A stretch of 64,000 nucleotides of DNA, taken from the NCBI GenBank assembly GCA_008632985.1, contig QPGO01000019.1, forward strand, positions 744,001 through 808,000. The letters are read 5' to 3'. Each line of letters starts with the position of its first letter. Positions within the stretch are counted from its first letter, which is position 1. The DNA comes from Psammoneis japonica. Taxonomy: Eukaryota. The notes beneath the pieces were generated by a model. That model saw only the letters and a program-made list of their open reading frames with translations, was not told the DNA's origin and searched no databases. The translations under genes and the position numbers were made by a program. Positions 1 through 64,000 of the stretch are shown here, one piece after another.

Positions 1-1020
1 TGCGGACGGTGGCATTGAAGTGACAAGCGGCAGTCTTGGCAACTTTGTCCTGTGCTGCGGAAACAACAATTTTTCCAACAGTGCCGTCATGATGGCATTG
101 GCCGTGAGCAAACGGGCCACAGTGGATGACACCGGAGCAACCATTCTTCCTCCTGGTGCTGCTGCCAGAGAGAAAGATGGAACAATGTGTTGCATGCTTT
201 GGTTCCATGCCAACGGCACTGTCAGCTTGGGAAATCTCATCATGCCAGCAACGTCACATCCGATTTGCAAGGTTGGAAGGAAATTGGTTGTTTGGAACTC
301 ATGGGTGGCAGTCACTGTTGAATTGAGGAACCCGGCAGTGTGACAGGAACCAATCAAGAGAATTGTGACATGCGCTGCTTTGTGGCACCCATTTGCAACG
401 CCTGCGACACGGGAGGACTGAACTTTCCTTTCAGCTGGGATTTGGAACGGATGGAGTTCAAAACCTGCTCTTTGATGCGGGTGGCACAATTTTTCCGGGA
501 ACAATGGTTTGTCCCATCAACAGTTGTGATGTGGAAGCCTGTGTGAATTCACACCCTCGTCTTGGAATGGTCACTCACATTTGTCTCAAAGAAACCAAAG
601 TGGTGGATCAGGTGACGGGCCGTGTTTTTTTTGGGAGTGACTTGTCAAAAGGGACCCGATCTTCCATGCCATGCCACCAAGGGACCTCGTCTTTGCGGCT
701 GTTGTGGGAGTCCTTCGGATTCGTTGGAATTTCTTTTGCGCAATTGTGTCTTTCCCAGTGGTGAAGAAGAAGTCACTGGCTCTCCCACGAAACAACCCAC
801 ATCCTCCGCCTCCTTTTTGCCAACTTGGACAATGCATCTCATGGTGGTGACCCTGTTGGTGACTCTCATGTCGGCAAAACAATGACACCACACATCTCTG
901 TTGCAATAAATTCATGGGGATTGCAAAAACTCTCAACAATGAGTCCAGATGAGAAGAGTGCAGTGACCATCCAGATTTGAACGGAGAAACCAGCACAGAG
1001 GTGTTGCATTGCGAAACTGC
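1..1020. other. TpA-depleted degenerate block (origin unidentified)
   Basis: Almost no TA dinucleotides until ~1023, where TA reappears abruptly (aggtagaatg...caggtagtaa agtagagg). ORFs in all frames are Cys/His-rich and nearly Tyr-free. Confidence 0.7.
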
Positions 1021-1387
1021 AGGTAGAATGATGCTGGCAGCAGGTAGTAAAGTAGAGGACGCGATTCACATCATTTGAGATAGCTAATGTGAAGCAGAAG
1101 CTCTGCTCAAGTTGAAAGGAATCGAATGTTGCAACATGGAAACAGTCTTACACAAAACTTTTAACTTGGGCGCGCAGGACCGTTTTGACACTTTTTTTGC
1201 CAATTTTACGAATTTTTATTTTTGATGTGACATTCCGATAAACAACCCAAAAAGACGAAAAATAAAGCGCGCCAAAACGTTGGCCCACATGGACTGCGCA
1301 TTTTTTTTTTCCAACACACATTGAACATCATAACGCAGACACAACACACAACACACAATACAGGCATCAAAAGGTCGACAACACATC

Positions 1388-2452
1388 ATGGGAAAGAAAA
1401 GCCGTCGCAACCGCATCAAGGGCAAGATCAAGTCAGCGGTAAATGTGCCTTTAGCTCAAGAAGAAGACAATCATGAGATCGTGGGCAGCATGCAGGCTGT
1501 GGTCTTGAAATTGCGAGGCGACTTTGTGAAGAACGCTTCGGCCATCATGGTGGAGCTCCTTCGTGCCTTGAACAAGGACACGACTCGTGCCGTTTGGGCG
1601 TTTGTCAAGGCTGGAGGGATTGATGGTATTCTTGTCTTTATGCTAAAGATTCGCAATGACCCACTTTGCATGTGTGTCTGCTGCACGGCTCTTTCTGTAG
1701 TTGCAAATAGCTTGCCCAAAAACGCCTGTGCCGCCGCGATTGCTCAGAGCGGCGGAATACCAACTATTGTTCAAGCTATCCGCCTTGTAATCATGTTTGG
1801 AATTCCAAAGGACATGGAAACGACCTACATGAAATGTATGAGTCGCGGTGTGGGCCTCGTGGGAGAGTTGGCGAATGAAGACGTGACGGCCGTACAACGC
1901 GCTGGTGGCATTGCGGCTATTGTCGAAGTCCTGCAGTATCCTTTTACAGATGAAGAAACGAAAAGGATGATGCATCACAGTGCTGTACACTCGCTAGTCT
2001 CAATCATGATGGCGACAAGAGCTGTTGATCTCCCGAGTGTCCTTGCGGAAACGATCCGTTGCGGTGGAGTTCCCACCCTCGTCCGTTGCCTCAAGCAGTA
2101 TCCCCATGATTTGGATATTCAAGCACCCGGATGCGCCATCATGGCGGTGCTTGCCAATCCACAAGTGGGTGGTAATCCATCTGCAGTCCTTGCTGCAGGA
2201 GCGGACAGTGTCATGGAGATGGCTCTAAAACTGCACAAGGGAAACTACGACATGCAGTCGTACGCAGCGGATGCGCTTTTCTCGTTGAACGAGGTCGTTC
2301 CTCAATGCCAGTGTTGCGGAAAAAAAGCCAAGGATTTGATGGTGTGTTGCCGGTGTGAAATTGCTTGGTATTGCAATAATAATTGCATTTTGAGGGACTG
2401 GGTGAAGCACAAGGAGGCGTGCAACCACGCTCGCTGGAAGCATCGCTACTAA
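1388..2452 (+). CDS. Armadillo-repeat protein with C-terminal MYND zinc finger
   Basis: Single 354-aa ORF. ARM-like motifs (FVKAGGIDGIL, AQSGGIPTIV, RAGGIAAIV, RCGGVPTLV) and C-terminal CQCC...CCRC...YC...C...W..HK..C matching zf-MYND. Confidence 0.85.
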   Translation: MGKKSRRNRIKGKIKSAVNVPLAQEEDNHEIVGSMQAVVLKLRGDFVKNASAIMVELLRALNKDTTRAVWAFVKAGGIDGILVFMLKIRNDPLCMCVCCTALSVVANSLPKNACAAAIAQSGGIPTIVQAIRLVIMFGIPKDMETTYMKCMSRGVGLVGELANEDVTAVQRAGGIAAIVEVLQYPFTDEETKRMMHHSAVHSLVSIMMATRAVDLPSVLAETIRCGGVPTLVRCLKQYPHDLDIQAPGCAIMAVLANPQVGGNPSAVLAAGADSVMEMALKLHKGNYDMQSYAADALFSLNEVVPQCQCCGKKAKDLMVCCRCEIAWYCNNNCILRDWVKHKEACNHARWKHRY

Positions 2453-3329
2453 CCCCCATGCTTGATACCGTTTGTGGAGAAATCCATAATTTTGTGTCGA
2501 CCCTATTTGCTTCGATGTATGTGTTCAAGATCATATAATGCACTCTTTTGTGAATCGTTTCACCTGCTTGGAGCCGGGGAAACGTCACGACAACGTGCAT
2601 GCTTTGGGCTATAGTTTCACTCGCATACGGGCCTTCGTACAAGTGTTTTCGAAAGATTTGTTTCGCTGGCTTGTAGTAGCCGGTAAGACGTTCAGCAGTC
2701 AGGTACCAATATGCATACCATTGAGTGTTGTGGCTATAATATAGAGGTCTCAGTTTTTGTGTCACTTTCAAGAATGTGTTGGTATTTTAAATATCTATAG
2801 CTTGCTGGCTCTGATCGTTGCTGTGTGAGTAAACCTCATACTTTGGATGGAGCACAAGGTGCAGTTGTAGGAAGAAAGCAAGCTACAGGTGGCTGGAGGA
2901 CTTTTTCTAGACGCACGCCGAAACTGGTGAAGAAAGGGACCACTTTCTGACCCCAGTAGGCTGCAAGGGTGTGATTCAGAAAAATAAATTACTGAAGTGC
3001 CGCTGAAAGTCGTTTTCATAGCAGTTGGGAGCTCTCACAGTGCACACTGACATGATCGAATGATCGTTTAGCTAAGAGCAGAGAGAGCTGTACGGTAGTG
3101 TAGCTTCGCCTTTTTCGAGCGAATGAGGGCACGATAAACACCAACCAGCTAGAGTAGCTTCTCTCTACTAGAGTAGAGCTACTCTCTCTAGATAGTAGAG
3201 AGTAGTTAGCAACGAAAGATGGTGCAGTACAAGTACCAACCTTGCATTCTTGTTACAGTATTATCCCTGACCAGGGTTTTCCGGTACCAATGACCACTGA
3301 GGACATTGAAAACATTAAAATGTTGAGGC

Positions 3330-4414
3330 GCTGTGGGATGCCACCGCTCGGATGACGCAAACCCCTTGAATATTCTGACGCAGTTTTTGACCAACATAAC
3401 CGGCACCGTTGTCGTACATAATAACGACAAATCCCGCGACAGCCCTACCCTTTCCCGCGTCCTCCATCGCCTGCCGTGTTTTCACATATCCTGCTAACGG
3501 CTCTTGAGCTTTGTATACACGAAATCAGCAGTGGGGGGCATTTCAGACTCAACTTGCTTCAGTTCCAATGTCACCACACTCGTGTCGGAACTAAATGTGA
3601 CATCTGTCCGCTTTCCGGTCGCTGGCAATTTGCCCTCTTGGCTTGTCCGTGCAATGTCCTGCAGAATGTCATGAGCCTCCGTGACGACGTGAGACTGGAA
3701 TTGAAGCTCCAAGACGTGATCATTGGAGTCTGATGAAGCCCACCCCATGAGTCTTGCCATGTTGCTTTGCGAAATGGAAGTCACAAAGTCCACCAATGTC
3801 TCTTCACCATGGGCACGCAAATCTTCCGCGGACTCCAGTGCAACCAACTTTTCCAACGAAGCTCGCAAGGTCTTCAGAAGGGGTTTGAGCAGGTTCTCGT
3901 GGTGGAACTCAGATGCAATGGTGAAAGCTGGGTTGTCGGTTGATGTCCCCAAGGCTGACACCACACCAACATGAACTGGCAAAGCAAGGTGGTCACTGAT
4001 GTCAATGGTTTCTTGCAAGAGATTCTCCAAACTCAGCTGCTCCTTGATCTCATGTCTTGGTCCTGAAGCTGTCTCCCCATCGGCCAGTTTGTTTGCCACT
4101 GGGCGCAGGTTCCTGCCATTGCACAAGACGTTGAACAGCAATGACGGAACCGGCTCCCATGCCAAACCTCCTGGCACCTTGCCAGTGGATGAGAATTTTT
4201 GTCGTTTCGTTTCCTTTGTTGGATCCAGCAACACATTCATCATGTGATTGACACCTCCGGTGTGAGAGAGAGGCTGACTCTCTGGAAATCGAAGGTCATT
4301 GAAGTTGCGCTTGAGCAAAGTCTTTGCCAGCTCCAGTGCACTCACTGGAAGTGACCCAGCCAGTCCGGCGACCCAATTTGCAAATTGCCCTGGTGTCGGG
4401 GTCATCCAATGCAC
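3330..4414 (-). pseudogene. Degenerate PD-(D/E)XK nuclease-like gene, copy A
   Basis: ORF 3494-4414 ends in GKRTDVTFSSDTSVVTLELKQ (R-x-D...E-x-K nuclease-like motif). It continues after a frameshift as ...QEPLAGYVK...AVAGFVVIMYDNG. His/Cys occupy expected Tyr positions (SEFHH here versus SEFYR in copy B). Confidence 0.55.
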
Positions 4415-4971
4415 ACAGTCAACAACAGGAAAGAAAATGAATGCTTTGTGGTCACAAGAACAAGAAGTCTCTGCTGTGGCCCAAGAATCATTGTTGTTGT
4501 TGTTGTCATCATTTCAGCAGTGGCTTGTTGTTGTTTTGCCATTGTTCCTTTGTTCATCGGCGCGCCACCTTTCTTCCCCCAGCTCCTCTTTCCCATCATT
4601 CCAACGGTCTTCTTTGACAATTGCAAGTAAAGCAGCAGTGACACTTTGTCAACAAGGCACTTTCACAAAGTTGCGGACGTCCATTGTGTCTTTCCCTGCC
4701 TGAGGCAGGCCTGGGCTGGAACCCGGTGACAACAAGACTGTCGACAACCAAAGGAGGTCACCAAGAAGATCTCATGTCATTTGCTTTCTTCACCTGACTT
4801 GGAAGAAGGAGGTGTGAAATGTCTAAATGTTGGAACAAAAAGAGCAGTTGGCAACGAAAGATGGTGCAGTGCAAGCACCAACCTTGCATTCTTGTTGCAG
4901 TGTCATCCCTGACCAGGGTTCTCCGGCACCAATGACCACTGAGGACATTGAAAACATTAAAATGTTGAGGC

Positions 4972-6056
4972 GCTGTGGGATGCCACCGCTCGGATGACGC
5001 AAACCCCTTGAATGTTCTGACGCAGTTTTTGACCAACACAACCGGCACCGTTGTCGTACATGATGACGACAAATCCCGCGACAGCCCTGCCCTTTCCCGC
5101 GTCCTCCATTGCCTGCCGTGTTTTCACACATCCTGCTAACGGCTCTTGAGCTTTGTGTGCACGAAATCAGCAGTGGGGGGCATTTCAGACTCAACTTGCT
5201 TCAGTTCCAATGTCACCACACTCGTGTCGGAACTAAATGTGACATCTGTCCGCTTTCCGGTCGCTGGCAATTTGCCCTCTTGGCTTGTCCGTGCAATGTC
5301 CTGCAGAATGTCATGAGCCTCCGTGACGACGTGAGACTGGAACTGAAGCTCCAAGACGTGATCATTGGAGTCTGATGAAGCCCACCCCATGAGTCTTGCC
5401 ATGTTGCTTTGCGAAATGGAAGTCACAAAGTCCACCAATGTCTCTTCACCATGGGCACGCAAATCTTCCGCGGACTCCAGTGCAACCAACTTTTCCAACG
5501 AAGCTCGCAAGGTCTTCAGAAGGGGTTTGAGCAGGTTCTCGCGGTAGAATTCAGATGCAATGGTGAAAGCTGGGTTGTCGGTTGATGTCCCCAAGGCTGA
5601 CACCACACCAACATGAACTGGCAAAGCAAGGTGGTCACTGATGTCAATGGTTTCTTGCAAGAGATTCTCCAAACTGAGCTGCTCCTTGATCTCATGTCTC
5701 GGTCCTGAAACTGTCTCCCCATCAGCCAGTTTGTTTGCCACTGGGCGCAGGTTCCTGCCATTGCACAAGACGTTGAACAGCAATGATGGAACCGGCTCCC
5801 ATGCCAAACCTCCTGGCACCTTGCCAGTGGATGAGAATTTTTGTCATTTCGTTTCCTTTGTTGGATCCAGCAACACATTCATCATGTGATTGACACCTCC
5901 GGTGTGAGAGAGAGGCTGACTCTCTGGAAATCAAAGGTCATTGAAGTTGCGCTTGAGCGAAGTCTTTGCCAGCTCCAGTGCACTCACTGGAAGTGACCCA
6001 GCCAGTCCGGTGACCCAATTTGCAAATTGCCCTGGTGTCGGGGTCATCCAATGCAC
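4972..6056 (-). pseudogene. Degenerate PD-(D/E)XK nuclease-like gene, copy B
   Basis: Paralog of copy A (ORF 5136-5819), with the same frameshift plus an additional in-frame stop upstream. Confidence 0.55.
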
Positions 6057-7598
6057 ACAGTCAACAACAAGAAAGAAAATGAATGCTTTGTGGTCACAAG
6101 AACGAGAAGTCTCTGCTGTGGCCCAAGAATCATTGTTGTTGTTGTTGTCATCATTTCAGCAGTGGCTTGTTGTTGTTTTGCCATTGTTCCTTTGTTCATC
6201 GGCACGCCACCTTTCTTCCCCCAATTCCTCTTTCCCATCATTCCAACGGTCTTCTTTGACAATTGCAAGTAAAGCAGCAGTGGCACTTTGTCAACAAGGC
6301 ACTTTCACAAAGTTGCGGACGTCCATTGTGTCTTTCCCTGCCTGAGGCAGGCCTGGGCTGGAACCCGGTGACAACAAGACTGTCGACAACCAAAGGAGGT
6401 CACCAAGAAGATCATGTCATTTGCTTTCTTCACCTGACTTGGAAGAAGGAGGTGTGAAATGTCTAAATGTTGGAACAAAAAGGGCTCAGAAATGTGCACC
6501 CGTGGTGGCAACAAATGCATCAAAGTGGAGAAGATGTCACGAAACAACAACAATGTTGGCAACAAGTGTCAAAGTGTCGCTGTTGTTTCACCAGATTCCA
6601 GCAGCAGCAAAAAGCAGTCTCAGTCTCTTTCTCCAACTAAAAGGAAAAAAGAAGTTTTCACTGTCAAAAACCAGACTTGAGCCGGGCTCCATTAAAAACT
6701 GCCAGGTGGCCAGGAAGATGTTTGGAGTCTCGCAGAGGAACTGTGCCAAGATCGTGCAGCACCGGTCGATCATTTTTGGTGTTGGGCAGTGTCATGACTC
6801 AGCAAATTTGGAAGACTCTGTGCCTGGCAGAAATTGTGCATGCTTGAGTCCCACACATTCCTGGCTCTCCATGCTGGAACACCATGTTGAATTTTCAAAT
6901 GATGGGCATGAGCCAAGCCAACAAAGACATTGATGTGTGGATGAGACCATCCTTGACAATGGCTCTGCCCCCAGCACAGCAGCAAGCCAGAGACTGGCAC
7001 ACAATGTGCAACCAGAAAAAACCAAGATTGATCTGTTGAGGAACACAAGAGTGGACACTTCAGATGAAAACTCTGCTGTGCCATGCCTGGATCATGGGGG
7101 ATGCAAAGCTTGGATCACAGAATGACATGGCAAACATCCTCAATTCAATGGATGTGAAGAGCAAGCACTGTGTGACTTGCAACAACCAAGTGGCAGACAA
7201 GTTGCTTCTGACTGCTGGACAAGAAAACTGGCAAGCAAGCAAGCAGCGGCATTCAAAGTGAATGACACTAGACTGCAAACCTTTGCATTGAGCCAGCAGA
7301 AGGTCTTTGAGAGTGACCACACAAAAGATCTCCAAGAAAGTCAGTTGCACATGAGCATGCTGTCAAAAAACAACAAGAAGAAGGGTGAAAAGAAGCACTG
7401 TGGTTCCGACAGTGGAGCAGAATTTGGCCACAGAATCATTTTGATTCTTTTTCTGTTGATTTTACAAATTTTTGTTTTTCATGTGACAAAAAAAGAAAGA
7501 GTGCCAAAATGATGGCCCACATCCACCACGATTGTCATCAACAAGCCCATCAACACAATGCAAATGCACAACACAGCCGCCAAAAGATCAACCACAAA

Positions 7599-8115
7599 AT
7601 GGGAAAGAAAAGTCATCTCAACTGCATCAAAAGCAAGATCAAATTGGCAATGGTGGCAAACAATGTGCCTTTGGCTTGAGAAGAAGATGAGCAGATCATT
7701 GGCTGCATCATGCAGGCTGTGGTCTTAAAACTGCTGGGAGACTTGAGCAATGTGAATGCTCCAGCCATCACGGGGGAGCTCCTTTGTGCTTTCAACAAGG
7801 ACAGCAGCACTTGTGCCATTTGGGCATTTGTTGATGCTGGCTGGGTGCATGTTGACTGCATTCTTGTGTCTGTGTGAAAGATTCACAATGACCCGCCAAG
7901 CACGTGTGTCTGCTGCACAGCTTTTCTTGTGGTTGCCAACACCTTGCTGAGCAGCGCGCCTGTGCTGCCACAGTTGCTCTGAGCAGTTGAGTTTATCTGA
8001 CCATTGTTGGAGCAATCTGCCTCATGATCATGTTTGGAGCTCCTCCAAAGGACATAGAAATGACCTGTGTGAAAAATGCATGGGCAATGGTGCACAAGTT
8101 GCGCAGGTGAGGGAA
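7599..8115 (+). pseudogene. Degenerate, truncated paralog of the ARM-MYND gene (1388-2452)
   Basis: atgggaaagaaaagtcatctcaactgcatcaaaagcaagatc matches atgggaaagaaaagccgtcgcaaccgcatcaagggcaagatc, and catgcaggctgtggtctt is shared. It has a TGA at 7677, indels and TA loss. The flanks are also homologous (7460-7520 to ~1205-1290; 8180-8530 to ~2935-3285). Confidence 0.85.
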
Positions 8116-8704
8116 GAGAAAGCAAGCGCCGCAGGTGTGTGCTGCCCCTTTTTCCAGATGCATTTCACCACTGGTTGAGATTGGGGCCAGTTTCTGACCC
8201 CAGCAGGTTGCAAGGGTGATCACTGCAGTGCAGCTGAAAGTCATCTTTGCAGCAGTTGAGCTGTCATTGGAGCTCTCACAGTGTGTGCCAGCCAAGGACA
8301 TGATCGAACGATCATTTGGCCACAAAGCAGAAAGCTGCATTGCAGCCTGGCTTTGCCTTTTTCGAGCAAATGAGGGCACGATAAAACACCAACAGGCTAG
8401 AGCAGCTTCTCTCTGCTGGTGGAGCTACTCTCTCTAGTGCTCTATTTAGCACGGAACTAATGTGGCACAGGTGCCAACCTTGCATTCTACCGGTGCTGAG
8501 CGAGCTGTCACCTGATCAGGGTTTTCTGGGTTGCAGGCGCCCGCCGCGCGCCTGCGCGCTCACCGCACTGCTCATCTCTTCTCTTTGTTTCATTTCTCTC
8601 GCGTGAAAAACTGCTTCAACGCAAATAGCTTCACTTCTGGGTTCTGGGATTACAGAGCCGCTTTGATCTGTATCTTATCGTGTTGATGCATCACCTTTAG
8701 CAAG

Positions 8705-11700
8705 ATGGTGGAAGGAGAGGATGAAAACACGCTGGAATCTCAGCGGGAGGAAGCAATCAGGGAGCTTTTAACGCTTTGTGCGGAGTACGTTGGAAAAAAG
8801 ATACTGCATGTCACAAACTGAGGTGACATTCTGCAGGCTCACTATTTTTTGCTTCAATGACTGTACTACAGGCAAAATGTAAATGTCCCCGTAAAGATGC
8901 GTGCCGCCATTCTAGGCAAGGACATTACCGAAGCTCATGAAAAGGGGCCTCCGCTGAGCAAGCTTGAGTTTGCCATTGAGCAACGAGTTTCTGAATTGGC
9001 AGCCCTGGAGGACGATGAGTTGTTTCAGGAGATTCGAAAAATCTTTGAAGGACTCAAGGCGTCGCCGCCCAAGTTGGAATGCCGAGTCATTAACGGTAGC
9101 TATACAGTGACAAACCCCGTGCCGGACATGGACGAGCCGCGTCTTTGCAAAGGCGACGAGGAAACTCCATCCAGCGGTGCGCGAGTAAAGCAGCGTATTG
9201 AAACGGTTCACAATCAAATGCCCATTCACAAACTCTTCTTGGCGGTTCGGAAAATGTTTAAAACACGCAGTCTCAAGCCAGAAACCAAGGAGCAAGTGAT
9301 TGTGGATGGTATCAACTTGAGGCTCGAGCCGGGAAAAATGTATCTTGTACTTGGTGCTCCGGGTTCTGGAAAGGTGAGAGATTCTTAAATGTGGCTTTGT
9401 CTGTTTGCAATTCAGCTGAGCAGTTGAACTTCTGATTCTAATGTTGCTCTTGCACCCTCCACTGCTTCTTACGGTAGTCGACTCTACTCAAGATGATTTG
9501 CGACACGCTCCGTCAGGATGCCAAGCACGTTGTTGGTGGTGATGTAATGATCAACGGAATCAAACCTAGCGATAAGGGCGTCGTGTGGCCGGTAAGTACA
9601 TGTACAGGATTCCTTTTTGACTTGTTCAAGTGTCACTAAACAATAAATGCTTCACTTCTTTGGACTCTGCTACCAGACACTGACGGCCTACATTGACCAG
9701 ATTGATCGACTTCACAAGTTCTGACGGTAAAAGAGACGTGCACTTTTGCCTTTAAGTGTCGTTCGGGGGGCACTCATGCCCTGGTAAGTTGCCATACGCC
9801 ATTGGTCAGCATCAAGAATTTCATCTAAAGCTCCTTAATACTTAGACTAACAAGCTGTTCTTCGAATACCTTTAGTCGTATCTCAACATGGACGATCCAG
9901 AAGTGGTGGAAACTGTCAAGAAAATGGATGAGGAGCAATTTCTTGTCAATGCCGTTCTCAAAGGAATGGGCCTCGCTCGAGTCAGCGACACGTTTGTGGG
10001 AGACAATGTTTCGGTTCGTGGTGTCAGTGGTGGAGAGAAAAAGCGTGTTACTGTGGCTGAAATGATTGCCGTTCGATCTCCGTTCCTTTGCTGTGATGAG
10101 ATTAGCACGGGTTTGGATGGTAAGTGACGACTGTATGCCAGTATGATTCATCCTGCGTTTGGGTCTCGTGTGACATTGTTTCCTAACTGATGCTGTACCC
10201 ATCTTGATACGAATGCAGCGGCTACCACGTATGATATTATTAAGTTGATGGGAGCCACTGCTAGACTCACAGTGTCCACCAAAATTGTGTCGCTGTTACA
10301 GCCTCCACCGGAAACGGTCGCCTTGTTTGACGACTTAATCCTGCTGGATTCAGGAAAAGTGATTTATTTTGGACCGGTAGATGATGTCGTGCCGCACTTT
10401 GAGTCGCTTGGATACAGCCTTCCCGAACGGATGGACACGGCCGATTGGTTACAGGTACGATCTCACGCTAGTGTCTCATAGTTTTCCTCTACCCCACTAA
10501 AATCTTTGCGTTTGCGGCTTCCTAAGGCCCTTCCAACTCGCGACGGCGCCGATTACCTCGTCGACAAGGACAGCGACCATTTGTCTACAGACGAATTTGT
10601 GGAAAAATTCCTCTGTAGCGAGCATGGGCTGAGCCTCATGGAATCGCTTTCCGAGCCCATTCAGGAAGACAAGGAAACAATTGATCATAACTTTTCCACT
10701 AAGTACGCGAATGGCTGGAACAAGTCATTGAAACTTCTAGTCGACAGGGAAATGCTTCTTTGGTGGAGAGACAAGGGAAGCATCATTGCAAGGCTTATGC
10801 AAGGTAAGTGCCCACTTCTTTGGGGACCGTAGGCACGTGTTCAAGGCTGTCTGTGTGCCACTGAATCTTACAGAACATTTATTTTTTCAGACTTGATCAT
10901 GGGTATTGTGGCTGGCACTCTCTTCTGGCAGCAGAGCGAAAATCCTGGATCCGTGATGGGAATTTTATTCCAGGGTATGTTCTTTGCTTCGCTCGGTGCG
11001 ATGAATAGGGTACCCGAGCAATTTGATGTGCGCGGGATTCTGTACAAGCAGCAGGATGCGAAATTTTTCCCGACATGGAGCTTTGTTGTTGGAAGGAGCC
11101 TAGCAGGTGTGCCAACGGCCCTAATTGACAGCGTTCTCTTTGGCAGTATCCTTTACTGGTTCGTCGGGCTCGCTTACAACGATGGTGCCTCCATTGCAAA
11201 CTATTTTGTTTTTATGCTTCTGATTTTCATCACGGCCTTATGCGTTGGCCTCATGTTCAGCATCTTCTCGGCCACCGTGGCTGACAAGTCGACGGGGCAA
11301 GCTGCACAAGCTGTTCTCTTGGTCATCTTTATATTGTTCTCTGGATTCACGGTACAGGCTGATATTATTCCAGAGTACGTTTTGCGAATGTTCTTGCATA
11401 CTAACCTGCTTCAAAAAAGAGTTACCTTACATCTTGCGCTAGTTTTTGGATCTGGGTGTATTGGGGTAATGTTTTTGCATGGCAGTTGCGAGCACTGGCC
11501 GTTAACGAATATCAAAGCGGCAAATATAGCGATGAAGTAGCTCCAGGAGTAACCGAGGGAGATGCAATTTTAGACCAGTTCGGCTTTACCTGGGTAAGTG
11601 AATTTGCTGTTAGCCAAAATCTGCTTCTTCTTCGCTGCCTTATTAATTTTGCTTGTTTCATTTTTGAAAGAATGGCGAGCCATTTGAATACGAATGGGTT

Positions 11701-14700
11701 TGGTAAGGAGATGCTTTTGGATCTACGGTGCAGTCTTGTTATTGTTCTTTGCTTTTCTGACGAGTCTATTATATTTAACAATCGCTTCGCCCAGGTACGG
11801 AATTGCCTTTTCAATTGGTATGGCATTCATTTCTGTCTTAGCATCAGTATACTTCTTGAAGACTTTGCGCTTCGACACTGGCAAGTCTCTTGCAACAGAG
11901 GCGATTGAGAGTGAAGGAGACGACGAACCTATTGAGGAGATTGAGCTTCCCTTTCAGAAAGTGAACCTAACCTTCAAGAATATCCACTACACGGTGTCGG
12001 CATCGACGAGTGACGAAAAGCTTGAGCTTCTCAAGGGTGTTGATGGATATATTGAAGCAGGGAAAATGACGGCGTTAATGGGAAGGTAGGTGTCTGCACG
12101 ACATCCAGAATTCTAAAGCAACATGCCCCTAAACATTTCCGTTGTCCCCGTAGCTCCGGTGCTGGCAAAACAACTCTGATGGACGTGTTGTCGTTGCGTA
12201 AAACAAGCGGCGAAATTACCGGAGAGGTGCATTTAAATGGACACTTGCAGGAGCCCTTGTCGTTTCGGCGCTGCACTGGTTACGTCGAACAGGTTGGTTC
12301 CATCTCGATCATTTTTGATTTCATACTCATCTCGTTCCTTCCCATTCGTTCATCATCTACATCCCTTTCCTTCCTGTTCTTCCTCTCTTTAGTTTGACGT
12401 TCAGACTCCACAGCTCACGATCCGGGAGACGGTGGAGTTTTCAGCTCTGCTTCGCTTGGAAGAGTCGGACCCTGCAGTGACTCAGGAGAGCAGGACGAAG
12501 TTCGTCGATCAGACGCTCGCCAGCCTTGAGCTAACGGAAATACAAGATTTGCAAGTTGGTAGTGACCTGACGGGAGGTCTGTCTTTTGAACAGAACAAAC
12601 GTCTCGCGATTGCCGTCGAGCTTGTGTCGAATCCGTCAGTGATTTTCTTAGACGAGGTGAGGAGTCTTCGTCCCTCTTTCATGTTTCTCTTTTTTTCTCC
12701 TTCTCGCGTCTCACAGAGAATTTGCCTTGTCGACGTTCGAAAGCCTACGAGGTGAGAAGCCTAAGTCCCTCTTTCATGTTTCTCTTTTCTTCTCCTTCTC
12801 GCTTCTCACATAAAAATTGCCTTGTCGACGAAAGTGGATTGGACGCTCGCGCCGCGGCCATTGTTATGAGGGGGCTCAAACGGATATCGGATGGTGGGAG
12901 AGCCGTGTGCGCAACGATTGTAAGTGTAACGTTGGCTGTACGATTACTCTTGTACCCAGCATGCCCTGGATATGTATCTAACGTTGTGACGCCCCATTGT
13001 TAGCATCAACCGTCTGTTGCGATTTTCAATTCCTTCGATTCTCTCTTGCTTTTGAAGCGTGGAGGAGAGACGGTGTTCTTCGGAGATCTTGGAGACGAAA
13101 GCTCGAAGCTTATCGAATATCTTGAGCGATATCCTTCCACTCCTCCGATTCGTAAGGGTGAAAATCCTGCCACTTGGTTAGTCATCTACAATTCATTCCT
13201 CTTTTCTGTCTTTTTACTTTACCTCAATTACCTGCTTCATTGATTCGTGTGTAATCAGGATGCTTACGACGATTGGAGCTGGTTCAAGCACAGCAGGTTT
13301 GAAGCCTTTCGACTATGCTGGTAGCTTTGCGGCCTCGGGATTAAGGAAAGACGCATTGGCAAAAATAGACGCATTTGTCGAAGGAGCAAACGACGACAAC
13401 CGAGTCTCCTTCCCCACAAAGTATGCAACCGACCGAAAGACGCAGCAGCGTCACGTTTTCCGACGCGCAATGACGATATATTGGCGGTCTCCCACCTACA
13501 ATTTAGTGAGAATGATCGTTTCCATAGTTGTGGCACTCTTGTTCGGTGAGTGAAATGATCGGCTGTATTTTCTGCTTTGTTTTCACCATTGGTCGTGTCC
13601 TGTGGTGCCTCTTAGGATACCGCATTCGGCTCATACTCCTTGCTAACGTTGTTCCGGTGCCAGGGAGTGTATACGCAAGTCAGAGAACTCCGTCGACTGA
13701 GAGCGACATGAATTCTCGTGTGACGACAATCTTTGTCTCTGTTCTCTTCCTTGGTAAGCCACTTAGCCGCAGGGACTCGCTTGTTTTGCTCCTATTTCTC
13801 ATCCTTTTCTATTGCTTCGTTATCGTACAAAGCCGTTAACGCCTACAATACCGTGCTTTCATTATTTGAAATGGAACGCAATATGTTTTATCGCCACAAG
13901 GCAAATCTGATGTAAGGGCCGCTTCAGATTCTGTCACCATGCTTTCATTGCTTTCTCAAGGGTCTTCTAAACCCAATCGGATGATTGTTTCCCACGCGCA
14001 GGTATGATCAGCGGGCTACTTTGGTGGCGTTTACTGTCGCTGAAATTCCATTCATTTTAATGTCGAGTATCCTATTTGTCGTTCCCTTCTACTTTATGGT
14101 CGGGTTTGCATCGCAAGCCGATAAGTTCTTCCTTTACTACTTGTTCTTCACTTTGAATCTTGGTCTGTTTACTTTCTTGGGGCAGGTGAGTTGCACAAAA
14201 TTGATGATGTCTCGTTTTCTGCGGAACGTTTTGCTTAGACTAAATTTTCTTCCTTTAGATGATGGTTTCTGTCACAAGGAATAGCGAAACGGCTCAAGGC
14301 TTTGGTGGCTTAATTATCGGCTTGACCGCCTTGTTTTCAGGTGTCCTCATTCGACCTCAACACATTAATGGTTTTTGGGTCTTTGGTGAGTTGAACATTT
14401 GCGCTGTGGGCGTCAGAAGTTCTGTTTTGTTTCTTTCCTCTCTAACCTTCTATCATTCACCATTTGCAGCCTACTGGCTTTTTCCAGGGCACTACGTGAT
14501 GGAAGCGCTCATTACATCTCAGGTGAGTAGCGTGACTGAAGTGTGAAGATTCCGTTCGTCTATCTATGGAGATAGCTGACTCCTCTTGGCGTCACCCATT
14601 TCCTGAATCAGTTTAACAACGACGACACTCCAATCACCCCGTCGTTTGGAAGTGACTTTTACTATTTTGTATACGGTTCAGAAGAATGTCAGGAGTTGGT

Positions 14701-14881
14701 GGACCAAGACAGCTCGGCCATGTGCACAGGCACGGCCGAAGAATGGATTGAAGTCAGTTTTGGTGGTGAATTTCAGTTTTCACACATATGGTATGACTTC
14801 CTTTATTTGTTTGGAGCAATCATCTTGTCGAAAATCATCACTTTTGTAGCTCTTTCGAAGCTGAACTACCTTGCCAAATAA
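8705..14881 (+). CDS. Full-size ABCG (PDR-type) ABC transporter, multi-exon; one apparent frameshift at ~9720
   Basis: NBD1 ([33 protein letters not shown]), TMD1, NBD2 ([40 protein letters not shown]) and TMD2. About 20 short GT-AG introns; stop TAA at 14879-14881. Confidence 0.92.
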
Positions 14882-15514
14882 AGAGAGATTACCGTATGGG
14901 TGGTTTCAGCAACAGGTGTGGTGCCAACTAGTTAAAATGTTTGTAAAAGTAATGATATGACCATGCGCACCGTATAATATTAAGCGACTGACGCTGTTGC
15001 CACGGCCAAGGTGTAGGACACGAAGCGACTGGCGCTGTCGCCGCGGCCAAGATATTAGAACACGAGACTCGTGGCTTCTCAAAAAGACATTGAGAGAAAG
15101 GATTGGACATAGTCGCATAGATTCCTCCATTCTTTGCTTTCATTGAAAATGCGTGACAGGATCTAAGACGTGTGTAGTAGCGGCGAATCAGATGTCCGAA
15201 AAGTGAGCAGATCTCCGTGCGGAGATCTGGTAAGTAGGGCCTTAGGTCTGCGTTGAGCCACAAGCGCGCTCACAAGCTTGTACTGGGGAGAGTTGAGCCA
15301 GGAGTACCTATTAGGTCCTAGCTAGGTTGTGGGGATGCAATCGCTTATGCACTAATGTTGCATTTACGTTGTGTCGTTAAGGATTGACGTAAGATATTAC
15401 CCGGTGAAACGTGATTAGAGCTACAAGCTTAGAAATGGTGCGTACGGTACTCGTTAATCTTTTGTACTCTCGTTAAGCACCCAAGCTATGGCATCTAACT
15501 ATGGCCAGTGGGTA

Positions 15515-15830
15515 TATATGACAGCTTTCCAAAAGCTTCATCTTTCACACTGACGTCCTATGTATTTGTGAGAATATGTAAATCCGTGTTTGAACCCGAA
15601 GTCACGTGAAATGGATCTCGGAAATCAACCAACAAGTCAGTAAGTTTATGAGAGCCTTCCAAAGTCTTCCTCTTATACCACTGACGTCCTTCTTGAATAT
15701 GTAGACCTATGTATTGTGCTCAGCCCACTTGAAATGTATCTCCCGTTATAAAATCAACAGCAGTCCGTGGGAATATGACAGCCTTCCAAAAGCTTTCATA
15801 TTTTCCACTGCGACGTCTGAAGTGAGCTTG
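15515..15830. repeat. Three imperfect ~130-bp direct repeats
   Basis: Core atgacagctttccaaaagcttca...cactgacgtc recurs at ~15518, ~15648 and ~15775. Confidence 0.7.
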
Positions 15831-15885
15831 AAAATCTGTGTAATTCAATCAACCTAAAAGGATCACCAGCTGATGCGCATGGGAA

Positions 15886-16779
15886 TTAGATTTCCCATTC
15901 ACCCTCCCGAGGAGCACTTGCCGCTGCACAACTAAAGCAGCAATGGACAGATCGGCTAGTAGCCACATCATAGTACCCGGGGCAGAAAACCAAGTCGGGC
16001 TGCGTATCGTTGACCTTAAGCCTTCCGCGTTTGCACTGTGGACAATGTCCAAGACAGCCGTATGTGTATCCATCAACAATTCGGGCTAGTAGGGTCGGCT
16101 TTGTACCAGAAATGTGCTGAAAGTTCTTGCCCAGCATCTCCTTCATTTGAGGGACCTTCATTTTCTGAAAGAGAACTTTAGCCTCGTCAGCCTTGGTATT
16201 CTCGTTGAAAATGGTAGTCTCCTTGTCTGGGTCAAACCAGGGGCCATCACGGGGTGCGTCTTCGGCACTGCAGCAATAGTCACACGACACCAGACCTTCA
16301 TAGCCATCGTAGTATCCTGGGCAGAAGACAACATCCGGCGACTCGTCAAGAACCTTGAGCCTTCCCTTGAAGCACAAGGGACATTCCGATAGACGTCCAT
16401 AGCGCTCGCCATCGGCTATCCACTGGAGAAGAGTAGCCTTCTTGCCAGTTACATGCTGTCCGTTTTTGCGTAAGATATCTTTAAGCTGCTTAACGGTCTT
16501 CTTCTGGTGCGGCGAGATTGGAACCACAGTGACTTCTTGGGGGATAGAATCATATTTGGTATGAGGTAAGTCGATACCGATAGGTTTGTTCTCTTTATCT
16601 TGAGACGCATCGTCGTTGTTGTCAATGGGAACTCTCTTGTTCGAGCCGAGTGCCGCCGGAGTCGTTGTGTGCGGCGTCACCGTCGCAAAAGTGTCGCATG
16701 GCGTCTCTCCCCGGCTGGGTGAGAGGAACGAGGTTGCGTCGATCTTTTGTTTCTTTCTTGATGGTGCGATTGCCTTCAT
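15886..16779 (-). CDS. Protein with two tandem PADR1 (PARP1 Zn3-type) domains, no catalytic PARP domain
   Basis: Two units of LK..L..N.Q...G.K..LL..I.DG..YG.L..CP.C..G.L.V......V.CPGYYD......C. Start placed at MKAIAPSRKKQK (NLS-like); the ORF is open to 16935. Confidence 0.75.
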   Translation of the reverse strand: MKAIAPSRKKQKIDATSFLSPSRGETPCDTFATVTPHTTTPAALGSNKRVPIDNNDDASQDKENKPIGIDLPHTKYDSIPQEVTVVPISPHQKKTVKQLKDILRKNGQHVTGKKATLLQWIADGERYGRLSECPLCFKGRLKVLDESPDVVFCPGYYDGYEGLVSCDYCCSAEDAPRDGPWFDPDKETTIFNENTKADEAKVLFQKMKVPQMKEMLGKNFQHISGTKPTLLARIVDGYTYGCLGHCPQCKRGRLKVNDTQPDLVFCPGYYDVATSRSVHCCFSCAAASAPREGEWEI

Positions 16780-18605
16780 GGCTGTTTGTTCTTTGATGTT
16801 ATGGGAAAGTAATGACACGGTGGCGGGGTTTGCGTTTTGGAAGAGGAGAGAGGGTTCGGATTTCGAAAGAACGGCACGTAGTAGGTTCCACTGCAAGCTG
16901 CACGCACTACGACACCAAAGTGAACGTACGAGCATGTATGTAGAAGGTACTTACAGTAGTCCCGCCTGCAGGGTTGACATCGGTCGCAATTTTAGTCGTG
17001 TGTTCTCTCGTTTCAGTCGTGCTGAATGTTCCCCGTCTGCCATCAGTTCGCTCGAGCTGTGCTTGTGGAAATGTCAAATAGCTACATGACCGGTGCTGTA
17101 CAGTAGCAAGCGACCCTTCGTTCGAATCACCAAGTCAAATAGAAATACTAGCGGGGGCTAATCGTCGAGGCGGCGTCTTCCTATTCCAGTTTCTCTCTTT
17201 GTTGCTGACACCGCTGTTTAAACCTGCTGCTCATCATAGGAGGCCACACTGCTGGCCAGCTGTCTCTGTGAAACATGAACTCTCCACGAACGAATCATCG
17301 GAAAAAAGAGAGAAAGCCCGGCAGTCTACTTATGTTTGGCAAAGACTATCGTCGAACGTCTATATGCCATGTGAATTCCTGAGAAATGAGTTTTCCGATG
17401 CCACTCTTTGGCTCTTTGCGCATGGCAATCTTTGCAATCCATGTATCGTGAACCTTTGCGGTGCTTCAATGTAAGAGAAATACATTCATCAATCACGTTA
17501 CGACAGTCTTGGGGTACACTACTCACGAAAGCGGTCACCGAAGGTTTCTCGGACTTTTTCGACAGCTCGTTTGATTCTTGTCGACACGGCATCCCTGGAG
17601 CTAGTTTTCGGGGGACGGGATCGCATCAGGCATACCATACCGTATGCAAACTATTGTAAATAGAAGGTACAGAGAACAAGTGATGCAATCAAGATGCTGC
17701 CTAGAATACTTACATCGTACAATTGATTTGATCGAGATGCTACGCAAAATTAATCAACATTGAAGATTGAAGAGAAACAACGTGATCACACAGGAAAAAG
17801 CACTCGGTTGTTATGATCCACCCCGGCTCCTCGCTGCTTGTCGTTCAGAGACGTTGTCGAACAAGCACCCTCAACCGACGTGATCCATCCAGAATCGATT
17901 CCTGGTTCCACCTGGTATTGCAGCTCGACATTCACCGTGTTTTTGACAAGTCCATAGTACGTTTTGGTCCAGGAATTTTGTCAACTTCCTATGCGGCGGT
18001 GGGAATATCTTCATCGTGGACGTACCGTTGTCACAATCTCTGTACTGTTTGGGCTTCTTCAAGGCCGACGAGAATGCATTTTTCTCAATTGGTATACTTA
18101 ACAGTCGGTTCCGCTACTGTAACCTTGCAGTGTCACCAGTATTGTTTTCGTCTTTATTCAGAGCATTCGCTGGAATGACCAACAGGTAAGCAATGGAGTC
18201 TTGACAATGTCGCCATAGACCAAGGTGCTAGAGACGCCGTAAATCATCTACCCATTTTCTCTTCGGAGCCGTGTTCTGGTTCCCTCTGTGCAGAATGCTC
18301 GGCACTAGTGAAATTAGGAGAGGAAAAAAGCATGCTTGGTTCTCCAGAGCGTGGGCTTTCCACGCGTTTGAGAGCTTTATTGGTGGCAGCTTTGCACGGC
18401 TTGAAAGCTATTTGCACTTTCGGTCGTCAATAGATTTGATTCATCATTGAGCATTCAAGTTTTGACACAAGTGCTTTCGGATATCATCGAATTGATTCTG
18501 AAATCATACTGCATACAACAAAAATGAATTGCGCAGCTGATGTGAACAAATACTAAAACTGAAAAGTTACGGGAGCGTCGTAAATATCTAATTTGAAGAC
18601 TCTCT

Positions 18606-19430
18606 CTACGAGGCCTCGCTGGTGACCTCTTGAGCAACCTTCAAGCGGTCAAAGTACTCGTCAAGCGGGAAATGCGTGTCGGCATCTGCGACAAACGTGT
18701 CGCCACTCTGATAAGGGAGATCGCCATGAACAAAGTCACGGACAATGGAGGCGAGCTCACCAGCTTTTCCAGGGCGCTGGCTTGGATTGACCATTTTCGC
18801 AAAAGCCTTTGCCATGTCTGCGTCACCGCCCACGAACCTGTCAGACATTTCTGTCTCATACAAGGTAGGATTGATAGATACCACCGACAAGGATTTGATG
18901 CGTTCATCTTGAGACTCAGCAAACTGGGCAGCGTAAGAACGGACGAGACTGTCGACAGCGGCCTTGGAAGAAGCATAAATGGGATTGCCCGAGAAAGCCA
19001 TGATGGAGCCAGCACTGCTTGTAAAGACAAATGTGCCACCAGCTTGAAGGAGTGGGGTGCCATATTGCAGTCCCAAGATGACACCGCGTACGTTCACAGA
19101 GTAAATATAGTCATATGTCTTGATGTTGAGGTTCGACACCATGGTCTCTTCGTTGCTTCCCTCCACACCAGCGTTGAGAAGGATAAAGTCAACCTTTTCC
19201 TTACCGAAGTGTTTTTCAGCGGCTTTAAAGAACACTTTGTTCGACTCCTCATCCGCAACGTCAACAATGTGGAAGGTAGAGTTGGTTTCCTTTGCGACAG
19301 CCGCGCCGCGGTCCTCACGGCGACCACCGATGAAAACGCTTGCTCCTTCACTGCTTAGAGCGGACGCCATTTGCACACCAAAGCCGGACGTGGCTCCAGT
19401 GATGATGATGTTTTTGCCTTCGAGACTCAT
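18606..19430 (-). CDS. Short-chain dehydrogenase/reductase
   Basis: MSLEGKNIIITGATSGFG (TGxxxGxG), LNAG and YASSK (YxxxK); intronless. Confidence 0.92.
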   Translation of the reverse strand: MSLEGKNIIITGATSGFGVQMASALSSEGASVFIGGRREDRGAAVAKETNSTFHIVDVADEESNKVFFKAAEKHFGKEKVDFILLNAGVEGSNEETMVSNLNIKTYDYIYSVNVRGVILGLQYGTPLLQAGGTFVFTSSAGSIMAFSGNPIYASSKAAVDSLVRSYAAQFAESQDERIKSLSVVSINPTLYETEMSDRFVGGDADMAKAFAKMVNPSQRPGKAGELASIVRDFVHGDLPYQSGDTFVADADTHFPLDEYFDRLKVAQEVTSEAS

Positions 19431-19967
19431 GATTTGGAGTTTTGATGTTGTTGTTGGACTTGTTTTGTATGATTTGTGAGATGAAATTGTGAGGAGAAGC
19501 AATGGAGAAGCGAGAAACGACGCTCGGCGAAGGCGAAGTCACCGCCTCAGAAGGCGAAATCCGCATCCACGTAGAAATGACAAATTTCGTACTGAACGCT
19601 ACAGTTAAGTTTGCCCGGACGGTTGGACGGACGACGGTGCGCTGATGATCGTTCGAATTCTCTCGAACTCACTTTTGTTCCTGACTTGGATTTCAATTCT
19701 TGGCGCACACTCTTCGAGGCTTGCTCTTGTTTCTATTGAAGCCGTCCGAAATCCCTTCAGTTCTTACGGCAATGTCTACTCAATTGAACGGGTTGTTTTT
19801 TGCAGAAGAGCGTTGGTAGACTTAGACTCAACCATGGCAATTACCATTCCTAATAATAGTAGGGACGTAGACAGCTTGCTACTAGCTCTTCTGAACTCGT
19901 TGTTGTTGGCGATAACCATCCATGCGTTTGACTGGCTAGATCACTTATGAGAATCAGTATGAACTCA

Positions 19968-21419
19968 TCAATACGATGACTGCCGGTCGATACTTGCCAA
20001 TTCTTGTGTATGTAGATTCGTAACACCGGTAATTGCAAGTACCCATGCATGTTGACAGGGTAGAAGGTCCGGTGTCAAGTTCGGAATCTGTATCGACAAG
20101 CCATACTGATTGGTCGAGAACCTGATTGTCTCATTTATGTTCAATCCCAGCATCGTAACTCGACTCTGGCTTGTAACTTGAGGTGCATGGAGCTCTAGCA
20201 CACCGCCCATTGGCCATGATGTAAACATTGCGTAAAGTGTATCGTCACGACGTGTATAGAACACAACATCTGTTTCATTCTGACACACGTTCCATGGTTT
20301 ACTCGCATAAATAGCATCGCCATTAACCTTGAGCCAATTTCCAATGCCGAGTAAACGATCCCAAAATATTGGCGCGATTGTCCCGTCGTGACTTGGTCCA
20401 ACATTCAAAAGCATGTTTCCACCCCACGCAACCACCCGGATCAACTCATGTACAAAGTACTCTACTGTCAAGTAATCACTGATGGAAGCATTCCGATTGA
20501 ATCCCCAAGATGTCGCGTCAATGGTCAATGCGTTTTCCCATTTTTGATCCAAGAGTCGACCGGGGTTGTAGCGATCGACTGGAGTGAAAAAGGATCCGTG
20601 TTTGTTGTTGACATCGGATCCCCACCGATCATTCCACACAACCGTATCTGCAACTGAGCTGTTGGTAGCAAGCCACGCGAGAAACTCTGGAGCGTGCCAA
20701 TACTTTTCGTCTGTGACGGGCCAGTCTCCATCACTCCAAATGACCTCTGGTTGGTACTTTTTTACCAAGTCATAGAGTTCGGGCATGGTTTTGGTATCAC
20801 GAAAGACACTCGTGGAAAAGTTGTTTCTGGCATCTTGCAAAAAGGCCGGATTGAACCATTCAAGCAAGCTATGATAAAGCCCAAAACGCAGTGGTTTGTC
20901 CGTAAACGGCGAGGTGGTTGCTTTGACAGCTTTTGATAGCTCTTCTACTAAATCTCTTTTCGGACCAACATCCATTGCGTTCCAATTCCACGTCGTTTCA
21001 ATATTCCGACTGTCCCAATTGCAAAATCCTTCATGGTGTTTGCTGACAAGCACGACATATTGCGCCCCAGCGTCTCGAAACAGATTTGCCCAATCCTTTG
21101 CATTGTACAGCGTCGCATCAAACCGGTGAGCATAATCTTGGTAGACAAAGCCCGGCTTTTCGGTTTTCTGCACATAATCCACATACTTTTGTTCGCTCGA
21201 TGCTTTCCAGTGATACCAGAACCATTCATCTCCATAGGATGGCACCGAAAAAACACCCCAATGAATAAAGATTCCAAACTTTGCTTCGTCGTACCATGGC
21301 GGTGTTGGACGAGCATCTAAGGATTCCCACGTTGCTTCGTATGCTGAGCTTATCCATACTCTTACAGCGGCTAGTAAAGAAAAACGGAGTAGTAAACACG
21401 CCCTCATCATGCACATCAC
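19968..21419 (-). CDS. Alpha-L-fucosidase (GH29), secreted
   Basis: Signal-peptide-like N-terminus; WYDEAKFGIFIHWGVFSVP, SKHHEGF, IWSDGDW, WNDRWG and GGNMLLNVGP motifs. Confidence 0.95.
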   Translation of the reverse strand: MMCMMRACLLLRFSLLAAVRVWISSAYEATWESLDARPTPPWYDEAKFGIFIHWGVFSVPSYGDEWFWYHWKASSEQKYVDYVQKTEKPGFVYQDYAHRFDATLYNAKDWANLFRDAGAQYVVLVSKHHEGFCNWDSRNIETTWNWNAMDVGPKRDLVEELSKAVKATTSPFTDKPLRFGLYHSLLEWFNPAFLQDARNNFSTSVFRDTKTMPELYDLVKKYQPEVIWSDGDWPVTDEKYWHAPEFLAWLATNSSVADTVVWNDRWGSDVNNKHGSFFTPVDRYNPGRLLDQKWENALTIDATSWGFNRNASISDYLTVEYFVHELIRVVAWGGNMLLNVGPSHDGTIAPIFWDRLLGIGNWLKVNGDAIYASKPWNVCQNETDVVFYTRRDDTLYAMFTSWPMGGVLELHAPQVTSQSRVTMLGLNINETIRFSTNQYGLSIQIPNLTPDLLPCQHAWVLAITGVTNLHTQELASIDRQSSY

Positions 21420-21609
21420 AAATGAAAATCTACAAATAACAGGCTCTCAAACAGCGACTCAAAAAACAATAGGTTCAACGTACAAAAAGCAGATGCTTCA
21501 AGGTTTCGAATTTTTTTCAATACAGTGAATTCTATTGAACGTAAATATAGATCTTTCGGATGTTATAGTATTCAAAATCATTTTTCTTTTTCAATTTTGT
21601 GTTGCTTCT

Positions 21610-23096
21610 ATGTTTCTCTGTAAATACGTCACGTCACCGTTTTGGAGTTCAGGCGGAGAAAAACGATTGATTGACGGTATTCTGCAAAGAATTGTTTGCT
21701 TTCACCAGCATTACCCATCTGACCATGGTAGTGTCGACGCGAAGCCATCGTCCAGAAGACCTGCAGCAAATATTTATGCACTGCATGAAGAGCTGGAGAA
21801 AAGTGACGAGGCTTCTCTCGAAAGAGTCCAGTCTTTGGTTCAAATGTATCCTGACGTAACACAGCATATCCGTCGAGCGCCTTTCATGTCACCAGTTGAA
21901 TTTGAGATTCCGTTACACACAGCAATCATGTGGCTCTGCAGCGCTGACATTATTCTATTTCTTGCCGAACGGACGCCTTCCATGAACAACGGAGCATCAT
22001 GGTGTCCGAGTCCTTTGCGTCTTCTTTTGGAATGCTTTCACCACCAAGCAGGTCCACATCCATCTCTCCGTGTTCTTCGAATGCTGACCCGTCGTTTTCG
22101 AAAGGACCTCATGACTCCCACGCACGACTGGCGTCACCCTACTCGACTAGATTTGCCCATTCACTTTGCTCTTCGGGGGCGTCTGCCATCTGACGTTATC
22201 AAAATACTTGCAAAGGCCGAACCCTCTGCGCTCAACAAAGAGAATGGGATAGGTCAGCGCCCTCTGCTTGTTGCTTGTTGCAGGCGATTGTGGACGATGC
22301 CAAGATGCTCCAAGACCTGCAACTGCTGGTGCAGTATTGTCCAGAAGTGATGGAGTTGGGAGATGATTACCTACATAAATGCCTGGTGACTCTCATGCAA
22401 GACTGTGAAGGCGGTCCCCTGGCGGTCCGGTTCCTTCTCGAACACTTGTATCCGTCCCTCTGCGAAAAATTCATACCCTTTGAGGCAACAAAGTGCAAAA
22501 CCCAGACATACGGCTTTGTCTATTGTCTTGCCCGTCTTTTTCCCGAGACCCTTGGGGTTGTTCACAATGGATCGACCGCCCTTCATGAGTTCTGTGACAA
22601 TGAGAATGTCGTTAGAGGCCGTGACAACCTGCTTTTGTTTGCACAACCAGAAGCGGTTCGCGTGAAGGATAGAAGGGGAAGGCTGCCCTTACACCTTCTT
22701 TGCCAGCAAAATCCTGAGCTACAGTTGGTACAGGCGTTTGTGAAGCTCTACCCAGAATCAGTGCGAATTGCGGACAAGCGTGGATTGCTGCCCTTGCACT
22801 TTGCCTGCATGCAGCATCCCACGAACAAGGCCGACGCCATCAAGCAGAGCAAACTGATTCGGTATTTGGTTGAGCAGCACCCTGCAGCAATTGATGTGCC
22901 AGCCAACAACCACTGGAATAAACATCGTCCCGAATTGCGCCTTCCCGCCTTTTTGGCAGCCTCCAATCGAAATGCACAACTGGATGCCGTCTACCATCTC
23001 TTGAGGCTGCATCCTGGAGCCGTGTTGGCCGCACAGCGTCCTGGTCGGCCCCCTTCTGGGCGCAAACGCAAGGCTCCAGAGTATCTTTGCTTCTAA
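21610..23096 (+). CDS. Ankyrin-repeat-like protein, split by an apparent frameshift near 22280
   Basis: Repeated PLHTA / LPIHFAL / PLLVAC / ALHEFC / LPLHLLC / LPLHFAC units across two overlapping ORFs (21535-22350, 22275-23096); C-terminal RKRK. Start uncertain. Confidence 0.7.
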
Positions 23097-23326
23097 GTTA
23101 CCTGGCTTGCACGCAATGGATAATAAAGCAATGCCTTCCTTCAAGAGTGCAACCAAGAAAAGACGCTCTGGCAAGGTTTGCGGCTGGACTGCGATTTGTT
23201 CTACGCGAAACGCTGTAATAGCGAGGTGGTCCCATCTTCTACCCTGCCTTGTATCTGTCTAATCTACCTCTCTAGCACCGTCGATGCATTTAAATCTCAA
23301 CATGTCATTTTCACTACGGAAAAATG

Positions 23327-24300
23327 TTAGCCAAGAGGGATGAGAACACATCGATGAATTGGCGTTCCATTCATTGTGCAAGCAACCTCCGTCTCAGTTC
23401 TCCCAGGGGTTTGGAGTAGCGGAGTCTCACACCACCCTTTACCGTGAGCTCGTTCTCCCCCCATTGCAACCCACTCCTGTGTTCGTTTAGGTATTCGAAA
23501 ATTGTTTCCGCTTGACTGTGGGTCCTTTTCTGTACCATGGCATTTGTCGACAACACAAAAGCCAGTGTCGTGACAAGCAGCACGGCACATCCATAACGCA
23601 ACATCATCCTCACAGTTTGACTGCATCAACAATTTCCCACAAAAGCTTGCACCGGTGCCATCCTTTGCCTTCTTGACTGGCACTTGCCTTGCCAACCACA
23701 GCAGCTCAGTTGTCACCATCATCATGAAGCCACTCATGACATTTGCTGGCAGTCGCGAGTTTCCGTCAGGTTGTTGGATGCTGTCATCAGCAGCAAAAGC
23801 AAAGTCAGCAGAGAAAGGCATGCAACAAGGAGTCAGAAATTGCAAGAGACAAAGCTGAACAGGACCAGGACAAGACTCAACAACTTGTTGGAGAAAGGAT
23901 TCTGTGTCTTGTTGGAAAGAGTGAAGCTTGTGCTCCAATCCCCAATGTTTGGCAAGCCTGCAAGCACATCCAATGCCGAGTCCATTGAGCTCAACTCCAG
24001 CACAATTTGACCATGACCAGTTTGCCAAGGGATTGACCTTGACCAAATCCGTGCTGGTGTTGTCTGCATGCAACTGCCCAAGCAATGACATGCCCACTCC
24101 ACAGCCCACATCCACAACAAGAGGACTGTCTGGGTTTTCAAAGACATCTGGACAAACTGCGGTTGTTGATCTGCCATTTGAGTGAGCAGTTGGTGGCCCA
24201 ATCCATTTGTCTCACTCCCATTGAGCTGAGGTGGCTTGAAAAAAAGCACAGTTGCTGTTGCTGATGAGTGGAGAATTGCCAAAGCATGAGGAGACTGTGG
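23327..24300 (-). pseudogene. Degenerate SAM-dependent methyltransferase domain (TrmB-like)
   Basis: DVGCGVGMSLLG (motif I), LQFLTPC, GKLLMQSNCEDDVA and GRTETEVAC. Cys/His replace expected Tyr and there are frameshifts. Probably the 3' part of a longer decayed gene. Confidence 0.65.
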
Positions 24301-27300
24301 TCTGAAAAAAGATTGAGAAGACAACTGCCGGCACCAATGCCCTTGTGATCACCCTTCTTGTTCTCTAGATCTTTTGTCTCTAGAGCCCATGTTGCAGCTT
24401 GCTCCAGGGCTTTATGATGCTGCAATCCGGCAGCTCCAAAGCATTCCAGGACATGCCAAATGTCCTTTGAATGACAAAATGCTTGCTTGCCAGATCAGTT
24501 GAGCTCCTGAGCAGCCACGCCAGTCACAAAGATTCAAACAAAGCTTGGTCAGCTGCACCTGCAAAAGCAAACCACAATGCTGCATTGGCTGCCTTTTGAC
24601 CTTGCAGGTTGCACTTGCCCATGGTCTTGAGATGCAGAAGCGGCTCTGGCAATCATGATGTTTTTGCCTGCTTTGAGGCTCACAATTCTGGGGTTCATCA
24701 TTTCATTTTGTGGTTTTGATTTGTGAGATCATGCAAATTGTGAGACAAGTGCTTTGGCTCTGGTCACTTTTCTTCCTTTGGCATTTGGTGAAGCAGTCTG
24801 AGTGACCACAACCCCAGAAGACTTCACCAGAAATTGGCCATTGGGCAGCGACAGACTGTGATTCTTTCGAATTCCAGTGAACTCCATCTTGTTCAAGACA
24901 TGACAACCTGAAGGCCAAAAGAGGATGCAGTGCATGGTGTGCTGCAAAAACTTGTTCTACACCAGGCTTCGATGAAAGTCAAGCAAACTTGCTTCAGTTC
25001 TGACTTTCCATTCCAACCTGCACCATTGTTCAGAGAACACTCTGCATGCTGCTGCTTCAAGAAGCAGGAGGGTTTAGCCAGTGTGTGCAGTTGGACAAAC
25101 CGGCTGAGGCTCTGGCCCAACAACAACAGCCACCCCTGGCTGCACCTTGGTGCCAGTGTGTGGGCTGCAAGCTTGTGCTCAATGTGACACCTTGCCTCTG
25201 GGTGCCAGTGGGGGGTGCAAAGGCACACCATTGTCAGGTGTGCGTTCCTGTCATTTTTGCTGCGCTGGTGTTGCAGCACTCTGCTGCTGTCTCTGTCTTG
25301 CTTGCTCAGTGAGAAGCCAGCAGCACAAAGAGTGTGCCACTTGCCAGCTCACAGCTTTTGTCTCTGACAGCAAAAAAGTGTTGACTCTGGCGCGCCAGCA
25401 CAGTTTCTTCACCTGGCTCACTCACTGTTTTCTGAAGAGCATTTTGCTGCAGCCAGCTGGCAACAGCACTTCTTCCTGTCCATTGTCTTGCTTTTTTGTC
25501 CTTTTTTGCAGCAGACAGCCCCGGTGCTGTGCACTTTGTTGCAAGAGAGCTTTTTTCTCAAGGCACTTCATGCCCCCCACAAGCTTCAATGAAGCTGGTG
25601 GTGGTTGGAAAATTTGCACAGCAGCTTGACATTCTGCCAATGACACACTCGCAAACCCACAAAAAAGGCACTCTTCCTGAGCTCCTTGGTCTCTGCAACA
25701 TCTTTCTGAAAAAACATGAAACAACCAGCTCACTTTCCCACATTTCCTCTGGCTAAATCACAGCCTTTTGGCACATGCTGCCTTGTGTCTGGATGCCCAT
25801 TGTGTGCAGTGCATTGCCAAACTTGTTGCAACCCCGGCATTTTTTCCCAAGCACTTTGTTGACAATGCTGGTGCAGGAAACAATGGCATGTTGAAGCAGC
25901 CACAAAAACTGTGCCTTGTCTTTGCTGACAACAACCTTTGCACACATGCTGAGAATGGCAGAAAAAAAGACAATGTCTTTGCAGGCAGTTGCCAGACAGA
26001 CAAGGGCTTTGTCATTTCAAAATGTGCACTTGCCATCAGCCCTGCTGTGATTTGCTCCTTCAAAGCCCCCAGCTTGTTTGTTCAAGCAGACAAATTTGTC
26101 TGGAGAGGGTTCCACCCACACTCTCACCTCTGCCACACACTCAAGTGACAGATGATTGCTTCCCTCAAATGCCCTTGCACAGAGCATCTCAATCCAACAA
26201 AGTGGGCTTTTTTTTTTGAATCAACAAATGACTGGGGGATCACCAATGCAGCTGCTTGGGGACATCCTTGAGGAACATCAAATTTGGCTTTCAGATGTTG
26301 TCAAAAACACTTCCAACCACAGAGTTTGTTTGGCAGAAGAAGCTTTTTGGGAAGCAGGGGGGCTTCAGAGGATGACAGCTGTGGGCTGGGCCACCCAGCT
26401 CTTCTTCAGTTGATCCTTCTCCAGAGACAGTGCCTGGTGCAAAGATGCTGTCAAAAAATTGGAAGTGCGCAAGCTTTTTGTGAGACCACTGCTGCCATCA
26501 TCACCAAAACATTGTCTCTTGTTGCAGATGTCACCCAAAGTGCAGCTGTCCACAGCAAAGTTGTCAAATGCTGAGTTTTGTTTGGCAGGCAGCCAGCACC
26601 TCTGCAACCTCTGACAATTGTGCTGGGCACTGCAGCAAAAGCTGTTCTCAACTGCAGTGTAACTCACTCTGTGTCTGCCAAGCTTGCCACCACAATCACT
26701 GTCACCCAGCAATTTTCACAAGGTGGTGAGTGCTGCTGCCTTTTTGTGGCATCACAGCCAACCCACAAGGCCGCCAACATGGCCCACACATTGAGCTCCT
26801 GAGAACAAGGTTGCTGGTGTCCTTGGAGGGAACCCAATGGCAGCAAACAACCTGCCACACCTTTCAGTTTGCAAGCCATGGATGATGCACTCACTTCCAC
26901 CATGATTTGATGCACCTCTTCACAAAATCATTTGTTGATGAGGGTGCAAAAAGTTTTCTCATTGTGCAGCACTTGTCATCTCTGCTCCTCTCCACTTTTG
27001 TCAAATCTGCACAAGAATGAATTTTTCATGGCTCACAACCTTCCACCCCACAACTCAAGTCAGTCTTTGCCCATTGCTGGTTGACAGGCTGCAAAAAGCA
27101 GCTTGCTGTGGCTGAGCAAAAAGCAAGCTTGGCTGGGGAGGTCACCATCTCAACTGGACCTGACCTTTGTGATGCTCTCATCAATTTCATCTTTCTTTCT
27201 TGTTCCTCTTGTTTGCTGCTGCTCAAGAGTTTTGCTTTTGGGTTGGGGAACAGGTGATGGAGACAAAACAGTGCTGAAAGAGGTGCAAGATGCAGCTGCT

Positions 27301-27650
27301 GCTGTGCTCCTTGCACAGAAGATGCTGAAGAGAGACAAACAAATGTGATTGCTGCTGGATCCCATCTGATGAAAACAATTTAAAAACAAGGAGCCCAAAC
27401 TCTGTGTTTGTGACAGTTCAAAGGGGAACCACATTTTAAGTGGCTGCCGGGTGGAGCAAATGAGGCACTCATGAAGTGGACAATCATGGTGTGAGGATTG
27501 AGCCAGAGGAACCCTTGGTGGCAGCCTCCATTGTGCCACCATGGTGGACTTGCCATGCACCTCACTTTTTGTCTTTGTTTCTGTGTTTTTCTCTGGCTTT
27601 TCTCTTTTTGTTCTCTTGCTCGTGTCTCTGCATGGCACAATGATGGTTTC
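23600..27650. other. TpA-depleted block containing a decayed host-type gene (possibly helical-repeat/PPR-like N-terminal part plus methyltransferase)
   Basis: TA nearly absent. Minus-strand fragments such as NEKTFCTLIN and PSTIVRGC...PN...TTL weakly resemble PPR repeats after restoring Tyr. Confidence 0.45.
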
Positions 27651-28003
27651 CATGCCGGTTCTAGAGAATCACCAAGGACAGACAAAAAGCGAAGGTTGGG
27701 CCCTGCGGCGGGGCTAGCCTGTGATGGGTACAGTAAGTTACCAGGCACGAAGGAACAAGGATAGACGCCGGCAGTGGATAAAGGGCGTACTCAGCACTAT
27801 GAAAAGCGAAATCTAGCTAGGAATAATCTGAATATCGCACATGAGAAGAGACGAGCGCATGAACAGAAGGAAAGCTCTGCACAAAAGGAAGCAAATTTCT
27901 GATGCAGCTCTTCTGCAGAACAATCGTCCCTCTAGACATGCTGTTAATCAAGCATATTCAACAGGTTCTAGTTGCATGAATCATGGTGTCATCTATTTCA
28001 CCT

Positions 28004-29863
28004 TTAATCGACTCTCCTAAGGCGTATATTGTACACTTGCATTTTCGAGAGAGACTCGAGGGGATCGCGGTCAAGCACTGTCAACCCCATGGTTTGATCA
28101 CCCTTCACGAATGTCATCTGGCCAAGGTCATGATTGGCCTCACCGGCCTTCAGCGTCGCGGTAACATTTGAGTTTTGTCCATACAAACGGACCTTTGTGC
28201 CATTTGGAACAAATATCGCTCTAAGTGAAACATTGTAGGTGGCAGATTGAAGAACTCGCACCTTCAGTTCCTGGGTGGAGCCAATCCGTTTGAAGAACGT
28301 GTTGGACCACCAAACGTCGTTCTTGCCCCTCATCCTGTAAATATATTCCATTTCAAGATATGGTCTTGTCACACCGGGAAGACCAATCAACTGAACTGGG
28401 TCAGACCACGCGTGTGGATCCGAACGGACATAATCCCACTCCCTATAATACCCTCGTTGCATTTGTGAAAATTTCTCAGGGAAGGTTTCCCGCAGGTCGG
28501 TTTTTTGTCGAGGATCCTTAGAGAGATCAAACAAGAGAAACTTTCCCTTGTTATTTACAATAACCCAATCGCCTTGAATGAAACAAGAACTGCGTTTATC
28601 CAATGGGAAAGAGTAGTTCTTCGTAAATCGGTACTTCCAGCCATCATCAGCCAAATGTGGCTTTATCCTCTCTGTCTCCCCCGTGAGAAGCTTACGTTCT
28701 TTCGGCCACTTGAAATCTTCATCAAACAGAAAGCGCCTCAAGCTCGTTCCATCCAATGAAGGAGCATCTGTTTTCCGTTTTTGACCAGCAAGCTGAAGAA
28801 TTGTAGGATAAATATCCATCACCAAGGTCATTTCATGGACTTGTTTGGGCGTAAACCTACCTGGGGAGTAAACGCCCAAACGATTTCTGATGCCATTCTC
28901 CCAAGCCGTAGCTTTCTTGTCTCTGAATCCAGAAGGATTACGAGCTGCCCATTCCGTACTGTTCAACCTATAGCGCTGTTTCTTTGACTTAAAAAAGCCA
29001 TCCCTCCTCTGGAATAGTAGCCGTGTTTTATACGTTGGCCCGTTATCGCCTAGAAAGAGGAGTACCGTATCCTGTGACAAGCCATTGTTTTCAAGAGCCG
29101 TCATTACCCGACCCACTTGTCCATCGAGTTGCTCCATCATGCCGAGGAACATTGCATAGGATTCGCCAATGCCCTGTTTCATGTACTTTTGTTGTAGCTC
29201 CTTTGCACAAAGCCAAGGTTCGTGCGGCTGGGCATATGGAAGGTAAAGAAAGAAGGGTTCCCCCTTGTGTCGTTCAATGAATTCGATTGCTCTGTCCGTG
29301 ACACGCTCAACTTGCCAGCCCCGAGAAAAGCCGATGTACTCCCCGTTGTGGTGAAACGGGGCCTGGAAGTGCTCGTAGCGACCAAAGCTACGATTGTCCT
29401 CGCCTGAAACCTCCCATGTCTCGTTGAACCCACGTCGATGTGGCAATTCAGCATCGGAAGTACCAATGTTCCACTTGCCGCACATGCCCGTCACATATCC
29501 AGCATCCTGCAGTGCTTCACCAAGCATGTATTCGTCCAGATGTACTCCATCTCCTCCAAAGCCAACCGCGGATGTTCCTGTGCGCATATAATTTCTTCCG
29601 GTCAACAAGGCCGCACGGGTGGGCGCACATGCAGGGTTTGTGTAGAAACGAGTAAACTGAACCCCTCGTTTCATTAATTTGTCCATGTTGGGCGTTTCAA
29701 GCGGTGGCTGTCGAAACCCATAGTCATCAAATCCCTGATCATCCGTCATGATTAGAACAAAATTTGGCTTCTTCTTCTGGGCTTGGACAGAAACGAAGGA
29801 TGCCACGACGGCGAAAAACAAAGTGTAGGACGTGAACACCATCATTTCTCTCTGGATGGGCAA
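28004..29863 (-). CDS. Formylglycine-dependent sulfatase (S1 family), secreted
   Basis: Signal peptide, KPNFVLIMTDDQG, CAPTRAALLTGR (CxPxR), GKWN, PHEP and FLGDNG; intronless, 619 aa. Confidence 0.95.
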   Translation of the reverse strand: MPIQREMMVFTSYTLFFAVVASFVSVQAQKKKPNFVLIMTDDQGFDDYGFRQPPLETPNMDKLMKRGVQFTRFYTNPACAPTRAALLTGRNYMRTGTSAVGFGGDGVHLDEYMLGEALQDAGYVTGMCGKWNIGTSDAELPHRRGFNETWEVSGEDNRSFGRYEHFQAPFHHNGEYIGFSRGWQVERVTDRAIEFIERHKGEPFFLYLPYAQPHEPWLCAKELQQKYMKQGIGESYAMFLGMMEQLDGQVGRVMTALENNGLSQDTVLLFLGDNGPTYKTRLLFQRRDGFFKSKKQRYRLNSTEWAARNPSGFRDKKATAWENGIRNRLGVYSPGRFTPKQVHEMTLVMDIYPTILQLAGQKRKTDAPSLDGTSLRRFLFDEDFKWPKERKLLTGETERIKPHLADDGWKYRFTKNYSFPLDKRSSCFIQGDWVIVNNKGKFLLFDLSKDPRQKTDLRETFPEKFSQMQRGYYREWDYVRSDPHAWSDPVQLIGLPGVTRPYLEMEYIYRMRGKNDVWWSNTFFKRIGSTQELKVRVLQSATYNVSLRAIFVPNGTKVRLYGQNSNVTATLKAGEANHDLGQMTFVKGDQTMGLTVLDRDPLESLSKMQVYNIRLRRVD

Positions 29864-30489
29864 TAGCCAGTAACTGGTGAGTGTTTGACGAATAGTCTTG
29901 ACTCGATTTGTAGCCTTTTGGTTTGTGCCACTTAACGATCAGTCGTTTTCTCCATCGCTATTTGTACGACTATCGACTATTCGTGATTTCCTTTCGTCTA
30001 GATTCTACACTTCTACTCTCTACTCTAGCTAGCTACTCTCTAGCTAGCTAGTAGAGAGAGCACTTCTTGTAAAGTTTTATGCAGCAAAGGAATTGCGCTT
30101 CTTTGAAGTGTTCCAAGGAAATTCAGATTTCAAAAAATGACCGACGTGAAATCAAAGACTGCAACATTAATTAGTTACGAAAATTTAACGAATTTAGGGC
30201 AATAAGTTGATAATTTCTGGAATTGCGAATGCCAACACACTTATTAAATGTCAGAAAGACAAGATGTGCACACTTAACAAATGTCTCTATAAATGTTGCG
30301 CTCACAAAACACCGGAGAAATCGATCGGAGAAACGACCCAGCCTGACGTGCCGCGCCTGCCAATCTACCGCACTTCAGGTCGGGTCTATTAGGGCCTACT
30401 CGGCGAGAGGATCTCAAATCCGGTCTCAAATGGATTTGCACCACCTTCGGTCATGAAGTTAAATGTGTACACACACATCTCTAAAAATG

Positions 30490-31910
30490 TCATGTTTGGT
30501 GCAATTGAGGCATGCGCACAACTTGCGCACAGCAGCGCAATGTCGGACAGACGACAGGCCGACGATGACGATGACATTTTTCTGATGCTCTTGCAAAACG
30601 ACTTTGCAACAGGCACTTGACATGTTGATCAATGACACTGTGGGGAACACTTGCATGTAAAGAAAGTCCCCCGGACGAACTCACAATCATTCGACATTCG
30701 AGTGCACAAAACGATCGTCAAAAAACAGAGCTCCTTGTTGGTGTGACGTTTTGCTTTCGAACAGAGGTTGCTGGCGGGGACTTTCATGACTGAATGCATT
30801 CTTAAACTCAACAAACTAAATGTCCACAAGACGCGTTCCAGCTCTGGGTGGGACCTCGCACTGCTGAACTGTGACATCGACAGTTTTTTGGATCGCACCG
30901 CATGTCGCACACGTAGAAAGGTACGTGACTTTTCTGAAATTTTGTGTCATTTTGTGGTGCACTCACTGAGCGATCCGTCCAACAACTTTTGACATTTTTT
31001 TGTTCTGCGCCATTTGCAAATGTCTTAAGAATGGCACAGGGCAGGCGGATTGACGAAAATGTCAAGCGGCAATGGTCACAATTGTGCCACAAACTTGGTC
31101 ATTTGTTTGATGTTGAAGATGAAAATGTCCGTTGATTAAATTCTCGTAATGCGGAGCTCGCACGTAGAATTCTGCGGGCCAAATGTCACAAAAAGTCCCA
31201 CCCAGGACTGGAACCCGTCACAATGACAAAAGACTCTGGGACACGTCGCTGTCATCGCTGTCGTTGCAACAACGCACCACCGTCACGTCGCCAATTTTTG
31301 GCGATGAGGCACGCAGCACCCTGCACGTTTCTCGTGCAGCAGAAAATCCTGAAAAATCAAATTGTCGTGCCTCCACCCCTTCGTCATGCGAATGCCTCAA
31401 GGCATGCGCAGAACTTGCACACAGCAGCGCAATGTCGGAGAGACGACAGTTGTGCTTTTTTTGCGATTTGCGCAACAGAATTGCCGTCGACGCCGACAAT
31501 GACGATGACATCTTTCTGACGCTCTTACAAAACGACTTTGCAACAGACACTTGACACATCAATCGACGACACTGTGAAGCACACACATGTGTAAAGAAAG
31601 TCCCCCGGACGAACTCACAATCGTTCGACATTCGAATGCATGAAACGATGGTCAAAAAACAGAGCTCCTCATTGGTGTGACGTTTTGCTTTCGAACAGAG
31701 GTTGCTGGCGGGGACTTTCATGACTGAATGCATTCTTAAACTCAACAAACCAAATGTCTGTAATGACAAAAGACTCTGGGACACGTCGCTGTCATCGCTG
31801 TTGTTGCGACAACACATCATCGTCACGTCGCCGATTTTTGGCGATGAGGCGCGTAGCGCGCTACGCGTTTCTTGCACAGTGGAAATCCTGAAAAATCAAA
31901 TTGTCGTATT
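30490..31910. repeat. Tandem duplication (~0.5-kb unit) whose first copy is interrupted by a MITE
   Basis: 30510-30829 matches 31400-31763, and 31220-31368 matches 31760-31908. Confidence 0.85.
30830..31219. mobile_element. MITE copy 1 (390 bp), TIR GACGCGTTCCAGCTCTGGGTGGGAC, 4-bp TSD ACAA
   Basis: Right end gtcccacccaggactggaacccgtc is the near reverse complement of the left end. acaa at 30826-30829 and 31220-31223. An empty site is present in the duplicate at ~31752-31770. Confidence 0.92.
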
Positions 31911-32439
31911 TTCACCGTTTTGTTCTGCGATTGCCTTAAGGATGGATCGTTGTTTGGTGGTCGATTTTATTTAGAGCTCCCAAACATTTAAAAATGACCC
32001 GGATCTGTCGTGCTGACAGTGCGCGCGTTCGCCAAAAAAAAAAAATCAGCGACAGGTCGGAACTTTGTCTGTTTCTAAGACAACACAGAATGCACATGTG
32101 ACGGTTGCGACCATGCGCGAGGATGTGCAGCTTAACGACTGCAGACATGTCCACAGCCGGTCAAATGCCAATTGTCGGCATTTCCTGGAAAGTTGTGGCT
32201 TGTCTGCCGCAACAGTCCGATTTTGGCGGAAAATGGCGGTTTGTCGCATGTGACAACCAAGGCAACTATGACAATTGGCGTTTGAAGGTTAAAATGTGCA
32301 GTTCACACAAAGGTCTGACAGCCCTGATGGGGGCTGGACACACTCACATGTGTTTGGGGGTGCTCAGAGGCTTCTCGCAAAATGACACGGGCGAAGTGTG
32401 GGGAAATTCGAAAATCACGAGCCATTTAAAAAAACAGTG

Positions 32440-33420
32440 CTAAACATCGATCCAGCCTTGGCCGGCCAACCTGCCATTGAGTCAAGCCTTGCTGCCTTGT
32501 TGCATGACTCCAGTGTTGTTGTCAGGGCAAACATCAAAATGTTGGACAAGCTTCAGCTCTCATCATCTCTTCCATTGAGTTGACTTTGGGGATCCAGGAG
32601 CTTTTGCAAATGGTTGGTGTGTGTTGGTGGGTCAGCAGGCAGAACATTGACTCACAATGCCTTGCCTCATGGCACCAGCATTGCCACTGCCTGATCCAGT
32701 TGGTGCACTGGAGCAGGAGGATCCCGTGTGGCAGCTGCATGTGATGTCAACAAAGTGGAAAGCAGAGCTTGTGCAAAAAAAAGCACAGCACTTTTGCTTG
32801 CTGCCACGCTTGTGTCAGTTGCGCAGGCAAAGTTGCACAAACAGCTTGGGAGGGTGAGTGCACAAATTCATCAAATGTGCTGTGTCTGAGTCAGCCCTGA
32901 ACCAACAAAGCTTTTCAAGAGTTGATTTGCCCCACCCTTCTGCAAGTTGTGCGTGGATCATTCACTTTGAACAGGGGCACATCCAACAGGCTTTCTTTAG
33001 AAGCAACAAGTTTCTCCCACCTCCTGCTTTGAAGAAATGAGTGTGCATCTGGAGCATGACAGCAGCTGAGTTCTGATCTGATCTCACCAAAGCCAGCATG
33101 CTGAGCAAATGTGTGTGCACTCACATGACCACATGCATGCACACATGTTTGCCAACCACTTTTGGTGATTGGCGCACTTGCTTCACACCAACAGTTGGGC
33201 AAACCCCAGAGAGGAGCGACACACTCACAGTTTTGCAGAACCTGTTGATTGCCACACTGCAAACCTTCTCTTTGTCTCCATTTGTTCACTGTCCCAGTCA
33301 TGTTTGCTCCAAATGTCAAGAAAGAAGGTTGTGCCACTTTGGATTGTTTCTTTCCCCACATGCAATGGCATGTCACTTTGAGTGGTGTTGCATGTGCTTG
33401 GTGTCTGCAAGGTTCGGTCA
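32440..33420. other. TpA-depleted degenerate coding-like sequence, unidentified
   Basis: TA nearly absent; Cys/His-rich ORFs in all frames; TA returns at ~33425-33500. Confidence 0.55.
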
Positions 33421-33664
33421 GCTTAAAGCTGGTGCAATGCCGAGAAGCTGTACTTGCAACTCAAATAATTGACACTCCTAGTCTGTACACAAGGCTAAGA
33501 GTCCATAATGACATTGCGATTTCCAATTGTTAGAAGTATGATTGGAATGCTGGCATATAATTCCTGTTAAGATTCCGAATGGCAAACTCGTAATCGTAGC
33601 TTCCATCTCGCTACAGCTAAGGTATCATAGAGAGGACTTTAAACCCAAGCACGGCATATTTCGA

Positions 33665-34726
33665 TCACTTTTTGTTTGCCCTCAAGTTTCGCCACGCTCC
33701 AATATCCAGAGGCTTGCCCACCGCATTGTCTTGCACAATGCGTCCCGTTTTCCCATCCAACACCACCAGCCTTGGAATTCCCGTGACTTTGATAAATCCC
33801 AACAATTGTTCTCGCGTCTCATCATCAAAGTCCACCGCCAACCACGGCATGGTGGCATAATACTTGCCAAAGCCGCTCTCGTCATGATCACACGACAAAA
33901 AGACAACTTCAATTCCATTCTTTTTTCCTGTTGTATTGTACCAATTTGCCAATTGGGGTGTATAGTTGCGACAAGGTCCACACCAATGGGCTGACGCATA
34001 CAACAAGACAAACTCTTTTCCGCCGAGAGCGTCTGCGAGAGGAATTGGTTTTGCACCAGGATTCTGAAGGAGCTGGCCGTTTTCAAGAGACGAAAACAAG
34101 TTCTTCATGCCATTCGACAAACCCGGTGCCACGACTGCATCACTCGGCGAGGAAAAGGGAATTGTTTCATTTGTCGAGTCCTCCAGTACAGGTCTTACTC
34201 GAAACTGATAGCCAAGCTTGGACGACAAATTCTTTTTTCTCACTAGAGTTCCAGTCAGGCACGGAGCAATCGTCTTCCAAGCGACCCCACCGTCGTTTTC
34301 TCTCATTTGCAACTCGTAACCCTTTACGGCTGAATCATCCCTCTTCGTTTCATACGTCTGCCAAGTGACATTTAACGTTTCATTCAATCCCGCGGATACA
34401 GCCTTTGGAGGATCCATTCGAAGCTTGTCGGCGTTTTCGGAAAGCAGAAAAAAGGCGTCACTATGCGTCACCCACCCCTTTACGTCATCGTTGTTGTCGT
34501 TTACAATGGCACCCACTCGAAACAAAAAACCAATTCCTTGATCATCTTGTAAATTGCGCTTGCGGGCTTGGGTCGTTGTCAGATTGCTAGAAAGGGTTTC
34601 ATACGTTGTGTTGGAATCATCGCTGCTGACGTTACGCTTGTACTCGAGTCTGTATCGAACAGCACCGGGAACCGCAGGCCACGAGACGGTCAAGGAGGAG
34701 GATGTAGAATCAATCAGTGTAATCAT
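33665..34726 (-). CDS. Nucleoredoxin/tryparedoxin-like thioredoxin with two N-terminal fibronectin type III domains
   Basis: SSSLTVSW...YRLEYK...FRVGA and TLNVTW...YELQMR...YQFRVR (FN3); LLYASAHWCGPCRNYTP, EVVFLSCD, MPWLAV and GIPRLVVLD. Confidence 0.9.
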   Translation of the reverse strand: MITLIDSTSSSLTVSWPAVPGAVRYRLEYKRNVSSDDSNTTYETLSSNLTTTQARKRNLQDDQGIGFLFRVGAIVNDNNDDVKGWVTHSDAFFLLSENADKLRMDPPKAVSAGLNETLNVTWQTYETKRDDSAVKGYELQMRENDGGVAWKTIAPCLTGTLVRKKNLSSKLGYQFRVRPVLEDSTNETIPFSSPSDAVVAPGLSNGMKNLFSSLENGQLLQNPGAKPIPLADALGGKEFVLLYASAHWCGPCRNYTPQLANWYNTTGKKNGIEVVFLSCDHDESGFGKYYATMPWLAVDFDDETREQLLGFIKVTGIPRLVVLDGKTGRIVQDNAVGKPLDIGAWRNLRANKK

Positions 34727-35166
34727 ATTATTGCAATTGTGGAGTAATGAGAGTAGTAATAGATACAGCAATGGGAAGAGCGAAAACAGGAGGAGGCAAG
34801 CGGCGGAGAGCTTCTTCGATCTTCATCGTCTTGTGTCGATTTTTGGAATTTTCGATTTTCGATTTGGATTTTTCTTTTTCGTGCGTCAGTCAGTCCGTCA
34901 ATCATCGCAAGTCTTGCATTCGCCCGACGACTCCTCCCGCCTCACCCACTCGTGACAACGAAACTTCCCGCCACATTCCACAAACAAATGTACTGGAAAT
35001 TACGTACAATAGACAAATATATGTTTTGCATTTTCATACATGCATGAAGCTTTCCATATATTCGCTAACGCGAATTCCGTTTCGTCCTCGCGGAATGCCA
35101 TTTTTCGTTGACACCACTCGAGTCACAAAAAAAAGAACACGACTGCAAAAATACCAATCAACGACC

Positions 35167-35523
35167 ATGATGAGCCATACCACACTCCTCCCCACCACCA
35201 TGGACGACAGTAATAGTATCATTTCCATGCAAACCAAGCAAGAAACGCATCCAAGGAAAAGCCGCTCCTCGTCTTTTGATTCTACACTCTCATCATCAGA
35301 AGAAGAAACACCAGCTCTAGTAGGAATGACTGCACGTTCGAGACGTATAACCGAGAATTGGACTCATTCTCCTGTGGTATTGGCAATGCTGAGTGACAAT
35401 CGCATGAACAATTGCAATGATGTGCGAGAAATTTATGCGGAATGTCAAGCATCACATTCCCAAGACCGTATTTGCCTCACCGCCGCAAAGTACATGGCGG
35501 AGTGCATGAACAAGCAAGAATAG
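35167..35523 (+). CDS. Small twin CX9C (CHCH-like) protein
   Basis: C-terminal C-NDVREIYAE-C-x9-C-LTAAKYMAE-C. Divergent from the nucleoredoxin gene. Start codon uncertain. Confidence 0.6.
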   Translation: MMSHTTLLPTTMDDSNSIISMQTKQETHPRKSRSSSFDSTLSSSEEETPALVGMTARSRRITENWTHSPVVLAMLSDNRMNNCNDVREIYAECQASHSQDRICLTAAKYMAECMNKQE

Positions 35524-36070
35524 ATAACGCTATGGCGGAACGACACGAGAATGGAATGGAGTGAGCGAGTCAAACGAAGAAAGCAATGGGACTCGAGGAG
35601 ATGAAAAAAATGAACATGGAACATATGATTCATAAAATAAGCTATAACTCAATTCAAACCCTACTACTCAACCATCGCCGCGCTGATTTTTTCGTCGACC
35701 GTGTCACATTTCTCTAAAGTTTCAAAGCGGTATTCTATTATTGATATTTGATTATCCCACCTGACTTTTGTTCCTTGATTTATGCAATGCGAATAGTGGC
35801 TTGTAGCTAGAAATCGAGGACATGTTCACCTTCGCGCTCCAAAGTACTCGTGCATCTGCTACACACAGTAGTCTAAGTTCTGTTTTTCAAAGAGATACAA
35901 GTACTTCTATTATGAATAGCTGATTATCCCAGCAGACTTGCTTCCCCTTGATTATGGAATACGAACCGTTTGCAGCTGGTAACGAAACTAATAAGCTGCA
36001 AGCGTCTTACGGACATAGATGTGTGTTGTTGTTGTGGTGAATTCTTTCTTTCTCTTTTGTAGGTGAAAAA

Positions 36071-38713
36071 TCAGCCGTACCACCTACTCCAGTATCCAGT
36101 CTCTGCACGATGAGCCTTGGCGCAGGTTTCAACGTATAGTAATTCGTCTGGCTTGGGATGGTGGTGTTGACTGACGCACCCGTTCTTCCTATTGACTGGC
36201 TGGAGTTCAAATTGGTCGGAATAAAAGTCCCCTCTGCCTGCGCTCCACCTTTGTCTTGGAGATGTTGCATTACAAGTAGCTGCACGCAGCGCTCGAACAT
36301 TTGTTCGCTGCAAGCACAAATCCTTGCCAATCATCTTGATTTGGGCACCCTTTCCTTCGGGGTACACAAATTCAAACTCCATCTTGGACTTGTGGCAGTA
36401 GTCAACCAAAAGCTCGTTTTCCACGCCCGACCGGCACTTTTCCCCCTTACAAAGGATGCACCATCTCTGTTCTTTGGGTGACTCTTGCCACATGTAACCG
36501 TCTTTCCAGAACAGCTTCAGCTTAAACTTGTTTGGTTCAAAGATTCCTTGAGGTGCATCCGACCGCCTGTAACAATAATCTTCACCAAACACACCTTGGC
36601 CATTGCATCCGGGGACTGGTTGAAAATGACTTTGTCTCTGAAAACATTCAAGTCCATTGGCACAGTCATTGTCAGTGTCACAATCACCACGGCAATGAGC
36701 AAGCGTACCCGCGGGAAAGTTATTGTTCCCGACAGATACGAGTTCATCGACACCTGGAGTAGGACCTGGGGTCGGGGCTCTAGAAGTTGGTGATGGAGTC
36801 GGAAACCTTGTAGGCGTTGGAGTTGGACTGGTGGTTGGTACTGGAGGACCAGTTGGAGCAAGAGTTGCAAAGCCATCAAACTGGTCCTCGTAATAGCAAT
36901 AATCACGACCATCTTCTGGCGTTCCTGTGCACCCTGGTGGCCCTTCATCGTTTCTGTTACGTTGGAAGCACACCATGGATCCTTGACAATCATTATCGTT
37001 ATCGCAGTCTCCTTCGCAATGGCCAAGTGGAAAGGCGGACGAAGGCTGTCCATCATTACCTGGTAGGGACAGTACAGAAACTGTCGAATCAAAACCATTT
37101 TGAGAAGTTGGCGGATCAGTGGGTGATTCTGTCGGGGATGGAGTTGGACTGGTGGTTGGAGCTGGAGGACCGGTTGCAGGGGTCGGTCCATCGTAGTAGC
37201 AGTAGTCACGGGCTTTGTAAGGGGTTCCAAAGCACCCAGGAGGTCCAAGGTCTCCCGTGTCACGTTGGAAGCACACCATTGCACCTTCGCAGTCATTATC
37301 ATTGTCGCAGTCTCCTTCGCAATGGCCAAGTGGAAAGACGTTATCATTACCGTCACCAACAAGTTTCAGCTCTGAAAGTAGCTCATCAGGGTTAGTTTGG
37401 GAAGTTGGAGCAAATGTAGAAAACTCGGTAGGTGAAAGTGTTGGAGGCGTCGTTCTTGGATCATAGCAATAGTCCTTGGCTGCAAATGGCGTTCCAACAC
37501 ATGGGGAATTTGGTGCGTGATCTTCACCATCTGTGAAGAAAGACAGTACAAAATATCAAGGTTAGTCATTGGCAAAAATGTTGAAGAAGAATCCTTTTCT
37601 TTTCTTACTATTGCGATGCCAGCACTCTAGTTCTCCTTCGCAGTCGTCATCGTTGTCACAATCCCCTTGACAGAGCTTCAGAGGGAAAGCAGCGGTATCC
37701 TTATTGTCACCGACAATCACAAGTTGATACTGTGCTGATGGGGATATAGTGGGCGTGGGCTGGCTCGTTGGCGGATCCGTAGGCCTCATAGAAGGCTGCG
37801 TTGTAAGCTTCGGTAGCGGAGGCAACGTAATGATTACAGAAGGTGATGGTTGAGGCGTATTCATAACATCTCCTGCATTCCCGTCAAAGTAGCAGTAATC
37901 CCAGTTCCCCTCTGGTGTACCTAGACAACCAGGGACATATGTCGTGTCCCTACTGCGTTGGAAACAGCGCAACGGTCCCTCGCAGTCAACGTCACTATCG
38001 CAGTCAGCTTGACAGTTACCAAGAGCATATGCAAGATTGTTTCCAGGATTTGAAACAGGTACAGGATAGTAACCTGGTGCAACCGATGGCGCAGGAGTGA
38101 CGTCGCCGCCTGGCGTCATGGTTGGAGATGTTGTTGCCAGCTTGGTTGGTCCTGGCGTAATGGGCGGTGGTCCTCCCAATGTCAATCCGACATGGCAAAA
38201 GTCAACAGCAGGGAAGCCTGTGCCTCTGCAGCCTGGGACGGCCTCCGTTCCGCCGCGCTGGAAACATTGGAGCGACCCAGCACATTCACCGTCGTGGTTG
38301 CAGTCACCTTCACATTCAGCGAGAGGGGTATCAGAGATGGGCAAAGTAGCCTCGTCTCGTACAAACAAATCGGGTTCTGTATTCGACAAGTCTCCCATGC
38401 CAGCATAGTAGCAATAATCGGCGCCCCCTCTGAAAGTACCGACGCATCCAGGGATGGGCGTTGAGTCGCCGTTTATGCGCTGAAAACAGATCATGTCACC
38501 CTGACAATCTTGATCTCCATCGCAATCGCCTTCACAGAGTCCAAGGCCACCTGCAGACACTGGATTAGTTCCCAAATACGTAAGAGTGCCTTGTTCTTGG
38601 AGGGCTCGCTGCTGGTTGGGTGCGAGTTTCTTTGGACTTCCTAGCCGAATCTCTCCATTGGCGGTGCTGATTGAATACCAGATAGCAAAGAAAGAAGCAT
38701 AAAAGACTTTCAT
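36071..38713 (-). CDS. Frustulin (diatom cell-wall glycoprotein): 7 ACR domains, Pro/Thr linkers, Trp-rich C-terminal domain; intron 37531-37608
   Basis: Signal peptide MKVFYASFFAIW; seven C(E/Q/R)(G/A)DC(D/N)...C..R...C...DYCY-type units; C-terminal KLKLFWKDGYMWQE...WC domain. The GT-AG intron restores the frame. Confidence 0.88.
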
Positions 38714-39682
38714 CTTACCGAGCTTTGGTTTCAGTGTGGCAAAAAACACACGACCAAGTTAGGGGACGCTGTTGAATTTTCAGGTAAAGACGCTGTTTTC
38801 ATGCAACAACCAGCGCATACGTTGATTTTGAAACCTTGTAGCTCCCCAAGAGGTGACTTATGCACAAAAGGATAGCATTGAACTTACTTTTGTTGCTCAA
38901 AGGAGAGGCGCCAAACGCGTTGCTTCCTCCCACAACAAATCAATCAATAAAGCGGTATGTTGTGGCGAAGAATGTGAGCAGAACATTCAGCAAAAATCCA
39001 AGGGAGGTCGCGGGGCTGGGTTTAACGTTATATCGGGTAAACGGTATATTGCTCTTTAAAAGCTTCATTTAGTGGCAGCACATGTAAAACTTCATTCCAT
39101 CTGATAGTGACACATTATACCTAACTAATCGACTGTTAAGAAGGATTGTTTTTCCATGACCATTAGTAATTTTGTTATATATTTTTTTCTTCGCAACGGA
39201 TACGTCGCTGAAATATATTCGTTGGCGAGGTTATATCATAAATGTTGATGTAGTTATCATCATTGATTCGTGTGCATATTTTTGGATTAACAAAAATGGA
39301 ACGTTGCGCTCGCTCGCTGAATCCAGAATCGATTTCACCGACTGAAGCAAAACGCGCGAGCGCGAACGCGCATCCTAAGATTTGCCGCGCGTTTTCAAGT
39401 TTACCCGCCGACACCGCACACGCATTACGCATTGACAACGATGACATTTCTCAGCGCATTTTCACTCCAGCACGGCGGTCGTCGCCCTTGACATCCCAAC
39501 CAAGATCGGGAAACGATTTGCAAGTATTAGGAATCGAGTGGCACTGCAACTGGAAAACTGGTACCATACTTGATGAAGTGGCGGAGTTTTATGACGAAAC
39601 GAAACGTGAAAGCACGCCGCCGTTACCCCCCTCATTTTTCCGGTGAGAAATGAATGCAAATAAAAAGCGAGAAACGAGACGA

Positions 39683-42600
39683 ATGTCGACGAATCCGTTT
39701 GACTCGTCCGATGATGATCAGGTTTCTATCGAGGAAAGTTTCCATGAGTGTCATCAACATGAAGGTTCAATCCCAAGAAATATTGTTCAGCGATCAGCAC
39801 CACTCGACTTTCATTCGGGAGACAGTTCCGCTCAGACTGCCGGTGAGTGCCAGTTCAGCGGCCAGTGCGCCTACTTCAATTTTCTTGTACTGTACTTACG
39901 TTTGAAATGACTGTTGCATCATAGATCCACGCTTGGTGTTTGAGGAGATTCCGTCTTTGAACCACCCGACAGAACTTTTTTCCCCGTTGGAGGCCGCGCT
40001 CTTGAGTCACGCAGATGATACCACCTTGTTACCGTCATCCGTTGTAAACACGTGTGGTGATGATTCTTCTGATGATAACGAGGATGGTACCATGGCACAC
40101 TTGTCAAGGATCGTACGAATGCCATCTCCGTTTGCTGAAAAAATGAGTAAAGTCAATCGCGGGGAAGATTCTCCGTCCACTGGATCGCTCGATAGGCCAA
40201 CGTTGACTCGCACGGGAAGCAATACATCGTTTCTATCTGCAAAGTCAGAACATAGTAACGACACGAACCCAGTTGTAGGTAGCCAGACACTTGATACTCC
40301 TGCACCGACAAGGTCGCTAGCAGAGAAGCCATCGACAAGGCTACGAAGCTCGGTGAGAAGGTCAGTGACAAAGCAGAAGCGAGCAACAGGGCCAAGTCCT
40401 GTGCTGCAAAGGCTCGAGAGTTTTCCAGAAGACAGTGAATTTACAATGGACTACAAATCTCCCGGGACTCCGTGGTCGCATCTGATTTTGTTGGAGGATC
40501 TTGGCACAGCATCCTCTTGGACTGTGTTGATCATTCCATATGTTGCGTTTCTCTTGTGTCTGATACTGGAGTCGGACACAGAGTTGCTGGTGCATACTGA
40601 GGGACCCTTGAGCGCTGCATCCACATGTCGATCCTTGAATTCCACGGCAGGACATAGCGTGCCTTTAACGCCGGCACCAATGCATTCATGTTCCTTTCCT
40701 TTCGGTCTCTACGAAGGGCGGGGTGTTTTGTCCTTCGGTGGAAAGGGATACGCAACAGTGCAATCACACTATTACGCGCTCATGCCAAATGGCACTGCCT
40801 TTTCCTCCGGACCACTAATGGATGTTCCAGCCATGTCAACGTTTTTGCGCGGAGATGTAAAATATACAAACTTGCCAACAGACGTTGTTTCACTCGTCGC
40901 TCAAGGAAAGGTTGCGTTTTCAACTGTCGTGTCGCAGCGCAAATCAGACAATGATTGGGTACCAGTCTCCATATCGAAACCCTCGCGACTGTCCATGGCG
41001 TGTGGGTACAATAGACAAAGGGACGACAAACCACACCATTTATCATGGAATTGCAGCTCCCCACGCATTTTGGACGTATTGTTCTCCATGCCGGGAACAG
41101 CGATTCTGACGGGTGCTGATATCCAAGTGAACGTATTGTATTCCTACTACAAGGGACAGTCATTTGCTGAAGTGTACTCCATTGACTATTTTTCGTCAAA
41201 CATTGACGAATCTGACCAGCAGAAACCCTCCTTCGTCTTAACGGGATCCGCTGACGCCAACATGATACTGTTAAACTCGACTACCCGACGACCAAACGAT
41301 CTCATCCGGCACCTCGTGAATTCATCTTCGTACAAAATTCAACATCAACGGGAGTCATACGAAACTATCGATGTGACAGTGAGAATCCTTTGCCTAATTG
41401 TAACGATTTGCTTTTCCGTGTTCTGGTGTTGGAGTCTAGGATGGAAAGGCTTTTGTGCTGTTTGGGGCGAAAGTAACCAATGCTGTTGGTTTAATTGGAG
41501 GCATTGGTGGGGATCAAGAAAAGACGAGGAAGATTTGCCGCTAGTTAGCCGAAAAAGCGATGGTCTGCTGTGGTGGGAATCTCCTTGGTTGCTTTTCCCC
41601 GAGAGAAGATATCTCTTGTTTCTTCTCGTTTGTCTTGTTCTGGTTCAGAACCCCTTGTTGACATACGTTTACTTCAATCCTCGGCTTTACAGCAGCAAGA
41701 ATATGCATGCAGCCGCAGATGCCATCATTGGCGTTGGAGTTCATGGTCTTCTCATGCTGTGGCTGTGCCTGTTCTGTGGTCTGCGATATCACACCTCCAC
41801 GATTACTCGACAGCGCGCGAAACAGCAAAGAGCGTTGCTTGAATTACGACGAACAGCAAAGTATATTGGCACGGTAGATCAGCCGATGTATGGAACAGAA
41901 GATTCAATCTTGCGGTACACCGCATCTTACTATGACATGTACGGTGATGTCGACGGTAGTGGCTTTGTGTCCCATCTTAGAATGAAGCACGATCCCTGTG
42001 GCGATAGCTGGGCTGACTTCCTTCTGCCTAAAGTTCTTATTTTTCTTCTCGGTGCAACGTCTGTGCTTGCGACAGCAGTATGCCGCTTTCCCGCAGACGG
42101 CGATAACGCAGCTACGCTGAGCCCGAAGCTTCTCAGACGATACAATGGAATGTACATTTTCAGTTCTTTCGTGCAGTTGATCGTTTTGATTTCTTGGGTT
42201 TTCCTCATCATCCGAAACACGCTCCTTACTGGATGGAAGCTCCGAAAACAGCCGTTTTTGAGCACGCGTCCTGCTCAGCTCGCCTTTCGGGTCATGTCGG
42301 CGTCACTGTTCTTAGGCGTAGGTGCGTTGGCAGTCCCAGTGCTTATGGACCTGTTTAAGTTGTTCGAGAAGTGGTACTCTGGAAAAGGGCATGTGCCCAA
42401 AGCCAGCTTGAATCACAACACAGCATCCAGCCGATCTGTCCTTGACGTTATGCTTCGCGCTCTTTTTCATGTCAGCGAGCGCTTCCCTTACTCTGGGACC
42501 GCATCAAGCATTGGTCCGGGAAAGATCTTGTTCTGCACAACATGCGGTTTAATGACGGCATTCATTTTCCTCCCGTCGAGAACATTCTACGACGACGACG

Positions 42601-44674
42601 ATGGGGCTCACAAGACAAAGGATGATTCTCCGGGGACTAGCATTTTTCAAAGGACTCTTACTGAGAAGATGCAGCAGCGAAGAGACAAACGAAGTGTTGT
42701 GACATTGGCTCGGTATACTCACACGTGGCGAGTTTTTCCTTTGCCCATCAAGAAGGAGAAGTTTGCGGCTGATCTCGTGTTGGGGAAATCGTTTCATGTT
42801 GACGCCGACTTTTGCATAATTCATGGTGAAACGAATAATGGAGGTATCGTCTATATTGGAAACTATATGCCGGTGTTCTGTGTGGAGATAGGTACGAGAT
42901 AGGTACGGAGGTGCCTTCACGAGCGTCCGCTGTCCCGAATCTTTTTCGCGCGAATCGACGTATCATCTGACACGAATCTCTACTGTGTACTTTCTTATAC
43001 TGAATGCAAAAAAGCTTGTTGGTTGCTTGAAGCTTCTTGGCAGTCTTACTACTCCCCAAAATCATTTTCCAGCAACAATTGGGCTCCTGGGCGGATGTCC
43101 CTAGAAAACATCGGTTTGAAACTGGAATCCGCCATTTTTGACGAAATTACGGAGACGCAAGCCATTGTCGCAAGCAACATCATTCCCCAGGTTGACGGAG
43201 AACAAGACGAAATCATTGTCGTTGCATTTCGCGGGACGATGAATGCCACAAACCTTAGGACGGACTTGAAGATGCAGCAGGTAATCGAAAACCCCCTTCA
43301 GATGGGATTGTGATATCTATAATTCTTCTTCTCACTTTCGTTTTGAACACGTGCTCAATGATCGCAGGTACCACTTCCAGACCGTTTGATGGGCGTTGAT
43401 GATAATGCAGCATTTAGGGTGCATCAAGGCCACGTGGAAGGTTGCGCGCATTCAGGATGGGATGACTGGATAGGATCTCCAGCACCACAAAGGAGCGAAA
43501 CTACTTTACACAGCTTTTCACCTCGAAGCGGAGTCACTGATAATGACTGCCTCGATATTCAATGGCGCACCCACAAAACTTCTCTCATGTCTGAAATTTC
43601 GATTGGAGCGAAAGCCGTCCTTCAAGCCACTCCCGTTGCACGCCAGGCTCTACCCTGTGTTCATAAAGGTTTCTTGCATGCATACTCGCTCATCCGCAAG
43701 CAACTCTGGGAAAGTGTTTTGCTGGTGCTCCAACGTCAATTTGCAAGGTCATTGAAGACATGTGCAGAACGCGAAGAAGCTGATGGGAATTTCAGAATGC
43801 CAAAAATATACATTACAGGCCATAGTCTGGGTAAGTTCTACATGTAAACGATGCTTCCAACCAAGAGTGCTCCATACTCGCTCACCCGCGTGCGGTTCTC
43901 TTTGTGCTTTCAGGTGGTTCCCTCGGCCAGTTGTTTGCTTTCGACTTTGCAAATAATTGTGAGATTGTTTTGCAAGTGGTACACGACAGTTCCAATACTT
44001 CTCTGTTGTTCTCGCTCCCTGGCATTGATCCTTCTCCCTTCTTCCAGAATAAGAGGTGCACGAGTCACGACGACATCTCTGGGGCACCAGTGCGACGTAG
44101 GTTTCCGTCTTCTACGGGACGAAGCCGCTTTTTCTCGGACAACGATCAGAATTCCCGTGATCGTTCAGACACGAAGCCTACCTCCAGCATTCATGATTGC
44201 GTTGATGTCAAATACAAATCGCTTGTGTTGCAACCACCCATAGCAGTTTATACGTTTGGGCAACCACGCGTAGGTAACCGGGCATTTGCGCGGCTTTACA
44301 AGAAGACGGTCCCTCACACTTTTCGAGTCGTTAATGAGGGCGACGCCTTTACAACAATGCCAAACACTGTTTGTGGTGGCATGTATAAGCACGCAGGATT
44401 GGAGGTGATGCTTGATGAGGGACAAACAGGGAATACTCTAGTTGGGCCGACGGTTGTCGAGACCCTTTTTCGCTTTACTAAGGTCCGAACTAGCGTCGCT
44501 GCTCACTCAATGGAACGATACAGAAATTGTCTTGAGAGTGCTTTAGGGCAAGAAGAGTTACGGGAATACTATCGTGGCCATGGATCGAAGGGCAATTTCG
44601 TCGCATCTGTTAGAGGCGGGACCAGTAATAAGGCGCTACCAGATTGGGTGACACAACGGAATAGACCAGATTGA
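39683..44674 (+). CDS. Large multi-pass membrane protein with C-terminal class-3 lipase domain, multi-exon
   Basis: Several hydrophobic helices in ORF 39933-42902; IVVAFRGT, VHKGF, IYITGHSLG|G, YTFGQPRVGN, RVVNEGD and YKHAG motifs. Introns near 39843, 42892, 43281 and 43831. Confidence 0.88.
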
Positions 44675-44754
44675 ACATCACCTCGTCCCCCACTCATGAC
44701 TCGGTCGCTGATCACGTGTACGGTACGCCAAAGCGCTCAATGTAGAAATTGGGT

Positions 44755-47700
44755 TCATTTTTTGGTAGTGACAATTTGTCCACGAAATCGTTTGATTCTT
44801 CTATCCTTCTTGTCCAAAACCAGGTCCACCATTTTAGATGCTTTGTAAACGCGTCGGCGGGTACCATCTTCTGCTTCGTCTTCTCCGGGCGGCAACATGG
44901 GGACTTCGATTGTTGTGTTTCGGGAGAGAAAGAACATTTCTTTGCCAGCGTCGTAAAAGACTTTCACCTTGACCAGCGTTTCAACACCCTCTTTCACGGC
45001 GTCCCTTATGCGTCGAAAGTCCCCCTGAACGTTGGCCCTGAAATACATTCCTGGCGGTAAAGGAACGGGCTCATCTCTTACAACTGCTTTGCCATTTCGC
45101 CTCAATCGTATTTTTACGAGCACCGGATCTTGAAGATACATGTATTTGGTGGTGTCAACAATGGCATCGAAAGGCATTGAAGATGACTTTATCTGAAGTG
45201 CCGTATCATTCTCGTAGTTTGCCGTGCCGTATCGTTGGTAATCGTTATTCTTGCAGTAGTCGCGGAGATAGTTGGGAGAAACATCGAAAGTTTCGCAGTA
45301 CTTCGGGAAAGTTTTTGTAAGAGAAAGGTACGTGCAACATGAAAACCGCTCGTTCACTGCCCCGACGGTCCCACTAAGGTCTTGCATATATGATAGTCCT
45401 GATACAAAGTAGTTGCTTCCTTGGCATCCTGGAATGCACCTGACCGTGTTGTATCCCTGGGGTGTGTTCCCAACTAGGTCGGACCATTTCTCGCATGAGC
45501 TCGTGACAGAACAGTTAGGATCATCTCCCCCTCCATCTCCATAGGCATATTCATCATTCAATTCAAATAACGAGTGACCGAGCTCATGAACGGCAACGAG
45601 AGCTCCCTTTGGATGAGTAGAAATAGTGGCGATGTTTTTCGCAGGGTATCCAGCGCCGCCATACCTTAAAGAAGAACGCAACACGAATCAAGGTTAGCTC
45701 ATTGCAAAACGGTAGTCAAGTCAAAGCAAAGCGATAAAATTACCTATCATCATTATGGATAACCACGGTTTGTAAGTTTGCACCAATTGAAAAACACTTG
45801 CTCGCAAGGGTTTCCGTAATCTCAATATCGCAACATCTGGAAACCAACGAGGGAAATATGCATTTAGTTGGTCGTGCCCTTGAAGCACAAAGAAGAATCC
45901 TGTTGTAAACAAAAACTTACAGTAGACGATCAATGCCGGAACATCCGTAATCACAGAACGATCCGCTCATTTCCGGGGGGTCGACATAAAACATATTGAG
46001 CTGATCAACATTTTTTCCAAGCATGTTGTAGTTCCCAAAAAAGGAAGTTGTCTTCCTCACCTGTTCACGCCAGGCCTCTTGCGTGCTCGAGTTGAATGCC
46101 GATCCGACAAACACAATGTTAATCGTGTTAGTGTGAAATTGAGTCCCGTAATTGTGTTTGATTGCATGGCATTCGGAAGAGGCAAAACAGGCGCCACTCC
46201 TACACGTCTTTGAAATGCATTCATTGTTTGACGAGCATGACATTCCTGTAGATTTTGGTGCGGATTCATGTTGCGAACGGATAGGTGTAGGTTCTGAAGG
46301 TCCCGTCTGGGAGTGTCGGGACTGGGCAGGCCGCTTGATCGTCGTCTCTTGTGAAACTGAATTGGATGAGAAGGTAGATGATGCTGGAGTTGGCCTCAAC
46401 GTGGGTGGAGATGATGGCGCTGAAGTGGGAGAAGTAGTTGGAGATAGGATCGAAGATCTCGTTGGCGAAAGTGAGGGCCTTGAAGTAAGTGTAAGAGTTG
46501 GTGGGGTTGTTGGCAACGCTGTAGGGGGAGTCGTAGGTCCTGATGATGGAGTAGGTGTTGGCTTTGACGTTGGCAAAGGTGACGGGCTTTGTGTTGGTGA
46601 TCTTGTGGGCAATCGAGTCGGTGATGCCGATGTAGGCTTTGTTGTAGGAGAAATGGTCGGTCGTTTTAATGGTGACGGCGACGGATTCGGAGTGTGCGTC
46701 ATGGTAGGTTGCGAAATGATACGAAACTTTGTTGGCATCCTTTTCTTACTTGTAGAGAGATCCAGCTTTGCAATAATTTTGCCTCCGCCGCAAGCACAAC
46801 AAGCCTTCAGTGCCACCCTTCCAAAATTTTCGAATAACTTCCCATATTGTTGACAGTTGTCGTCCTCTCCGTACCAATCGCAGTTGTATTGTTCGCCGTC
46901 CGCATCGTGCCAGCCGACTGGAGCATCGATACAAGCCATCTCAATTCCAGTGGAATCAGCCACTTTTGAAGGATTCTTGTTCGCGCCCTTCGCAGCAACT
47001 TGCTTGGCGAACTCAAGTGACCTCGGAAGAACTTCGGTTGCCCATAGATTTCTCCTAAGCCCACAATTTACGTGCCTACCGACTCCCGGAATATCAACTG
47101 CATGTCCGGCACCATAAAAGTCCCATGCAAAGAAAACCACATAGCCTGCCCCGCGCTTTAGCAATGCCACTGCTGGTTTTTGTGAGGTTCCATAAACTGG
47201 TCTGCACGTGACGCTTCCGCAATCTAGGTAAGCTGTAGATTCCGGGCAATCAATGTTGCTCGGTCCACCCTGAAAAGGAGTACCAGAGTTCAGCGTCGAC
47301 AACGGCACTTGCCTAGTGTTGCACCCGACACCTTCGGCAAGGTCCCAACCACTAAAGAGGGAGTTCAAAAGATCAGGTCCGCTGTGCAAAGGTGACATCA
47401 TGAACAGAACGCCACCGTTTTCAACGTACGACCTCACGAGTTCCTGCGATGTCGTGCCCCAGCCTCTCACTCCGTCCAGGGAATGAGTCCCTACTTCAGG
47501 CATGATGAAAGCACTGAAACTGTTCAGCTTCGAATCAAGATTGGGATCGGCAAGTGTCGTGATGGAAGTGTCAATAACATAATCCTTAAACGCCTCTTCG
47601 CTCTGCGTCAAATATAGCAGACTTGATATTATGTTGAGAGTCTTGTCATCGCAGTCGCCAAGCCCAGGGCCATTCATCCCCTTTTGGGCATATACTCCGA

Positions 47701-47953
47701 CAGTCGAAGCAGACTGGGCTCTTCTGACGATCGCTGCAAAGAGAAAAAGGCTGCAAATGAAACGAGATACCTGAAACGGCAGAAAGATCCCTTGATCAGT
47801 CTGACGATGGAGAATTGTTCGAGGCCGCGACTTTCGATACCTGACAACAGTCTTTCGGCCTACTTCATTTAGTGGCAACTTGCCCATGTTTGTCTCAGCG
47901 CCGTTCACTGTTGCCATTGCGATGCAGTGTGTGTTGAAGAGAGGAGGAGTCAT
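44755..47953 (-). CDS. Multi-domain protein with Cys-rich module, Pro/Thr linker and M64-like zinc metallopeptidase domain, multi-exon
   Basis: INIVFVGSAF, YGGAG and AVHELGHSLFELNDEY (HExxH...DEY); ACCACGGG module; PT-rich linker. Introns near 45920-45841 and 45744-45665. Start uncertain. Confidence 0.75.
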
Positions 47954-49689
47954 TGCTGCGCGTCGGAATCGGAGATCGTCTCGAGAGGGCTTAAACTTAT
48001 AATGACTATTGATAATAATTTTGGCATTGTGACAAGATACTTTCTATTCAGGTATGAATGAAGTAAAAGCGCCATGGGACATTATGATGTGCTGTGTCGT
48101 CGTAAGAGCAACACACCTCCGTTTTCGCCTCAGGATTGAGCAGGCTGTGTATAAAGACATGACAAAAAGTTGCAATCAACTGAACCGTGAGAGGATCCAG
48201 GAGGTGTCCAGTGGAAATCCAAGATTTGATGCCATGGCATGCTGGGTTCTGTTTTGTCAGTTGGGCACCATCGGCCATCAATCCCAAGAAGGCTCACAAC
48301 TCAGCCAGCCAGCCTTCTTTTCTCTGCCGCCATGTTGGCAAAAAAGCTTTGCACTCCATGCCAGCAGCAACAACAACAACAACAACAAACAACAAACAAC
48401 ATGGACAACAAGAAGGAGCAAGTTGAGAAAGGAAGCGTGCTGTGAGACAACTCTCGCACCTCTTGTTTGAGACTGTCCGGAAAGATGAACATGGCGCTGA
48501 GAGCAAATCATGCCCTCAGTTTGTTGGAGGTGCATTGAAAAATGTGTGGACACCCACCACTTTGTGACATGTCAGGCATGAACCTTGTTTCAACATTTCC
48601 CATCTCAACAAGAGAACTTGCGGCAGCTTGGCAGCGTGCTCTCCCTCAAGTCAATGCTCTTGGCCAGCCACTGCTCCACTTTGCTCCTGTGCTCACACAA
48701 ACAGCTGGGCTTGCAACTCACTGCTGGAAACCCTGGTGCCAGCAAGGTCAATTCTTTGTTGGTTGTTTGCCATTTTGCATGAGCACTGTCAGACTGACTT
48801 GCAATTTGAGGAGAGTCCCCGAGAGTGGGCCAACATCCCCAGCTCTTCCATGCGGCCTGCATGACAACTGGTTTGCTGGTGAGCACCAGCTGGCCAGACT
48901 TGCTGATGACCTCTCAAGGCATCAAGTGTGGAGACTGGTGATGACACTCAACTGCCTCCATTGTGTGAGATGAGATTGGCTTGCTGCTGCTGAAGAATCA
49001 TGTCTTGAGAAGAAGGGTGCAAACAAGAGAGACAACAGTCCAGCTGGGCACAGATGCCAAGAGAGCAGAGGAAGGCAGCCACCCAAAACTCTTGGGATGT
49101 CAGCTTCTTCTGAATGGACAATCTTTGCACTCAGAAGGTCAAGCTCATCAGTTGCCAGACTCCATTCACAATGACTTGGCTCCCCCAAGCACCAAGTCTC
49201 CTTCATTTGTGCCAGCTGCAGCTCCAGAGGGAGACCAGACCAGCACACCCAGATCATGACCACTGGTTGTTGATGGTTGGGACAATTTTCTCAAAGCTCC
49301 AGATGCACCAGGTTGTCATGGCTGTGTTGAAGGAAAGGACCGCCTCACCAGCAATGGGCACAGTTTTGAATGCGTTGCCTCCCCCATTCTGAGCTCATCA
49401 TGTCAGCTCAAGTCTGGTTGTCAAATGACAGAATTTCATGTGCACATGAAGTTTGCAAACATTTGTGGTGGTGTGGAATCAACAGCACATGTTGTCCTTT
49501 GTCCATGCACTCTTTGGGCTCTTTTGCAAGCAGAACAAAGACTTGTGACCCTGACACACCATCATGTCATGAGGCAACGGCTTGGCACCTCATGCCAAGG
49601 AGTTCAAGGAGGCCACACATTTAGAGACAAATGATTTGATGCATTGCAGCTTGTTTGCTTCATTGTTGCAAGAGTGGACACCTTTGGAT

Positions 49690-51250
49690 GCTGATGTTTC
49701 AACTGGCACTTGGGTGCTCAAGATCAAGAGGCACCATGATGGATGACTCAAGAAGCTCAATTTACAGTTCTGCACACAAGGTGATCATCAACAATGTGGC
49801 ATTGATTTCCTTGAGACCTGCGCTCCTGTTGTTTGGCACCAGAGTGCAGCTTCTTTGTTGACAAGTCTCTCAAGAAATTTGTGCAGTTTGGCATTTCATC
49901 AAGTTGATTGTGCACTTGCTTTTGCTCAAGCTGACATTGTTGATTGTTGAAGATGTGCGTGTGTGTGTCAAATTTGCCAAAGCCATTTGAGTTTGAGAAA
50001 GAAGGAGAGGACTGCATTTTAAAGCTTGACTCAACAATGGCCTCTCTGTGGACTGCATCAACAGCTGCAATGACTTGGCTCCGACATTCATCCAAGGGCC
50101 CAGACAGATGCAGATTGTCCTCTGGGGCAAGAGCAATCCTTGCCCACTCAATGGCAAAGACATCGTTTGCCTCACACATGTTGATGGTTGTCTGCTCTTC
50201 ATGAAGGACACTGCTGAAATCACCAACAAAATTGTAAATGAGCTCAAGGCAAATGGATGTGAGCTTGATGTCCAAGACAATTGGAGTCGTTCACTGGTGT
50301 TGACATGGGGCCAGGGGAAAAGAGGCTGGGACGACTGCTCATCAAAGAGCCGTGGGTGTGTGCCAGCCACCATGGAATGCTCATCTCTGAGCTTGACTTG
50401 GTGTTCACTTTAACTGGCCAGAGGATCATCATCACATTCCATGCAGGGACACTCAACCGGCAACAACCACTGGCAAATGGCTCTGGCAACACTGACTCAG
50501 TTGTGGCTGCACTTTTAAAGCCGCCAAGTTCAGAAGCACAACATGTCTTAACAGCGCTGGCCATGGTGACCACTGTCTCTGCTGCCACTCCCACTGCTGC
50601 TCCTCTGCTTCTCAGATGTGTCCCAGTGAGCTGTGCTGTCTCCACAAAGCAAGTGTCACCATCCAGCAAACAGCTGCCTTGATGGGGCATCTCTTCTGAC
50701 CTTGAGGCACCGGGGTGACTCATTCCCCAATCCACCAAACTTTGGTTTGCACCAGTCCATCTGACTGCCCATGCTGCAAACATTGCTGGCTGCCTCCAAA
50801 GTGAGCACAATGTTTGGCAAACCACACCATCCAAACTTGGCAAGTTTGGACCTCAGCAGTCCAACGCATGCATGCTCTCCAGGCTCAACTCCAGCAGAGT
50901 GACCCACTTGTTGTGGTTGTTCCAAAACAACATTTTCTGCCATCAAGCAGTTCCTCTCAAATTGCTTTGCAGATGGGGGTTAAAAATGGCTGCATCATGG
51001 AAAGAGCAGGCACCGCACCACTCAAGAATGGCAAGAGCCTCAAAAACAAGCAGAGACTTTCTTGTGGTGGAGATTCTCCAGCCACAAAAAGTCTTTCATC
51101 ATTGAAAACAAAAATGACTTTTTTGTGATGATGCACTGCGCTGCAACTTCGAAAGTGTCTGAGACCAACATCATGGAAAATGACTTCTCAAGACACAACA
51201 GTTTTGCACCCCACCTCTGTTTTCTCTTTGTTGCTTCTTGCTGGGTGGGG
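49690..51250 (+). mobile_element. Ty1/copia LTR retrotransposon relic (RT-RNase H)
   Basis: Decayed copia RT motifs: TWVLKIKRHHDG*LKKL...QGDHQ, QVDCALAFAQAD, SLCGLHQ (SLYGL.Q) and IVCLTHVDGCLLF (YVDD). RNase H-like IAGC...SKL and terminal LLLAGW. Confidence 0.85.
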
Positions 51251-51400
51251 GCAAAGTCAAAGTGTCAGAGGACAGCACACCGCCTCAGATGTGAGCACAA
51301 TGCCTCATTTTTGGCTCTGGTTGGGGCTCAATTCTCTCTTTTTGATGCTGCTGACATGGCTCCATGCATTGCACAGCGGATTTTTGTTTCATGTAAAAGA

Positions 51401-51847
51401 GAGTGCAATGTGCAGCTGCTGGCAAGAGTCAGCGCATCACGGCGACGTGTTGCAGCCTTTAAATGTCACAAAGGGCATGACAAAACAACCTTTTGTCTGC
51501 ATGCATGCTGCGTTGTGAATTCACAGCGGAGTGGTTCATCGCAACCATCAGGCAGGAGGCCAGGGGTTCGAAACCCTGAGTGGGAGTTGTCTGCAGCAAC
51601 GTTGATCACTGTCGAACGCGTAAAACTCTGTGCAGTTCTGCATGTTCCTTCGTGCGTACCCACACTGTTCCGCCAAAACCGTGCAGTGTCAGTGCACGTT
51701 GGCAAAGAGCCGTGTGGACGCGTGATGCATGGGGAGGAGTGCAACACACAGCTGCCAACAAGAGTCAATGTGTCACGGCGACGTGTTACAGCCTTTAAAT
51801 GTCACAAAGGGCGTGACAAAATAACCTTTTGTCTGCATGCATGCTGC
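51401..51847. repeat. Two ~110-bp direct repeats (51401-51511, 51737-51847)
   Basis: Shared cacggcgacgtgtt.cagcctttaaatgtcacaaaggg..tgacaaaa.aaccttttgtctgcatgcatgctgc. Lies downstream of the copia relic, possibly LTR-derived. Confidence 0.85.
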
Positions 51848-52035
51848 AAGAGTGACATGAGAGTTCAGTGACCAGTTCAGTGATTGACTAAATCCCAAAA
51901 TATGACAACGGCTGACGGCTGGACCGCCAGTACGGATCCTCAAGTACAAATTTTACGCATGTAAATTCTACGCAAGCGTCCCGTACATTCGCTCCGCGCT
52001 CACTCGCACAACACAAAAATCTTGAAACGCACGCC

Positions 52036-53365
52036 ATGACATCGACCTTTGGTTCTAGCCCGACTAGCAGCGGCGGCAAACAGCGCACCATTGCTCCCAA
52101 CGACCATGCCGTTCCACAAGCGGGCAATGATGGTATTTCATCTCTTACATGGAGTCCGACGGCAAACGTGTTGGTATCGTCCAATTGGGACGGCGGCGTG
52201 CGATGCTGGCAAGTCGAAGAGGCGGGGCAACAAGTGCGGGCCGTGCCCAAAGCGCAAGGTATGAATACGGAAATTGAATGAAATTTGTTATTGAAATTTG
52301 AATTTTATAGTTAATGTTCTATTTGCAATTTCTTATTGAATTCTTTGTTTTTCCTCTCTTCTAAGTCAATCACGATGGCAACGCTCCCGTCTTGTGCACC
52401 GCCTTTTCGGCCGATGGCGGCACGGTCTTTTCGGGTGGTTGCGACAAGGCCGTTCGCATGTGGAACCTTGGCGGTAATCCAGCACAGGCACAACAAATCG
52501 GGGTCCACGATGCTCCCGTCAAGGCCGTGGCCTTTTCTCCCAAATCCAGCATGGTTGTGAGTTGTGGATGGGATAAGAAACTCAAATTTTGGGACGCGCG
52601 GAGCCCCAATCCCGTGGGTGTCATGGATTTGCCGGAACGAGCCTACGATATGGATATGCGTGGCAATGTGTTGGTGGTTGCGACAGCAGCGAGGCAAATG
52701 GTGACCTTTGACCTGTCTCAGGGACAGCCCCGTTTGCACCTATCCAAAGACTCTCCCCTGAAATACATGTCGCGCTGCGTTACCGTCTTTCCCGATGAAT
52801 CCGGTTTTGCTGTGGGCAGCATTGAAGGACGTGTGGGGATTCATTACTATCAAAAGAGTCCCAACCGAGACAGCTTTGCCTTCAAGTGTCACCGGCAAGA
52901 CTCGGCGGTCTATTCCGTCAATGCCATTGCGTTTCATCCGCAATTTGGAACGTTTGCGACTGTAAGTTTGGAGTGTCGAGAAGAATCGTATGTTTTTTAC
53001 GATGATTCCTGCTTTTGCTCTGAAAGGGTGTCTCGTTGCTGTGGTGCTTTCATACTGTTTGAACCCATTGACTCATACTATTGTTTTCTTTCTCTCTTTT
53101 ACTGGTCTAGGTCGGTTCTGACGGTGTTGTCAATTTTTGGGACAAGGACAATAAGCAACGTCTCAAGGGATTCAATGCCATTCAGCAGCCCATTCCGTGT
53201 GCCGCCTTTAATGGCGGTGGCAACTTGTTTGCGTATGCGAGTTCCTACGATTGGAGCAAGGGCAGTGGCTTTTATACGCCCGGCAGCACTCCCAATGAGA
53301 TCTTTATTCATTATACCCCCGAGGAGGAAATCAAGCAAAAGTCAAAAAAGAAGTTGGGGCGGTAA
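52036..53365 (+). CDS. RAE1: mRNA export factor RAE1/Gle2 (WD40); introns ~52259-52364 and 52962-53110
   Basis: DGISSLTWSP, GSIEGRV, FAFKCHR, YSVNAIAFHP.FGTFAT|VGSDG..NFWDKDNKQRLK and AYASSYDWSKG. Confidence 0.93.
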
Positions 53366-53885
53366 ATGGAATGTGTCTGCAAGAGTTTTTTGAATTTTTG
53401 GGGGGGTTGTTGGAAGAGAGTAGAGTTGTGTTCTGATTGGTGCGCGGCCAGACAAATTGGAATGCATTCCAATTCAGTACTGTCTACGTTGTATGACTGA
53501 AGGAATGATTGGAGAGTGATTCGAGAGAGGGTGGATGACGTGTCTTGGCATCATACAGGGTGAAGAAAATCTTGTAAACGAGTAGTGGAGAGAGTAGAGT
53601 TTTAGTAGGAGTATTGGCGTGGTGCCATTGCTAACATAGACCAATTTGATCCCATTCAACACTAGATTCTTGCTTGTCAGAATGAACGAAAATGAGAGAG
53701 AGATTGACGTGGCTTTGACCGTTACAGAAAGAGGCGGAAAACACCTTGCGGTACAACCGAGCATTGTTTACGCTTTAAACACAGAACTTTGCATTGCTAA
53801 CAACCACAGAAAAACATAGGCGATCGGCAACATTTTTATATACAACATCTAATGATCTAACTTAATATGTACATAGCACTTTTCA

Positions 53886-55051
53886 TCATGATGTACGCCT
53901 ATTTCTTGAGCGAAACAAGTCACAGCAAAGAGTAGATACAATGGATGATGTCTCTTCGGCTTCATCATTATCATTGTCTTCATCTTCATTGTGCCCATCC
54001 TCAACTAATATGGCCACTTTGCTAGAAGACATGCCGTATTGTTCCAAAATTTCACAGCATTGGTTTTCGGCCCACGCACGATGGAGCGGTGTAATGTCAT
54101 CCTCCTCATCCACGGTTGGAATGTCTGGATCGACGGCCGTCTTGTGAATCGCCAGCGTACAGTCCCCCTTGCCGTGTCCGTGAAGGCTAAACCACTTTGC
54201 CAAGGGATGTTCTGGATCACTGGCATTTAGTTGTATAATGAATTGCCCCAAGACAAAATACACATCCCTATTGGCCTTGTCGCATTTACTCTTGTATCGC
54301 GTCCATCCCCACGAGGCAACGGTGTTGTCTTTTCCTCAATCTTTATATAATCATCTGGTTTTCGATTTGGAACATAGGGCACAGCCAGGATTTGGTATTC
54401 AATATACTCCTCATCGACCCCGTGTTTTCGTAAACCCTGTGCAATGAGTTTTAGGTATCGCTCTTGTGGCAACCGTTCCATGGGCCCATCCAGAGTAGCA
54501 TCATCGACATGGTCCGACATTTCAAACAAGTACGCCGAAACGGGACGATCCGGTTCGTCGTAGGGAATGACTTGATGGAGCGTCGGGACGTTTCCCACAT
54601 CGTATTCTTTGCACCTTTTCCAATCTTCCGGAGACGCCAGCGTCATGAGCAAACCGTGTACTTCGTATCCGATTTTTTTCAAAATGCTCGCGTTGCTGCC
54701 AAAGTGAAAGGTTAATCGATAATCGTAGAGATAGGCGGCTCGGATGCTTTTTGTATTAATGTTGCGGCGATGACGAACCATGGGATTTACAATAGGACCA
54801 AACCCGAAATAATATATTTCTTCTTCTTCTTGGTCATTGTTGTTGTTGTCGTTTTGCGTTGTATCGGATGATGTTTCAGTCTCTGGATTATTTTCTGCCG
54901 GCGTTGACTCCTCCTCTTGCTGTTGTTGCTGTTCAGGCTCATCCTCTGATACAGGGTCTTCTTCTTCGGGAGAAGCGTGTTCTGGATGACGTTCCTCAGA
55001 TCCGTCATGGGCCGGTTGATTCGAAATAACCGTAACCGTGCTGTGGGTCAT
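53886..55051 (-). CDS. Gamma-glutamylcyclotransferase-like protein; apparent frameshift near 54307
   Basis: Acidic N-terminus, then IYYFGFG..VN, YRLTF, VHGLL, PQERYLKLIAQG...HGVDEEY. Coding-like sequence continues in another frame (WTRYKSKCDKANRDVYFVLG) to 53886. Confidence 0.7.
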
Positions 55052-55300
55052 GATGTTGAAGTTTTTCTCAGAATTGATAACAGACTTACAAGTTTATGCA
55101 GAGAGTTCGTGTTACAGGAGCTTCAAAAATTAAAAACGAAAAAGCATACGCCACGTAAACAGTAGGAACAAGCGAGAAGAGGGAAAAAGAGACACAACGG
55201 AGAGAGACAGTCAAAAGAGAGGGTTGCACTCCATGTCAGAAGTGAACCTGCAGTGGGGGGTGGGGGCGGTGGTTTCTGCTGTCTCACGCACATTCGCACA

Positions 55301-55553
55301 TTCATCGTCGAACCCCACAAATACGTGGGGACCCGCAACCCGGAAATGTGTAGAGTTGTACGTGCATGTATGGGGACTGTTTACGTGGGTTTTGTACCAG
55401 AGCTATCTCGCGAACTAGGCGTTTTTTCGAAATTTTGTCGTAGAAACTGTACCAGTTTTGCGTATGTAGGCTACATGTTTCAGTACCACATACAAAAATG
55501 CGCGTAGACCTCTACAGGAGGGTCCCCACGTATTTGTGGGGTTCCACGATGAA
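55301..55553. repeat. 34-bp inverted repeat pair (55301-55334 / 55520-55553)
   Basis: ttcatcgtcgaaccccacaaatacgtggggaccc versus gggtccccacgtatttgtggggttccacgatgaa (1 mismatch). Confidence 0.85.
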
Positions 55554-56353
55554 CATGCTCAAGTGTCCGGGCAATCCGCTCAAACGCGCAACAGCGCGAT
55601 TTCAGCGGAAATGAGCGGACCTTTGTCCTCTACCTTAAGGCGGGTCAGTCGCTACTTTTTTTAGCTTGAATTCGGTCGAACAGCTCGTGTTTTGCATGAT
55701 TTTTCCTGAATTTCACCGTGCTTCACCGTGGTGAAAACAACAAGCCATAAGTCTGTGACGGAGGTGGTCCGTCCACCAACTCTCATTTGTTTTGTGTTTG
55801 TTGTTTGTCAAAGATTGTGCATGCATGAAAAGTTGATAGGCGGCACGCTGCGTTTTTGAGAAACATCGATGATTGTCATCATCGTCGTGCTTCGATCGCG
55901 GTGTTGATGGTTCTCGTTTTGTGCGCGATCGGGTGTGACTGTGAACAACTCTTGTGTTCAAAAACAAGCACCAGAAAAATCTCATTCAAGTGCAACTGCA
56001 ATTCCAGGACAAACGCGGGGGTGACCCACCTCAAGCAGTTTTTAATGCTCAGGACTAAAAAGCAATGGAGACCAGGACATTAAAAAAACGGGTGACAGCG
56101 CGCATGCGCAGAAAAATTCACAAAATTCCGATTCAAACACACCTGCCAACCGTCACCTCCATGACCATCAGTTTGTTGCGTCCGTCCCATCCCGGTTTTC
56201 TGCATTGTTGCTGCATGACTCATCAGAACCCCATTTCATCCATCATGGGCACAAACGCTGCTGATCACTGATGTGTCACGTTCTCGAGAAAGAAGGAATG
56301 TCGTTTGATGACTCATGCACCATTTTGCGGTAAAGAGTGACGGTGCACGGTGC

Positions 56354-56745
56354 GACGTGTTCCAGCTCTGGGTGGGACCTCGCACCACTGAACTGTGACA
56401 TCGACAGTTTTTTGGATCGCACCACATGTGTCGCGCACGCAGAAAGGTGCGTGACTTTTCTGAAATTTTGTGTCATTTTGTGGTGCACTTGTTGAGCGAT
56501 CCGTCCAACAACTTTTGACATTTTTTTTTACAGCGCGATTCTTAAATGTCTTGAGAATCGCGCAGGGCAGGCGCACCTGCAAAAACGTCAAGCGGCAATG
56601 GTCACAATTGTGCCACAAACCTGGTTGTTCATTTGATGTTGAAGACAAAAATGTCCATCAATTGGATTCTTGTAATGCGGAGCTCGCAAGCAGAATTCTA
56701 CGGGCCCAATGTCACAAAAAGTCCCACCCAGGACTGGAACCCATC
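56354..56745. mobile_element. MITE copy 2 (392 bp), 4-bp TSD GTGC
   Basis: Collinear with 30830-31219; gtgc at 56350-56353 and 56746-56749. Confidence 0.92.
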
Positions 56746-56954
56746 GTGCACGGTGCGTGGCAGGGACGACTCATTTTGTTGCATGTTGACGCTCAACTGG
56801 CTTGTCTCGGAAATGTGGCAATCATGTCAGTGGCTCATGCCATCAGGAAGAGGCAGCAGCGTGCCGGCAAGTGGCAACCATGTGCCTTGTTGCGTGCCAG
56901 CAGTTCTGTGTCTGCACTTGATCGACTGACACCTGATTTGTCTTTTGCTTGTAA

Positions 56955-58271
56955 GATTTGTTTTCATCCCAGGTGAGAAACGCGCGTGCGGAGGTGAGAC
57001 GTTTCGTCTGTCCCTTTTCCGTCGCCGTGCTTTTTGTGCGAGCAAATCTGACTGGACTTTCCCCCGATTTTTCGTTTCTTCTTTCCACAGACATGTTTGT
57101 TTTGAAAAGCCAGCCGTCATTCTCATTGGTTGAAGGGTGCGCACAAGAAAAGCGCTGTCTCGAAAGCGGCATTTTTTGGAGTGAAACTGACAGCTGTCTG
57201 CTCATTGTTGTCACTCTGGTGCATTTGAGAGACTGTTCCACTGTTTCTTTCACCGAATCTGACTGCTTTGAAAGAATGTGCGCATTGTTCATTGCACAAA
57301 GAGCTCATGCCAAAAAAGAACGGCGTTCCAACACTGTTGTTTGCATGAGAAAAATCGGGGGAACTGACTTCGCACGTGATTTTTTTGTGCGATCGGCCAT
57401 TTCAAAGATCGACTGATTTGTCGACCTGTGTGGGACACTTGAGTGAATAAAACAATGGGGTTGAAATGGCAGCGTCAAAGTTCAATGTGTGTCCAGTTGT
57501 CATGTGATTTGATGTGCCCAAGCAGAGTTAAAGATGAAACATTGACAAAATTTCACCGCTCAAAATGACTGGTTCCATCTTAGAATAAAATAAAATGGCT
57601 GCAACACTGAGATGTTGCTAATGGCATTGTTCCACTTTACAATGATGAAACTGTCACACTTGCATCTGAGATTCTTTGTCCTCACACACCCTCAAAACCG
57701 AGCACATGACGATTCTCTTGTCGGCAGCGAAATCTGATGTTGTCGCGCGACCCAAAAGCGTCGTCCATGACGACTCAAAGTGTGGACAACACATCACAAG
57801 AATCACAGCAACGTGTCACAGAAACATTCTTCGTTGTCAGCATCCGGTGTCAAGTGGATGGAGCAGCGCGTTGATGAGAATCCCACTTCGCAAGCTGAGG
57901 AAGAGAGAAAGAGGCATCAAAAACATCATGAGTCAAAAGGCCATCCACAAGGCACAACAAAAAACAAAGATCAAATTTTCAACCACATCATCGCATTGAG
58001 CGTTGTCTCATTGACCTGTCTCGGCATTCTTGCCTTCTCAGTCACAACATCCGTTGGTGTGAGAATGGACGAGTTCATGGCGACGGCATGGTGCCATTTT
58101 CGGTTTGTGCGAATTGTGGTTTGTGGTTCGAGACATGGAAAAATATATTTTTACTGTCATGGAGCTCGTTTTTTACTAAGATTTTTGGTGCCAAATGCAC
58201 GTCTCATGTAGAAACACGTGGAAAACCTCGTGATGTGTCAAAAAGTTTCTCACCCAGGATGAAAACACATC
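56955..58271. mobile_element. Non-autonomous DNA transposon (1317 bp), ~27-bp TIRs, 4-bp TSD GTAA
   Basis: Left gatttgttttcatcccaggtgagaaac; right gtttctcacccaggatgaaaacacatc; gtaa at 56951-56954 and 58272-58275. Confidence 0.85.
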
Positions 58272-58411
58272 GTAATGCAAGTGTCCCACGCATGATGATG
58301 GAGCGGGCGTTGACAATGGAGCGGGCGTTGATGAGAATTCTGATTTTACCGTGGGTCAGAAGAGCATGCATCTAAAGCATGCTCTGTGTAAAAACTTCTG
58401 ATTTTGTGAGA

Positions 58412-58811
58412 GACGCGTTCCAGCCCTAGGTGGCTGGGAGCTCGTAGCACTGACGTGTGACACAAATAATTTTTATCATCCGTCATGTGTTTCGCACGTA
58501 GCTTTCTACGTGTGACATTTAAAAAAAATTGTCCAGACTCGCTGTTTTGCGAAGCCCCAGACGTTTTATATAATAAATTTATAGAAACAAAGATGCGCCA
58601 GTTACATTCTTCAATGTCTGAAGAATGTAACTGGCTAAGTAAAAAATGATGTACTTCAATCATGGGCGAGTTTGTGCGTTCGCAAAATTGTCTCATTTTC
58701 TGTTGACGATCATTGACATTTTAATTGCCGCATGGTTTTACTACGGAGCTCGCACGTAGAAGTCTACGGGCCCAATGTCACACGGATTCCCACCTGCATT
58801 TGGAACACGTC
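58412..58811. mobile_element. MITE copy 3 (400 bp, divergent subfamily), 4-bp TSD GAGA
   Basis: gacgcgttccagccctaggtgg...cccacctgcatttggaacacgtc. Shares ggagctcgcacgtagaa.tctacgggcccaatgtcac with copies 1 and 2. gaga at 58408-58411 and 58812-58815. Confidence 0.88.
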
Positions 58812-58815
58812 GAGA

Positions 58816-60400
58816 CCACACTTGGCAGTTCCGACAGTGTTGACAACAGCGCACTACTCGGTGCAGATGATGGAGTCATGGGCGGCACATGTGACGGTAC
58901 ATCACTTGGCATTGCGGATGGCACATGTGACGGCACAGAAGGTGCATTTTGACGGAACTGCTGACAGTGTTGTGGATGGCATGTCACTTGGTTCAAACAA
59001 TGGATTTGTCAATGGTGCATGTGGTGCATGACTAAGAAATGATCTGGGAACCGTCAAAGGTGTTTCTGATGGCACGTCGCTCTGTGCATCAGATGGAACT
59101 GTCAACGGCACACAGGTGGCGGTGGGCGCATTGGCAGATGGCAGAACAGGTGGTGTTGGGTGCGGCGTGCTAGACGGCGTTGGACGTGTTGCACTGGCAG
59201 ATGCAGACGCAGGCGGCAATGGGCGTGGAGCACTAGACGGCATTGGACGTGTTGCACTGGTGGATGGCAGAATGGGTGGCATTGGGTGCGGCGTGCTAGA
59301 CGGCGTTGGACGCGTTGCAACAGCAGATGGTGGCGCAGGCGGCTTTTGGCGTGGAGCTCTGGACGGCATTGGACGTGTTGCACTGGTGGATGGCAGAATG
59401 GGTGGCATTGGGTGCGGCGTGCTAGACGGCATTGGATGTGTTGCACTGGTGGATGGTGGCGCAGGCGGCGATGGGCGTGGAGCACTGGTGGATGGCATTG
59501 GATGCGTTGCACTGGCAGATGGTGGTGCAGGCGGTGATGGGCGTGGAGCTCTAGACGGCATTGGACGTGTTGCACTGGTGGATGGCAGAATGGGTGGCAT
59601 TGGGTGTGGCGTGCTAGACGGTGTTGGACGTGTTGCACCAGTGGATGGTGGCGCAGGCGGCGATGGGCGTGGAGCACCAGTGGATGGCAGAATGGGTGGC
59701 ATTCGGTGTGGCGTGCTGGACGGCGTTGGACATGTTGCACTGGCAGATGGTGGCGATTGGCATGGCGCAGACGGTGTTGGATGTGTTGTAACGCAACAAT
59801 GAAACACCCCCTGGCAGATGGTGGCAATGGGCATGGCGCAGATGGCATTGGACATGTTGCATGTGCACAGAATTAGCTTCACATCAGCTTCATGTTGCAG
59901 TGGCCCCTGGAATTGTTGAGTGCGTCGGAATTGAATGTGTGATTGCACTGGTGGGAGCGTGGGGTGCCGGTGGCATCATGTTCTTGTTTTGGTTGCGTCT
60001 TGTGCATGAGGCAAATGCATTGGAGCTGGCGAGGAAACACAAACGCGACAAGAATGCAATGCGTGCAGAATTGTCAAGTGCGCATGGAATTGAATGCGGG
60101 GCTGTGCAGGTGGGAGCGTGGGCTGCCAGCACAGTGGCATCATGCCGGTGTTCTTGTTTCAATTGCATCTTGTGCAAGGCAAATGCACTGGAGCTGGTGA
60201 GGAAACACAACAATGCAATGCCCCTGGGATTGTCGAGTGCGCATGGAGTTGAATGCGTGCTTGTGCCGGTGGGAGCATGAGCTGCCAGCACAGCAGCATC
60301 ACACTCTTGTTGCGATTGCGTCTTGCACGAGGCAAAAGTGCTGGAGTGCAACAGACCCACAGAAGCAGTCAATTTTAAACCGGCAAAAAACATTCCAAAG
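58816..60400 (-). pseudogene. Decayed mucin-like Pro/Ser/Thr repeat gene with ~60/120-bp and ~165-bp tandem units
   Basis: ORF 58902-59948 of PTPSSTPHPMPPILPST repeats and PSDVPS-type repeats; three ~165-bp units at ~59905-60350; TA-depleted. Confidence 0.55.
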
Positions 60401-60921
60401 ACAATGCAGAACAGCAGTGGATGGAACTGCATTGTCAAACAATGTGTGATTGGTTGATGGACAATCGCGTCAAAACCGCATTGTTGCACCACCAACTTAA
60501 AAAGTCTAGCACATTTCATTTGCACTCTGGTGTCAACTGCTTCCATCTGAAAATCGTCCATGCCAGATGCAACCGAGTTCTTGTCATCTGTGCCATTGAG
60601 CAAGCGCAAGTGTGGCATCAAGGTCAACTCGAGTGCCGACGTGGAACGAGCACATGACACATGGCTTGCCTTTGGGTTCCAGACTGATTTTGTGCACAAT
60701 CCTTCAATGTAAATGTGTGACATCAATGACTGCTTCTTTACACTGGCAATGAAGGAGTTGTTTTGATCTTGTTGTCTCTGACAACCTTGTCAACTGCCTT
60801 TCTCGCAACTGCTTGATGTTGTGGGCTCTTCAGATGTCTTGTGTCTTTTTCGATTTTTCGCGCACGTGGCGCACTGTCACCCGTTTTTTTCAATGTCCTG
60901 GTCTCCATTCAGTCTTGCCTT

Positions 60922-61006
60922 TGCTGCATTTTTCAGCAAATGCTGAAATGCAGCATGTTTCAGCAAATGCTGAAACCTGCCATGTTTCAACAGAAAATGC
61001 TGAAAC
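60922..61006. repeat. Three short palindromic units TTTCAGCA-AA-TGCTGAAA
   Basis: Units at 60931-60948, 60958-60975 and a variant at 60985-61005. The first extends to a longer hairpin, 60922-60955. Confidence 0.8.
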
Positions 61007-61199
61007 ACGCAAAGTCATTGGCTTTCGAGTGATCCGTGAGATTTGGCATGGAGAGACTTGTTTTCTGGAGTGCGAACTTGCATTTTTGGAGATGACGCAG
61101 CACTGGCCCACACTCCACCTTGTTTGAGCCATTCTTCATTGTTTTTGAGGCCCTTGGTTTGGTGAGAAATGGAGTTGTCATTGTGTGTGGATCAAAACA

Positions 61200-63760
61200 T
61201 GGGTCTTTTTGCTGTTGTCTCTTTGCCTTTTTGTTGAGCGGCAAAAGGCAAAACCCACGCTTTGACCTCATTTGTTCAGCTCACAACAGCACATTTGATG
61301 ATGCCCATTGATGGCATCAACTCAACACAACCACAAAAAGTTTCCCCTGTCTTGGCTGTGCTGTGTGTTTGTTCTGTGGCAAGAAACACTGTGCACTGCC
61401 ACGTTGACAGGAAACACCTCAAGATGGAAATTTGTCATGAACCAAACTTTCATGTTTGTTTGTTCAATGCACCTCCTCTCATGCCTGCCTCCCAGTGATG
61501 TCATCTCTTCATTGTGGACGCAAAAAGCATCCCCCATCTAACGCATGGCTGTGTGTTTAATTTGTGGCAAGAAATGTCTGTCACACTTGTGTGGTCTCAC
61601 ACCAGCCATTTGTGGTTGTTGCTGACCCATGCTTTGATGTTCATTCATTCATTTCATCTTCTCACTGACACTTCTTGGATCTCCAATCTCTTCTTCATGG
61701 CTGTGAAAGAACTGCAATGCCTTGCACTTGCTTTTTGTGGGGTCTGTGCAGCATGGAGCAAACCATGAGCACTTTGCTCTCATCCAGGATGAGTTGCAGC
61801 TGAGCAGCACCGGTGTGATGCATGATGCCACCAATGAAAACAAGGAAGTGATGGCACCCAGATGACAGAAGCCTTTGCTTGGTGTCGCCGCTCTGTTTCA
61901 TGGCTTGATCAGAAAAAGGACCATGTTCTTGTCACCATTGCATGCAACATCAACCACAAAATTCTGCATCAGAAATCAGAGCAGCTGTCTCTCCAACAAG
62001 CAGCAGAAAATTGGTCTTGCATTTGTCAACAGAAGCCCCAGCACCTGGGAGCATTGATCCTCAAAAGTTGCACATCAAGTGCCCTTGCTGACAACTCAGT
62101 GTCCAAAGCCATCTCTGGTCAAGTTCCTTTGCTTGCAATGCAGGAAGTTGTCAATCACTGCCTTGGCATGCATGCAAAACAGTTGGAATGGTTTCTTCCA
62201 CATCTCTTCCAACACCCCAGATGGTCATTTGTCGCTGTTGGTTCCATTTTTGTGGCACTCCCCATGCAAAATTTGCGTTGTTCTTCATTGCTGTGACCTC
62301 CTCCTTGAATGCTTCTTTTGTTGTCTCAGCCATTTCCTTGGGACATGCTCTGTGACAACCAATGTCCAATCTTGGAACCAACGCCAATTGACACTTGGCT
62401 CATTGAACAAAAATTGCCCCAGCCACATGCTTTTCCCTTGCTGTCTTCTTCTCCAGTTGGCATTTTGCTTGGTGCAAAAAAACATTCACTGAAAGAATCT
62501 TGGGAACAAACACTGCCAACCCCCATTTGCACACTTCTTCCAAGCCACCAACTCTTTTTTTTGCAAGTGCCTCTTCTGAATTTTCGGTGCTTTCCCACCA
62601 ACTCTTGTCAGCAACTGCTGCGCTGCCCTGTTTCTTTTTCTTTCCATTCCTCTTGCCAAGGTTTTGACTCTGCATCCTTTTTTGTTTGATCATCTTCTTC
62701 CTTCTGATTTCCTTCATTTCCTCATTCGGCAACCATGTGTTGTCATCTTCTCCTTTGTCATCATCCACAAAAAGGGGTGAATCCACCACCCTTCTTCTTG
62801 CTTCTGCCTTGTGTTCTGCTTTTGCTCCACCACACATCCAGCGCAGCTTGGCTCTGTCCACACCATGTGGCTGCTTTGCAAAACACTTTCTGCATTTCCA
62901 AATCTTTCTTTCATCCTTTTCAGTGCTGCTTGCTGTCACACTCTTCACATCAACTCCTTTCTTGAGTGCATTTTCCATTCTCTTTGCTTGCAATTTGGCT
63001 CTCAACTTCTTCCTCTTTGATGCCAGCTCTTGCCAATGTTGACACATCTTGAGTTTTGCTCTTGCGTGCTTTGACATTTGCTTTGGATTGAACACATGCA
63101 ACACAAGCTGCACTCCAAACACAAGAAGCTTGTTAAATTTCTCTGCACACATTTGAACTCTGTCATGCACCAACCCTGTGTCATTCTAAATGGGGTGCAG
63201 CAAAATGGGCACTGCCAAAATTGGTGCTGATTGGACCATCTTCATTTCTTTCCTCACACTCTCTTTCTTTTGCTCTTTTTTCAACCTCTCAATTTCTTTC
63301 TCATTTTTTCTTTTTTCCCTTCCTTTTTTCTCACACTCTCCTTCCCCTCATCTAATCTTTCCCTGTTGCTTGCCATTGCACTGTCATCAGATGCATTCAT
63401 TTGCTTTTGAGACACTTCGCAAATCACTCCAAACTTCCCTCCATCAAATTCATTCGCACACGTGTCATGTTCATTCTGATTGACACCCCCACCCTTGCTG
63501 CTTGGACATCTTTTCTGCACGGCTCATGTTTGAGCATCCCCTTTCCCTTCAACTTTCTTCTTTTCAGCTCTTGTCCTTGTCAACTTTGCCATTTCTTCAC
63601 AAAACACGTGCATTTTCTCATGTCACCTCCACTTTTGCGCATTTTTGCTGACCCCATCAATGTCTTTTTTCACCACATCACCATGATTTTGCCATTCGCA
63701 GCCCATGTTTGCAGGGTGCATTTCTTCTCACGACACCTCTCACCTCCTCCTCGCCTCTAT
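61200..63760 (-). pseudogene. Long degenerate reading frame with Lys/Glu-rich region (unidentified, possibly transposon-derived)
   Basis: K/E/R-rich minus-strand ORFs (62400-63173, 63281-63520); near-complete TA loss; no recognisable catalytic motif. Confidence 0.35.
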
Positions 63761-64000
63761 CTATCTCACCTTCTTCCCCTCTGCAGCGCAGCCGCCCAGC
63801 ACCCAAGCACCACCTCCCCTCCTTCCGAGGGATGGGCGTTCAGTTAGTCTGCGCGCACTTGCTTGATGTGTGAGCCACACGCCACCAACTGCAGTGCACT
63901 GCAGTGCTGCCGCACGACATACAGACCATAATCGGGTCCATCGCCGCGCCGGCGCCGGCCGCCGCCAACAGTACTGTACATATTCGAATATTGTAGATAA

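Follow-up and report, generated by a model that had tools for sequence, protein, structure and literature searches.

Probable TpA-specific hypermutation of non-functional DNA in sharply bounded domains of a pennate diatom genome

In the pennate diatom Psammoneis japonica, a 64-kb stretch of contig QPGO01000019.1—the whole of the DNA analysed, called hereafter the window—contains seven sharply bounded domains where the dinucleotide TpA has nearly disappeared in favor of TpG and CpA. We attribute this, with a probability of about 0.8, to a hypermutation of non-functional DNA producing transitions specifically at TpA. The signature, its specificity and its restriction to domains are directly observed, and the same letters are present in sequencing reads; they reflect an active TA-specific transition process rather than a passive compositional state. 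A comparable footprint has so far been reported only in an unrelated alga.

Results

TA-poor blocks were delimited by a two-state HMM run on the TA positions of the window. The seven blocks represent 24,003 bp, i.e. 37.5% of the window; they are listed together with the island between blocks 6 and 7 and an array in block 7, none of these being assigned a strand:

1..1023, TA-poor block 1: 1 TA, CG o/e 0.52; cut by the window start
3517..8381, TA-poor block 2: 17 TA, o/e 0.05, CG o/e 0.41
23595..27661, TA-poor block 3: 9 TA, o/e 0.03, CG o/e 0.12
30483..33423, TA-poor block 4: 27 TA, o/e 0.14; internal repeats
48153..51786, TA-poor block 5: 12 TA, o/e 0.05, CG o/e 0.24
55663..58143, TA-poor block 6: 18 TA, o/e 0.10, CG o/e 0.92
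58144-58765, normal-TA island of 622 bp, separating blocks 6 and 7
58766..63757, TA-poor block 7: 21 TA, o/e 0.07, CG o/e 0.46
59128-59689, G+C-rich tandem array inside block 7

An earlier sequence-only reading had recognized six blocks, whose coordinates agree with those of the HMM except that the sixth is really two blocks split by the 622-bp island. It had also described them as lacking TA, rich in TG/CA and often reduced in CG, which the pooled values bear out: 107 TAs are found within the blocks (o/e 0.07) and 1652 outside (0.60), CG o/e is 0.44 vs 0.96, and TG and CA reach 1.70 and 1.73 in the blocks vs 1.16 and 1.20 outside (for the whole window: TA 0.41, TG 1.36, CA 1.40, CG 0.76). G+C is nearly equal (0.49 in blocks, 0.47 outside), and AT, AA and TT are not depleted in the blocks, AA/TT o/e being there 1.30 and 1.24 vs 1.17 and 1.16 outside. 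Both strands are similarly concerned, the blocks counting 2633 TG and 2513 CA.

The same reading hinged on the TA content not being unimodal. Over the 128 bins of 500 bp of the window the TA o/e is bimodal, with 31 bins below 0.1, only 4 at 0.2–0.3 and a further peak at 0.5–0.6 (24 bins). TA-free gaps of at least 500 bp occur 14 times in the window, the longest reaching 1576 bp (geometric P ~1e-16), while among the 16 dinucleotides, all checked, such gaps were otherwise found for CG (2) and CC (1) and for none of the remaining 13. The block edges are step-like, with a transition within at most 100 bp. Per bin, TA o/e correlates negatively with TG/CA o/e (Spearman -0.79) and positively with CG o/e (+0.62). 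CG o/e is 0.12–0.52 in five of the seven blocks; on the other hand the CpG content of block 4 is near normal up to ~32500 and very low beyond. The two losses can be told apart, as two TA-poor stretches, 30483-32500 and 55663-58143, have a CpG content close to normal.

The direction and the specificity of the changes can be read from duplicated DNA, of which block 2 and its left neighbourhood offer two cases:

3199..6485, no strand, tandem duplication of a 1647-bp unit (3199-4845 and 4841-6485), copies 97.6% identical
1388..2452, plus strand, intact ORF with Armadillo repeat and MYND finger (Arm/MYND), in normal-TA DNA; source paralogue of 7553-8074
7553..8488, plus strand, old copy of 1339-3250 (Arm/MYND gene and downstream DNA), ~70% identical, internally deleted

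Copy 1 of the tandem starts outside block 2, where its initial 318 bp have kept their TAs, whereas the same stretch of copy 2 is inside the block. In these 318 columns 16 of the 19 TAs are converted in copy 2 and none of the 19 in copy 1; ten of the conversions gave TG and six CA, interleaved along the flank. Apart from TA the flank differs at 2 columns only, one of them at a CpG, so that of its 18 differences 16 are at TA. The core, of 1328 columns, differs at 10 of 44 CpGs and shows 12 other differences, and the background between the copies amounts to 13 other differences in 1646 columns. The old Arm/MYND copy behaves alike when compared with its normal counterpart 1339-3250, which is itself unconverted: from 35 aligned TAs 24 became TG/CA and 5 are still TA, and from 37 aligned CGs 24 became TG/CA and 4 are still CG. 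Inside the blocks, 56354-56745 (block 6) and 30830-31219 (block 4) share a common repeat, 88% identical. Between within-block repeats, TG-versus-CA double mismatches make up 6/13, 6/9 and 4/7 of the adjacent double differences, as would result from a separate conversion of each copy in place. Most of the block sequence is found only once in the window.

Three gene remnants were identified in the blocks: the Arm/MYND copy, a methyltransferase-like gene and a gene of the AAA-ATPase_like (PF09820) family, the latter two as follows:

3360..4336, minus strand, AAA-ATPase_like pseudogene copy 1 (diatom family), truncated and frameshifted, corresponding to residues 162-486 of P0121
5002..5978, minus strand, AAA-ATPase_like pseudogene copy 2, two in-frame stops, wholly inside block 2
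23333..24631, minus strand, pseudogene of a conserved family with a C-terminal methyltransferase-like domain, in three frames with two in-frame stops

The block edges 3517 and 23595 fall inside AAA-ATPase_like copy 1 and the methyltransferase-like pseudogene respectively. In copy 1, none of the 4 Tyr of P0121 is kept in the TA-poor part, whereas the 3 of the C-terminus, outside the block, are all kept; summed over 14 homologues, a given window codon then entering several times, this gives 0/65 and 26/26. In copy 2 two C-terminal Tyr became Cys. Relative to its homologues, the methyltransferase-like pseudogene, whose family consists of conserved proteins of roughly 400-750 aa, has Cys in place of Tyr and of Arg, as well as frameshifts.

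These alignments agree with the ORF composition in supporting the idea, already put forward, that TA loss erases Tyr codons and TAA/TAG stops. For stop-to-stop ORFs of at least 80 aa, Tyr represents 0.2% of residues in the blocks vs 2.4% outside, Cys 5.7% vs 3.2% and His 4.8% vs 3.2%; per kb, the blocks have 2.2 TAA and 1.1 TAG, compared with 9.4 and 8.6 outside. The ORFs are thus Cys/His-rich and Tyr-poor as claimed, and the claim holds qualitatively, but their excess is modest (~1.4-fold: 146 in blocks or 6.1 per kb, 173 outside or 4.3 per kb). None of the 146 block ORFs has a Pfam domain above cut-off, viral and transposon domains included; broken copies only lie inside, and all recognizable intact genes lie outside the blocks, as had been stated. 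The presence in the blocks of conserved, though broken, gene remnants had been overlooked.

The footprint is also found in other data. Run X1 yields a Logan contig of 6951 nt, at word depth 63, that spans 23489-30400, and hence the whole of block 3, with 3 differing letters and no gap, although this run may be the same data the assembly was built from. Provided that X1 consists of accurate short reads, to which its word depth points, this suggests that the footprint is real at the DNA level and argues against a base-calling artefact. In metagenomes, two contigs from other diatom-like organisms, L001 and L002 (TA o/e 0.1-0.5), carry an open ORF of the AAA-ATPase_like family with 0.6% Tyr, in which Cys or His stands opposite 8 of the 12 Tyr of P0121 aligned with L001 and 7 of the 10 aligned with L002; the end of a third contig, L003, has no TA across 588 bp. 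The copy in L001 is an open, Tyr-poor frame of 690 aa, the type of frame a gene caller would report, in line with the warning that spurious proteins would be over-called in such DNA. L001 and L002, from two metagenomes and 99.5% identical, differ at 10 sites, 4 of which oppose TA to TG/CA, a hint that the change might be ongoing.

Discussion

We propose that, within these domains, the A of TpA on either strand would be replaced by G, giving TG or CA, and that a converted site would no longer be a target. Conversion would go near to completion, several hundred times faster than background substitution, a ratio that rests on the paralogue divergence of one duplicate pair and not on per-generation counts. 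Most blocks would in addition undergo a slower decay of CpG to TpG/CpA, as expected of cytosine-methylated DNA; the composition would be TG/CA-rich because both routes, from TA and from CG, end in TG/CA. CpG is depleted in 5 of the 7 blocks, and 10 of 44 CpGs differ between the tandem copies; the depletion gives an indirect hint of methylation. The process would keep to domains defined by position rather than by sequence element, and would affect pseudogenes, old segmental duplicates and repeats; we infer, as the earlier reading did, that the TA-poor domains would be silent chromatin. For the chemistry our tentative choice, somewhat short of even odds, is that an enzyme deaminates the adenine of TpA, the mechanism put forward for Bigelowiella natans; a candidate ADAT2-like DNA adenine deaminase counts among the features of that type of process.

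One may ask whether a process acting on DNA is needed at all. A long-read base caller misreading modified bases (5mC, modified T or A) as transitions, in a true sequence keeping TA and CG, would also yield transitions at palindromic dinucleotides, grouped in domains as modification-induced miscalls are, and neither the assembly nor run X1 comes with a recorded sequencing platform. We nevertheless consider this very improbable: noisy long reads would not give a 31-mer contig matching 6.9 kb with 3 differences, the blocks also bear the frameshifts, indels and transversions of old pseudogenes, the same signature appears in metagenome contigs of other projects, and the B. natans process was measured by Illumina reads (10.64898/2026.01.13.699255). 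That no special process occurred, old junk DNA merely drifting under methylation-driven CpG decay, ordinary mutation bias or GC-biased gene conversion, is hardly credible. Eukaryotic genomes generally under-represent TA, TA o/e is 0.60 even in normal DNA here, and CpG decay is indeed present; but drift accounts neither for 16 of 18 differences falling at TA in 318 columns of a 97.6% identical duplicate nor for a bimodal TA o/e with step-like edges, and GC-biased conversion would not leave AT, AA and TT undepleted and G+C unchanged. Selection against TA, acting on genes that work without it and protecting them, for instance, from transposons or nucleases that target TA, could invoke some long open frames in the blocks and the still open family copy of L001. 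Its probability is practically negligible, considering that the identifiable block genes are truncated, frameshifted or stop-bearing, that Tyr is replaced at otherwise conserved positions, and that no block ORF passes the Pfam cut-off.

More serious is the question of how TpA-specific mutation is made and triggered. The same footprint might come from another chemistry than adenine deamination: thymine oxidation at TpA—a TET/JBP-type enzyme making 5-hydroxymethyl- or 5-formyl-uracil, which then mispairs with G—or error-prone repair synthesis, or a biased repair of T:G mismatches in methylated DNA. A change of T to C on either strand explains TA to CA and TA to TG equally well, dinoflagellate 5-hydroxymethyluracil prefers TpA, polymerase eta errs at WA motifs, and the parallel loss of TA and CpG fits a repair provoked by 5mC deamination. 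However the two blocks that are TA-poor with normal CpG indicate that CpG deamination is not required, and the undepleted AA/TT do not bear the signature of a WA-motif polymerase; on balance we judge these chemistries unlikely, with still an appreciable share of the probability. We find it improbable that the TA-specific mutation is set off by sequence duplication, in a manner similar to the repeat-induced point mutation (RIP) of fungi, rather than by a positional chromatin domain. In favor of this trigger, much of the identifiable block DNA is duplicated (the 1647-bp units, the 1339-3250 copy, the repeats of blocks 4 and 6), and DNMT4, a relative of the fungal RIP enzymes, is reported as widespread in diatoms (PMC9998398). 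Yet the 318-bp flank was converted in copy 2 only, the source copy was spared, the edges cross pseudogenes rather than tracking repeat ends, and most block sequence is single-copy, a comparison limited to the window.

Fungal RIP, in ascomycetes, changes C to T at CpA and thus creates TpA; it is triggered by repeats and affects both copies. The diatom process resembles it as a dinucleotide-specific transition hypermutation wrecking non-functional or duplicated DNA in distinct domains, with functional genes outside. Unlike RIP, it destroys TpA instead of gaining it, and spares both the flank of copy 1 and the source 1339-3250. ADAR, which edits A to I in double-stranded RNA with a preference for a 5' U and leaves an imprint on retroelements, shares with our data the change of A to G after T (U). 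We rejected it: such an imprint would favor one strand and concern retrotranscribed elements only, whereas here TG and CA are balanced and interleaved, in genomic duplicates converted in place. The CG to TG/CA changes of most blocks recall the CpG depletion of methylated transposons; for Phaeodactylum tricornutum, the methylation of transposable elements is described as depending on DNMT5a (PMC9998398). Such decay explains the CpG part only, TA loss being faster and occurring without CpG loss in two blocks.

For the chlorarachniophyte B. natans, a 2026 preprint describes a TpA-only hypermutation of integrated giant-virus and virophage DNA: A/T to G/C changes at TpA, measured in mutation-accumulation lines, nearly always consist of A to G or T to C transitions and occur in particular regions at ~1000 times the background; the long-term footprint is a clustered TpA depletion with CpA/TpG enrichment, with a Rho of 0.45 in a virus region and 124 clusters genome-wide (10.64898/2026.01.13.699255). 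By analogy, the diatom footprint seems to come from a process of this kind, in a further lineage. Mutations likewise hit TpA and yield TpG/CpA (16 of 18 flank differences, 24 of 35 aligned TAs relative to the normal paralogue), and they are regional and far above background (16/19 inside, 0/19 outside), although here inferred from paralogues and not in real time. On the other hand B. natans is a rhizarian and our organism a stramenopile diatom, a group without mention in the available text of the preprint; the diatom blocks, which cover 37.5% of a gene-dense window with a TA o/e of 0.07, are close to saturation when compared with the Rho of 0.45; and most of them are also CpG-depleted, unlike in B. 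natans. The identifiable targets appear to be host-type pseudogenes and duplicates here, and are viruses there: judging from the Pfam search of the 146 block ORFs, the targeting of foreign DNA proposed for B. natans is not evident in this window.

Diatoms, and perhaps the whole stramenopile-alveolate-rhizarian group, might then possess a chromatin-targeted DNA editing that erases TpA from any DNA lying in a silent domain, be it viral, repeated or a redundant host copy, an extension that we hold as possible rather than probable. If true, such editing would defend the genome by mutation, as RIP does in fungi but with the opposite chemistry; in this diatom roughly one third of a gene-dense region would have been converted, and TpA o/e alone would provide a map of long-term silent chromatin at base-pair resolution. 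The context of the surviving sites would then be a fingerprint of the putative enzyme: among the TAs left in the blocks ATAT and ATAC are almost absent, while TTAA, CTAA and CTAG remain.

TA-poor blocks

In this stretch of the Psammoneis japonica genome, TA has been lost through TpA-specific, strand-symmetric and domain-restricted A:T to G:C transitions, which struck the DNA in situ and were accompanied by CpG decay. The whole window holds 1763 TA (observed/expected ratio, o/e, 0.41) and an excess of TG (1.36) and CA (1.40). A two-state HMM run on TA positions delimits seven TA-poor blocks, which sum to 24,003 bp, i.e. 37.5% of the window.

TA-poor blocks delimited by the HMM
1-1023: block 1
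3517-8381: block 2
23595-27661: block 3
30483-33423: block 4
48153-51786: block 5
55663-58143: block 6
58766-63757: block 7

These coordinates agree with the blocks proposed in a sequence-only reading of this DNA, except that its last block is in fact two, separated by a normal island of 622 bp. The pooled TA o/e is 0.07 in blocks (107 sites) against 0.60 outside (1652 sites), that of CG 0.44 against 0.96, and those of TG and CA 1.70 and 1.73 against 1.16 and 1.20; G+C scarcely differs. The same reading had named a unimodal TpA distribution as the outcome contrary to its mosaic. Within the window, the TA o/e of 500-bp bins (n = 128) is bimodal: 31 bins fall under 0.1 and 4 at 0.2–0.3, and the second mode stands at 0.5–0.6. 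Fourteen gaps of at least 500 bp separate consecutive TAs, the longest of 1576 bp (geometric P ~1e-16); such gaps number two for CG, one for CC and none for the remaining 13 dinucleotides, so that many long gaps are found for TA only. Block edges are step-like: TA o/e is 0.07–0.09 at 50–600 bp inside and 0.6–0.8 at 50–400 bp outside.

The six-frame translation of the blocks differs from that of the outside DNA in Tyr (0.2% versus 2.4%), Cys (5.7% versus 3.2%) and His (4.8% versus 3.2%); TAA and TAG are scarce, and stop-to-stop ORFs of at least 80 aa are 1.4 times as dense per kb as outside. The Tyr-free, Cys/His-rich ORFs pointed out in the sequence-only reading are confirmed qualitatively. 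Two stretches, 30483-32500 and 55663-58143, are TA-poor with a normal CpG content, which indicates that TA loss is independent of CpG loss; it is probably the faster or the earlier event.

Conversions read from paralogous copies

The sharpest evidence that this is a mutational footprint is the tandem duplication 3199-4845 / 4841-6485 (97.6% identity by self-comparison), which straddles the left edge of block 2. For its first 318 columns copy 1 lies outside the block and copy 2 within: copy 2 has 16 of the 19 TAs converted (10 to TG and 6 to CA, interleaved), copy 1 none of the 19, and there are only two other differences, one of them at a CpG. Along the 1328-column core, where both copies were TA-poor already, 10 of 44 CpGs differ, besides 12 other differences. 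From these counts, the events per site over the same time span would be ~1.9 for TA, ~0.1 for CpG and ~0.004 for other sites; TA conversion would thus outpace background roughly several hundred times and CpG decay more than ten times.

Self-comparison also shows that 7553-8074 and 8087-8488, in block 2, form a copy, ~70% identical and with an internal deletion, of 1339-1834 and 2847-3250, a region of normal TA which contains an intact gene with Arm and MYND domains. Opposite the 35 aligned TAs of the normal copy stand 24 TG/CA and 5 TAs kept; opposite its 37 aligned CGs, 24 TG/CA and 4 CGs kept. Three further repeat pairs have both copies in blocks.

Within-block repeat pairs
30830-31219 / 56354-56745
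30558-30824 / 31492-31758
51401-51511 / 51737-51847

They differ mostly by TG-versus-CA double mismatches and by TA or CG versus TG/CA, a pattern to be expected from separate conversion of each copy in place. TG and CA are moreover equally frequent in every block, therefore the process affects both strands of genomic DNA, and not an edited RNA that is later reverse-transcribed.

We scored 105 block TAs in their four-base context relative to normal DNA. TTAA (5.6-fold), CTAA/TTAG (2.6-fold) and CTAG (2.3-fold) are over-represented among the survivors; ATAT, 7.4% of normal TAs, is absent from blocks and ATAC/GTAT, 14.8% of normal TAs, is present once. If this bias reflects an enzyme preference, the target A converted most rapidly would have a purine at -2 and a pyrimidine at +1.

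Block contents and pseudogenes

None of the 146 block ORFs reaches the Pfam cut-off, and no viral or transposon domain appears among them; below threshold there are two chance matches only, Zn_ribbon_PriA and DUF6155. Scans for tRNA and Rfam families across the window gave no match, and tblastx of blocks against the window gave no paralogy additional to that of blastn. Protein comparison identifies two families. ORF 3497-4513 (-) matches 14 proteins of the diatom PF09820 (AAA-ATPase_like) family, with up to 78% identity. ORF 23330-24211 (-) has matches in 359 representatives of another family (best E 8.5e-64), whose listed members have mainly 400-750 aa and whose C-terminal domain is methyltransferase-like.

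Pseudogenes in TA-poor DNA
4336-3360 (-): AAA-ATPase_like copy 1, truncated, frameshift at 3518 (tblastn)
5978-5002 (-): AAA-ATPase_like copy 2, truncated, two in-frame stops (tblastn)
24631-23333 (-): methyltransferase-like, three frames, two stops

In the TA-poor part of AAA-ATPase_like copy 1, none of the four Tyr of a reference homologue (P0121) is kept, the codons reading S, H, H and R, against 3 of 3 in the last 53 codons, outside the block; at two of these three C-terminal positions copy 2 has Cys. Summed over the 14 homologues—the same codons being re-counted—Tyr is kept at 0/65 positions in the TA-poor part versus 26/26 outside. In the methyltransferase-like pseudogene, Cys replaces Tyr at some positions and Arg at others. 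Block edges fall inside the AAA-ATPase_like (3517) and the methyltransferase-like (23595) pseudogenes; as both cross an edge, the TA-poor state follows position and not the boundaries of inserted elements, and the insertion of DNA that was TA-free beforehand is rejected. The three identifiable remnants, i.e. these two and the Arm/MYND copy, look like host-type genes.

By contrast with the blocks, normal-TA DNA carries large ORFs with ordinary eukaryotic domains: Arm + MYND, SAP + PADR1, alpha-L-fucosidase, sulfatase, fn3 + thioredoxin-like, WAP, WD40, lipase_3 and peptidase M64. The best match of the fucosidase is a contig protein at 67% identity. Among the named proteins listed, its full-length matches come from pennate diatoms, namely Seminavis, Nitzschia, Mayamaea and a Bacillariaceae MAG (53-56% identity); three higher-ranked named ones are animal proteins of 735-816 aa (46-53%). 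The genome is accordingly that of a pennate diatom, one not represented in the protein collection searched.

Normal-TA ORFs without a Pfam domain
39933-42902 (+): 989 aa
45917-47953 (-): 678 aa
36071-37279 (-): 402 aa
54227-55051 (-): 274 aa

For the 989-aa ORF an Atlas search gave weak leads only (score 0.80), to WLS-like or TMEM181 transmembrane proteins.

The same signature in metagenome contigs

A scan of metagenome contigs with the AAA-ATPase_like family gave three loci only, from diatom-like organisms, so that the evidence from other species is thin.

AAA-ATPase_like loci
L001:37-2106
L002:2415-4370
L003:370-2271

L001 and L002 are one locus from two metagenomes (99.5% identity; 75-76% to the window copy). 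Their TA o/e is 0.1-0.5 and their TG/CA ~1.5, and 4 of their 10 differences oppose TA to TG/CA. The ORF is uninterrupted over 690 aa in L001 and over 652 aa in L002, where it reaches the contig end, and contains only 0.5-0.6% Tyr; Cys or His replaces 8 of 12 aligned P0121 Tyr in L001 and 7 of 10 in L002. L003 has a normal copy (11 of 12 Tyr kept), and the final 588 bp of this contig hold no TA. The signature is thus not peculiar to this assembly. The 690-aa frame also bears out an earlier prediction about gene callers, since a converted copy can remain a long, Tyr-poor open frame. When nine block ORFs and a normal-TA one were sought as exact matches in a protein collection, 0 of 10 were present, a result uninformative on gene-caller output.

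The AAA-ATPase_like family recurs in diatom-like contigs and is TA-converted in two of three distinct places, the window tandem pair and the L001/L002 locus, L003 being normal; it may be part of an element, either mobile or foreign, that draws conversion.

Origin of the TA loss

A long-read base-caller might miscall modified DNA, and transitions at CG and TA confined to domains are what such DNA could yield. However, the blocks also bear frameshifts, indels and transversions, which modification would not create, and a read-derived contig of sequencing run X1 repeats block 3 almost letter for letter: 6951 nt long, with a mean word depth of 63, it spans 23489-30400, hence the sulfatase gene and block 3 in its entirety, gap-free and differing at 3 letters. 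A depth of this order, counted in exact 31-mers, suggests that the reads are accurate, X1 being possibly the assembly's own source. X1 contains 91% of the words sampled from 21001-30400; contigs of run X2 cover parts of that interval only, run X3 gave none, and no RNA run is listed for the interval. GC-biased gene conversion is rejected, as AT, AA and TT are not depleted in blocks. A RIP-like trigger by duplication is less likely, given that the source copy of the Arm/MYND region and one copy of the duplicated flank are both untouched. Fungal RIP itself is alike as a genome-wrecking transition process, but its dinucleotide outcome is opposite to that of the window, which therefore does not belong with it.

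As to the chemistry of the TpA conversion, our first choice, at slightly less than even odds, would be a deamination of adenine to hypoxanthine in TpA context, such as has been suggested for Bigelowiella natans. The alternatives are a biased repair, or an oxidation of thymine with subsequent mispairing; in dinoflagellates, 5-hydroxymethyluracil favours TpA. The TA-poor domains could plausibly be putative long-term silent chromatin, often cytosine-methylated; in diatoms, methylation of transposable elements via DNMT5a has been described (PMC9998398).

Relation to known systems

The one earlier account of a TpA-specific, region-targeted hypermutation found so far is a 2026 preprint on the chlorarachniophyte B. 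natans (10.64898/2026.01.13.699255). In two integrated viral regions of mutation-accumulation lines, 230 of 231 single-nucleotide mutations were A to G or T to C, placed on TpA, at ~6e-7 per site per generation versus 3.5e-10 elsewhere; the genome has 124 clusters depleted in TpA and enriched in CpA+TpG, and an ADAT2-like candidate is put forward for adenine deamination. Diatoms and stramenopiles go unmentioned in this preprint. Literature searches with and without the term diatom, their coverage excluding most subscription journals, gave no paper on TpA-hypermutation in diatoms. The feature is real and is best filed as TpA-hypermutation of the B. natans type, new for diatoms. It differs from that case by a near-complete saturation, by targets that look like host-type pseudogenes, by very sharp block edges and in that CpG decay often accompanies it.

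Such a process may be widespread among diatoms, which are major marine primary producers. It would strike host gene duplicates besides foreign DNA, and its footprint is mappable from sequence alone. Gene finders would output long false proteins, Tyr-free and Cys/His-rich, from TA-poor blocks, and screens for foreign-DNA composition as well as mutation-rate estimates in such genomes must allow for these blocks. A natural DNA process with an A to G outcome in TpA context is, besides, a lead for an enzyme search.

Other features of the window

A second version of 21001-24632, ~10-15% different and with small indels, occurs in read-derived contigs of X1 and X2, while 24769-29478 is found in a single one (word depth 63); this resembles either a second haplotype of very high divergence or a segment that is hemizygous.

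A TA-rich, partly palindromic, microsatellite-like motif, CTAGAGTAG / CTACTCTCTCTAG, lies at 3149-3200, 8396-8440, 23268-23275 and 30013-30060. All four occurrences of CTCTCTAG, two of them paralogous, are within ~450 bp outside some block edge. As many read-derived contigs stop in loose ends at 30012-30058, copies of the motif are probably dispersed over the genome. A boundary element and a transposon end are possible readings, and so is coincidence. At the right edge of block 2, 8382-8440 is a short zone of partial conversion; in the old copy of 3149-3200, some GTAG/CTAC became GCAG/CTGC and others have TA still.

Finally, 59128-59689 is a tandem array (G+C ~0.59, strong GC skew, periods of 63, 126 and 192 bp) with several open frames, the minus strand encoding a Pro/Ser/Thr-rich repeat; it has few TAs left, every one in a conserved CTAGAC context.

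Follow-up and report, generated by a model that had tools for sequence, protein, structure and literature searches.

A regional mutational process that converts TpA into TpG or CpA in place, and is confined to discrete domains, is probably at work in the genome of a probable raphid pennate diatom. We analyzed a 64,000-bp stretch of its DNA (the window), whose proteins have their nearest named homologues in raphid pennate diatoms. The process would replace A:T by G:C at an A preceded by T on one or the other strand, and would act throughout gene-free and presumably silent chromatin domains; we regard these domains as silent because genes are absent from them and CpG has decayed there. A tandem duplication set a segment of normal TA content (B1) between two purged ones; B1 then lost 16 of its 19 TpA, whereas A1, its twin at the edge of the domain, lost none. 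A slower decay of CpG to TpG or CpA runs alongside in the same domains. Direction and process are deduced from fixed differences within this one 64-kb window.

The domains were delimited by a two-state segmentation of the 64,000 bp. Seven multi-kilobase domains with sharp edges together cover 23,870 bp, with 103 TpA among them; their observed/expected ratio (O/E) for TpA is 0.02-0.14, as compared to 0.58-0.64 in every genic segment above 250 bp. TpA-free runs within domain 2 reach 1036 bp. The two domain targets that could be identified are pseudogenes of host-type families. The pseudogene in copy A of the tandem duplication is without the N-terminal ATPase part, has a frameshift near 3518, and finds its best match (78% identity) in the protein P0121, named ‘Bacillariaceae sp.’. 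Among 65 domain ORFs, none reaches a Pfam curated cut-off and no viral or transposon domain was recognised, but heavy decay could mask a foreign origin; one domain ORF has an Atlas recognition of 856. TpA-free DNA contains no TAA or TAG stops, so that it gives rise to long false ORFs.

Table 1. Positions in the window of the TpA-purged domains, the tandem copies and their twin segments, and the associated genes and pseudogenes
Feature	Position	Strand	Description
Domain 1	1..1023	.	1 TpA; O/E 0.02
Domain 2	3517..8381	.	17 TpA in 4865 bp, O/E 0.05; CpG O/E 0.41; TG/CA O/E 1.6-1.7
Domain 3	23595..27661	.	TA O/E 0.03; CpG O/E 0.12
Domain 4	30483..33423	.	TA O/E 0.14; CpG O/E 0.79
Domain 5	48153..51786	.	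TA O/E 0.05; CpG O/E 0.24
Domain 6	55663..58143	.	TA O/E 0.10; CpG O/E 0.92
Domain 7	58899..63757	.	TA O/E 0.06; longest TpA-free run, 1576 bp
Tandem copy A	3199..4840	.	1642-bp unit; 97.6% identity to 4841-6485
Tandem copy B	4841..6482	.	Entirely within the TpA-free domain; junction bridged by an X1 contig
A1, part of copy A outside the domain	3199..3516	.	Ancestral state; agreement with P 5/5, with protein family 3/3
B1, twin of A1 inside the domain	4841..5162	.	16/19 TpA converted after duplication
Pseudogene fragment, copy A	3360..4423	-	C-terminal ~320 residues of an AAA-ATPase_like (PF09820) family protein
Pseudogene fragment, copy B	5002..6017	-	Same fragment; extra CGA>TGA stop; ancestral ‘FYR’ retained at 5542-5550
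Arm-repeat + zf-MYND gene	1334..2452	+	Intact, normal composition, TA O/E 0.44; reference for P
P, degenerate Arm/MYND paralogue and 3' flank	7553..8530	+	~1 kb deletion; mostly in domain 2

In a global alignment, the tandem copies (3199-4840 versus 4841-6482) differ by 37 substitutions and 4 gap columns, and a self-BLAST gives 97.6% identity over 1647 columns. The first 18 substitutions fall within 3203-3517. We counted A1 over 3199-3520 (322 bp), the first 318 bp of copy A lying outside the domain. From A1 to B1 the spectrum (n = 18) consists of ten TA>TG, six TA>CA, one CG>TG (3468) and one other T>C (3279). Every one of the 18 is a transition; A:T>G:C makes up 17, and TpA accounts for 16 of these 17. 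There are 19 TpA and 18 CpG in A1, as compared to 3 and 17 in B1; the losses from A1 to B1 thus amount to 16/19 for TpA and 1/18 for CpG, while A1 itself lost 0/19 TpA. Sixteen of the 18 substitutions occurred on the 38 bases sitting in TpA (binomial p=1.7e-13), and only 1 of 129 non-TpA A/T bases changed. The preliminary description had listed the same 18 substitutions by type, and the global alignment reproduces them exactly. Its view of the conversion as near-saturating, and as beyond the reach of 5-methylcytosine (5mC) deamination, agrees with these losses, and its counts of 16/19 TpA and one changed CpG stand; only the CpG total has to be corrected, from about 19 to 18. In the remainder of the tandem copies (A2/B2), 10 of 43 CpG sites differ versus 8 of 1249 other positions, and CpG sites make up 10 of the 19 differences; B1 lost its 16/19 TpA over an equal span of time.

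The TpA that remain in the domains are unevenly distributed among sequence contexts (chi-square p=2.5e-26). Relative to the average, TTAA is retained 5.7x, CTAA 2.6x, CTAG 2.3x and ATAC 0.07x, and ATAT occurs 0 times in the domains versus 122 in normal DNA; these residual contexts may in part reflect TAs that arose anew. The direct events, sorted by 3' neighbour, number 10/20 for T, 16/38 for C, 8/30 for G and 5/18 for A. By these counts, conversion depends on the base 3' to the target A and declines from T through C and G to A, with RTAY vanishing and YTAR surviving, although a direct test of strand choice gives no more than 19 versus 11, with 9 ties. The two strands are struck about equally, and strand-coordinated runs are absent. 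The counts put the specificity for TpA over other A/T bases at no less than 100-fold. A TpA is estimated to mutate at roughly 300-fold the per-base background, and TpA conversion to outpace CpG decay within the same DNA by a factor of about 14-32. Deamination of 5mC occurs in the same domains and yields the same products, TpG and CpA; however, it cannot remove TpA. Moreover, CpG decay is uncoupled from TpA loss in two domains, where CpG O/E is 0.79 and 0.92 at TpA O/E of 0.14 and 0.10, respectively. Since CpG decay is slower and varies between domains, we consider it a separate process.

With regard to the chemistry, DNA adenine deamination is our leading guess. We tentatively propose, at somewhat less than even chances, that an enzyme recruited to silent chromatin, or confined to it, is responsible and turns the adenine of 5'-TA in DNA into hypoxanthine by deamination. 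There is a likeness to adenosine deaminases (TadA/ADAT2-3, ADAR, and TadA-derived editors), where A>I is read as A>G and where the requirement for a 5'-T fits: A34, the target of TadA and ADAT, invariably has U33 before it, a 5' U is what ADAR favours, and early TadA-derived editors preferred YAC. The 3' preference, however, is unlike that for the substrates of ADAR or ADAT2/3, as ADAR prefers a 3' G, which mismatches the 3' pyrimidine preferred here, and the tRNA substrates of eukaryotic ADAT2/3 have G, A or C at position 35, again a mismatch. To our knowledge, adenosine deaminases do not act on chromosomal DNA domains in vivo, the reports on amphioxus and trypanosome ADAT2 excepted. A T-A-Y event on one strand is an R-T-A event on the opposite strand, so the sequence cannot identify the base that was chemically attacked. 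A thymine-centred chemistry, in which a modified T at R-T-A (for example, 5-hydroxymethyluracil, 5hmU, the product of a TET/JBP-type enzyme) pairs wrongly or is turned into C by faulty repair, would therefore read equally well: TpA is palindromic, T>C before A equals A>G after T, and the flank preference fits R-T-A. Dinoflagellate 5hmU is, furthermore, said to favour TpA and TpC. Nevertheless, we consider this chemistry unlikely, as the analysis, which dealt with sequence only, gave no sign of a modified base and we know of no strong mutagenicity of 5hmU opposite A. The authors of a preprint on Bigelowiella natans also prefer adenine deamination (10.64898/2026.01.13.699255).

That 2026 preprint by Mettrop et al. 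carries the same signature, and thus the statement of the preliminary description that no established description existed no longer holds. Its main text reports, from mutation-accumulation lines of which only some show the activity, de novo A>G/T>C mutations at TpA only, in two regions and at ~1000 times background, proposes an ADAT2-like adenine deaminase, and cites reports of amphioxus and trypanosome ADAT2 acting on DNA (10.64898/2026.01.13.699255). By analogy, we infer that the process in the window may be of the same kind. Judging from the main text of the preprint, both consist almost exclusively of A>G/T>C, all at TpA, giving TpG or CpA; both affect sharply limited regions at rates orders of magnitude above background; and both leave a TpA-poor footprint rich in CpA and TpG (in 1-kb windows in B. 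natans). The differences are also substantial. The host here belongs to a different supergroup lineage (a probable diatom versus a chlorarachniophyte), and the targets are gene-free domains and host-type pseudogenes with no viral or transposable element domains recognised, as compared to the targets of foreign origin (integrated virus, virophage or transposon) described for B. natans. Depletion is near-total here (TpA O/E 0.02-0.14 versus 0.45 in the B. natans NCLDV region), and the clustering rule of the preprint yields 4 clusters in this 64 kb window versus 124 in the whole B. natans genome. The B. natans rate was measured de novo, whereas ours is derived from fixed differences, and CpG and flanking-base context go unmentioned in the main text of the preprint.

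As the named homologues nearest to the proteins of the window are from raphid pennate diatoms, in line with the diatom host supposed in the preliminary description, a second, distant lineage with TpA hypermutation would be added to a TpA-erasing process previously reported once, in an unrelated alga, and the tandem duplication would catch it acting in place. Beyond the main text of the preprint, the window would provide a natural experiment in which targeting follows position, not homology or foreignness, a flanking rule (RTAY erased, YTAR spared) for candidate enzymes to reproduce, and, with the CpG decay of the same DNA, an internal yardstick for its pace. If the process is general in diatoms, it would pass from a single-species curiosity to a candidate for a widespread eukaryotic genome defence or heterochromatin maintenance. 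It is conceivable, though doubtful at present, that diatoms carry an active chromatin-domain-guided 5'-TAY DNA adenine deaminase that irreversibly erases TpA, and with it TAA/TAG stops, Tyr codons and TA-rich regulatory words, from silent DNA at ~300 times background, and that this enzyme is common to Stramenopiles and Rhizaria and thus part of an old genome-defence or heterochromatin-hardening system. Dinucleotide maps could serve to locate silent chromatin in unannotated diatom genomes, and an enzyme of such specificity would be worth considering as a natural DNA adenine editor.

By the segmentation, the twins A1 and B1 differ in their position relative to the TpA-free domain. A1, outside the domain, keeps its TAs and B1, inside it, is purged, so the process appears to be positional rather than induced by homology. 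The Arm/MYND gene is spared; in its paralogue P, inside the domain, 31 of the 36 TpA aligned with the gene and its flank were lost (5 kept, 25 turned into CA or TG), and of the 39 CpG only 4 were kept and 26 turned into CA or TG. The preliminary description had seen these changes as repeat-associated, a ‘reverse RIP’ in which homology marks duplicated DNA for mutation. RIP in ascomycetes is a homology-dependent C>T change, mainly at CpA, that raises TpA and mutates both copies of a duplication. As in fungal RIP, irreversible dinucleotide-specific transitions ruin non-genic or duplicated DNA over kilobase tracts; however, RIP creates the TpA that the process in the window destroys, and it strikes both copies, whereas here one twin is spared. 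We therefore consider repeat-induced targeting improbable. The tandem duplication would be its clearest case, several domains have internal repeats, and domain 2 also carries paralogue P and a dispersed repeat, at which the contigs of the public run X1 have a depth of 291 (6947-7153) versus ~60 nearby. Yet A1 and B1 were identical at the time of duplication and A1 kept all its TpA, the domain edge that separates the twins (~3517-3570) lies within one contiguous pseudogene and not at a repeat end, and X1 depth is that of single-copy DNA over most of 2600-8800. In addition, the NCLDV target in B. natans is reported, in the main text of the preprint, to be single-copy (10.64898/2026.01.13.699255).

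Error-prone repair synthesis of the pol-eta kind at WA motifs, in heterochromatin that is repeatedly repaired, would account for 17 of the 18 B1 changes as WA>WG (16 at TA and one at AA). We nonetheless judge it very improbable, because neither A>T nor A>C occurs among the 18 changes, every one of them a transition, AA is far commoner than TA and yet supplied one event among the 129 non-TpA A/T bases, and a near-complete saturation is hard to attain by occasional repair patches.

An artefact, with modified bases miscalled and polished to TG or CA, or the import of DNA in which TpA and CpG had been scarce from the outset, is most unlikely as an explanation of the domains. RNA viruses reportedly combine low UpA with low CpG; however, an O/E of 0.02-0.05 is well past viral biases, none of which is known to us to come near it, and both B1 and P were converted in place from TA-bearing host sequence. 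As for the reads, we compared the Logan contigs of X1 (word depth 25-125) with the window and found that these k-mer contigs match it in both twins and extend over the domain edges. No differences were seen over 2600-3315, 3342-3477 and 4813-4957, the last piece spanning the A/B junction, the first 8 converted TpA sites of copy B and the T>C at 4921. Position 3487 is C in the only X1 contig that covers it among the matches listed and T in the window, so that 15 of the 16 copy-A TA states are confirmed and one is discordant. X1 is possibly the sample behind the assembly, and its independence is therefore unproven. One TA/TG difference between the window and an X1 contig, at 7995, is the sole hint of an elevated current rate.

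Four independent lines give the direction of change. Paralogue P shares the copy-A base at all five alignable differing sites (3203, 3208, 3229, 3234 and 3279), and family homologues have Tyr, Tyr and Val at the three informative codons, where A1 encodes Y, Y, V and B1 encodes C, C, A; two conserved Tyr codons have thus become Cys in B1 (‘LAGYV’ to ‘LAGCV’ and ‘GAGYV’ to ‘GAGCV’). By these outgroups, TA is the ancestral state at every polarisable site, and the direction in B1 is TA>TG/CA at 8 of 8, as had been proposed before, and not a RIP-like gain of TA. None of five conserved Tyr columns is kept in the purged part of the pseudogene (the current residues are H, H, H, R and S), and of the 34 positions at which it departs from the family consensus, 11 reflect a single TA>CA/TG change. 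Repeat pairs within the domains show 25 TG-versus-CA double differences where 3.05 are expected (p=4.5e-15), as compared to 0 in two repeat pairs from normal DNA. A reversed polarity, in which A1 and the Arm/MYND gene region would have gained their TpA by a RIP-like CpA/TpG>TpA process from an originally TpA-free sequence, is hardly credible. Although two sequences compared by themselves give no direction, the eight polarised sites, the lost Tyr codons, the excess of double differences and the intact 372-codon ORF with Pfam domains of the TA-bearing gene all contradict it. Finally, family homologues and copy B share ‘FYR’ where copy A has ‘FHH’, and positions 3903-3904 read TG in copy A and TA in copy B. 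This site of opposite polarity bears out the reversal noted earlier near 3900 and indicates that both copies were struck independently.

We calculated observed/expected (O/E) dinucleotide ratios in 1-kb steps and used a two-state segmentation on TpA density to delimit seven TpA-purged domains (see the table). Together these domains cover 23,870 of the 64,000 bp and retain 103 TpA in total, with the longest TpA-free runs extending over 1576, 1470 and 1036 bp. The TA O/E ratio is 0.02-0.14 in the domains versus 0.58-0.64 in genic segments (>250 bp), and the ratios for TG and CA are 1.5-1.95 versus 1.1-1.4. The 1-kb ratios show that the tandem repeat of copies A and B is a side-show of this larger domain pattern. 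CpG O/E ranges from 0.12 to 0.92 across the domains, and two of them have values of 0.79 and 0.92 at a TpA O/E of 0.14 and 0.10, respectively. Since CpG is nearly intact there and TpA is almost gone, the losses of TpA and CpG are separate, with TpA lost first.

Positions of the TpA-poor domains and of the repeated features
Feature	Position	Strand	Description
Domain 1	1-1023		TpA-poor domain
Domain 2	3517-8381		TpA-poor domain
Domain 3	23595-27661		TpA-poor domain
Domain 4	30483-33423		TpA-poor domain
Domain 5	48153-51786		TpA-poor domain
Domain 6	55663-58143		TpA-poor domain
Domain 7	58899-63757		TpA-poor domain
Copy A	3199-4840		1642-bp unit, head-to-tail with copy B
Copy B	4841-6482		97.6% identity to copy A
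A1	3199-3520		first part of copy A
B1	4841-5162		counterpart of A1 in copy B
Arm/MYND gene	1334-2452	+	intact Arm-repeat and zf-MYND gene
P	7553-8530		degenerate paralogue of the Arm/MYND gene
AAA-ATPase_like (PF09820) fragment	3360-4423 and 5002-6017	-	pseudogene

All recognizable genes are located in the normal segments and none in the domains. They encode the Arm/MYND protein, an ABC-G transporter, an alpha-L-fucosidase, a sulfatase, an SDR, and WD40 and ankyrin proteins; the window contains uninterrupted genes of 492-998 codons, and about 100-1000 bp separate a domain edge from the nearest long ORF. Raphid pennate diatoms provide the closest named relatives both of the fucosidase (53-57% identity) and of the AAA-ATPase_like pseudogene (78% identity to its best match, named 'Bacillariaceae sp.'); a metagenome scan with the fucosidase alignment kept 80 loci of 27-50% identity, with no close relative among them. 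Two adjacent paralogous cysteine-rich ORFs on the minus strand (36074-37555 and 37565-38758; 494 and 398 aa) share 31-42% identity and have weak matches to WAP-type four-disulfide-core domains.

Within the domains, ORFs are long in all six frames (up to 339 aa); as TpA-free DNA has neither TAA/TAG stops nor Tyr codons, these ORFs are mostly spurious. Among 65 domain ORFs of at least 110 aa, 64 had no Pfam match and one had a match below the cut-off (DUF6155, 20.3 bits versus 27). No credible family was found for a 295-aa ORF at 50984-51868 (Atlas recognition 856). In such domains, prediction programs will probably annotate genes that do not exist. Domain 7 also carries a GC-rich tandem array (59128-59689) with periods of 63, 126 and 192 bp and about eight copies of the 63-bp period, in which regularly spaced residual TpA all occur in one spared context, CTAGAC.

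On its left side, domain 2 begins at ~3517-3570, within copy A, leaving A1 outside and placing the rest of copy A and the entire copy B inside. Global alignment of the two copies gave 37 substitutions and four gap columns, and the first 18 substitutions all lie within 3203-3517. From A1 to B1 these comprise 10 TA>TG, 6 TA>CA, one CG>TG (3468) and one other T>C (3279), so that TpA falls from 19 to 3 and CpG only from 18 to 17. Sixteen of the 18 are thus on the 38 TpA bases among 322 bp (p=1.7e-13), versus one change among the 129 A/T bases outside TpA; both the counts and the TpA specificity given in the preliminary description are confirmed. The remaining 1249 ungapped columns contain 19 substitutions: 10 at the 43 CpG sites, eight elsewhere, and one at TpA (3903-3904; TG in copy A, TA in copy B). 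To the right of the domain edge, both copies are without TpA at matching positions and have identical TG/CA letters, so this part was purged before the duplication. B1 began as a TA-normal copy of A1 with a purged block on either side; 16 of its 19 TpA have since disappeared, and A1 itself lost none: one sequence, two positions, two fates. The earlier proposal that the process is repeat-induced is accordingly very probably wrong, since position decided whether the same sequence was spared or purged. A 95-bp tandem duplication in normal DNA, in or near the ABC transporter gene (12652-12830; 1.9 copies, 89% identity), has no TpA-type differences. Immediately left of the tandem unit, at 3140-3200, CTAGAGTAG-like words follow one another (ctagagtagc...ctactagagtagagctactctctctagatagtagagagtag); in its counterpart in P several of the TAs are replaced by TG/CA.

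TA is the ancestral state according to four independent lines of evidence, which bear out the direction (TA>TG/CA) originally proposed. The Arm/MYND protein gave no outgroup (a word-indexed search covering 8000 candidates found no homologue at E<=0.001), and so P and the AAA-ATPase_like family, with 61 representatives in a 50% library, served as polarity references. P belongs to a segmental duplication of the Arm/MYND gene with its 3' flank, in which the second copy is degenerate and has lost ~1 kb, including the MYND finger. This diverged copy aligns with the initial 90 bp of the tandem unit and has the copy A base at all five alignable differing sites (3203, 3208, 3229, 3234 and 3279). Between the intact gene and P, only 5 of 36 TpA and 4 of 39 CpG are kept, with 25 and 26, respectively, changed to CA or TG; other dinucleotides are 51-78% kept.

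The second line comes from family homologues of the pseudogene, whose final 53 codons fall in A1. A1 reads VY..LAGYV..GAGYV, as in homologues, and B1 reads AH..LAGCV..GAGCV, including two conserved Tyr->Cys changes via TA>TG and one Val->Ala. At 3900-3908 the relation is reversed: copy B retains the family 'FYR' and copy A has 'FHH', indicating that copy A also mutated after the duplication, once at TpA and once at CpG. Third, the purged part of the pseudogene keeps none of five conserved Tyr columns (now H, H, H, R and S); its 34 differences from the family consensus comprise 11 single TA>CA/TG, three CG>TG/CA, six other transitions, 12 transversions and two requiring at least two changes. 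Fourth, five within-domain repeat pairs contain 25 TG-versus-CA double differences against an expectation of 3.05 (p=4.5e-15), compared with none in two repeat pairs from normal DNA. Such doubles result when the two copies undergo separate decay of a palindromic TA (or CG).

TpA loss in B1 reached 84%, whereas copies A and B diverge at 23% of CpG sites and at 0.64% of other sites; TpA decay thus outpaced CpG decay by a factor of ~14-32 and the per-base background by a factor of ~300. The TG:CA outcomes are 10:6 in B1 and 11:12 in P, TG O/E is close to CA O/E in six of seven domains, and the order of TG and CA along B1 forms 10 runs (8.5 expected). Strand coordination is absent. The residual 103 TpA are strongly context-biased (chi-square p=2.5e-26). 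Relative to the average, survival is 5.7x for TTAA, 2.6x for CTAA, 2.3x for CTAG and 1.3x for GTAA, and drops to 0.63x for ATAA, 0.47x for CTAC, 0.37x for GTAC, 0.26x for ATAG and 0.07x for ATAC, with no ATAT left. This order is reproduced by a model in which the A of each strand is struck independently with a 3'-neighbour preference T>C>G>A. Direct events sorted by 3' neighbour have the same trend (T 10/20, C 16/38, G 8/30, A 5/18), and their strand choice was 19 for and 11 against (not significant). The TpA common to both tandem copies, which therefore predate the duplication, are in CTAA, GTAA and CTAA contexts.

Judged from sequence, these comparisons show a process that acts in place, within domain limits and symmetrically on both strands, as a TpA-specific A:T>G:C change with a flank rule. 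The domains may represent silent chromatin, because genes are absent from them and their CpG decay suggests methylation. The chemistry could be adenine deamination at 5'-TA, in keeping with the usual 5' U/T neighbour of TadA/ADAT and ADAR targets; the 3'-pyrimidine preference is unlike the substrates of ADAR or ADAT2/3. On the opposite strand, a thymine-centred route (R-T-A) would formally amount to the same change. The lack of transversions and the almost unchanged AA sites speak against a pol-eta-like route. Three further readings were rejected: gene conversion of A1 from an intact paralogue would import non-TpA differences and leaves the non-genic 3199-3359 unexplained, RNA editing followed by retro-copying conflicts with the in-place alteration of B1 and P on both strands, and GC-biased gene conversion has no TpA specificity.

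The pattern itself is genuine and very far from random, and the phenomenon, for which the preliminary description knew of no established account, has one very recent precedent, in the unrelated alga Bigelowiella natans (bioRxiv 10.64898/2026.01.13.699255). According to this preprint, two integrated viral regions accounted for 231 of the 302 new substitutions in mutation-accumulation lines, almost all of them A>G/T>C and all at TpA, at about 1000x the background rate and in some lines only; the genome has 124 TpA-poor, CpA+TpG-rich clusters, and the agent proposed there is an ADAT2-like adenine deaminase. The window itself does not come from B. natans, as judged from its raphid pennate diatom relatives and its uninterrupted genes of 492-998 codons. 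The preprint's main text mentions neither CpG, flanking bases nor diatoms. Its cluster rule, applied here, yields four clusters within 64 kb, compared with 124 genome-wide in B. natans, and 22 of 64 one-kb windows pass the preprint's thresholds. The phenomenon is probably of the same kind, and the window adds new mechanistic constraints. No other report of the signature was found in the literature outside subscription journals, although a report on diatoms may have gone unseen, as may an analysis of flanking bases in the preprint's Table S2. A Phaeodactylum mutation-accumulation paper describes a GC>AT bias (PMC6604790), and its available text does not mention TpA.

Logan contigs of a public sequencing run (X1) have no differences from the window over 2600-3315, 3342-3477 and 4813-4957, the last of which bridges the A/B junction; at 3487 the sole listed contig has C where the window has T, the one discordant site. 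As X1 may derive from the very sample that was assembled, and the sequencing platform of X1 is unrecorded, this agreement makes an artefact in the window letters unlikely, but no more than that. Two further runs contained next to none of the stretch, and no RNA runs were listed as containing 2600-7000. The right edge of domain 2 is crossed by a 12.8-kb X1 contig, which differs from the window at 11 positions in 2190 bp (6611-8800), including six C>T and one TA>TG at 7995. These differences probably represent the other haplotype of a diploid or variation between strains, and the site at 7995 is relevant to whether the process is still active. Within domain 2, X1 contig depth rises to 291 (6947-7153) and 156 (7154-7360), versus ~60 nearby, along with numerous loose ends and three skip joints; 6947-7360 is a dispersed multi-copy repeat.

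Follow-up and report, generated by a model that had tools for sequence, protein, structure and literature searches.

Hypermutation that is confined to the TpA dinucleotide is described in one report that we found, a 2026 preprint on Bigelowiella natans (Mettrop et al., 10.64898/2026.01.13.699255). According to its main text, two integrated viral regions in mutation-accumulation lines gain almost exclusively A-to-G and T-to-C changes, all of them at TpA, at ∼6e-7 per site per generation, or ∼1000 times the background (10.64898/2026.01.13.699255). The large viral region is single copy and transcriptionally silent, so that repeats are not required, 124 clusters of TpA-poor and CpA+TpG-rich windows are reported, and an ADAT2-like adenine deaminase is proposed (10.64898/2026.01.13.699255). 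The choice of target is left open in that text, with RNA guides or epigenetic marks suggested by the authors (10.64898/2026.01.13.699255). Simple arithmetic on the figures of the preprint (211 mutations, 6169 TpA and 3132 generations; 10.64898/2026.01.13.699255) gives ∼1e-5 mutations per TpA per generation, which is fast enough for the all-or-none blocks described here. Literature searches for a RIP-like process that loses TpA returned this preprint (10.64898/2026.01.13.699255) only, and nothing for diatoms; its main text makes no mention of CpG, borders, or flanking context.

RIP, as described for Neurospora (RID), is likewise a hypermutation by transitions at a specific dinucleotide, and it inactivates gene copies as well as mobile DNA (10.1101/115501). 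As that study presents it, RIP converts CpA to TpA, in both copies, and within the duplicated segment (10.1101/115501), whereas at the locus presented here the direction is the opposite, one copy is spared, and the mutated edge ignores the edge of homology. In heterochromatin-related RIP (DIM-5/DIM-2), mutation tracks chromatin state and reaches single-copy DNA beside repeats, and of the known processes it comes closest, by analogy, to a mutator that would follow a domain (10.1101/115501). The same account has heterochromatin-related RIP as homology-induced, C to T, and premeiotic (10.1101/115501).

Two further kinds of base change are relevant for comparison. The decay of CpG in methylated DNA is a deamination of 5-methylcytosine, by which CpG becomes TpG or CpA. 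As deaminases, ADAR and APOBEC favor a particular 5′ neighbor, with U or T preceding the edited A, and the traces of their editing lie on one strand of a copy that arose via RNA.

The window analyzed here (the whole 64-kb stretch of DNA) is eukaryotic, and bimodal in TpA content. A two-state HMM on TpA, applied over the full window, delineates seven blocks with step-like edges, which contain 1–9 TpA/kb, in comparison with 39–51/kb outside:

1–1023: block 1
3517–8381: block 2, 3.5 TpA/kb, containing the tandem copies A and B, a high-copy repeat, and the dead paralogue X′
23595–27661: block 3, 2.2 TpA/kb and 6.9 CpG/kb
30483–33423, 48153–51786, 55663–58143, and 58766–63757: the other blocks

Dinucleotide counts over the window give a mean of 4.5 TpA/kb in the blocks vs. 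41.3/kb outside, and block DNA is richer in CpA and in TpG by ∼33/kb each, with the sum of the two up by ∼60/kb. ApT is lower and GpC is higher inside the blocks, as expected from transition of the T or the A of TpA. CpG is on average halved in the blocks (7–27 CpG/kb vs. about 53/kb outside), and this loss is unequal among them: it is near-total in 23595–27661, and absent from 30483–32500 and 55663–58143 despite their low TpA. A uniform genome-wide bias against TpA is ruled out by the full TpA density of the non-coding DNA just outside the blocks. The recognized contents of the blocks are copies of cellular-type genes, rather than foreign or viral DNA; a Pfam scan of 128 of the 216 listed block ORFs (at least 70 aa) found no family at the curated cut-off and no viral one, and scans for Rfam families and tRNAs, which covered the entire window, returned no matches. 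Within block 2, the high-copy repeat at ∼6900–7500 has a depth of 382–826 in short-read contigs, and the depth is approximately single copy on 6301–6900 and 7501–8400 (short-read contigs of one run).

The TpA signature of these blocks is the same as that of B. natans, and by this analogy the mechanism is probably also the same: in both cases the changes are confined to TpA, yield CpA or TpG, are regional, and occur far above background (∼640-fold in B-320, the tandem segment described below, vs. ∼1000-fold in the main text of the preprint; 10.64898/2026.01.13.699255). The targets differ in that those of B. natans are viral inserts of 25–186 kb (10.64898/2026.01.13.699255), whereas here they are blocks of 2.5–5 kb with a dead Armadillo (Arm)/MYND paralogue, a TrmB-like gene copy, and a PF09820-type pseudogene. 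In comparison with B. natans, what is new at this locus is the behavior of the edges, dead cellular genes as targets, a slower decay of CpG, a preference for context, and probably a different host. The genes of B. natans are intron-rich, whereas the ORFs of the window are mostly intron-free and one gene is 78% identical to its relative in a Bacillariaceae bin, so that the host here is probably not B. natans.

Block 2 contains most of a tandem duplication with a unit of ∼1.64 kb (3199–4845 vs. 4841–6485, 97.6% identity over 1647 columns), which can be divided as follows:

3199–3517: A-320, the start of copy A; TpA-normal with 19 TpA, covering the final 67 codons of a pseudogene together with its 3′ flank
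3518–4840: remainder of copy A; TpA-depleted with 3 TpA, its conversion outcomes the same as in copy B
4841–5162: B-320, the counterpart of A-320 in copy B, in the interior of the block; 16 of 19 TpA converted
5163–6485: remainder of copy B; TpA-depleted with 4 TpA

One and the same 320-bp sequence has met opposite fates, depending on its location. A-320 has lost none of its 19 TpA and B-320 has lost 16 of 19 (Fisher p = 8.7e-8), and among the 16 differing sites there are none with TA in copy B and CA or TG in copy A (binomial p = 3.1e-5). Six of the conversions in B-320 are to CpA and ten to TpG, and the three TpA that are left stand in the contexts TTAA, GTAC, and CTAA. The copies differ at 18 sites in 3199–3520, consisting of 16 sites with TA in copy A vs. 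CA or TG in copy B, one change of CG to TG, and one other change of T to C. Per TpA site, the loss in B-320 amounts to 1.85, or ∼640-fold the per-lineage background as calculated from 9 other differences in 1571 bp. The decay of CpG is much slower than the TpA process, as B-320 has lost 1 of 18 CpG vs. 16 of 19 TpA. Beyond 3520, copy A retains 3 TpA and copy B retains 4, in ∼1320 bp each. A preliminary description of this DNA had stated that the first ∼320 bp of copy A keep 19 TA and that copy A is converted beyond ∼3520, and both statements agree with the counts (19 TpA in 3199–3520, and 3 TpA in the 1320 bp that follow). Its further statement that the counterpart in copy B is converted applies to 16 of the 19 TpA, the other three having been kept, and the conclusion it drew, that the edge of mutation is not set by the edge of A/B homology, is borne out by the loss of 0 of 19 vs. 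16 of 19 TpA from the same sequence.

TpA is the ancestral state at these sites, given the states of the old paralogue X′ at 3228 and 3234 and the Tyr residues of protein outgroups. At 3228, copy A has TA, copy B has TG, and X′ (8305–8560) has CA; at 3234 the outcomes are the opposite, with TA in copy A, CA in copy B, and TG in X′. As judged from such sites, the outcome at a given TpA, whether CpA or TpG, is a matter of chance. Three positions of the pseudogene are Tyr in its relatives, and copy A encodes Tyr at 3/3, vs. Cys at two and Tyr at the third in copy B. Classical RIP, in which copy A would have gained TpA from CpA, is rejected because the outgroups (X′ and the protein relatives) show TpA to be ancestral and lost. 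The locus departs from RIP in each of three respects: TpA is lost and not gained, the losses are 0/19 in A-320 vs. 16/19 in B-320, and X is spared where X′ is hit. Strand-specific editing of RNA or cDNA is likewise rejected, given that a single strand of B-320 carries the two outcomes side by side (6 T-to-C and 10 A-to-G). In contrast to ADAR and APOBEC editing, both outcomes are present here on one strand and the change occurred in place, after a tandem duplication of DNA.

The age of the edge at 3517/3518 can be approached through the same outcomes. Copies that had been converted independently are expected to disagree (CpA vs. TpG) at approximately half of the former TpA sites. In 3521–4768 there are 0 such discordances between A and B, though CpA and TpG together exceed expectation by about 65. 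Given stochastic outcomes, this absence of discordance indicates that the conversions to the right of 3517 predate the duplication, and therefore that the 3517/3518 edge is older than the A/B duplication. The ancestral single unit therefore already consisted of 320 unconverted bp followed by converted DNA, so that A-320 represents old outside DNA and not the margin of a repeat. The TpA and CpG events that postdate the duplication are limited to the 16 TpA lost in B-320, one TpA lost in copy A, and decay of CpG on both sides (6 and 4 sites). The single loss in copy A concerns a residual TpA at 3904, the counterpart of which is retained in copy B at 5545, and it indicates that the mutator was still active 390 bp from the edge while A-320 lost none.

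The genes and paralogues around block 2 are the following:

1388–2452, plus strand: intact Armadillo/MYND-finger gene, within paralogue X (1339–3284), TpA-normal, convergent with the PF09820-type pseudogene
3315–4336, minus strand: PF09820-type (AAA-ATPase-like) pseudogene, 5′-truncated, 78% identity to its best relative, with one frameshift
7553–8529: X′, an old paralogue of X with 70–72% identity, the pair being converted on one side only

The best relative of the PF09820-type pseudogene (ORF 3497–4513, minus strand) belongs to a Bacillariaceae metagenome bin (78% identity), and Pfam at E ≤ 10 recognizes no AAA family in this key ORF. The tail of the pseudogene comprises its last 67 codons (3318–3518, minus strand) and a stop codon at 3315–3317, with the edge lying 200 bp before the stop. 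The last 53 alignable residues are in the other frame, within 3360–3518, and are 89% identical to the Bacillariaceae-bin relative. The only frameshift in the aligned pseudogene (3513–3518, 5 nt vs. one codon in relatives) is located exactly at the TpA edge and is common to copies A and B. Paralogues of the pseudogene exist, with TA at 5304 in four contigs. For the Arm/MYND protein, the search for relatives found none.

The overlap between X′ and copy A comprises the initial 85 bp of the latter. One-sided losses between X and X′ number 26 against 2 for TpA and 25 against 6 for CpG, X′ being converted and X not. The change of CpG to TpG or CpA, in the blocks and from X to X′, is as in the decay of methylated DNA. 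The 1201–2400 part of X, which is TpA-normal, is matched by other contigs that are at least 80% alike, and has a depth of 145–288 in comparison with about 60. The conversions of X′ reach ∼8510 and homology ends at 8529, where a CpG-rich, promoter-like stretch adjoins, ahead of an ABC transporter gene. A patch of X′ at 8382–8447 is partly spared, with 6 TpA (5 of them in common with X, mostly CTAG and CTAC), and the edge of X′ has kept and converted TpA interleaved over 8382–8510, with no clean border. Between the window and contigs of an independent short-read run, single TA/CA and TA/TG differences occur at 7619 and 7995.

Each of the 13 edges in the window is a step: 50-bp bins contain 0–4.6 TpA/kb inside and 40–57/kb outside from the first bin, and a graded zone is absent from either side at 50-bp resolution. 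No motif is shared by the 13 edges, with k-mer counts not above random. Features at two further edges are relevant here:

22305–23096, plus strand: intact ankyrin-repeat gene, convergent with the TrmB-like copy, its stop codon 499 bp from the block edge
23330–24211, minus strand: TrmB-like, methyltransferase-related gene copy, C-terminal part; the last 88 codons (23330–23594) keep TpA and the rest is depleted
51737–51847: copy of a 111-bp repeat, astride the edge at 51786, with its partner at 51401–51511 inside block 48153–51786

The arrangement is alike at 3517 and 23595, in that a dead gene on the minus strand converges on the 3′ end of an intact gene on the plus strand, and the edge lies 200 and 265 bp, respectively, before the stop of the dead gene and 1065 and 499 bp from the stop of the live one. 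The 23328–23594 segment has 7 TpA (about 26/kb), vs. 2.2/kb in the adjoining block 23595–27661. For the ORF at 23330–24211 (minus strand), a search at E ≤ 0.001 returned 359 relatives (best 8.5e-64), with query residues 21–293 aligning through the C-termini of these relatives, so that the TA-keeping 23328–23594 is the true 3′ end of a TrmB-like gene copy. Pfam at E ≤ 10 recognizes no methyltransferase in the ORF itself, a PDB sequence search with it gave 0 hits, and Methyltransf_4 matches below the curated cut-off occur in two of three scanned relatives. What had been described as a methyltransferase pseudogene with a TA-keeping end therefore does keep its 7 TpA in 23328–23594, and its naming as a methyltransferase lacks a counterpart in the Pfam scan of the ORF. 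In the repeat at 51737–51847, 2 TpA and 1 CpG that the interior partner at 51401–51511 has lost are still present in the portion beyond the block edge, and the part within the block was converted independently of that partner.

These edges also bear on the margins that the preliminary description had proposed. Its preference for position over pairing gains from the repeat at 51786 (2 TpA) and from the one-sided conversion of X and X′ (26 against 2), in addition to the A/B duplication. The ∼300-bp protected repeat margin is contradicted by an edge that predates the duplication, A-320 being old outside DNA, and a constant margin of ∼300 bp or of nucleosome size does not fit blocks that stop 198–1065 bp from the nearest live coding sequence. 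The same margin was expected at other repeat edges, where the conversions of X′ continue to ∼8510, ∼20 bp short of the homology end at 8529. Margins next to active DNA do not hold as a rule, given a TA-normal island of 622 bp (58144–58765) between two blocks, the survival of which indicates that blocks on both sides do not always bring conversion. The proposed comparison of TpA retention with distance from the edge, made for the 13 edges of the window, recovers sharp steps and neither a graded nor a constant margin.

We consider the following explanation, taken as a whole, to have a probability of about 0.6. An efficient mutator would turn TpA into CpA or TpG, most simply via adenine deamination on either strand, and would work in cis on any DNA inside a stably bounded stretch of the chromosome, such that targets would be selected neither by a homologue nor by a guide that matches them from elsewhere. 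The duplication put a second copy of the unconverted 320 bp into the block, where 16 of 19 TpA went, and CpG decays in the same blocks, far more slowly than TpA. We infer that the edge may be a border between silent, probably cytosine-methylated chromatin and the active unit of the convergent, live neighbor gene, with no fixed 300-bp margin and with any role of nucleosomes being equally conjectural. The natural experiments behind this positional reading are one large (19 sites) and one small (2 sites). The old edge at 3517 could also be a rearrangement junction between DNAs with different histories, as hinted by the sole frameshift being situated there, and the sharpness of the edge, considered as sequence, would fit an anchored border and a rearrangement junction equally well. 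One short contig (depth 34) on 5125–5184 differs from the window at 5168/9 and 5181/2, with TG in place of CA; this contig hints at a first converted ancestral TpA that would be 9 bp from the last kept one, at positions where the protein outgroups are ambiguous.

Targeting that depends on homology or guides, through RIP-like pairing or small RNAs from the block, would make the asymmetry of A-320 and B-320 an edge effect of pairing or chance. This is an improbable account of the locus, even with the duplicated DNA of block 2 (A/B, X′, and the high-copy repeat at 6900–7500 with its depth of 382–826), the paralogues of the pseudogene, and the coincidence of the end of X′ conversions with the approximate end of X homology in its favor, because the identical sequence was converted at 16/19 sites in B and 0/19 in A. 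A guide made from B-320 would match A-320 as well, and X (1339–3284) is untouched despite contigs that are at least 80% alike on its 1201–2400 part. Neurospora RIP, as quantified in the published account, mutates both copies alike (3163 vs. 3153 mutations; 10.1101/115501), and the hypermutable viral insert of B. natans is described in the preprint as single copy (10.64898/2026.01.13.699255). A homology trigger for the original conversion, as distinct from the conversion of B-320, is possible given the pseudogene paralogues with TA at 5304 in four contigs. Of slightly greater but still low probability is that the mutator also reaches A-320 and selection purges the converted haplotypes, as would apply if the stretch served the live, convergent Arm/MYND gene, for example as a terminator, 3′ UTR, or antisense control. 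Every block does end 198–1065 bp before live coding sequence, and conservation in the old paralogue X′ extends over the initial 85 bp of A-320, but A-320 is mostly the C-terminus of a frameshifted pseudogene, TpA density is full up to the edge at 13/13 edges, and gradual conversion would require selection on each of the 19 TpA separately. That conversion is gradual is suggested by the TA/CA and TA/TG differences at 7619 and 7995, and by the B. natans lines, for which the preprint gives 2–45 mutations per line (10.64898/2026.01.13.699255).

It is rather doubtful, and somewhat more so than either of these, that A-320 was once converted and later restored by an unconverted donor (an allele or a paralogue), through gene conversion or crossing-over. 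Paralogues exist as possible donors and the edge frameshift could be the trace of a junction, but both the frameshift and the edge are common to A and B, so any such junction predates the duplication, and the depth on 3001–3300 is approximately single copy. The non-TpA differences between A-320 and B-320 (2 in 322 bp) are in line with those of the remainder (19 in 1325; p = 0.40), whereas a 10%-diverged donor would give about 30 (P of 2 or fewer = 4.5e-11). Recent gene conversion from an unmutated donor, which the preliminary description had named as evidence that would count against it, is accordingly excluded for a diverged donor, while a near-identical unconverted allele could have served. 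Least probable by a wide distance is an assembly artefact, in which converted and unconverted copies would have been joined into a chimera: the copies are collapse-prone at 97.6% identity, and the bins of 3901–4800 are without depth, but independent short-read contigs bridge both 3199 (2221–3315, 0 differences) and 3517 (3453–3801, 1 difference), and reads are present for each version of the 320 bp (depth 72 on 3001–3300 and 66 on 4801–5100). Together, the contigs that bridge the junctions and the depth on both versions show that the structure is no artefact of assembly.

Under the cis-acting, position-bound reading, the A/B duplication (3199–6485) amounts to a natural reporter experiment on the target choice of TpA hypermutation. 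The opposite fates argue against a trigger that acts in trans by matching sequence, and for a position-bound state in cis with very sharp borders. The process degrades dead cellular genes, is accompanied by a slower decay of CpG, and is probably at work in a second lineage. Were the borders those of chromatin, then sequence alone would serve to map and to date silent domains. A broader and more tentative proposal, which we think may well be wrong, is that the mutator reads a heritable state of silent chromatin, the borders of which would be fixed within ∼10 bases by active neighbors, such that the fast loss of TpA and the slow loss of CpG would form a clocked fossil record of silent chromatin at base resolution, also outside the chlorarachniophytes and on dead cellular genes. 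The reference to organisms outside the chlorarachniophytes comes from the closest named relative of one gene here, which is a diatom. The window has a GC content of about 0.48 and its genes are mostly intron-free ORFs, which encode ordinary cellular proteins, including an ABC-2 transporter, a PARP-type protein, a short-chain dehydrogenase, a fucosidase, ankyrin, thioredoxin/fn3, and WD40 proteins, and a sulfatase with 63% identity to its closest relative.

The 105 TpA dinucleotides that survive across the seven depleted blocks occur in non-random tetranucleotide contexts. TTAA is over-represented 5.6-fold among them, CTAA/TTAG 2.6-fold and CTAG 2.3-fold, while ATAC/GTAT stands at 0.06 and ATAT is absent from the set. 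The mutator seems to favor purine-TpA-pyrimidine and to avoid pyrimidine-TpA-purine, a context preference that goes unmentioned in the main text of the preprint on TpA-only hypermutation in Bigelowiella natans (10.64898/2026.01.13.699255).

TpA loss is near complete in every block, and CpG loss is very uneven from block to block, with a contrast between 30483–32500 and 55663–58143 on the one hand and 23595–27661 and 48153–51786 on the other. In the first ∼320 bp of tandem copy B, which lie inside the second block, 16 of 19 TpA have been lost but only one of 18 CpG. CpG decay could serve as a clock for the time that DNA has spent inside a block.

Differences from independent short reads (run X1) are found inside the second block, where a 12.8-kb contig and the window differ as TA/CA at 7619 and TA/TG at 7995, and at three CpG/TpG-type sites (6732, 7957, and 8127). 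The same comparison gives no differences over the 1095 bp of TpA-normal sequence at 2221–3315. These sequence data suggest that conversion is still under way between haplotypes or strains.

The only frameshift in the aligned part of the PF09820-type pseudogene (minus strand), at 3513–3518, falls exactly at the TpA edge; 5 nt, reading TATAC in copy A, stand there against a single codon in relatives. Its counterpart in the second tandem copy is:
5155–5160, copy B equivalent of the pseudogene frameshift
The coincidence of frameshift and edge may be due to chance (roughly 1–5%), or may be the trace of an old junction. On its left side, the tandem duplication has its breakpoint at 3199, next to a conserved, low-complexity CTAG/GTAG-rich patch (3139–3198), shared by X (the TpA-normal paralogue) and X′ (its converted counterpart); in X′ the patch (8395–8447) is the sole part with partial TpA retention.

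Within block 2, 6900–7500 is a high-copy repeat, with a depth of 382–826 from other contigs, compared with about 60, and numerous joints and loose ends. Further along the window lies:
58144–58765, TpA-normal island between two depleted blocks (622 bp)
The island's segment at 58736–58812 retains TpA and is a copy (77% alike) of a repeat whose occurrences at 31144–31220 and 56670–56746 are partly converted. The start of block 7 (59105–60350) carries arrays of tandem repeats with 63-bp and 159-bp periods, a GC content of 0.57–0.60, and strong GC skew (up to 0.39).

TpA-poor stretches also occur on three metagenome contigs bearing relatives of the PF09820-type gene (L001, L002, and L003). TpA per 500 bp falls from 21–49 to 6–9 on L002 (2500–4371), and L003 passes from normal density to no TpA over its final 715 bp (5574–6288). 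The same TpA process may be active in environmental relatives.

Elsewhere in the window, two neighboring minus-strand ORFs (36074–38758) encode cysteine-rich repeated units with weak WAP-type matches, and contain direct repeats of about 320–350 bp.

Follow-up and report, generated by a model that had tools for sequence, protein, structure and literature searches.

A diatom ABCG transporter gene with two near-identical introns around an 8-nt micro-exon: probable local duplication of an intron

The window, i.e. the whole 64-kb stretch of DNA that was analysed, contains on its forward strand a diatom gene that, judged by its sequence, is a full-size transporter of the ABCG/PDR type (a drug pump) with the arrangement NBD-TMD-NBD-TMD and many short introns. 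Using tblastn, the full-length diatom homologues P0017, P0041 and P0070 were aligned in 13-15 collinear pieces that place the gene at 8822..14869 (+); these limits are approximate since they were taken from the tblastn pieces. The gene is collinear with diatom homologues of 1418-1500 aa. The Pfam domains found on the exon ORFs were, in this order, ABC_tran, ABC2_membrane_7, ABC2_membrane, ABC_tran, ABC2_membrane_7, and ABC2_membrane, that is, two ABC_tran domains that each precede an ABC2 membrane domain, as expected of a full-size ABCG/PDR protein. The exon at 12393..12656 (+), which is covered by a piece of a spliced contig from 12391 to 12656, encodes FDVQ...NPSVIFLDE. This part of the second nucleotide-binding domain extends from the signature motif to Walker B, and the exon ends with GACGAG. 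It matched ABC_tran in Pfam (E 2.5e-6), and its identity to diatom homologues was 72-86%. The downstream exon (12835..12919, +), assigned from the translation and a contig piece from 12833 to 12919, begins with a split Ser codon and encodes the D-loop region. A search of 12300-13100 against Rfam yielded nothing above the gathering score; a candidate sR52 was rejected because it reached 18 bits compared with a gathering score of 50 and was located on the opposite strand inside the span of another intron. ARAGORN predicted zero tRNAs across the 64-kb window; the region 51560-51580 has a T-arm-like look, yet no tRNA was called there.

Between these two exons, the gene contains two introns that are separated by a micro-exon of 8 nt. 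Intron A (12657..12743, +), the presumed parent, is 87 nt long, has GT..AG borders (GTGAGG...GAAAG), and follows the Glu codon of Walker B in phase 0. Intron B (12752..12834, +), the presumed derived copy, is 83 nt long, also has GT..AG borders (GTGAGA...GAAAG), and interrupts a Ser codon in phase 2. The micro-exon CCTACGAG (12744..12751, +) supplies Pro, Thr, and the first two bases of Ser (CCT ACG AG), as seen in the translation and in a transcript contig, and joining of the exons by these coordinates results in the in-frame sequence DEPTSGLD. The last five bases of the micro-exon, ACGAG (12747..12751, +), are found directly ahead of donor B, and the same five bases (12652..12656, +) are the final exon bases ahead of donor A. 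The first-pass annotation had described the near-identity of the two introns, the micro-exon supplying P-T-S, and ACGAG ahead of both donors; upon re-reading, its coordinates and letters for A, the micro-exon, and B were exact, and the near-identity was borne out by the following quantification.

Introns A and B differ by 9 substitutions at 83 aligned positions and by one 4-nt indel, equivalent to a JC distance of 0.117; their conserved core comprises 66 nt. A repeat search detected 84 ungapped nt, including ACGAG, with an identity of 89% and a spacing of 95; TRF reported a period of 95, 1.9 copies, and a score of 295; and a self-blast of the window yielded an E of 1.3e-24. The local alignment of A and B had a z of 36.5, and its score was reached in 0 of 200 shuffles, compared with a z of 6.2 for the best of the other 77 pairs of the 13 introns. 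On the upstream side, the likeness extends only 5 nt (ACGAG) into the exon, and these bases are also required by the codons. On the downstream side, it is bounded exactly by the acceptor, the bases 3' of the introns being CCT in the case of A and TGG in the case of B. Otherwise, the flanking exon is not duplicated.

Three sequencing runs, all from one sample and none of them listed as RNA, were used; the run X3 contributed no contig to this region. The run X2 is labelled 'DNA?' but contains spliced contigs. One X2 contig (1641 nt, depth 1591) reads from 12391 to 12656, continues with CCTACG, and proceeds from 12833 onward. This junction is equivalent to GACGAG+CCTACGAG+TGG, given that the alignment may assign the AG to either side of the joint. 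Four further GT..AG introns are also skipped in the same stretch, and X2 contigs thus behave as transcripts. Both A and B are absent from the contig, which shows that splicing takes out the two introns and keeps the 8-nt exon in the mRNA. Isoforms skipping the micro-exon or retaining A or B were not found among the X2 contigs, which drop rare variants and are therefore uninformative about minor forms. Skipping of the micro-exon would cause a -8 frameshift, and retention of A would add 29 codons in frame. A contig of the run X1 (12775 nt, depth 59.9) showed 0 differences from the window between 12000 and 13500, but X1 is possibly the source of the window itself and is not independent support.

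A metagenome collection was scanned for relatives of the exon. Of 120 listed homologues, 114 could be classified for their intron positions, and six were dropped because they do not contain the anchor motif; for these 114 proteins, the positions were inferred from the letters of ORF read-through and not from DNA. An intron at the position of A was found in 14 of the 114 relatives (12 DEV, one DES, and one DEY), whereas the position of B was occupied in none of the 114 relatives, nor in any of the 9 loci that were inspected at the DNA level. The DNA of the loci L002 and L003 reads GACGAG/GT...AG/CCCACGAGTGG (slashes denote splice sites), so that they contain A only, with both ACGAG motifs present. 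Taken together, position A in the 14 relatives and L002/L003 is spread over several clades. A tree of 122 rows x 134 columns was calculated with a quick LG+G4 model, and 48 of its 112 inner branches stayed open; the row L018 is mistranslated, as an intron is located inside the match, and should be ignored. The smallest clade that includes the window is weakly supported (SH-aLRT 84). P0010, a member of this clade and one of the five nearest rows by path, carries A, but the nearest relatives disagree: the intron follows FL in P0003 and L004, and it is absent or uncalled in P0019 and P0036. An intron at position A might thus have been acquired repeatedly in this region. Nevertheless, the occurrence of position A in relatives and of position B in none of them indicates that B is most likely the copy.

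The region around Walker B turned out to be a hot spot for introns. Within 17 codons, almost every genomic diatom ABCG homologue contains an intron somewhere, and at least ten alternative positions are used across the homologues. The inferred positions are after LVA, after FL, between D and E (phase 1), after DE, after or within P, after PTS, after TSG, after SGL, and after DAR, in addition to position B. The locus L005 has a micro-exon of 14 nt and an extra intron that is absent from its sister P0005. When the hot-spot introns of L001, L002, L004, L005, L008, and L018 were compared with A, B, and one another, the z values were 6.2 or lower, which is the level of shared pyrimidine tracts. The introns of L005 are dissimilar, and thus there is no sign of copying at that two-intron locus.

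We consider it probable that intron B is a same-gene duplicate of its older neighbor A that was generated by local copying at the DNA level, guided by microhomology. The proposal of the first-pass annotation that one intron was templated by the other is supported, as the window contains no other pair of similar introns and both are spliced out. Its designation of the gain as recent can be understood only in a relative sense: with a divergence of 11%, B would be a fairly young copy. In the ancestral gene, A alone would have been located between GACGAG and CCTACGAG-TGG, a state that related loci still display. Asp-Glu and Thr-Ser share the spelling ...ACGAG in this gene, which places two ACGAG motifs 95 nt apart in the DNA. 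We infer that a template switch or slippage between these motifs re-copied the intron after the second ACGAG. This might have been a single event with two switches, using ACGAG as the microhomology on the left and AG on the right, or a plain 95-nt tandem duplication, after which the new intron would have undergone small internal deletions. Donor, branch region, and acceptor would have come along with the copy, so that it is spliced, leaves the 8-nt exon, and preserves the reading frame of the Walker B/D-loop region.

The distribution of the motif was quantified. The gene span of 6.2 kb contains ACGAG 7 times, compared with 4.4 expected occurrences, but the motif is present only twice in the 357 nt of the local spliced exons, which contain 29 AG sites; these two occurrences are precisely at the two donors. 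This confinement favors a microhomology-guided duplication at the DNA level, and the conservation of the parent A only 8 nt away is also what a DNA-level copy predicts. The repeat is, however, not a clean head-to-tail repeat. The second copy ends with ...GTCGACGAAAG/TGG, whereas a pure 95-nt duplication would have resulted in ...GTCGACGTTCGAAAGCCTACGAG/TGG; the second unit stops at the acceptor, without TTCG and CCT+ACGAG, and is about 11 nt short. Therefore, the tandem route requires two later deletions of 4 and 8 nt, whereas an exact copying of the intron alone requires only the 4-nt indel. The exact 3' boundary is as reverse splicing predicts, and it counts against the DNA route. Tandem duplications were also observed at other places. 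In the distant homologue L070, a 43-nt unit comprising the exon end and the donor at the same exon-intron junction is present three times in tandem, and one copy of it is present in L071 and L072, showing that local tandem duplication does occur at this junction. Elsewhere, the window contains a 1647-nt tandem duplication with an identity of 97.6%.

A route via RNA is unlikely. In this scenario, the excised lariat of A would have entered a transcript by reverse splicing behind the look-alike ACGAG, 8 nt further downstream, and reverse transcription of this transcript and recombination would then have brought the new intron into the gene. An RNA intermediate is not expected to leave a trace in a single sequence. 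The 3' AG of the intron is precisely where the copied segment stops, the copies are separated by a single 4-nt indel, and a transposed intron carries all of its own splicing signals (PMC3443670); in addition, the identical 5-nt upstream context could favor a mis-registered re-insertion. However, four steps, each of them rare, would be required, and according to PMC3443670 and PMC2891723, in vivo demonstrations of reverse splicing at a new site are lacking. Since the parent A persists at a distance of 8 nt, the event would have needed either a pre-mRNA template from which A had not been spliced or a recombination that was resolved within 8 nt, and the neighboring introns have all been retained, so that there is no sign of a cDNA-mediated conversion. 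It is distinctly improbable that the same local copying occurred in the opposite direction, with B as the parent and A as the copy. The microhomologies (ACGAG on the left, AG on the right) are symmetrical for either direction, the tree is too weak to yield the ancestral state, and positions in a hot spot may arise repeatedly. In contrast, the zero count of B in the 114 relatives and 9 loci, compared with the presence of A in 14 relatives and L002/L003 from several clades, speaks for A as the parent, and slippage between the ACGAG motifs could copy only a pre-existing A, as without A the motifs would be only 8 nt apart.

The other explanations have still less in their favor. It is very improbable that A and B were inserted independently of each other as members of a mobile introner or low-copy intron family that is present elsewhere in the genome. 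Introners have been reported from diatoms and other algae (PMC12130899), and the search for further copies suggested in the first-pass annotation was performed here on the window and related loci. Within this scope, a third copy of A/B was found neither in the 64-kb window nor in the 80 related loci (220 kb); the related loci yielded only matches of 13-42 nt with identities of 76-100% and E values of 0.04-0.5. An identity of 13 nt to the RIALS codons, which in L002/L003 are located about 60 nt 3' of the site, was dismissed as chance (z 4.8, one of 16 tests), and this stretch did not match the exons of the window itself. No inverted repeats, terminal ones included, were detected in 12000-13500, and target-site duplications were found neither at A nor at B, as CCT and TGG do not repeat ACGAG. 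The pair lacks both of these transposon hallmarks. The lengths of 87 and 83 nt are within the range of four neighboring introns (68-100 nt), and the fold stability is ordinary (z +1.35 for A and -1.43 for B), in contrast to fungal ILEs, which are longer than regular introns and fold stably. Moreover, two independent insertions 8 nt apart, both after ACGAG, would be a remarkable coincidence. Homogenization of two old independent introns by gene conversion, which the first-pass annotation had named as an option, is so unlikely that we give it hardly any weight. Relatives do contain two unrelated introns in this region, as exemplified by the dissimilar introns around the 14-nt micro-exon of L005. 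However, conversion requires prior homology, and unrelated introns share only ACGAG and the donor consensus; furthermore, the likeness spans the entire intron up to both splice sites, and position B is occupied in none of the 114 relatives. Finally, the probability of an assembly artefact or a dead gene copy is practically negligible. The sole genomic support is X1, possibly the same data as the assembly. Nevertheless, the k-mer assembly of X1 at a depth of 60 resulted in an identical path, the copies differ at 9 sites and by one indel, which is not expected of a collapsed or doubled read path, the depth of the transcript contig is high, and the spliced ORF is intact and conserved.

A wider reading can tentatively be put forward, although we regard it as rather doubtful: the A/B pair might be a live intermediate of intron sliding by copy and loss. 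A resident intron would be re-copied a few bases away by microhomology, and the parent would subsequently be lost. In this case, introns would move without the gene ever being intron-less, and the window, with its 8-nt exon, and L005 would both represent the two-intron stage. Copying next door followed by loss of the parent could explain the apparent intron sliding in the diatom homologues.

Spliceosomal introns for which source and copy can both be clearly identified are rare, and how introns are gained remains a matter of debate. At the locus described here, the parent, the copy, the 5-nt homology at the junction, and the spliced product are all contained within 180 bases, and the case is a concrete one for which DNA- and RNA-level models predict different, testable outcomes. 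It also shows that two introns can coexist at a distance of 8 nt and that splicing can remove both of them. The event is a single one, and its class has been described before; the case is a good specimen but does not establish a new principle.

Comparison with known systems places the pair closest to the same-gene duplication (SGD) introns, 82 of which were described by Collemare et al. 2013 in 24 fungal species (PMC3609843). As in the SGD described there, two near-identical introns of regular size, without the length and fold of ILEs, are present in one gene. Both have GT..AG borders and are spliced, and the flanking exon is not duplicated (non-segmental type). A further trait of SGD introns is the confinement of the copies to one gene; within the 64-kb window and the 80 related loci, no further copy was found. 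About half of the fungal SGD introns are described as lacking a duplicated flanking exon, for which the authors suggest transposition within one transcript or transfer between paralogues (PMC3609843). In contrast to the fungal cases, the host is a diatom, the copy is located 8 nt from its parent, leaving an 8-nt exon, and a 5-nt microhomology is present upstream; in addition, transcript evidence is available here for the splicing of both copies. The parts of PMC3609843 consulted describe no such adjacency. The pair also resembles the tandem duplication of an AGGT segment in the Rogers model, with a period of 95, splice sites that derive from the copies, and a restored coding sequence (PMC3443670), and cases of intron gain by tandem duplication are described for Drosophila (PMC2891723). 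However, in the Rogers model an exon becomes an intron (PMC3443670), whereas here an existing intron was apparently duplicated, and additional deletions or another template switch must be assumed. ACGAG at the junction of the new intron is reminiscent of intron insertions with direct repeats at the DNA level, but here the filler DNA can be identified as the neighboring intron. Like introners and ILEs, the pair exemplifies introns that arise as copies of other introns (PMC4457414, PMC3609843, PMC12130899). These sources describe introners as present in unrelated genes in tens to thousands of copies that frequently carry target-site duplications, terminal repeats, or a stable fold, and A and B show none of these traits within the window and the 80 related loci. 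Lehmann et al. 2010 described alternative intron positions within about 30 nt in homologous genes, with significantly similar intron sequences for some of the position pairs, and judged the coexistence of two introns so near to each other very unlikely (PMC2891723); unlike those pairs, A and B coexist 8 nt apart, and both are spliced. In summary, the pair belongs to a known class, the same-gene intron duplication of fungi, and what is new is its context, i.e. a diatom host, the adjacency of the two copies, and a hot spot of intron positions.

Intron A (12657-12743, 87 nt) and intron B (12752-12834, 83 nt) lie on the forward strand on either side of an 8-nt exon, CCTACGAG (12744-12751). The upstream exon ends at 12656 with TTAGACGAG, and the downstream exon starts at 12835 with TGGATTGGACGC. 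Re-reading of the sequence gave the same coordinates and letters as the first-pass annotation, which had described the two introns as nearly identical. This description proved accurate: a repeat search found 84 ungapped nucleotides with 89% identity at a spacing of 95, TRF reported a period of 95 with 1.9 copies and a score of 295, and alignment of the introns revealed 9 substitutions at 83 aligned positions plus one 4-nt indel near the 3' end (JC distance 0.117). The alignment score had a z value of 36.5 and was reached by none of 200 shuffles, and the next-best pair among 13 introns of the transporter gene and its relatives (78 pairs) had a z of at most 6.2. The likeness begins 5 nt before each donor, with ACGAG, and reaches precisely to each acceptor, beyond which the flanks differ: the next three bases are CCT after A and TGG after B. 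A third copy was found neither in the window, using blastn of both introns and a self-comparison, nor in the 80 related metagenome loci (220 kb in total).

The first nine bases of intron B (GUGAGAAGC, 12752-12760) are perfectly complementary to GCUUCUCAC (12801-12809) in the putative branch region. The corresponding helix in intron A contains two G-U pairs and one mismatch, and three of the nine differences between the introns are located in this helix; the overall fold of intron B is not significant (z -1.43). In addition, 13 bases (AATTGCCTTGTCG) are common to the 3' parts of both introns (12715-12735 and 12806-12826) and to locus L002 (1912-1924). In L002 and L003 they represent the RIALS codons, about 60 nt downstream in those relatives, and the window's own exon has no match of this type. 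This identity is probably fortuitous (z 4.8, one of 16 tests).

Contigs of X2, a sequencing run not recorded as RNA and from the same sample as X1, the probable source run of the window, omit five GT..AG segments within 12000-13500, and thus they behave as transcripts. One of them (1641 nt, depth 1591) consists of 12391-12656, CCTACG, 12833-12919, 13004-13175, and then 13258 onward. The AG at the joint can be assigned to either side, and the contig reads GACGAG-CCTACGAG-TGGATT; therefore, both introns are removed and the micro-exon is included, as had been predicted. The exons joined by coordinates translate in frame through the micro-exon, and it was computed that skipping it would cause a frameshift, that retention of intron B would lead to a stop at its donor, and that retention of intron A would add 29 codons in frame. 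Spliced mRNA would look identical if it came from a genome with intron A only or intron B only, and the two-intron structure rests on the window and on a contig of X1 (12775 nt, depth 59.9), which has no differences from the window and may derive from identical reads. A doubled assembly path is made less likely by the 11% divergence of the two copies.

The host gene encodes an ABCG/PDR transporter and spans about 6 kb (~8822-14869, forward strand), as judged from Pfam matches of its exon ORFs (ABC_tran, ABC2_membrane_7, and ABC2_membrane, an order occurring twice) and from collinearity with diatom ABCG/PDR transporters of 1418-1500 aa. For the exon 12393-12656, identity to the best homologues is 72-86%, and the named sources of these are diatoms (Seminavis, Fistulifera, Epithemia, Pseudo-nitzschia, Cyclotella, and MMETSP transcriptomes), which assigns the window to a diatom. 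Within the second ATPase domain, the intron pair falls in the Walker B/D-loop. Compared with relatives that have unbroken ORFs of 300-590 aa, the gene appears unusually rich in introns. A 100-nt intron (12293-12392) separates GYVEQ from FDVQ, where nearly all relatives are uninterrupted, and a 158-nt unspliced X2 contig across it suggests that it may be retained.

Upstream of the gene, 1647 nt are duplicated in tandem (3199-4845 and 4841-6485, 97.6% identity), and the ORFs therein have no Pfam match. Two stretches of ~500 and ~430 nt (1339-1834/2847-3250) recur just upstream of the gene (7553-8074/8087-8488, ~70% identity), and an ORF at 1334-2452 encodes an Armadillo repeat and a MYND zinc finger. 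Two neighbouring intron-free ORFs are on the reverse strand, one with a SAP domain and a PADR1 N-terminal domain (15886-16950) and one for a short-chain dehydrogenase (18606-19538). The window also contains dispersed repeats of 50-390 nt (30508-31941 with 56354-56745, 84-94% identity), a degenerate tandem array (59118-60346, 75-78% identity), and a 111-nt direct repeat (51401-51511 and 51737-51847, 87%) on either side of a non-coding stretch with a tRNA T-arm-like GGTTCGAAACCC, at which ARAGORN calls no tRNA.

Many homologues are ORFs on genomic or metagenomic contigs that run from an exon into the next intron, so that the letters after NPSxxFL mark where the coding sequence stops. On this basis, 114 of the 120 listed proteins, those with the anchor motif, were classified, and six were dropped. 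The coding sequence was contiguous in 39 proteins, at least 11 of which are named by MMETSP/EukProt and possibly transcript-derived. Read-through letters placed an intron after SGL in 28, after DE, which is position A, in 14 (12 DEV, one DES, one DEY), after PTS in seven, after FL in six, within Glu in phase 1 in six, after TSG in five, after DAR in four, after LVA in two, and after or within DEP in two; one protein was ambiguous. Position B, expected to read DEPTR, was occupied in none of the 114. Nine of the 80 metagenome loci were read at the DNA level, namely L001-L008, which are the eight closest (74-82% identity over the best segment), and L018 (65%). L002 and L003 have a single intron exactly at position A (GACGAG/GT...AG/CCCACGAGTGGACTT) and contain both ACGAG motifs. 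The intron follows SGL in L001 and FL in L004 and L018, it is inside a Gly codon in L008, and L006 and L007 have none in this stretch. At the same site, L005 (920-1110, 77% identity) has a 14-nt micro-exon, CAACGAGTGGATTG, between two introns that are unrelated to each other in sequence. P0005, a close sister of L005 (SH-aLRT 99), reads DEPTSGL and lacks the first of these introns, and its downstream intron opens with the same read-through letters; L005 is therefore a second recent gain or loss beside an existing intron. In total, 74 of the 114 relatives are interrupted by an intron somewhere in the 17-codon stretch LVA to DAR, at no fewer than 10 different places, mostly one per gene, with two in the window's gene and in L005. 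In diatom ABCG genes, the stretch of Walker B and the D-loop (codons matching 12630-12860) is a hot spot of alternative intron positions among these sequences.

The comparison with relatives bears on the order of events, as position A is used in 14 of 114 proteins and in L002/L003, and position B in none of the 114. For the segment from Walker A to Walker B, a tree built by quick search from 122 rows and 134 columns (the mistranslated L018 row being disregarded) was poorly resolved. It groups the window with P0010 (position A), P0019 (contiguous), and P0003/L004 (after FL) at SH-aLRT 84, and position A is spread over several separate clades. On balance, we conclude with moderate confidence that position A is probably older and that B is the copy; the arrangement in L002/L003 is the postulated ancestral state. 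At the diatom rate given in PMC12130899, which is 2.3e-7 per site per year and is based there on a laboratory mutation rate, a distance of 0.117 would correspond to about 2.5e5 years (d/2μ), a rough and purely inferential figure. The gain had been called recent; in evolutionary terms it is indeed young, though not brand new.

ACGAG is required by the codons at both donors (GAC GAG and ACG AGt). The gene span holds seven copies of it, but the 357 nt of local spliced exon (29 AG sites) hold just two, located precisely at these donors. The chance of ACGAG at a random AG landing of intron B is about 1 in 28, which points to copying that was putatively guided by homology. In a gene with intron A only, where the two ACGAG motifs are 95 nt apart, slippage or unequal exchange between them would generate a clean 95-nt tandem duplication with a second CCTACGAG, and would further need a downstream AG as acceptor or a later 8-nt loss, plus the 4-nt indel. 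Alternatively, repair or replication could have switched template twice in a single event, back via ACGAG and forward via AG, which would insert the intron alone. Local duplication of DNA is a common event, and the 1647-nt tandem duplication is an example close by. In the distant homologue L070 (1617-1745), a 43-nt unit of exon end (NPSIVFMDEPTSG) and donor (GTTAGTAA) forms three tandem copies at the corresponding exon-intron junction, and it is single-copy in the related contigs L071 and L072.

A lariat of intron A could also have been reverse-spliced into the transcript 8 nt downstream, followed by reverse transcription and recombination. This route would explain the exact 3' boundary of the copy; however, it requires several rare steps never shown in vivo, according to two sources (PMC3443670, PMC2891723), and it must also account for the parent intron still present 8 nt away, so that we consider it improbable. 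For these reasons, we lean towards local copying at the DNA level by slippage, unequal exchange, or template switching. Nothing in the window or the related loci suggests an introner of the transposon type: inverted repeats around the pair and a target-site duplication are absent, and both introns are ordinary in size and folding energy (z +1.35 for A and -1.43 for B).

Altogether, the observation of the first-pass annotation is confirmed, and its interpretation as an intron gain templated by the adjacent intron is supported by the similarity of A and B, the splicing of both, the distribution of positions, and ACGAG at both donors. The event is of a known kind, and the pair is a neat specimen of it that is verified at the transcript level. 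Lehmann et al. (PMC2891723) argue that two introns separated by less than about 32 nt would very rarely be found together in one gene, whereas A and B coexist 8 nt apart. Copying of a resident intron a few bases away, with later loss of the parent, would give exactly the scatter of intron positions seen among the relatives; because there is one clear pair only and the introns of L005 are unrelated in sequence, we regard this as a tentative and rather unlikely reading. Same-gene duplications of near-identical introns are a described class, with 82 introns in 24 fungi, in about half of which the flanking exons are not duplicated; a few cases are also noted in C. elegans (PMC3609843). Introns A and B share with this class their near-identity, the splicing of both copies, and flanking exon sequence that is not duplicated, and are a new member of it, to which they add immediate adjacency to the parent, microhomology at the junction, and proof of splicing from a transcript-like contig.
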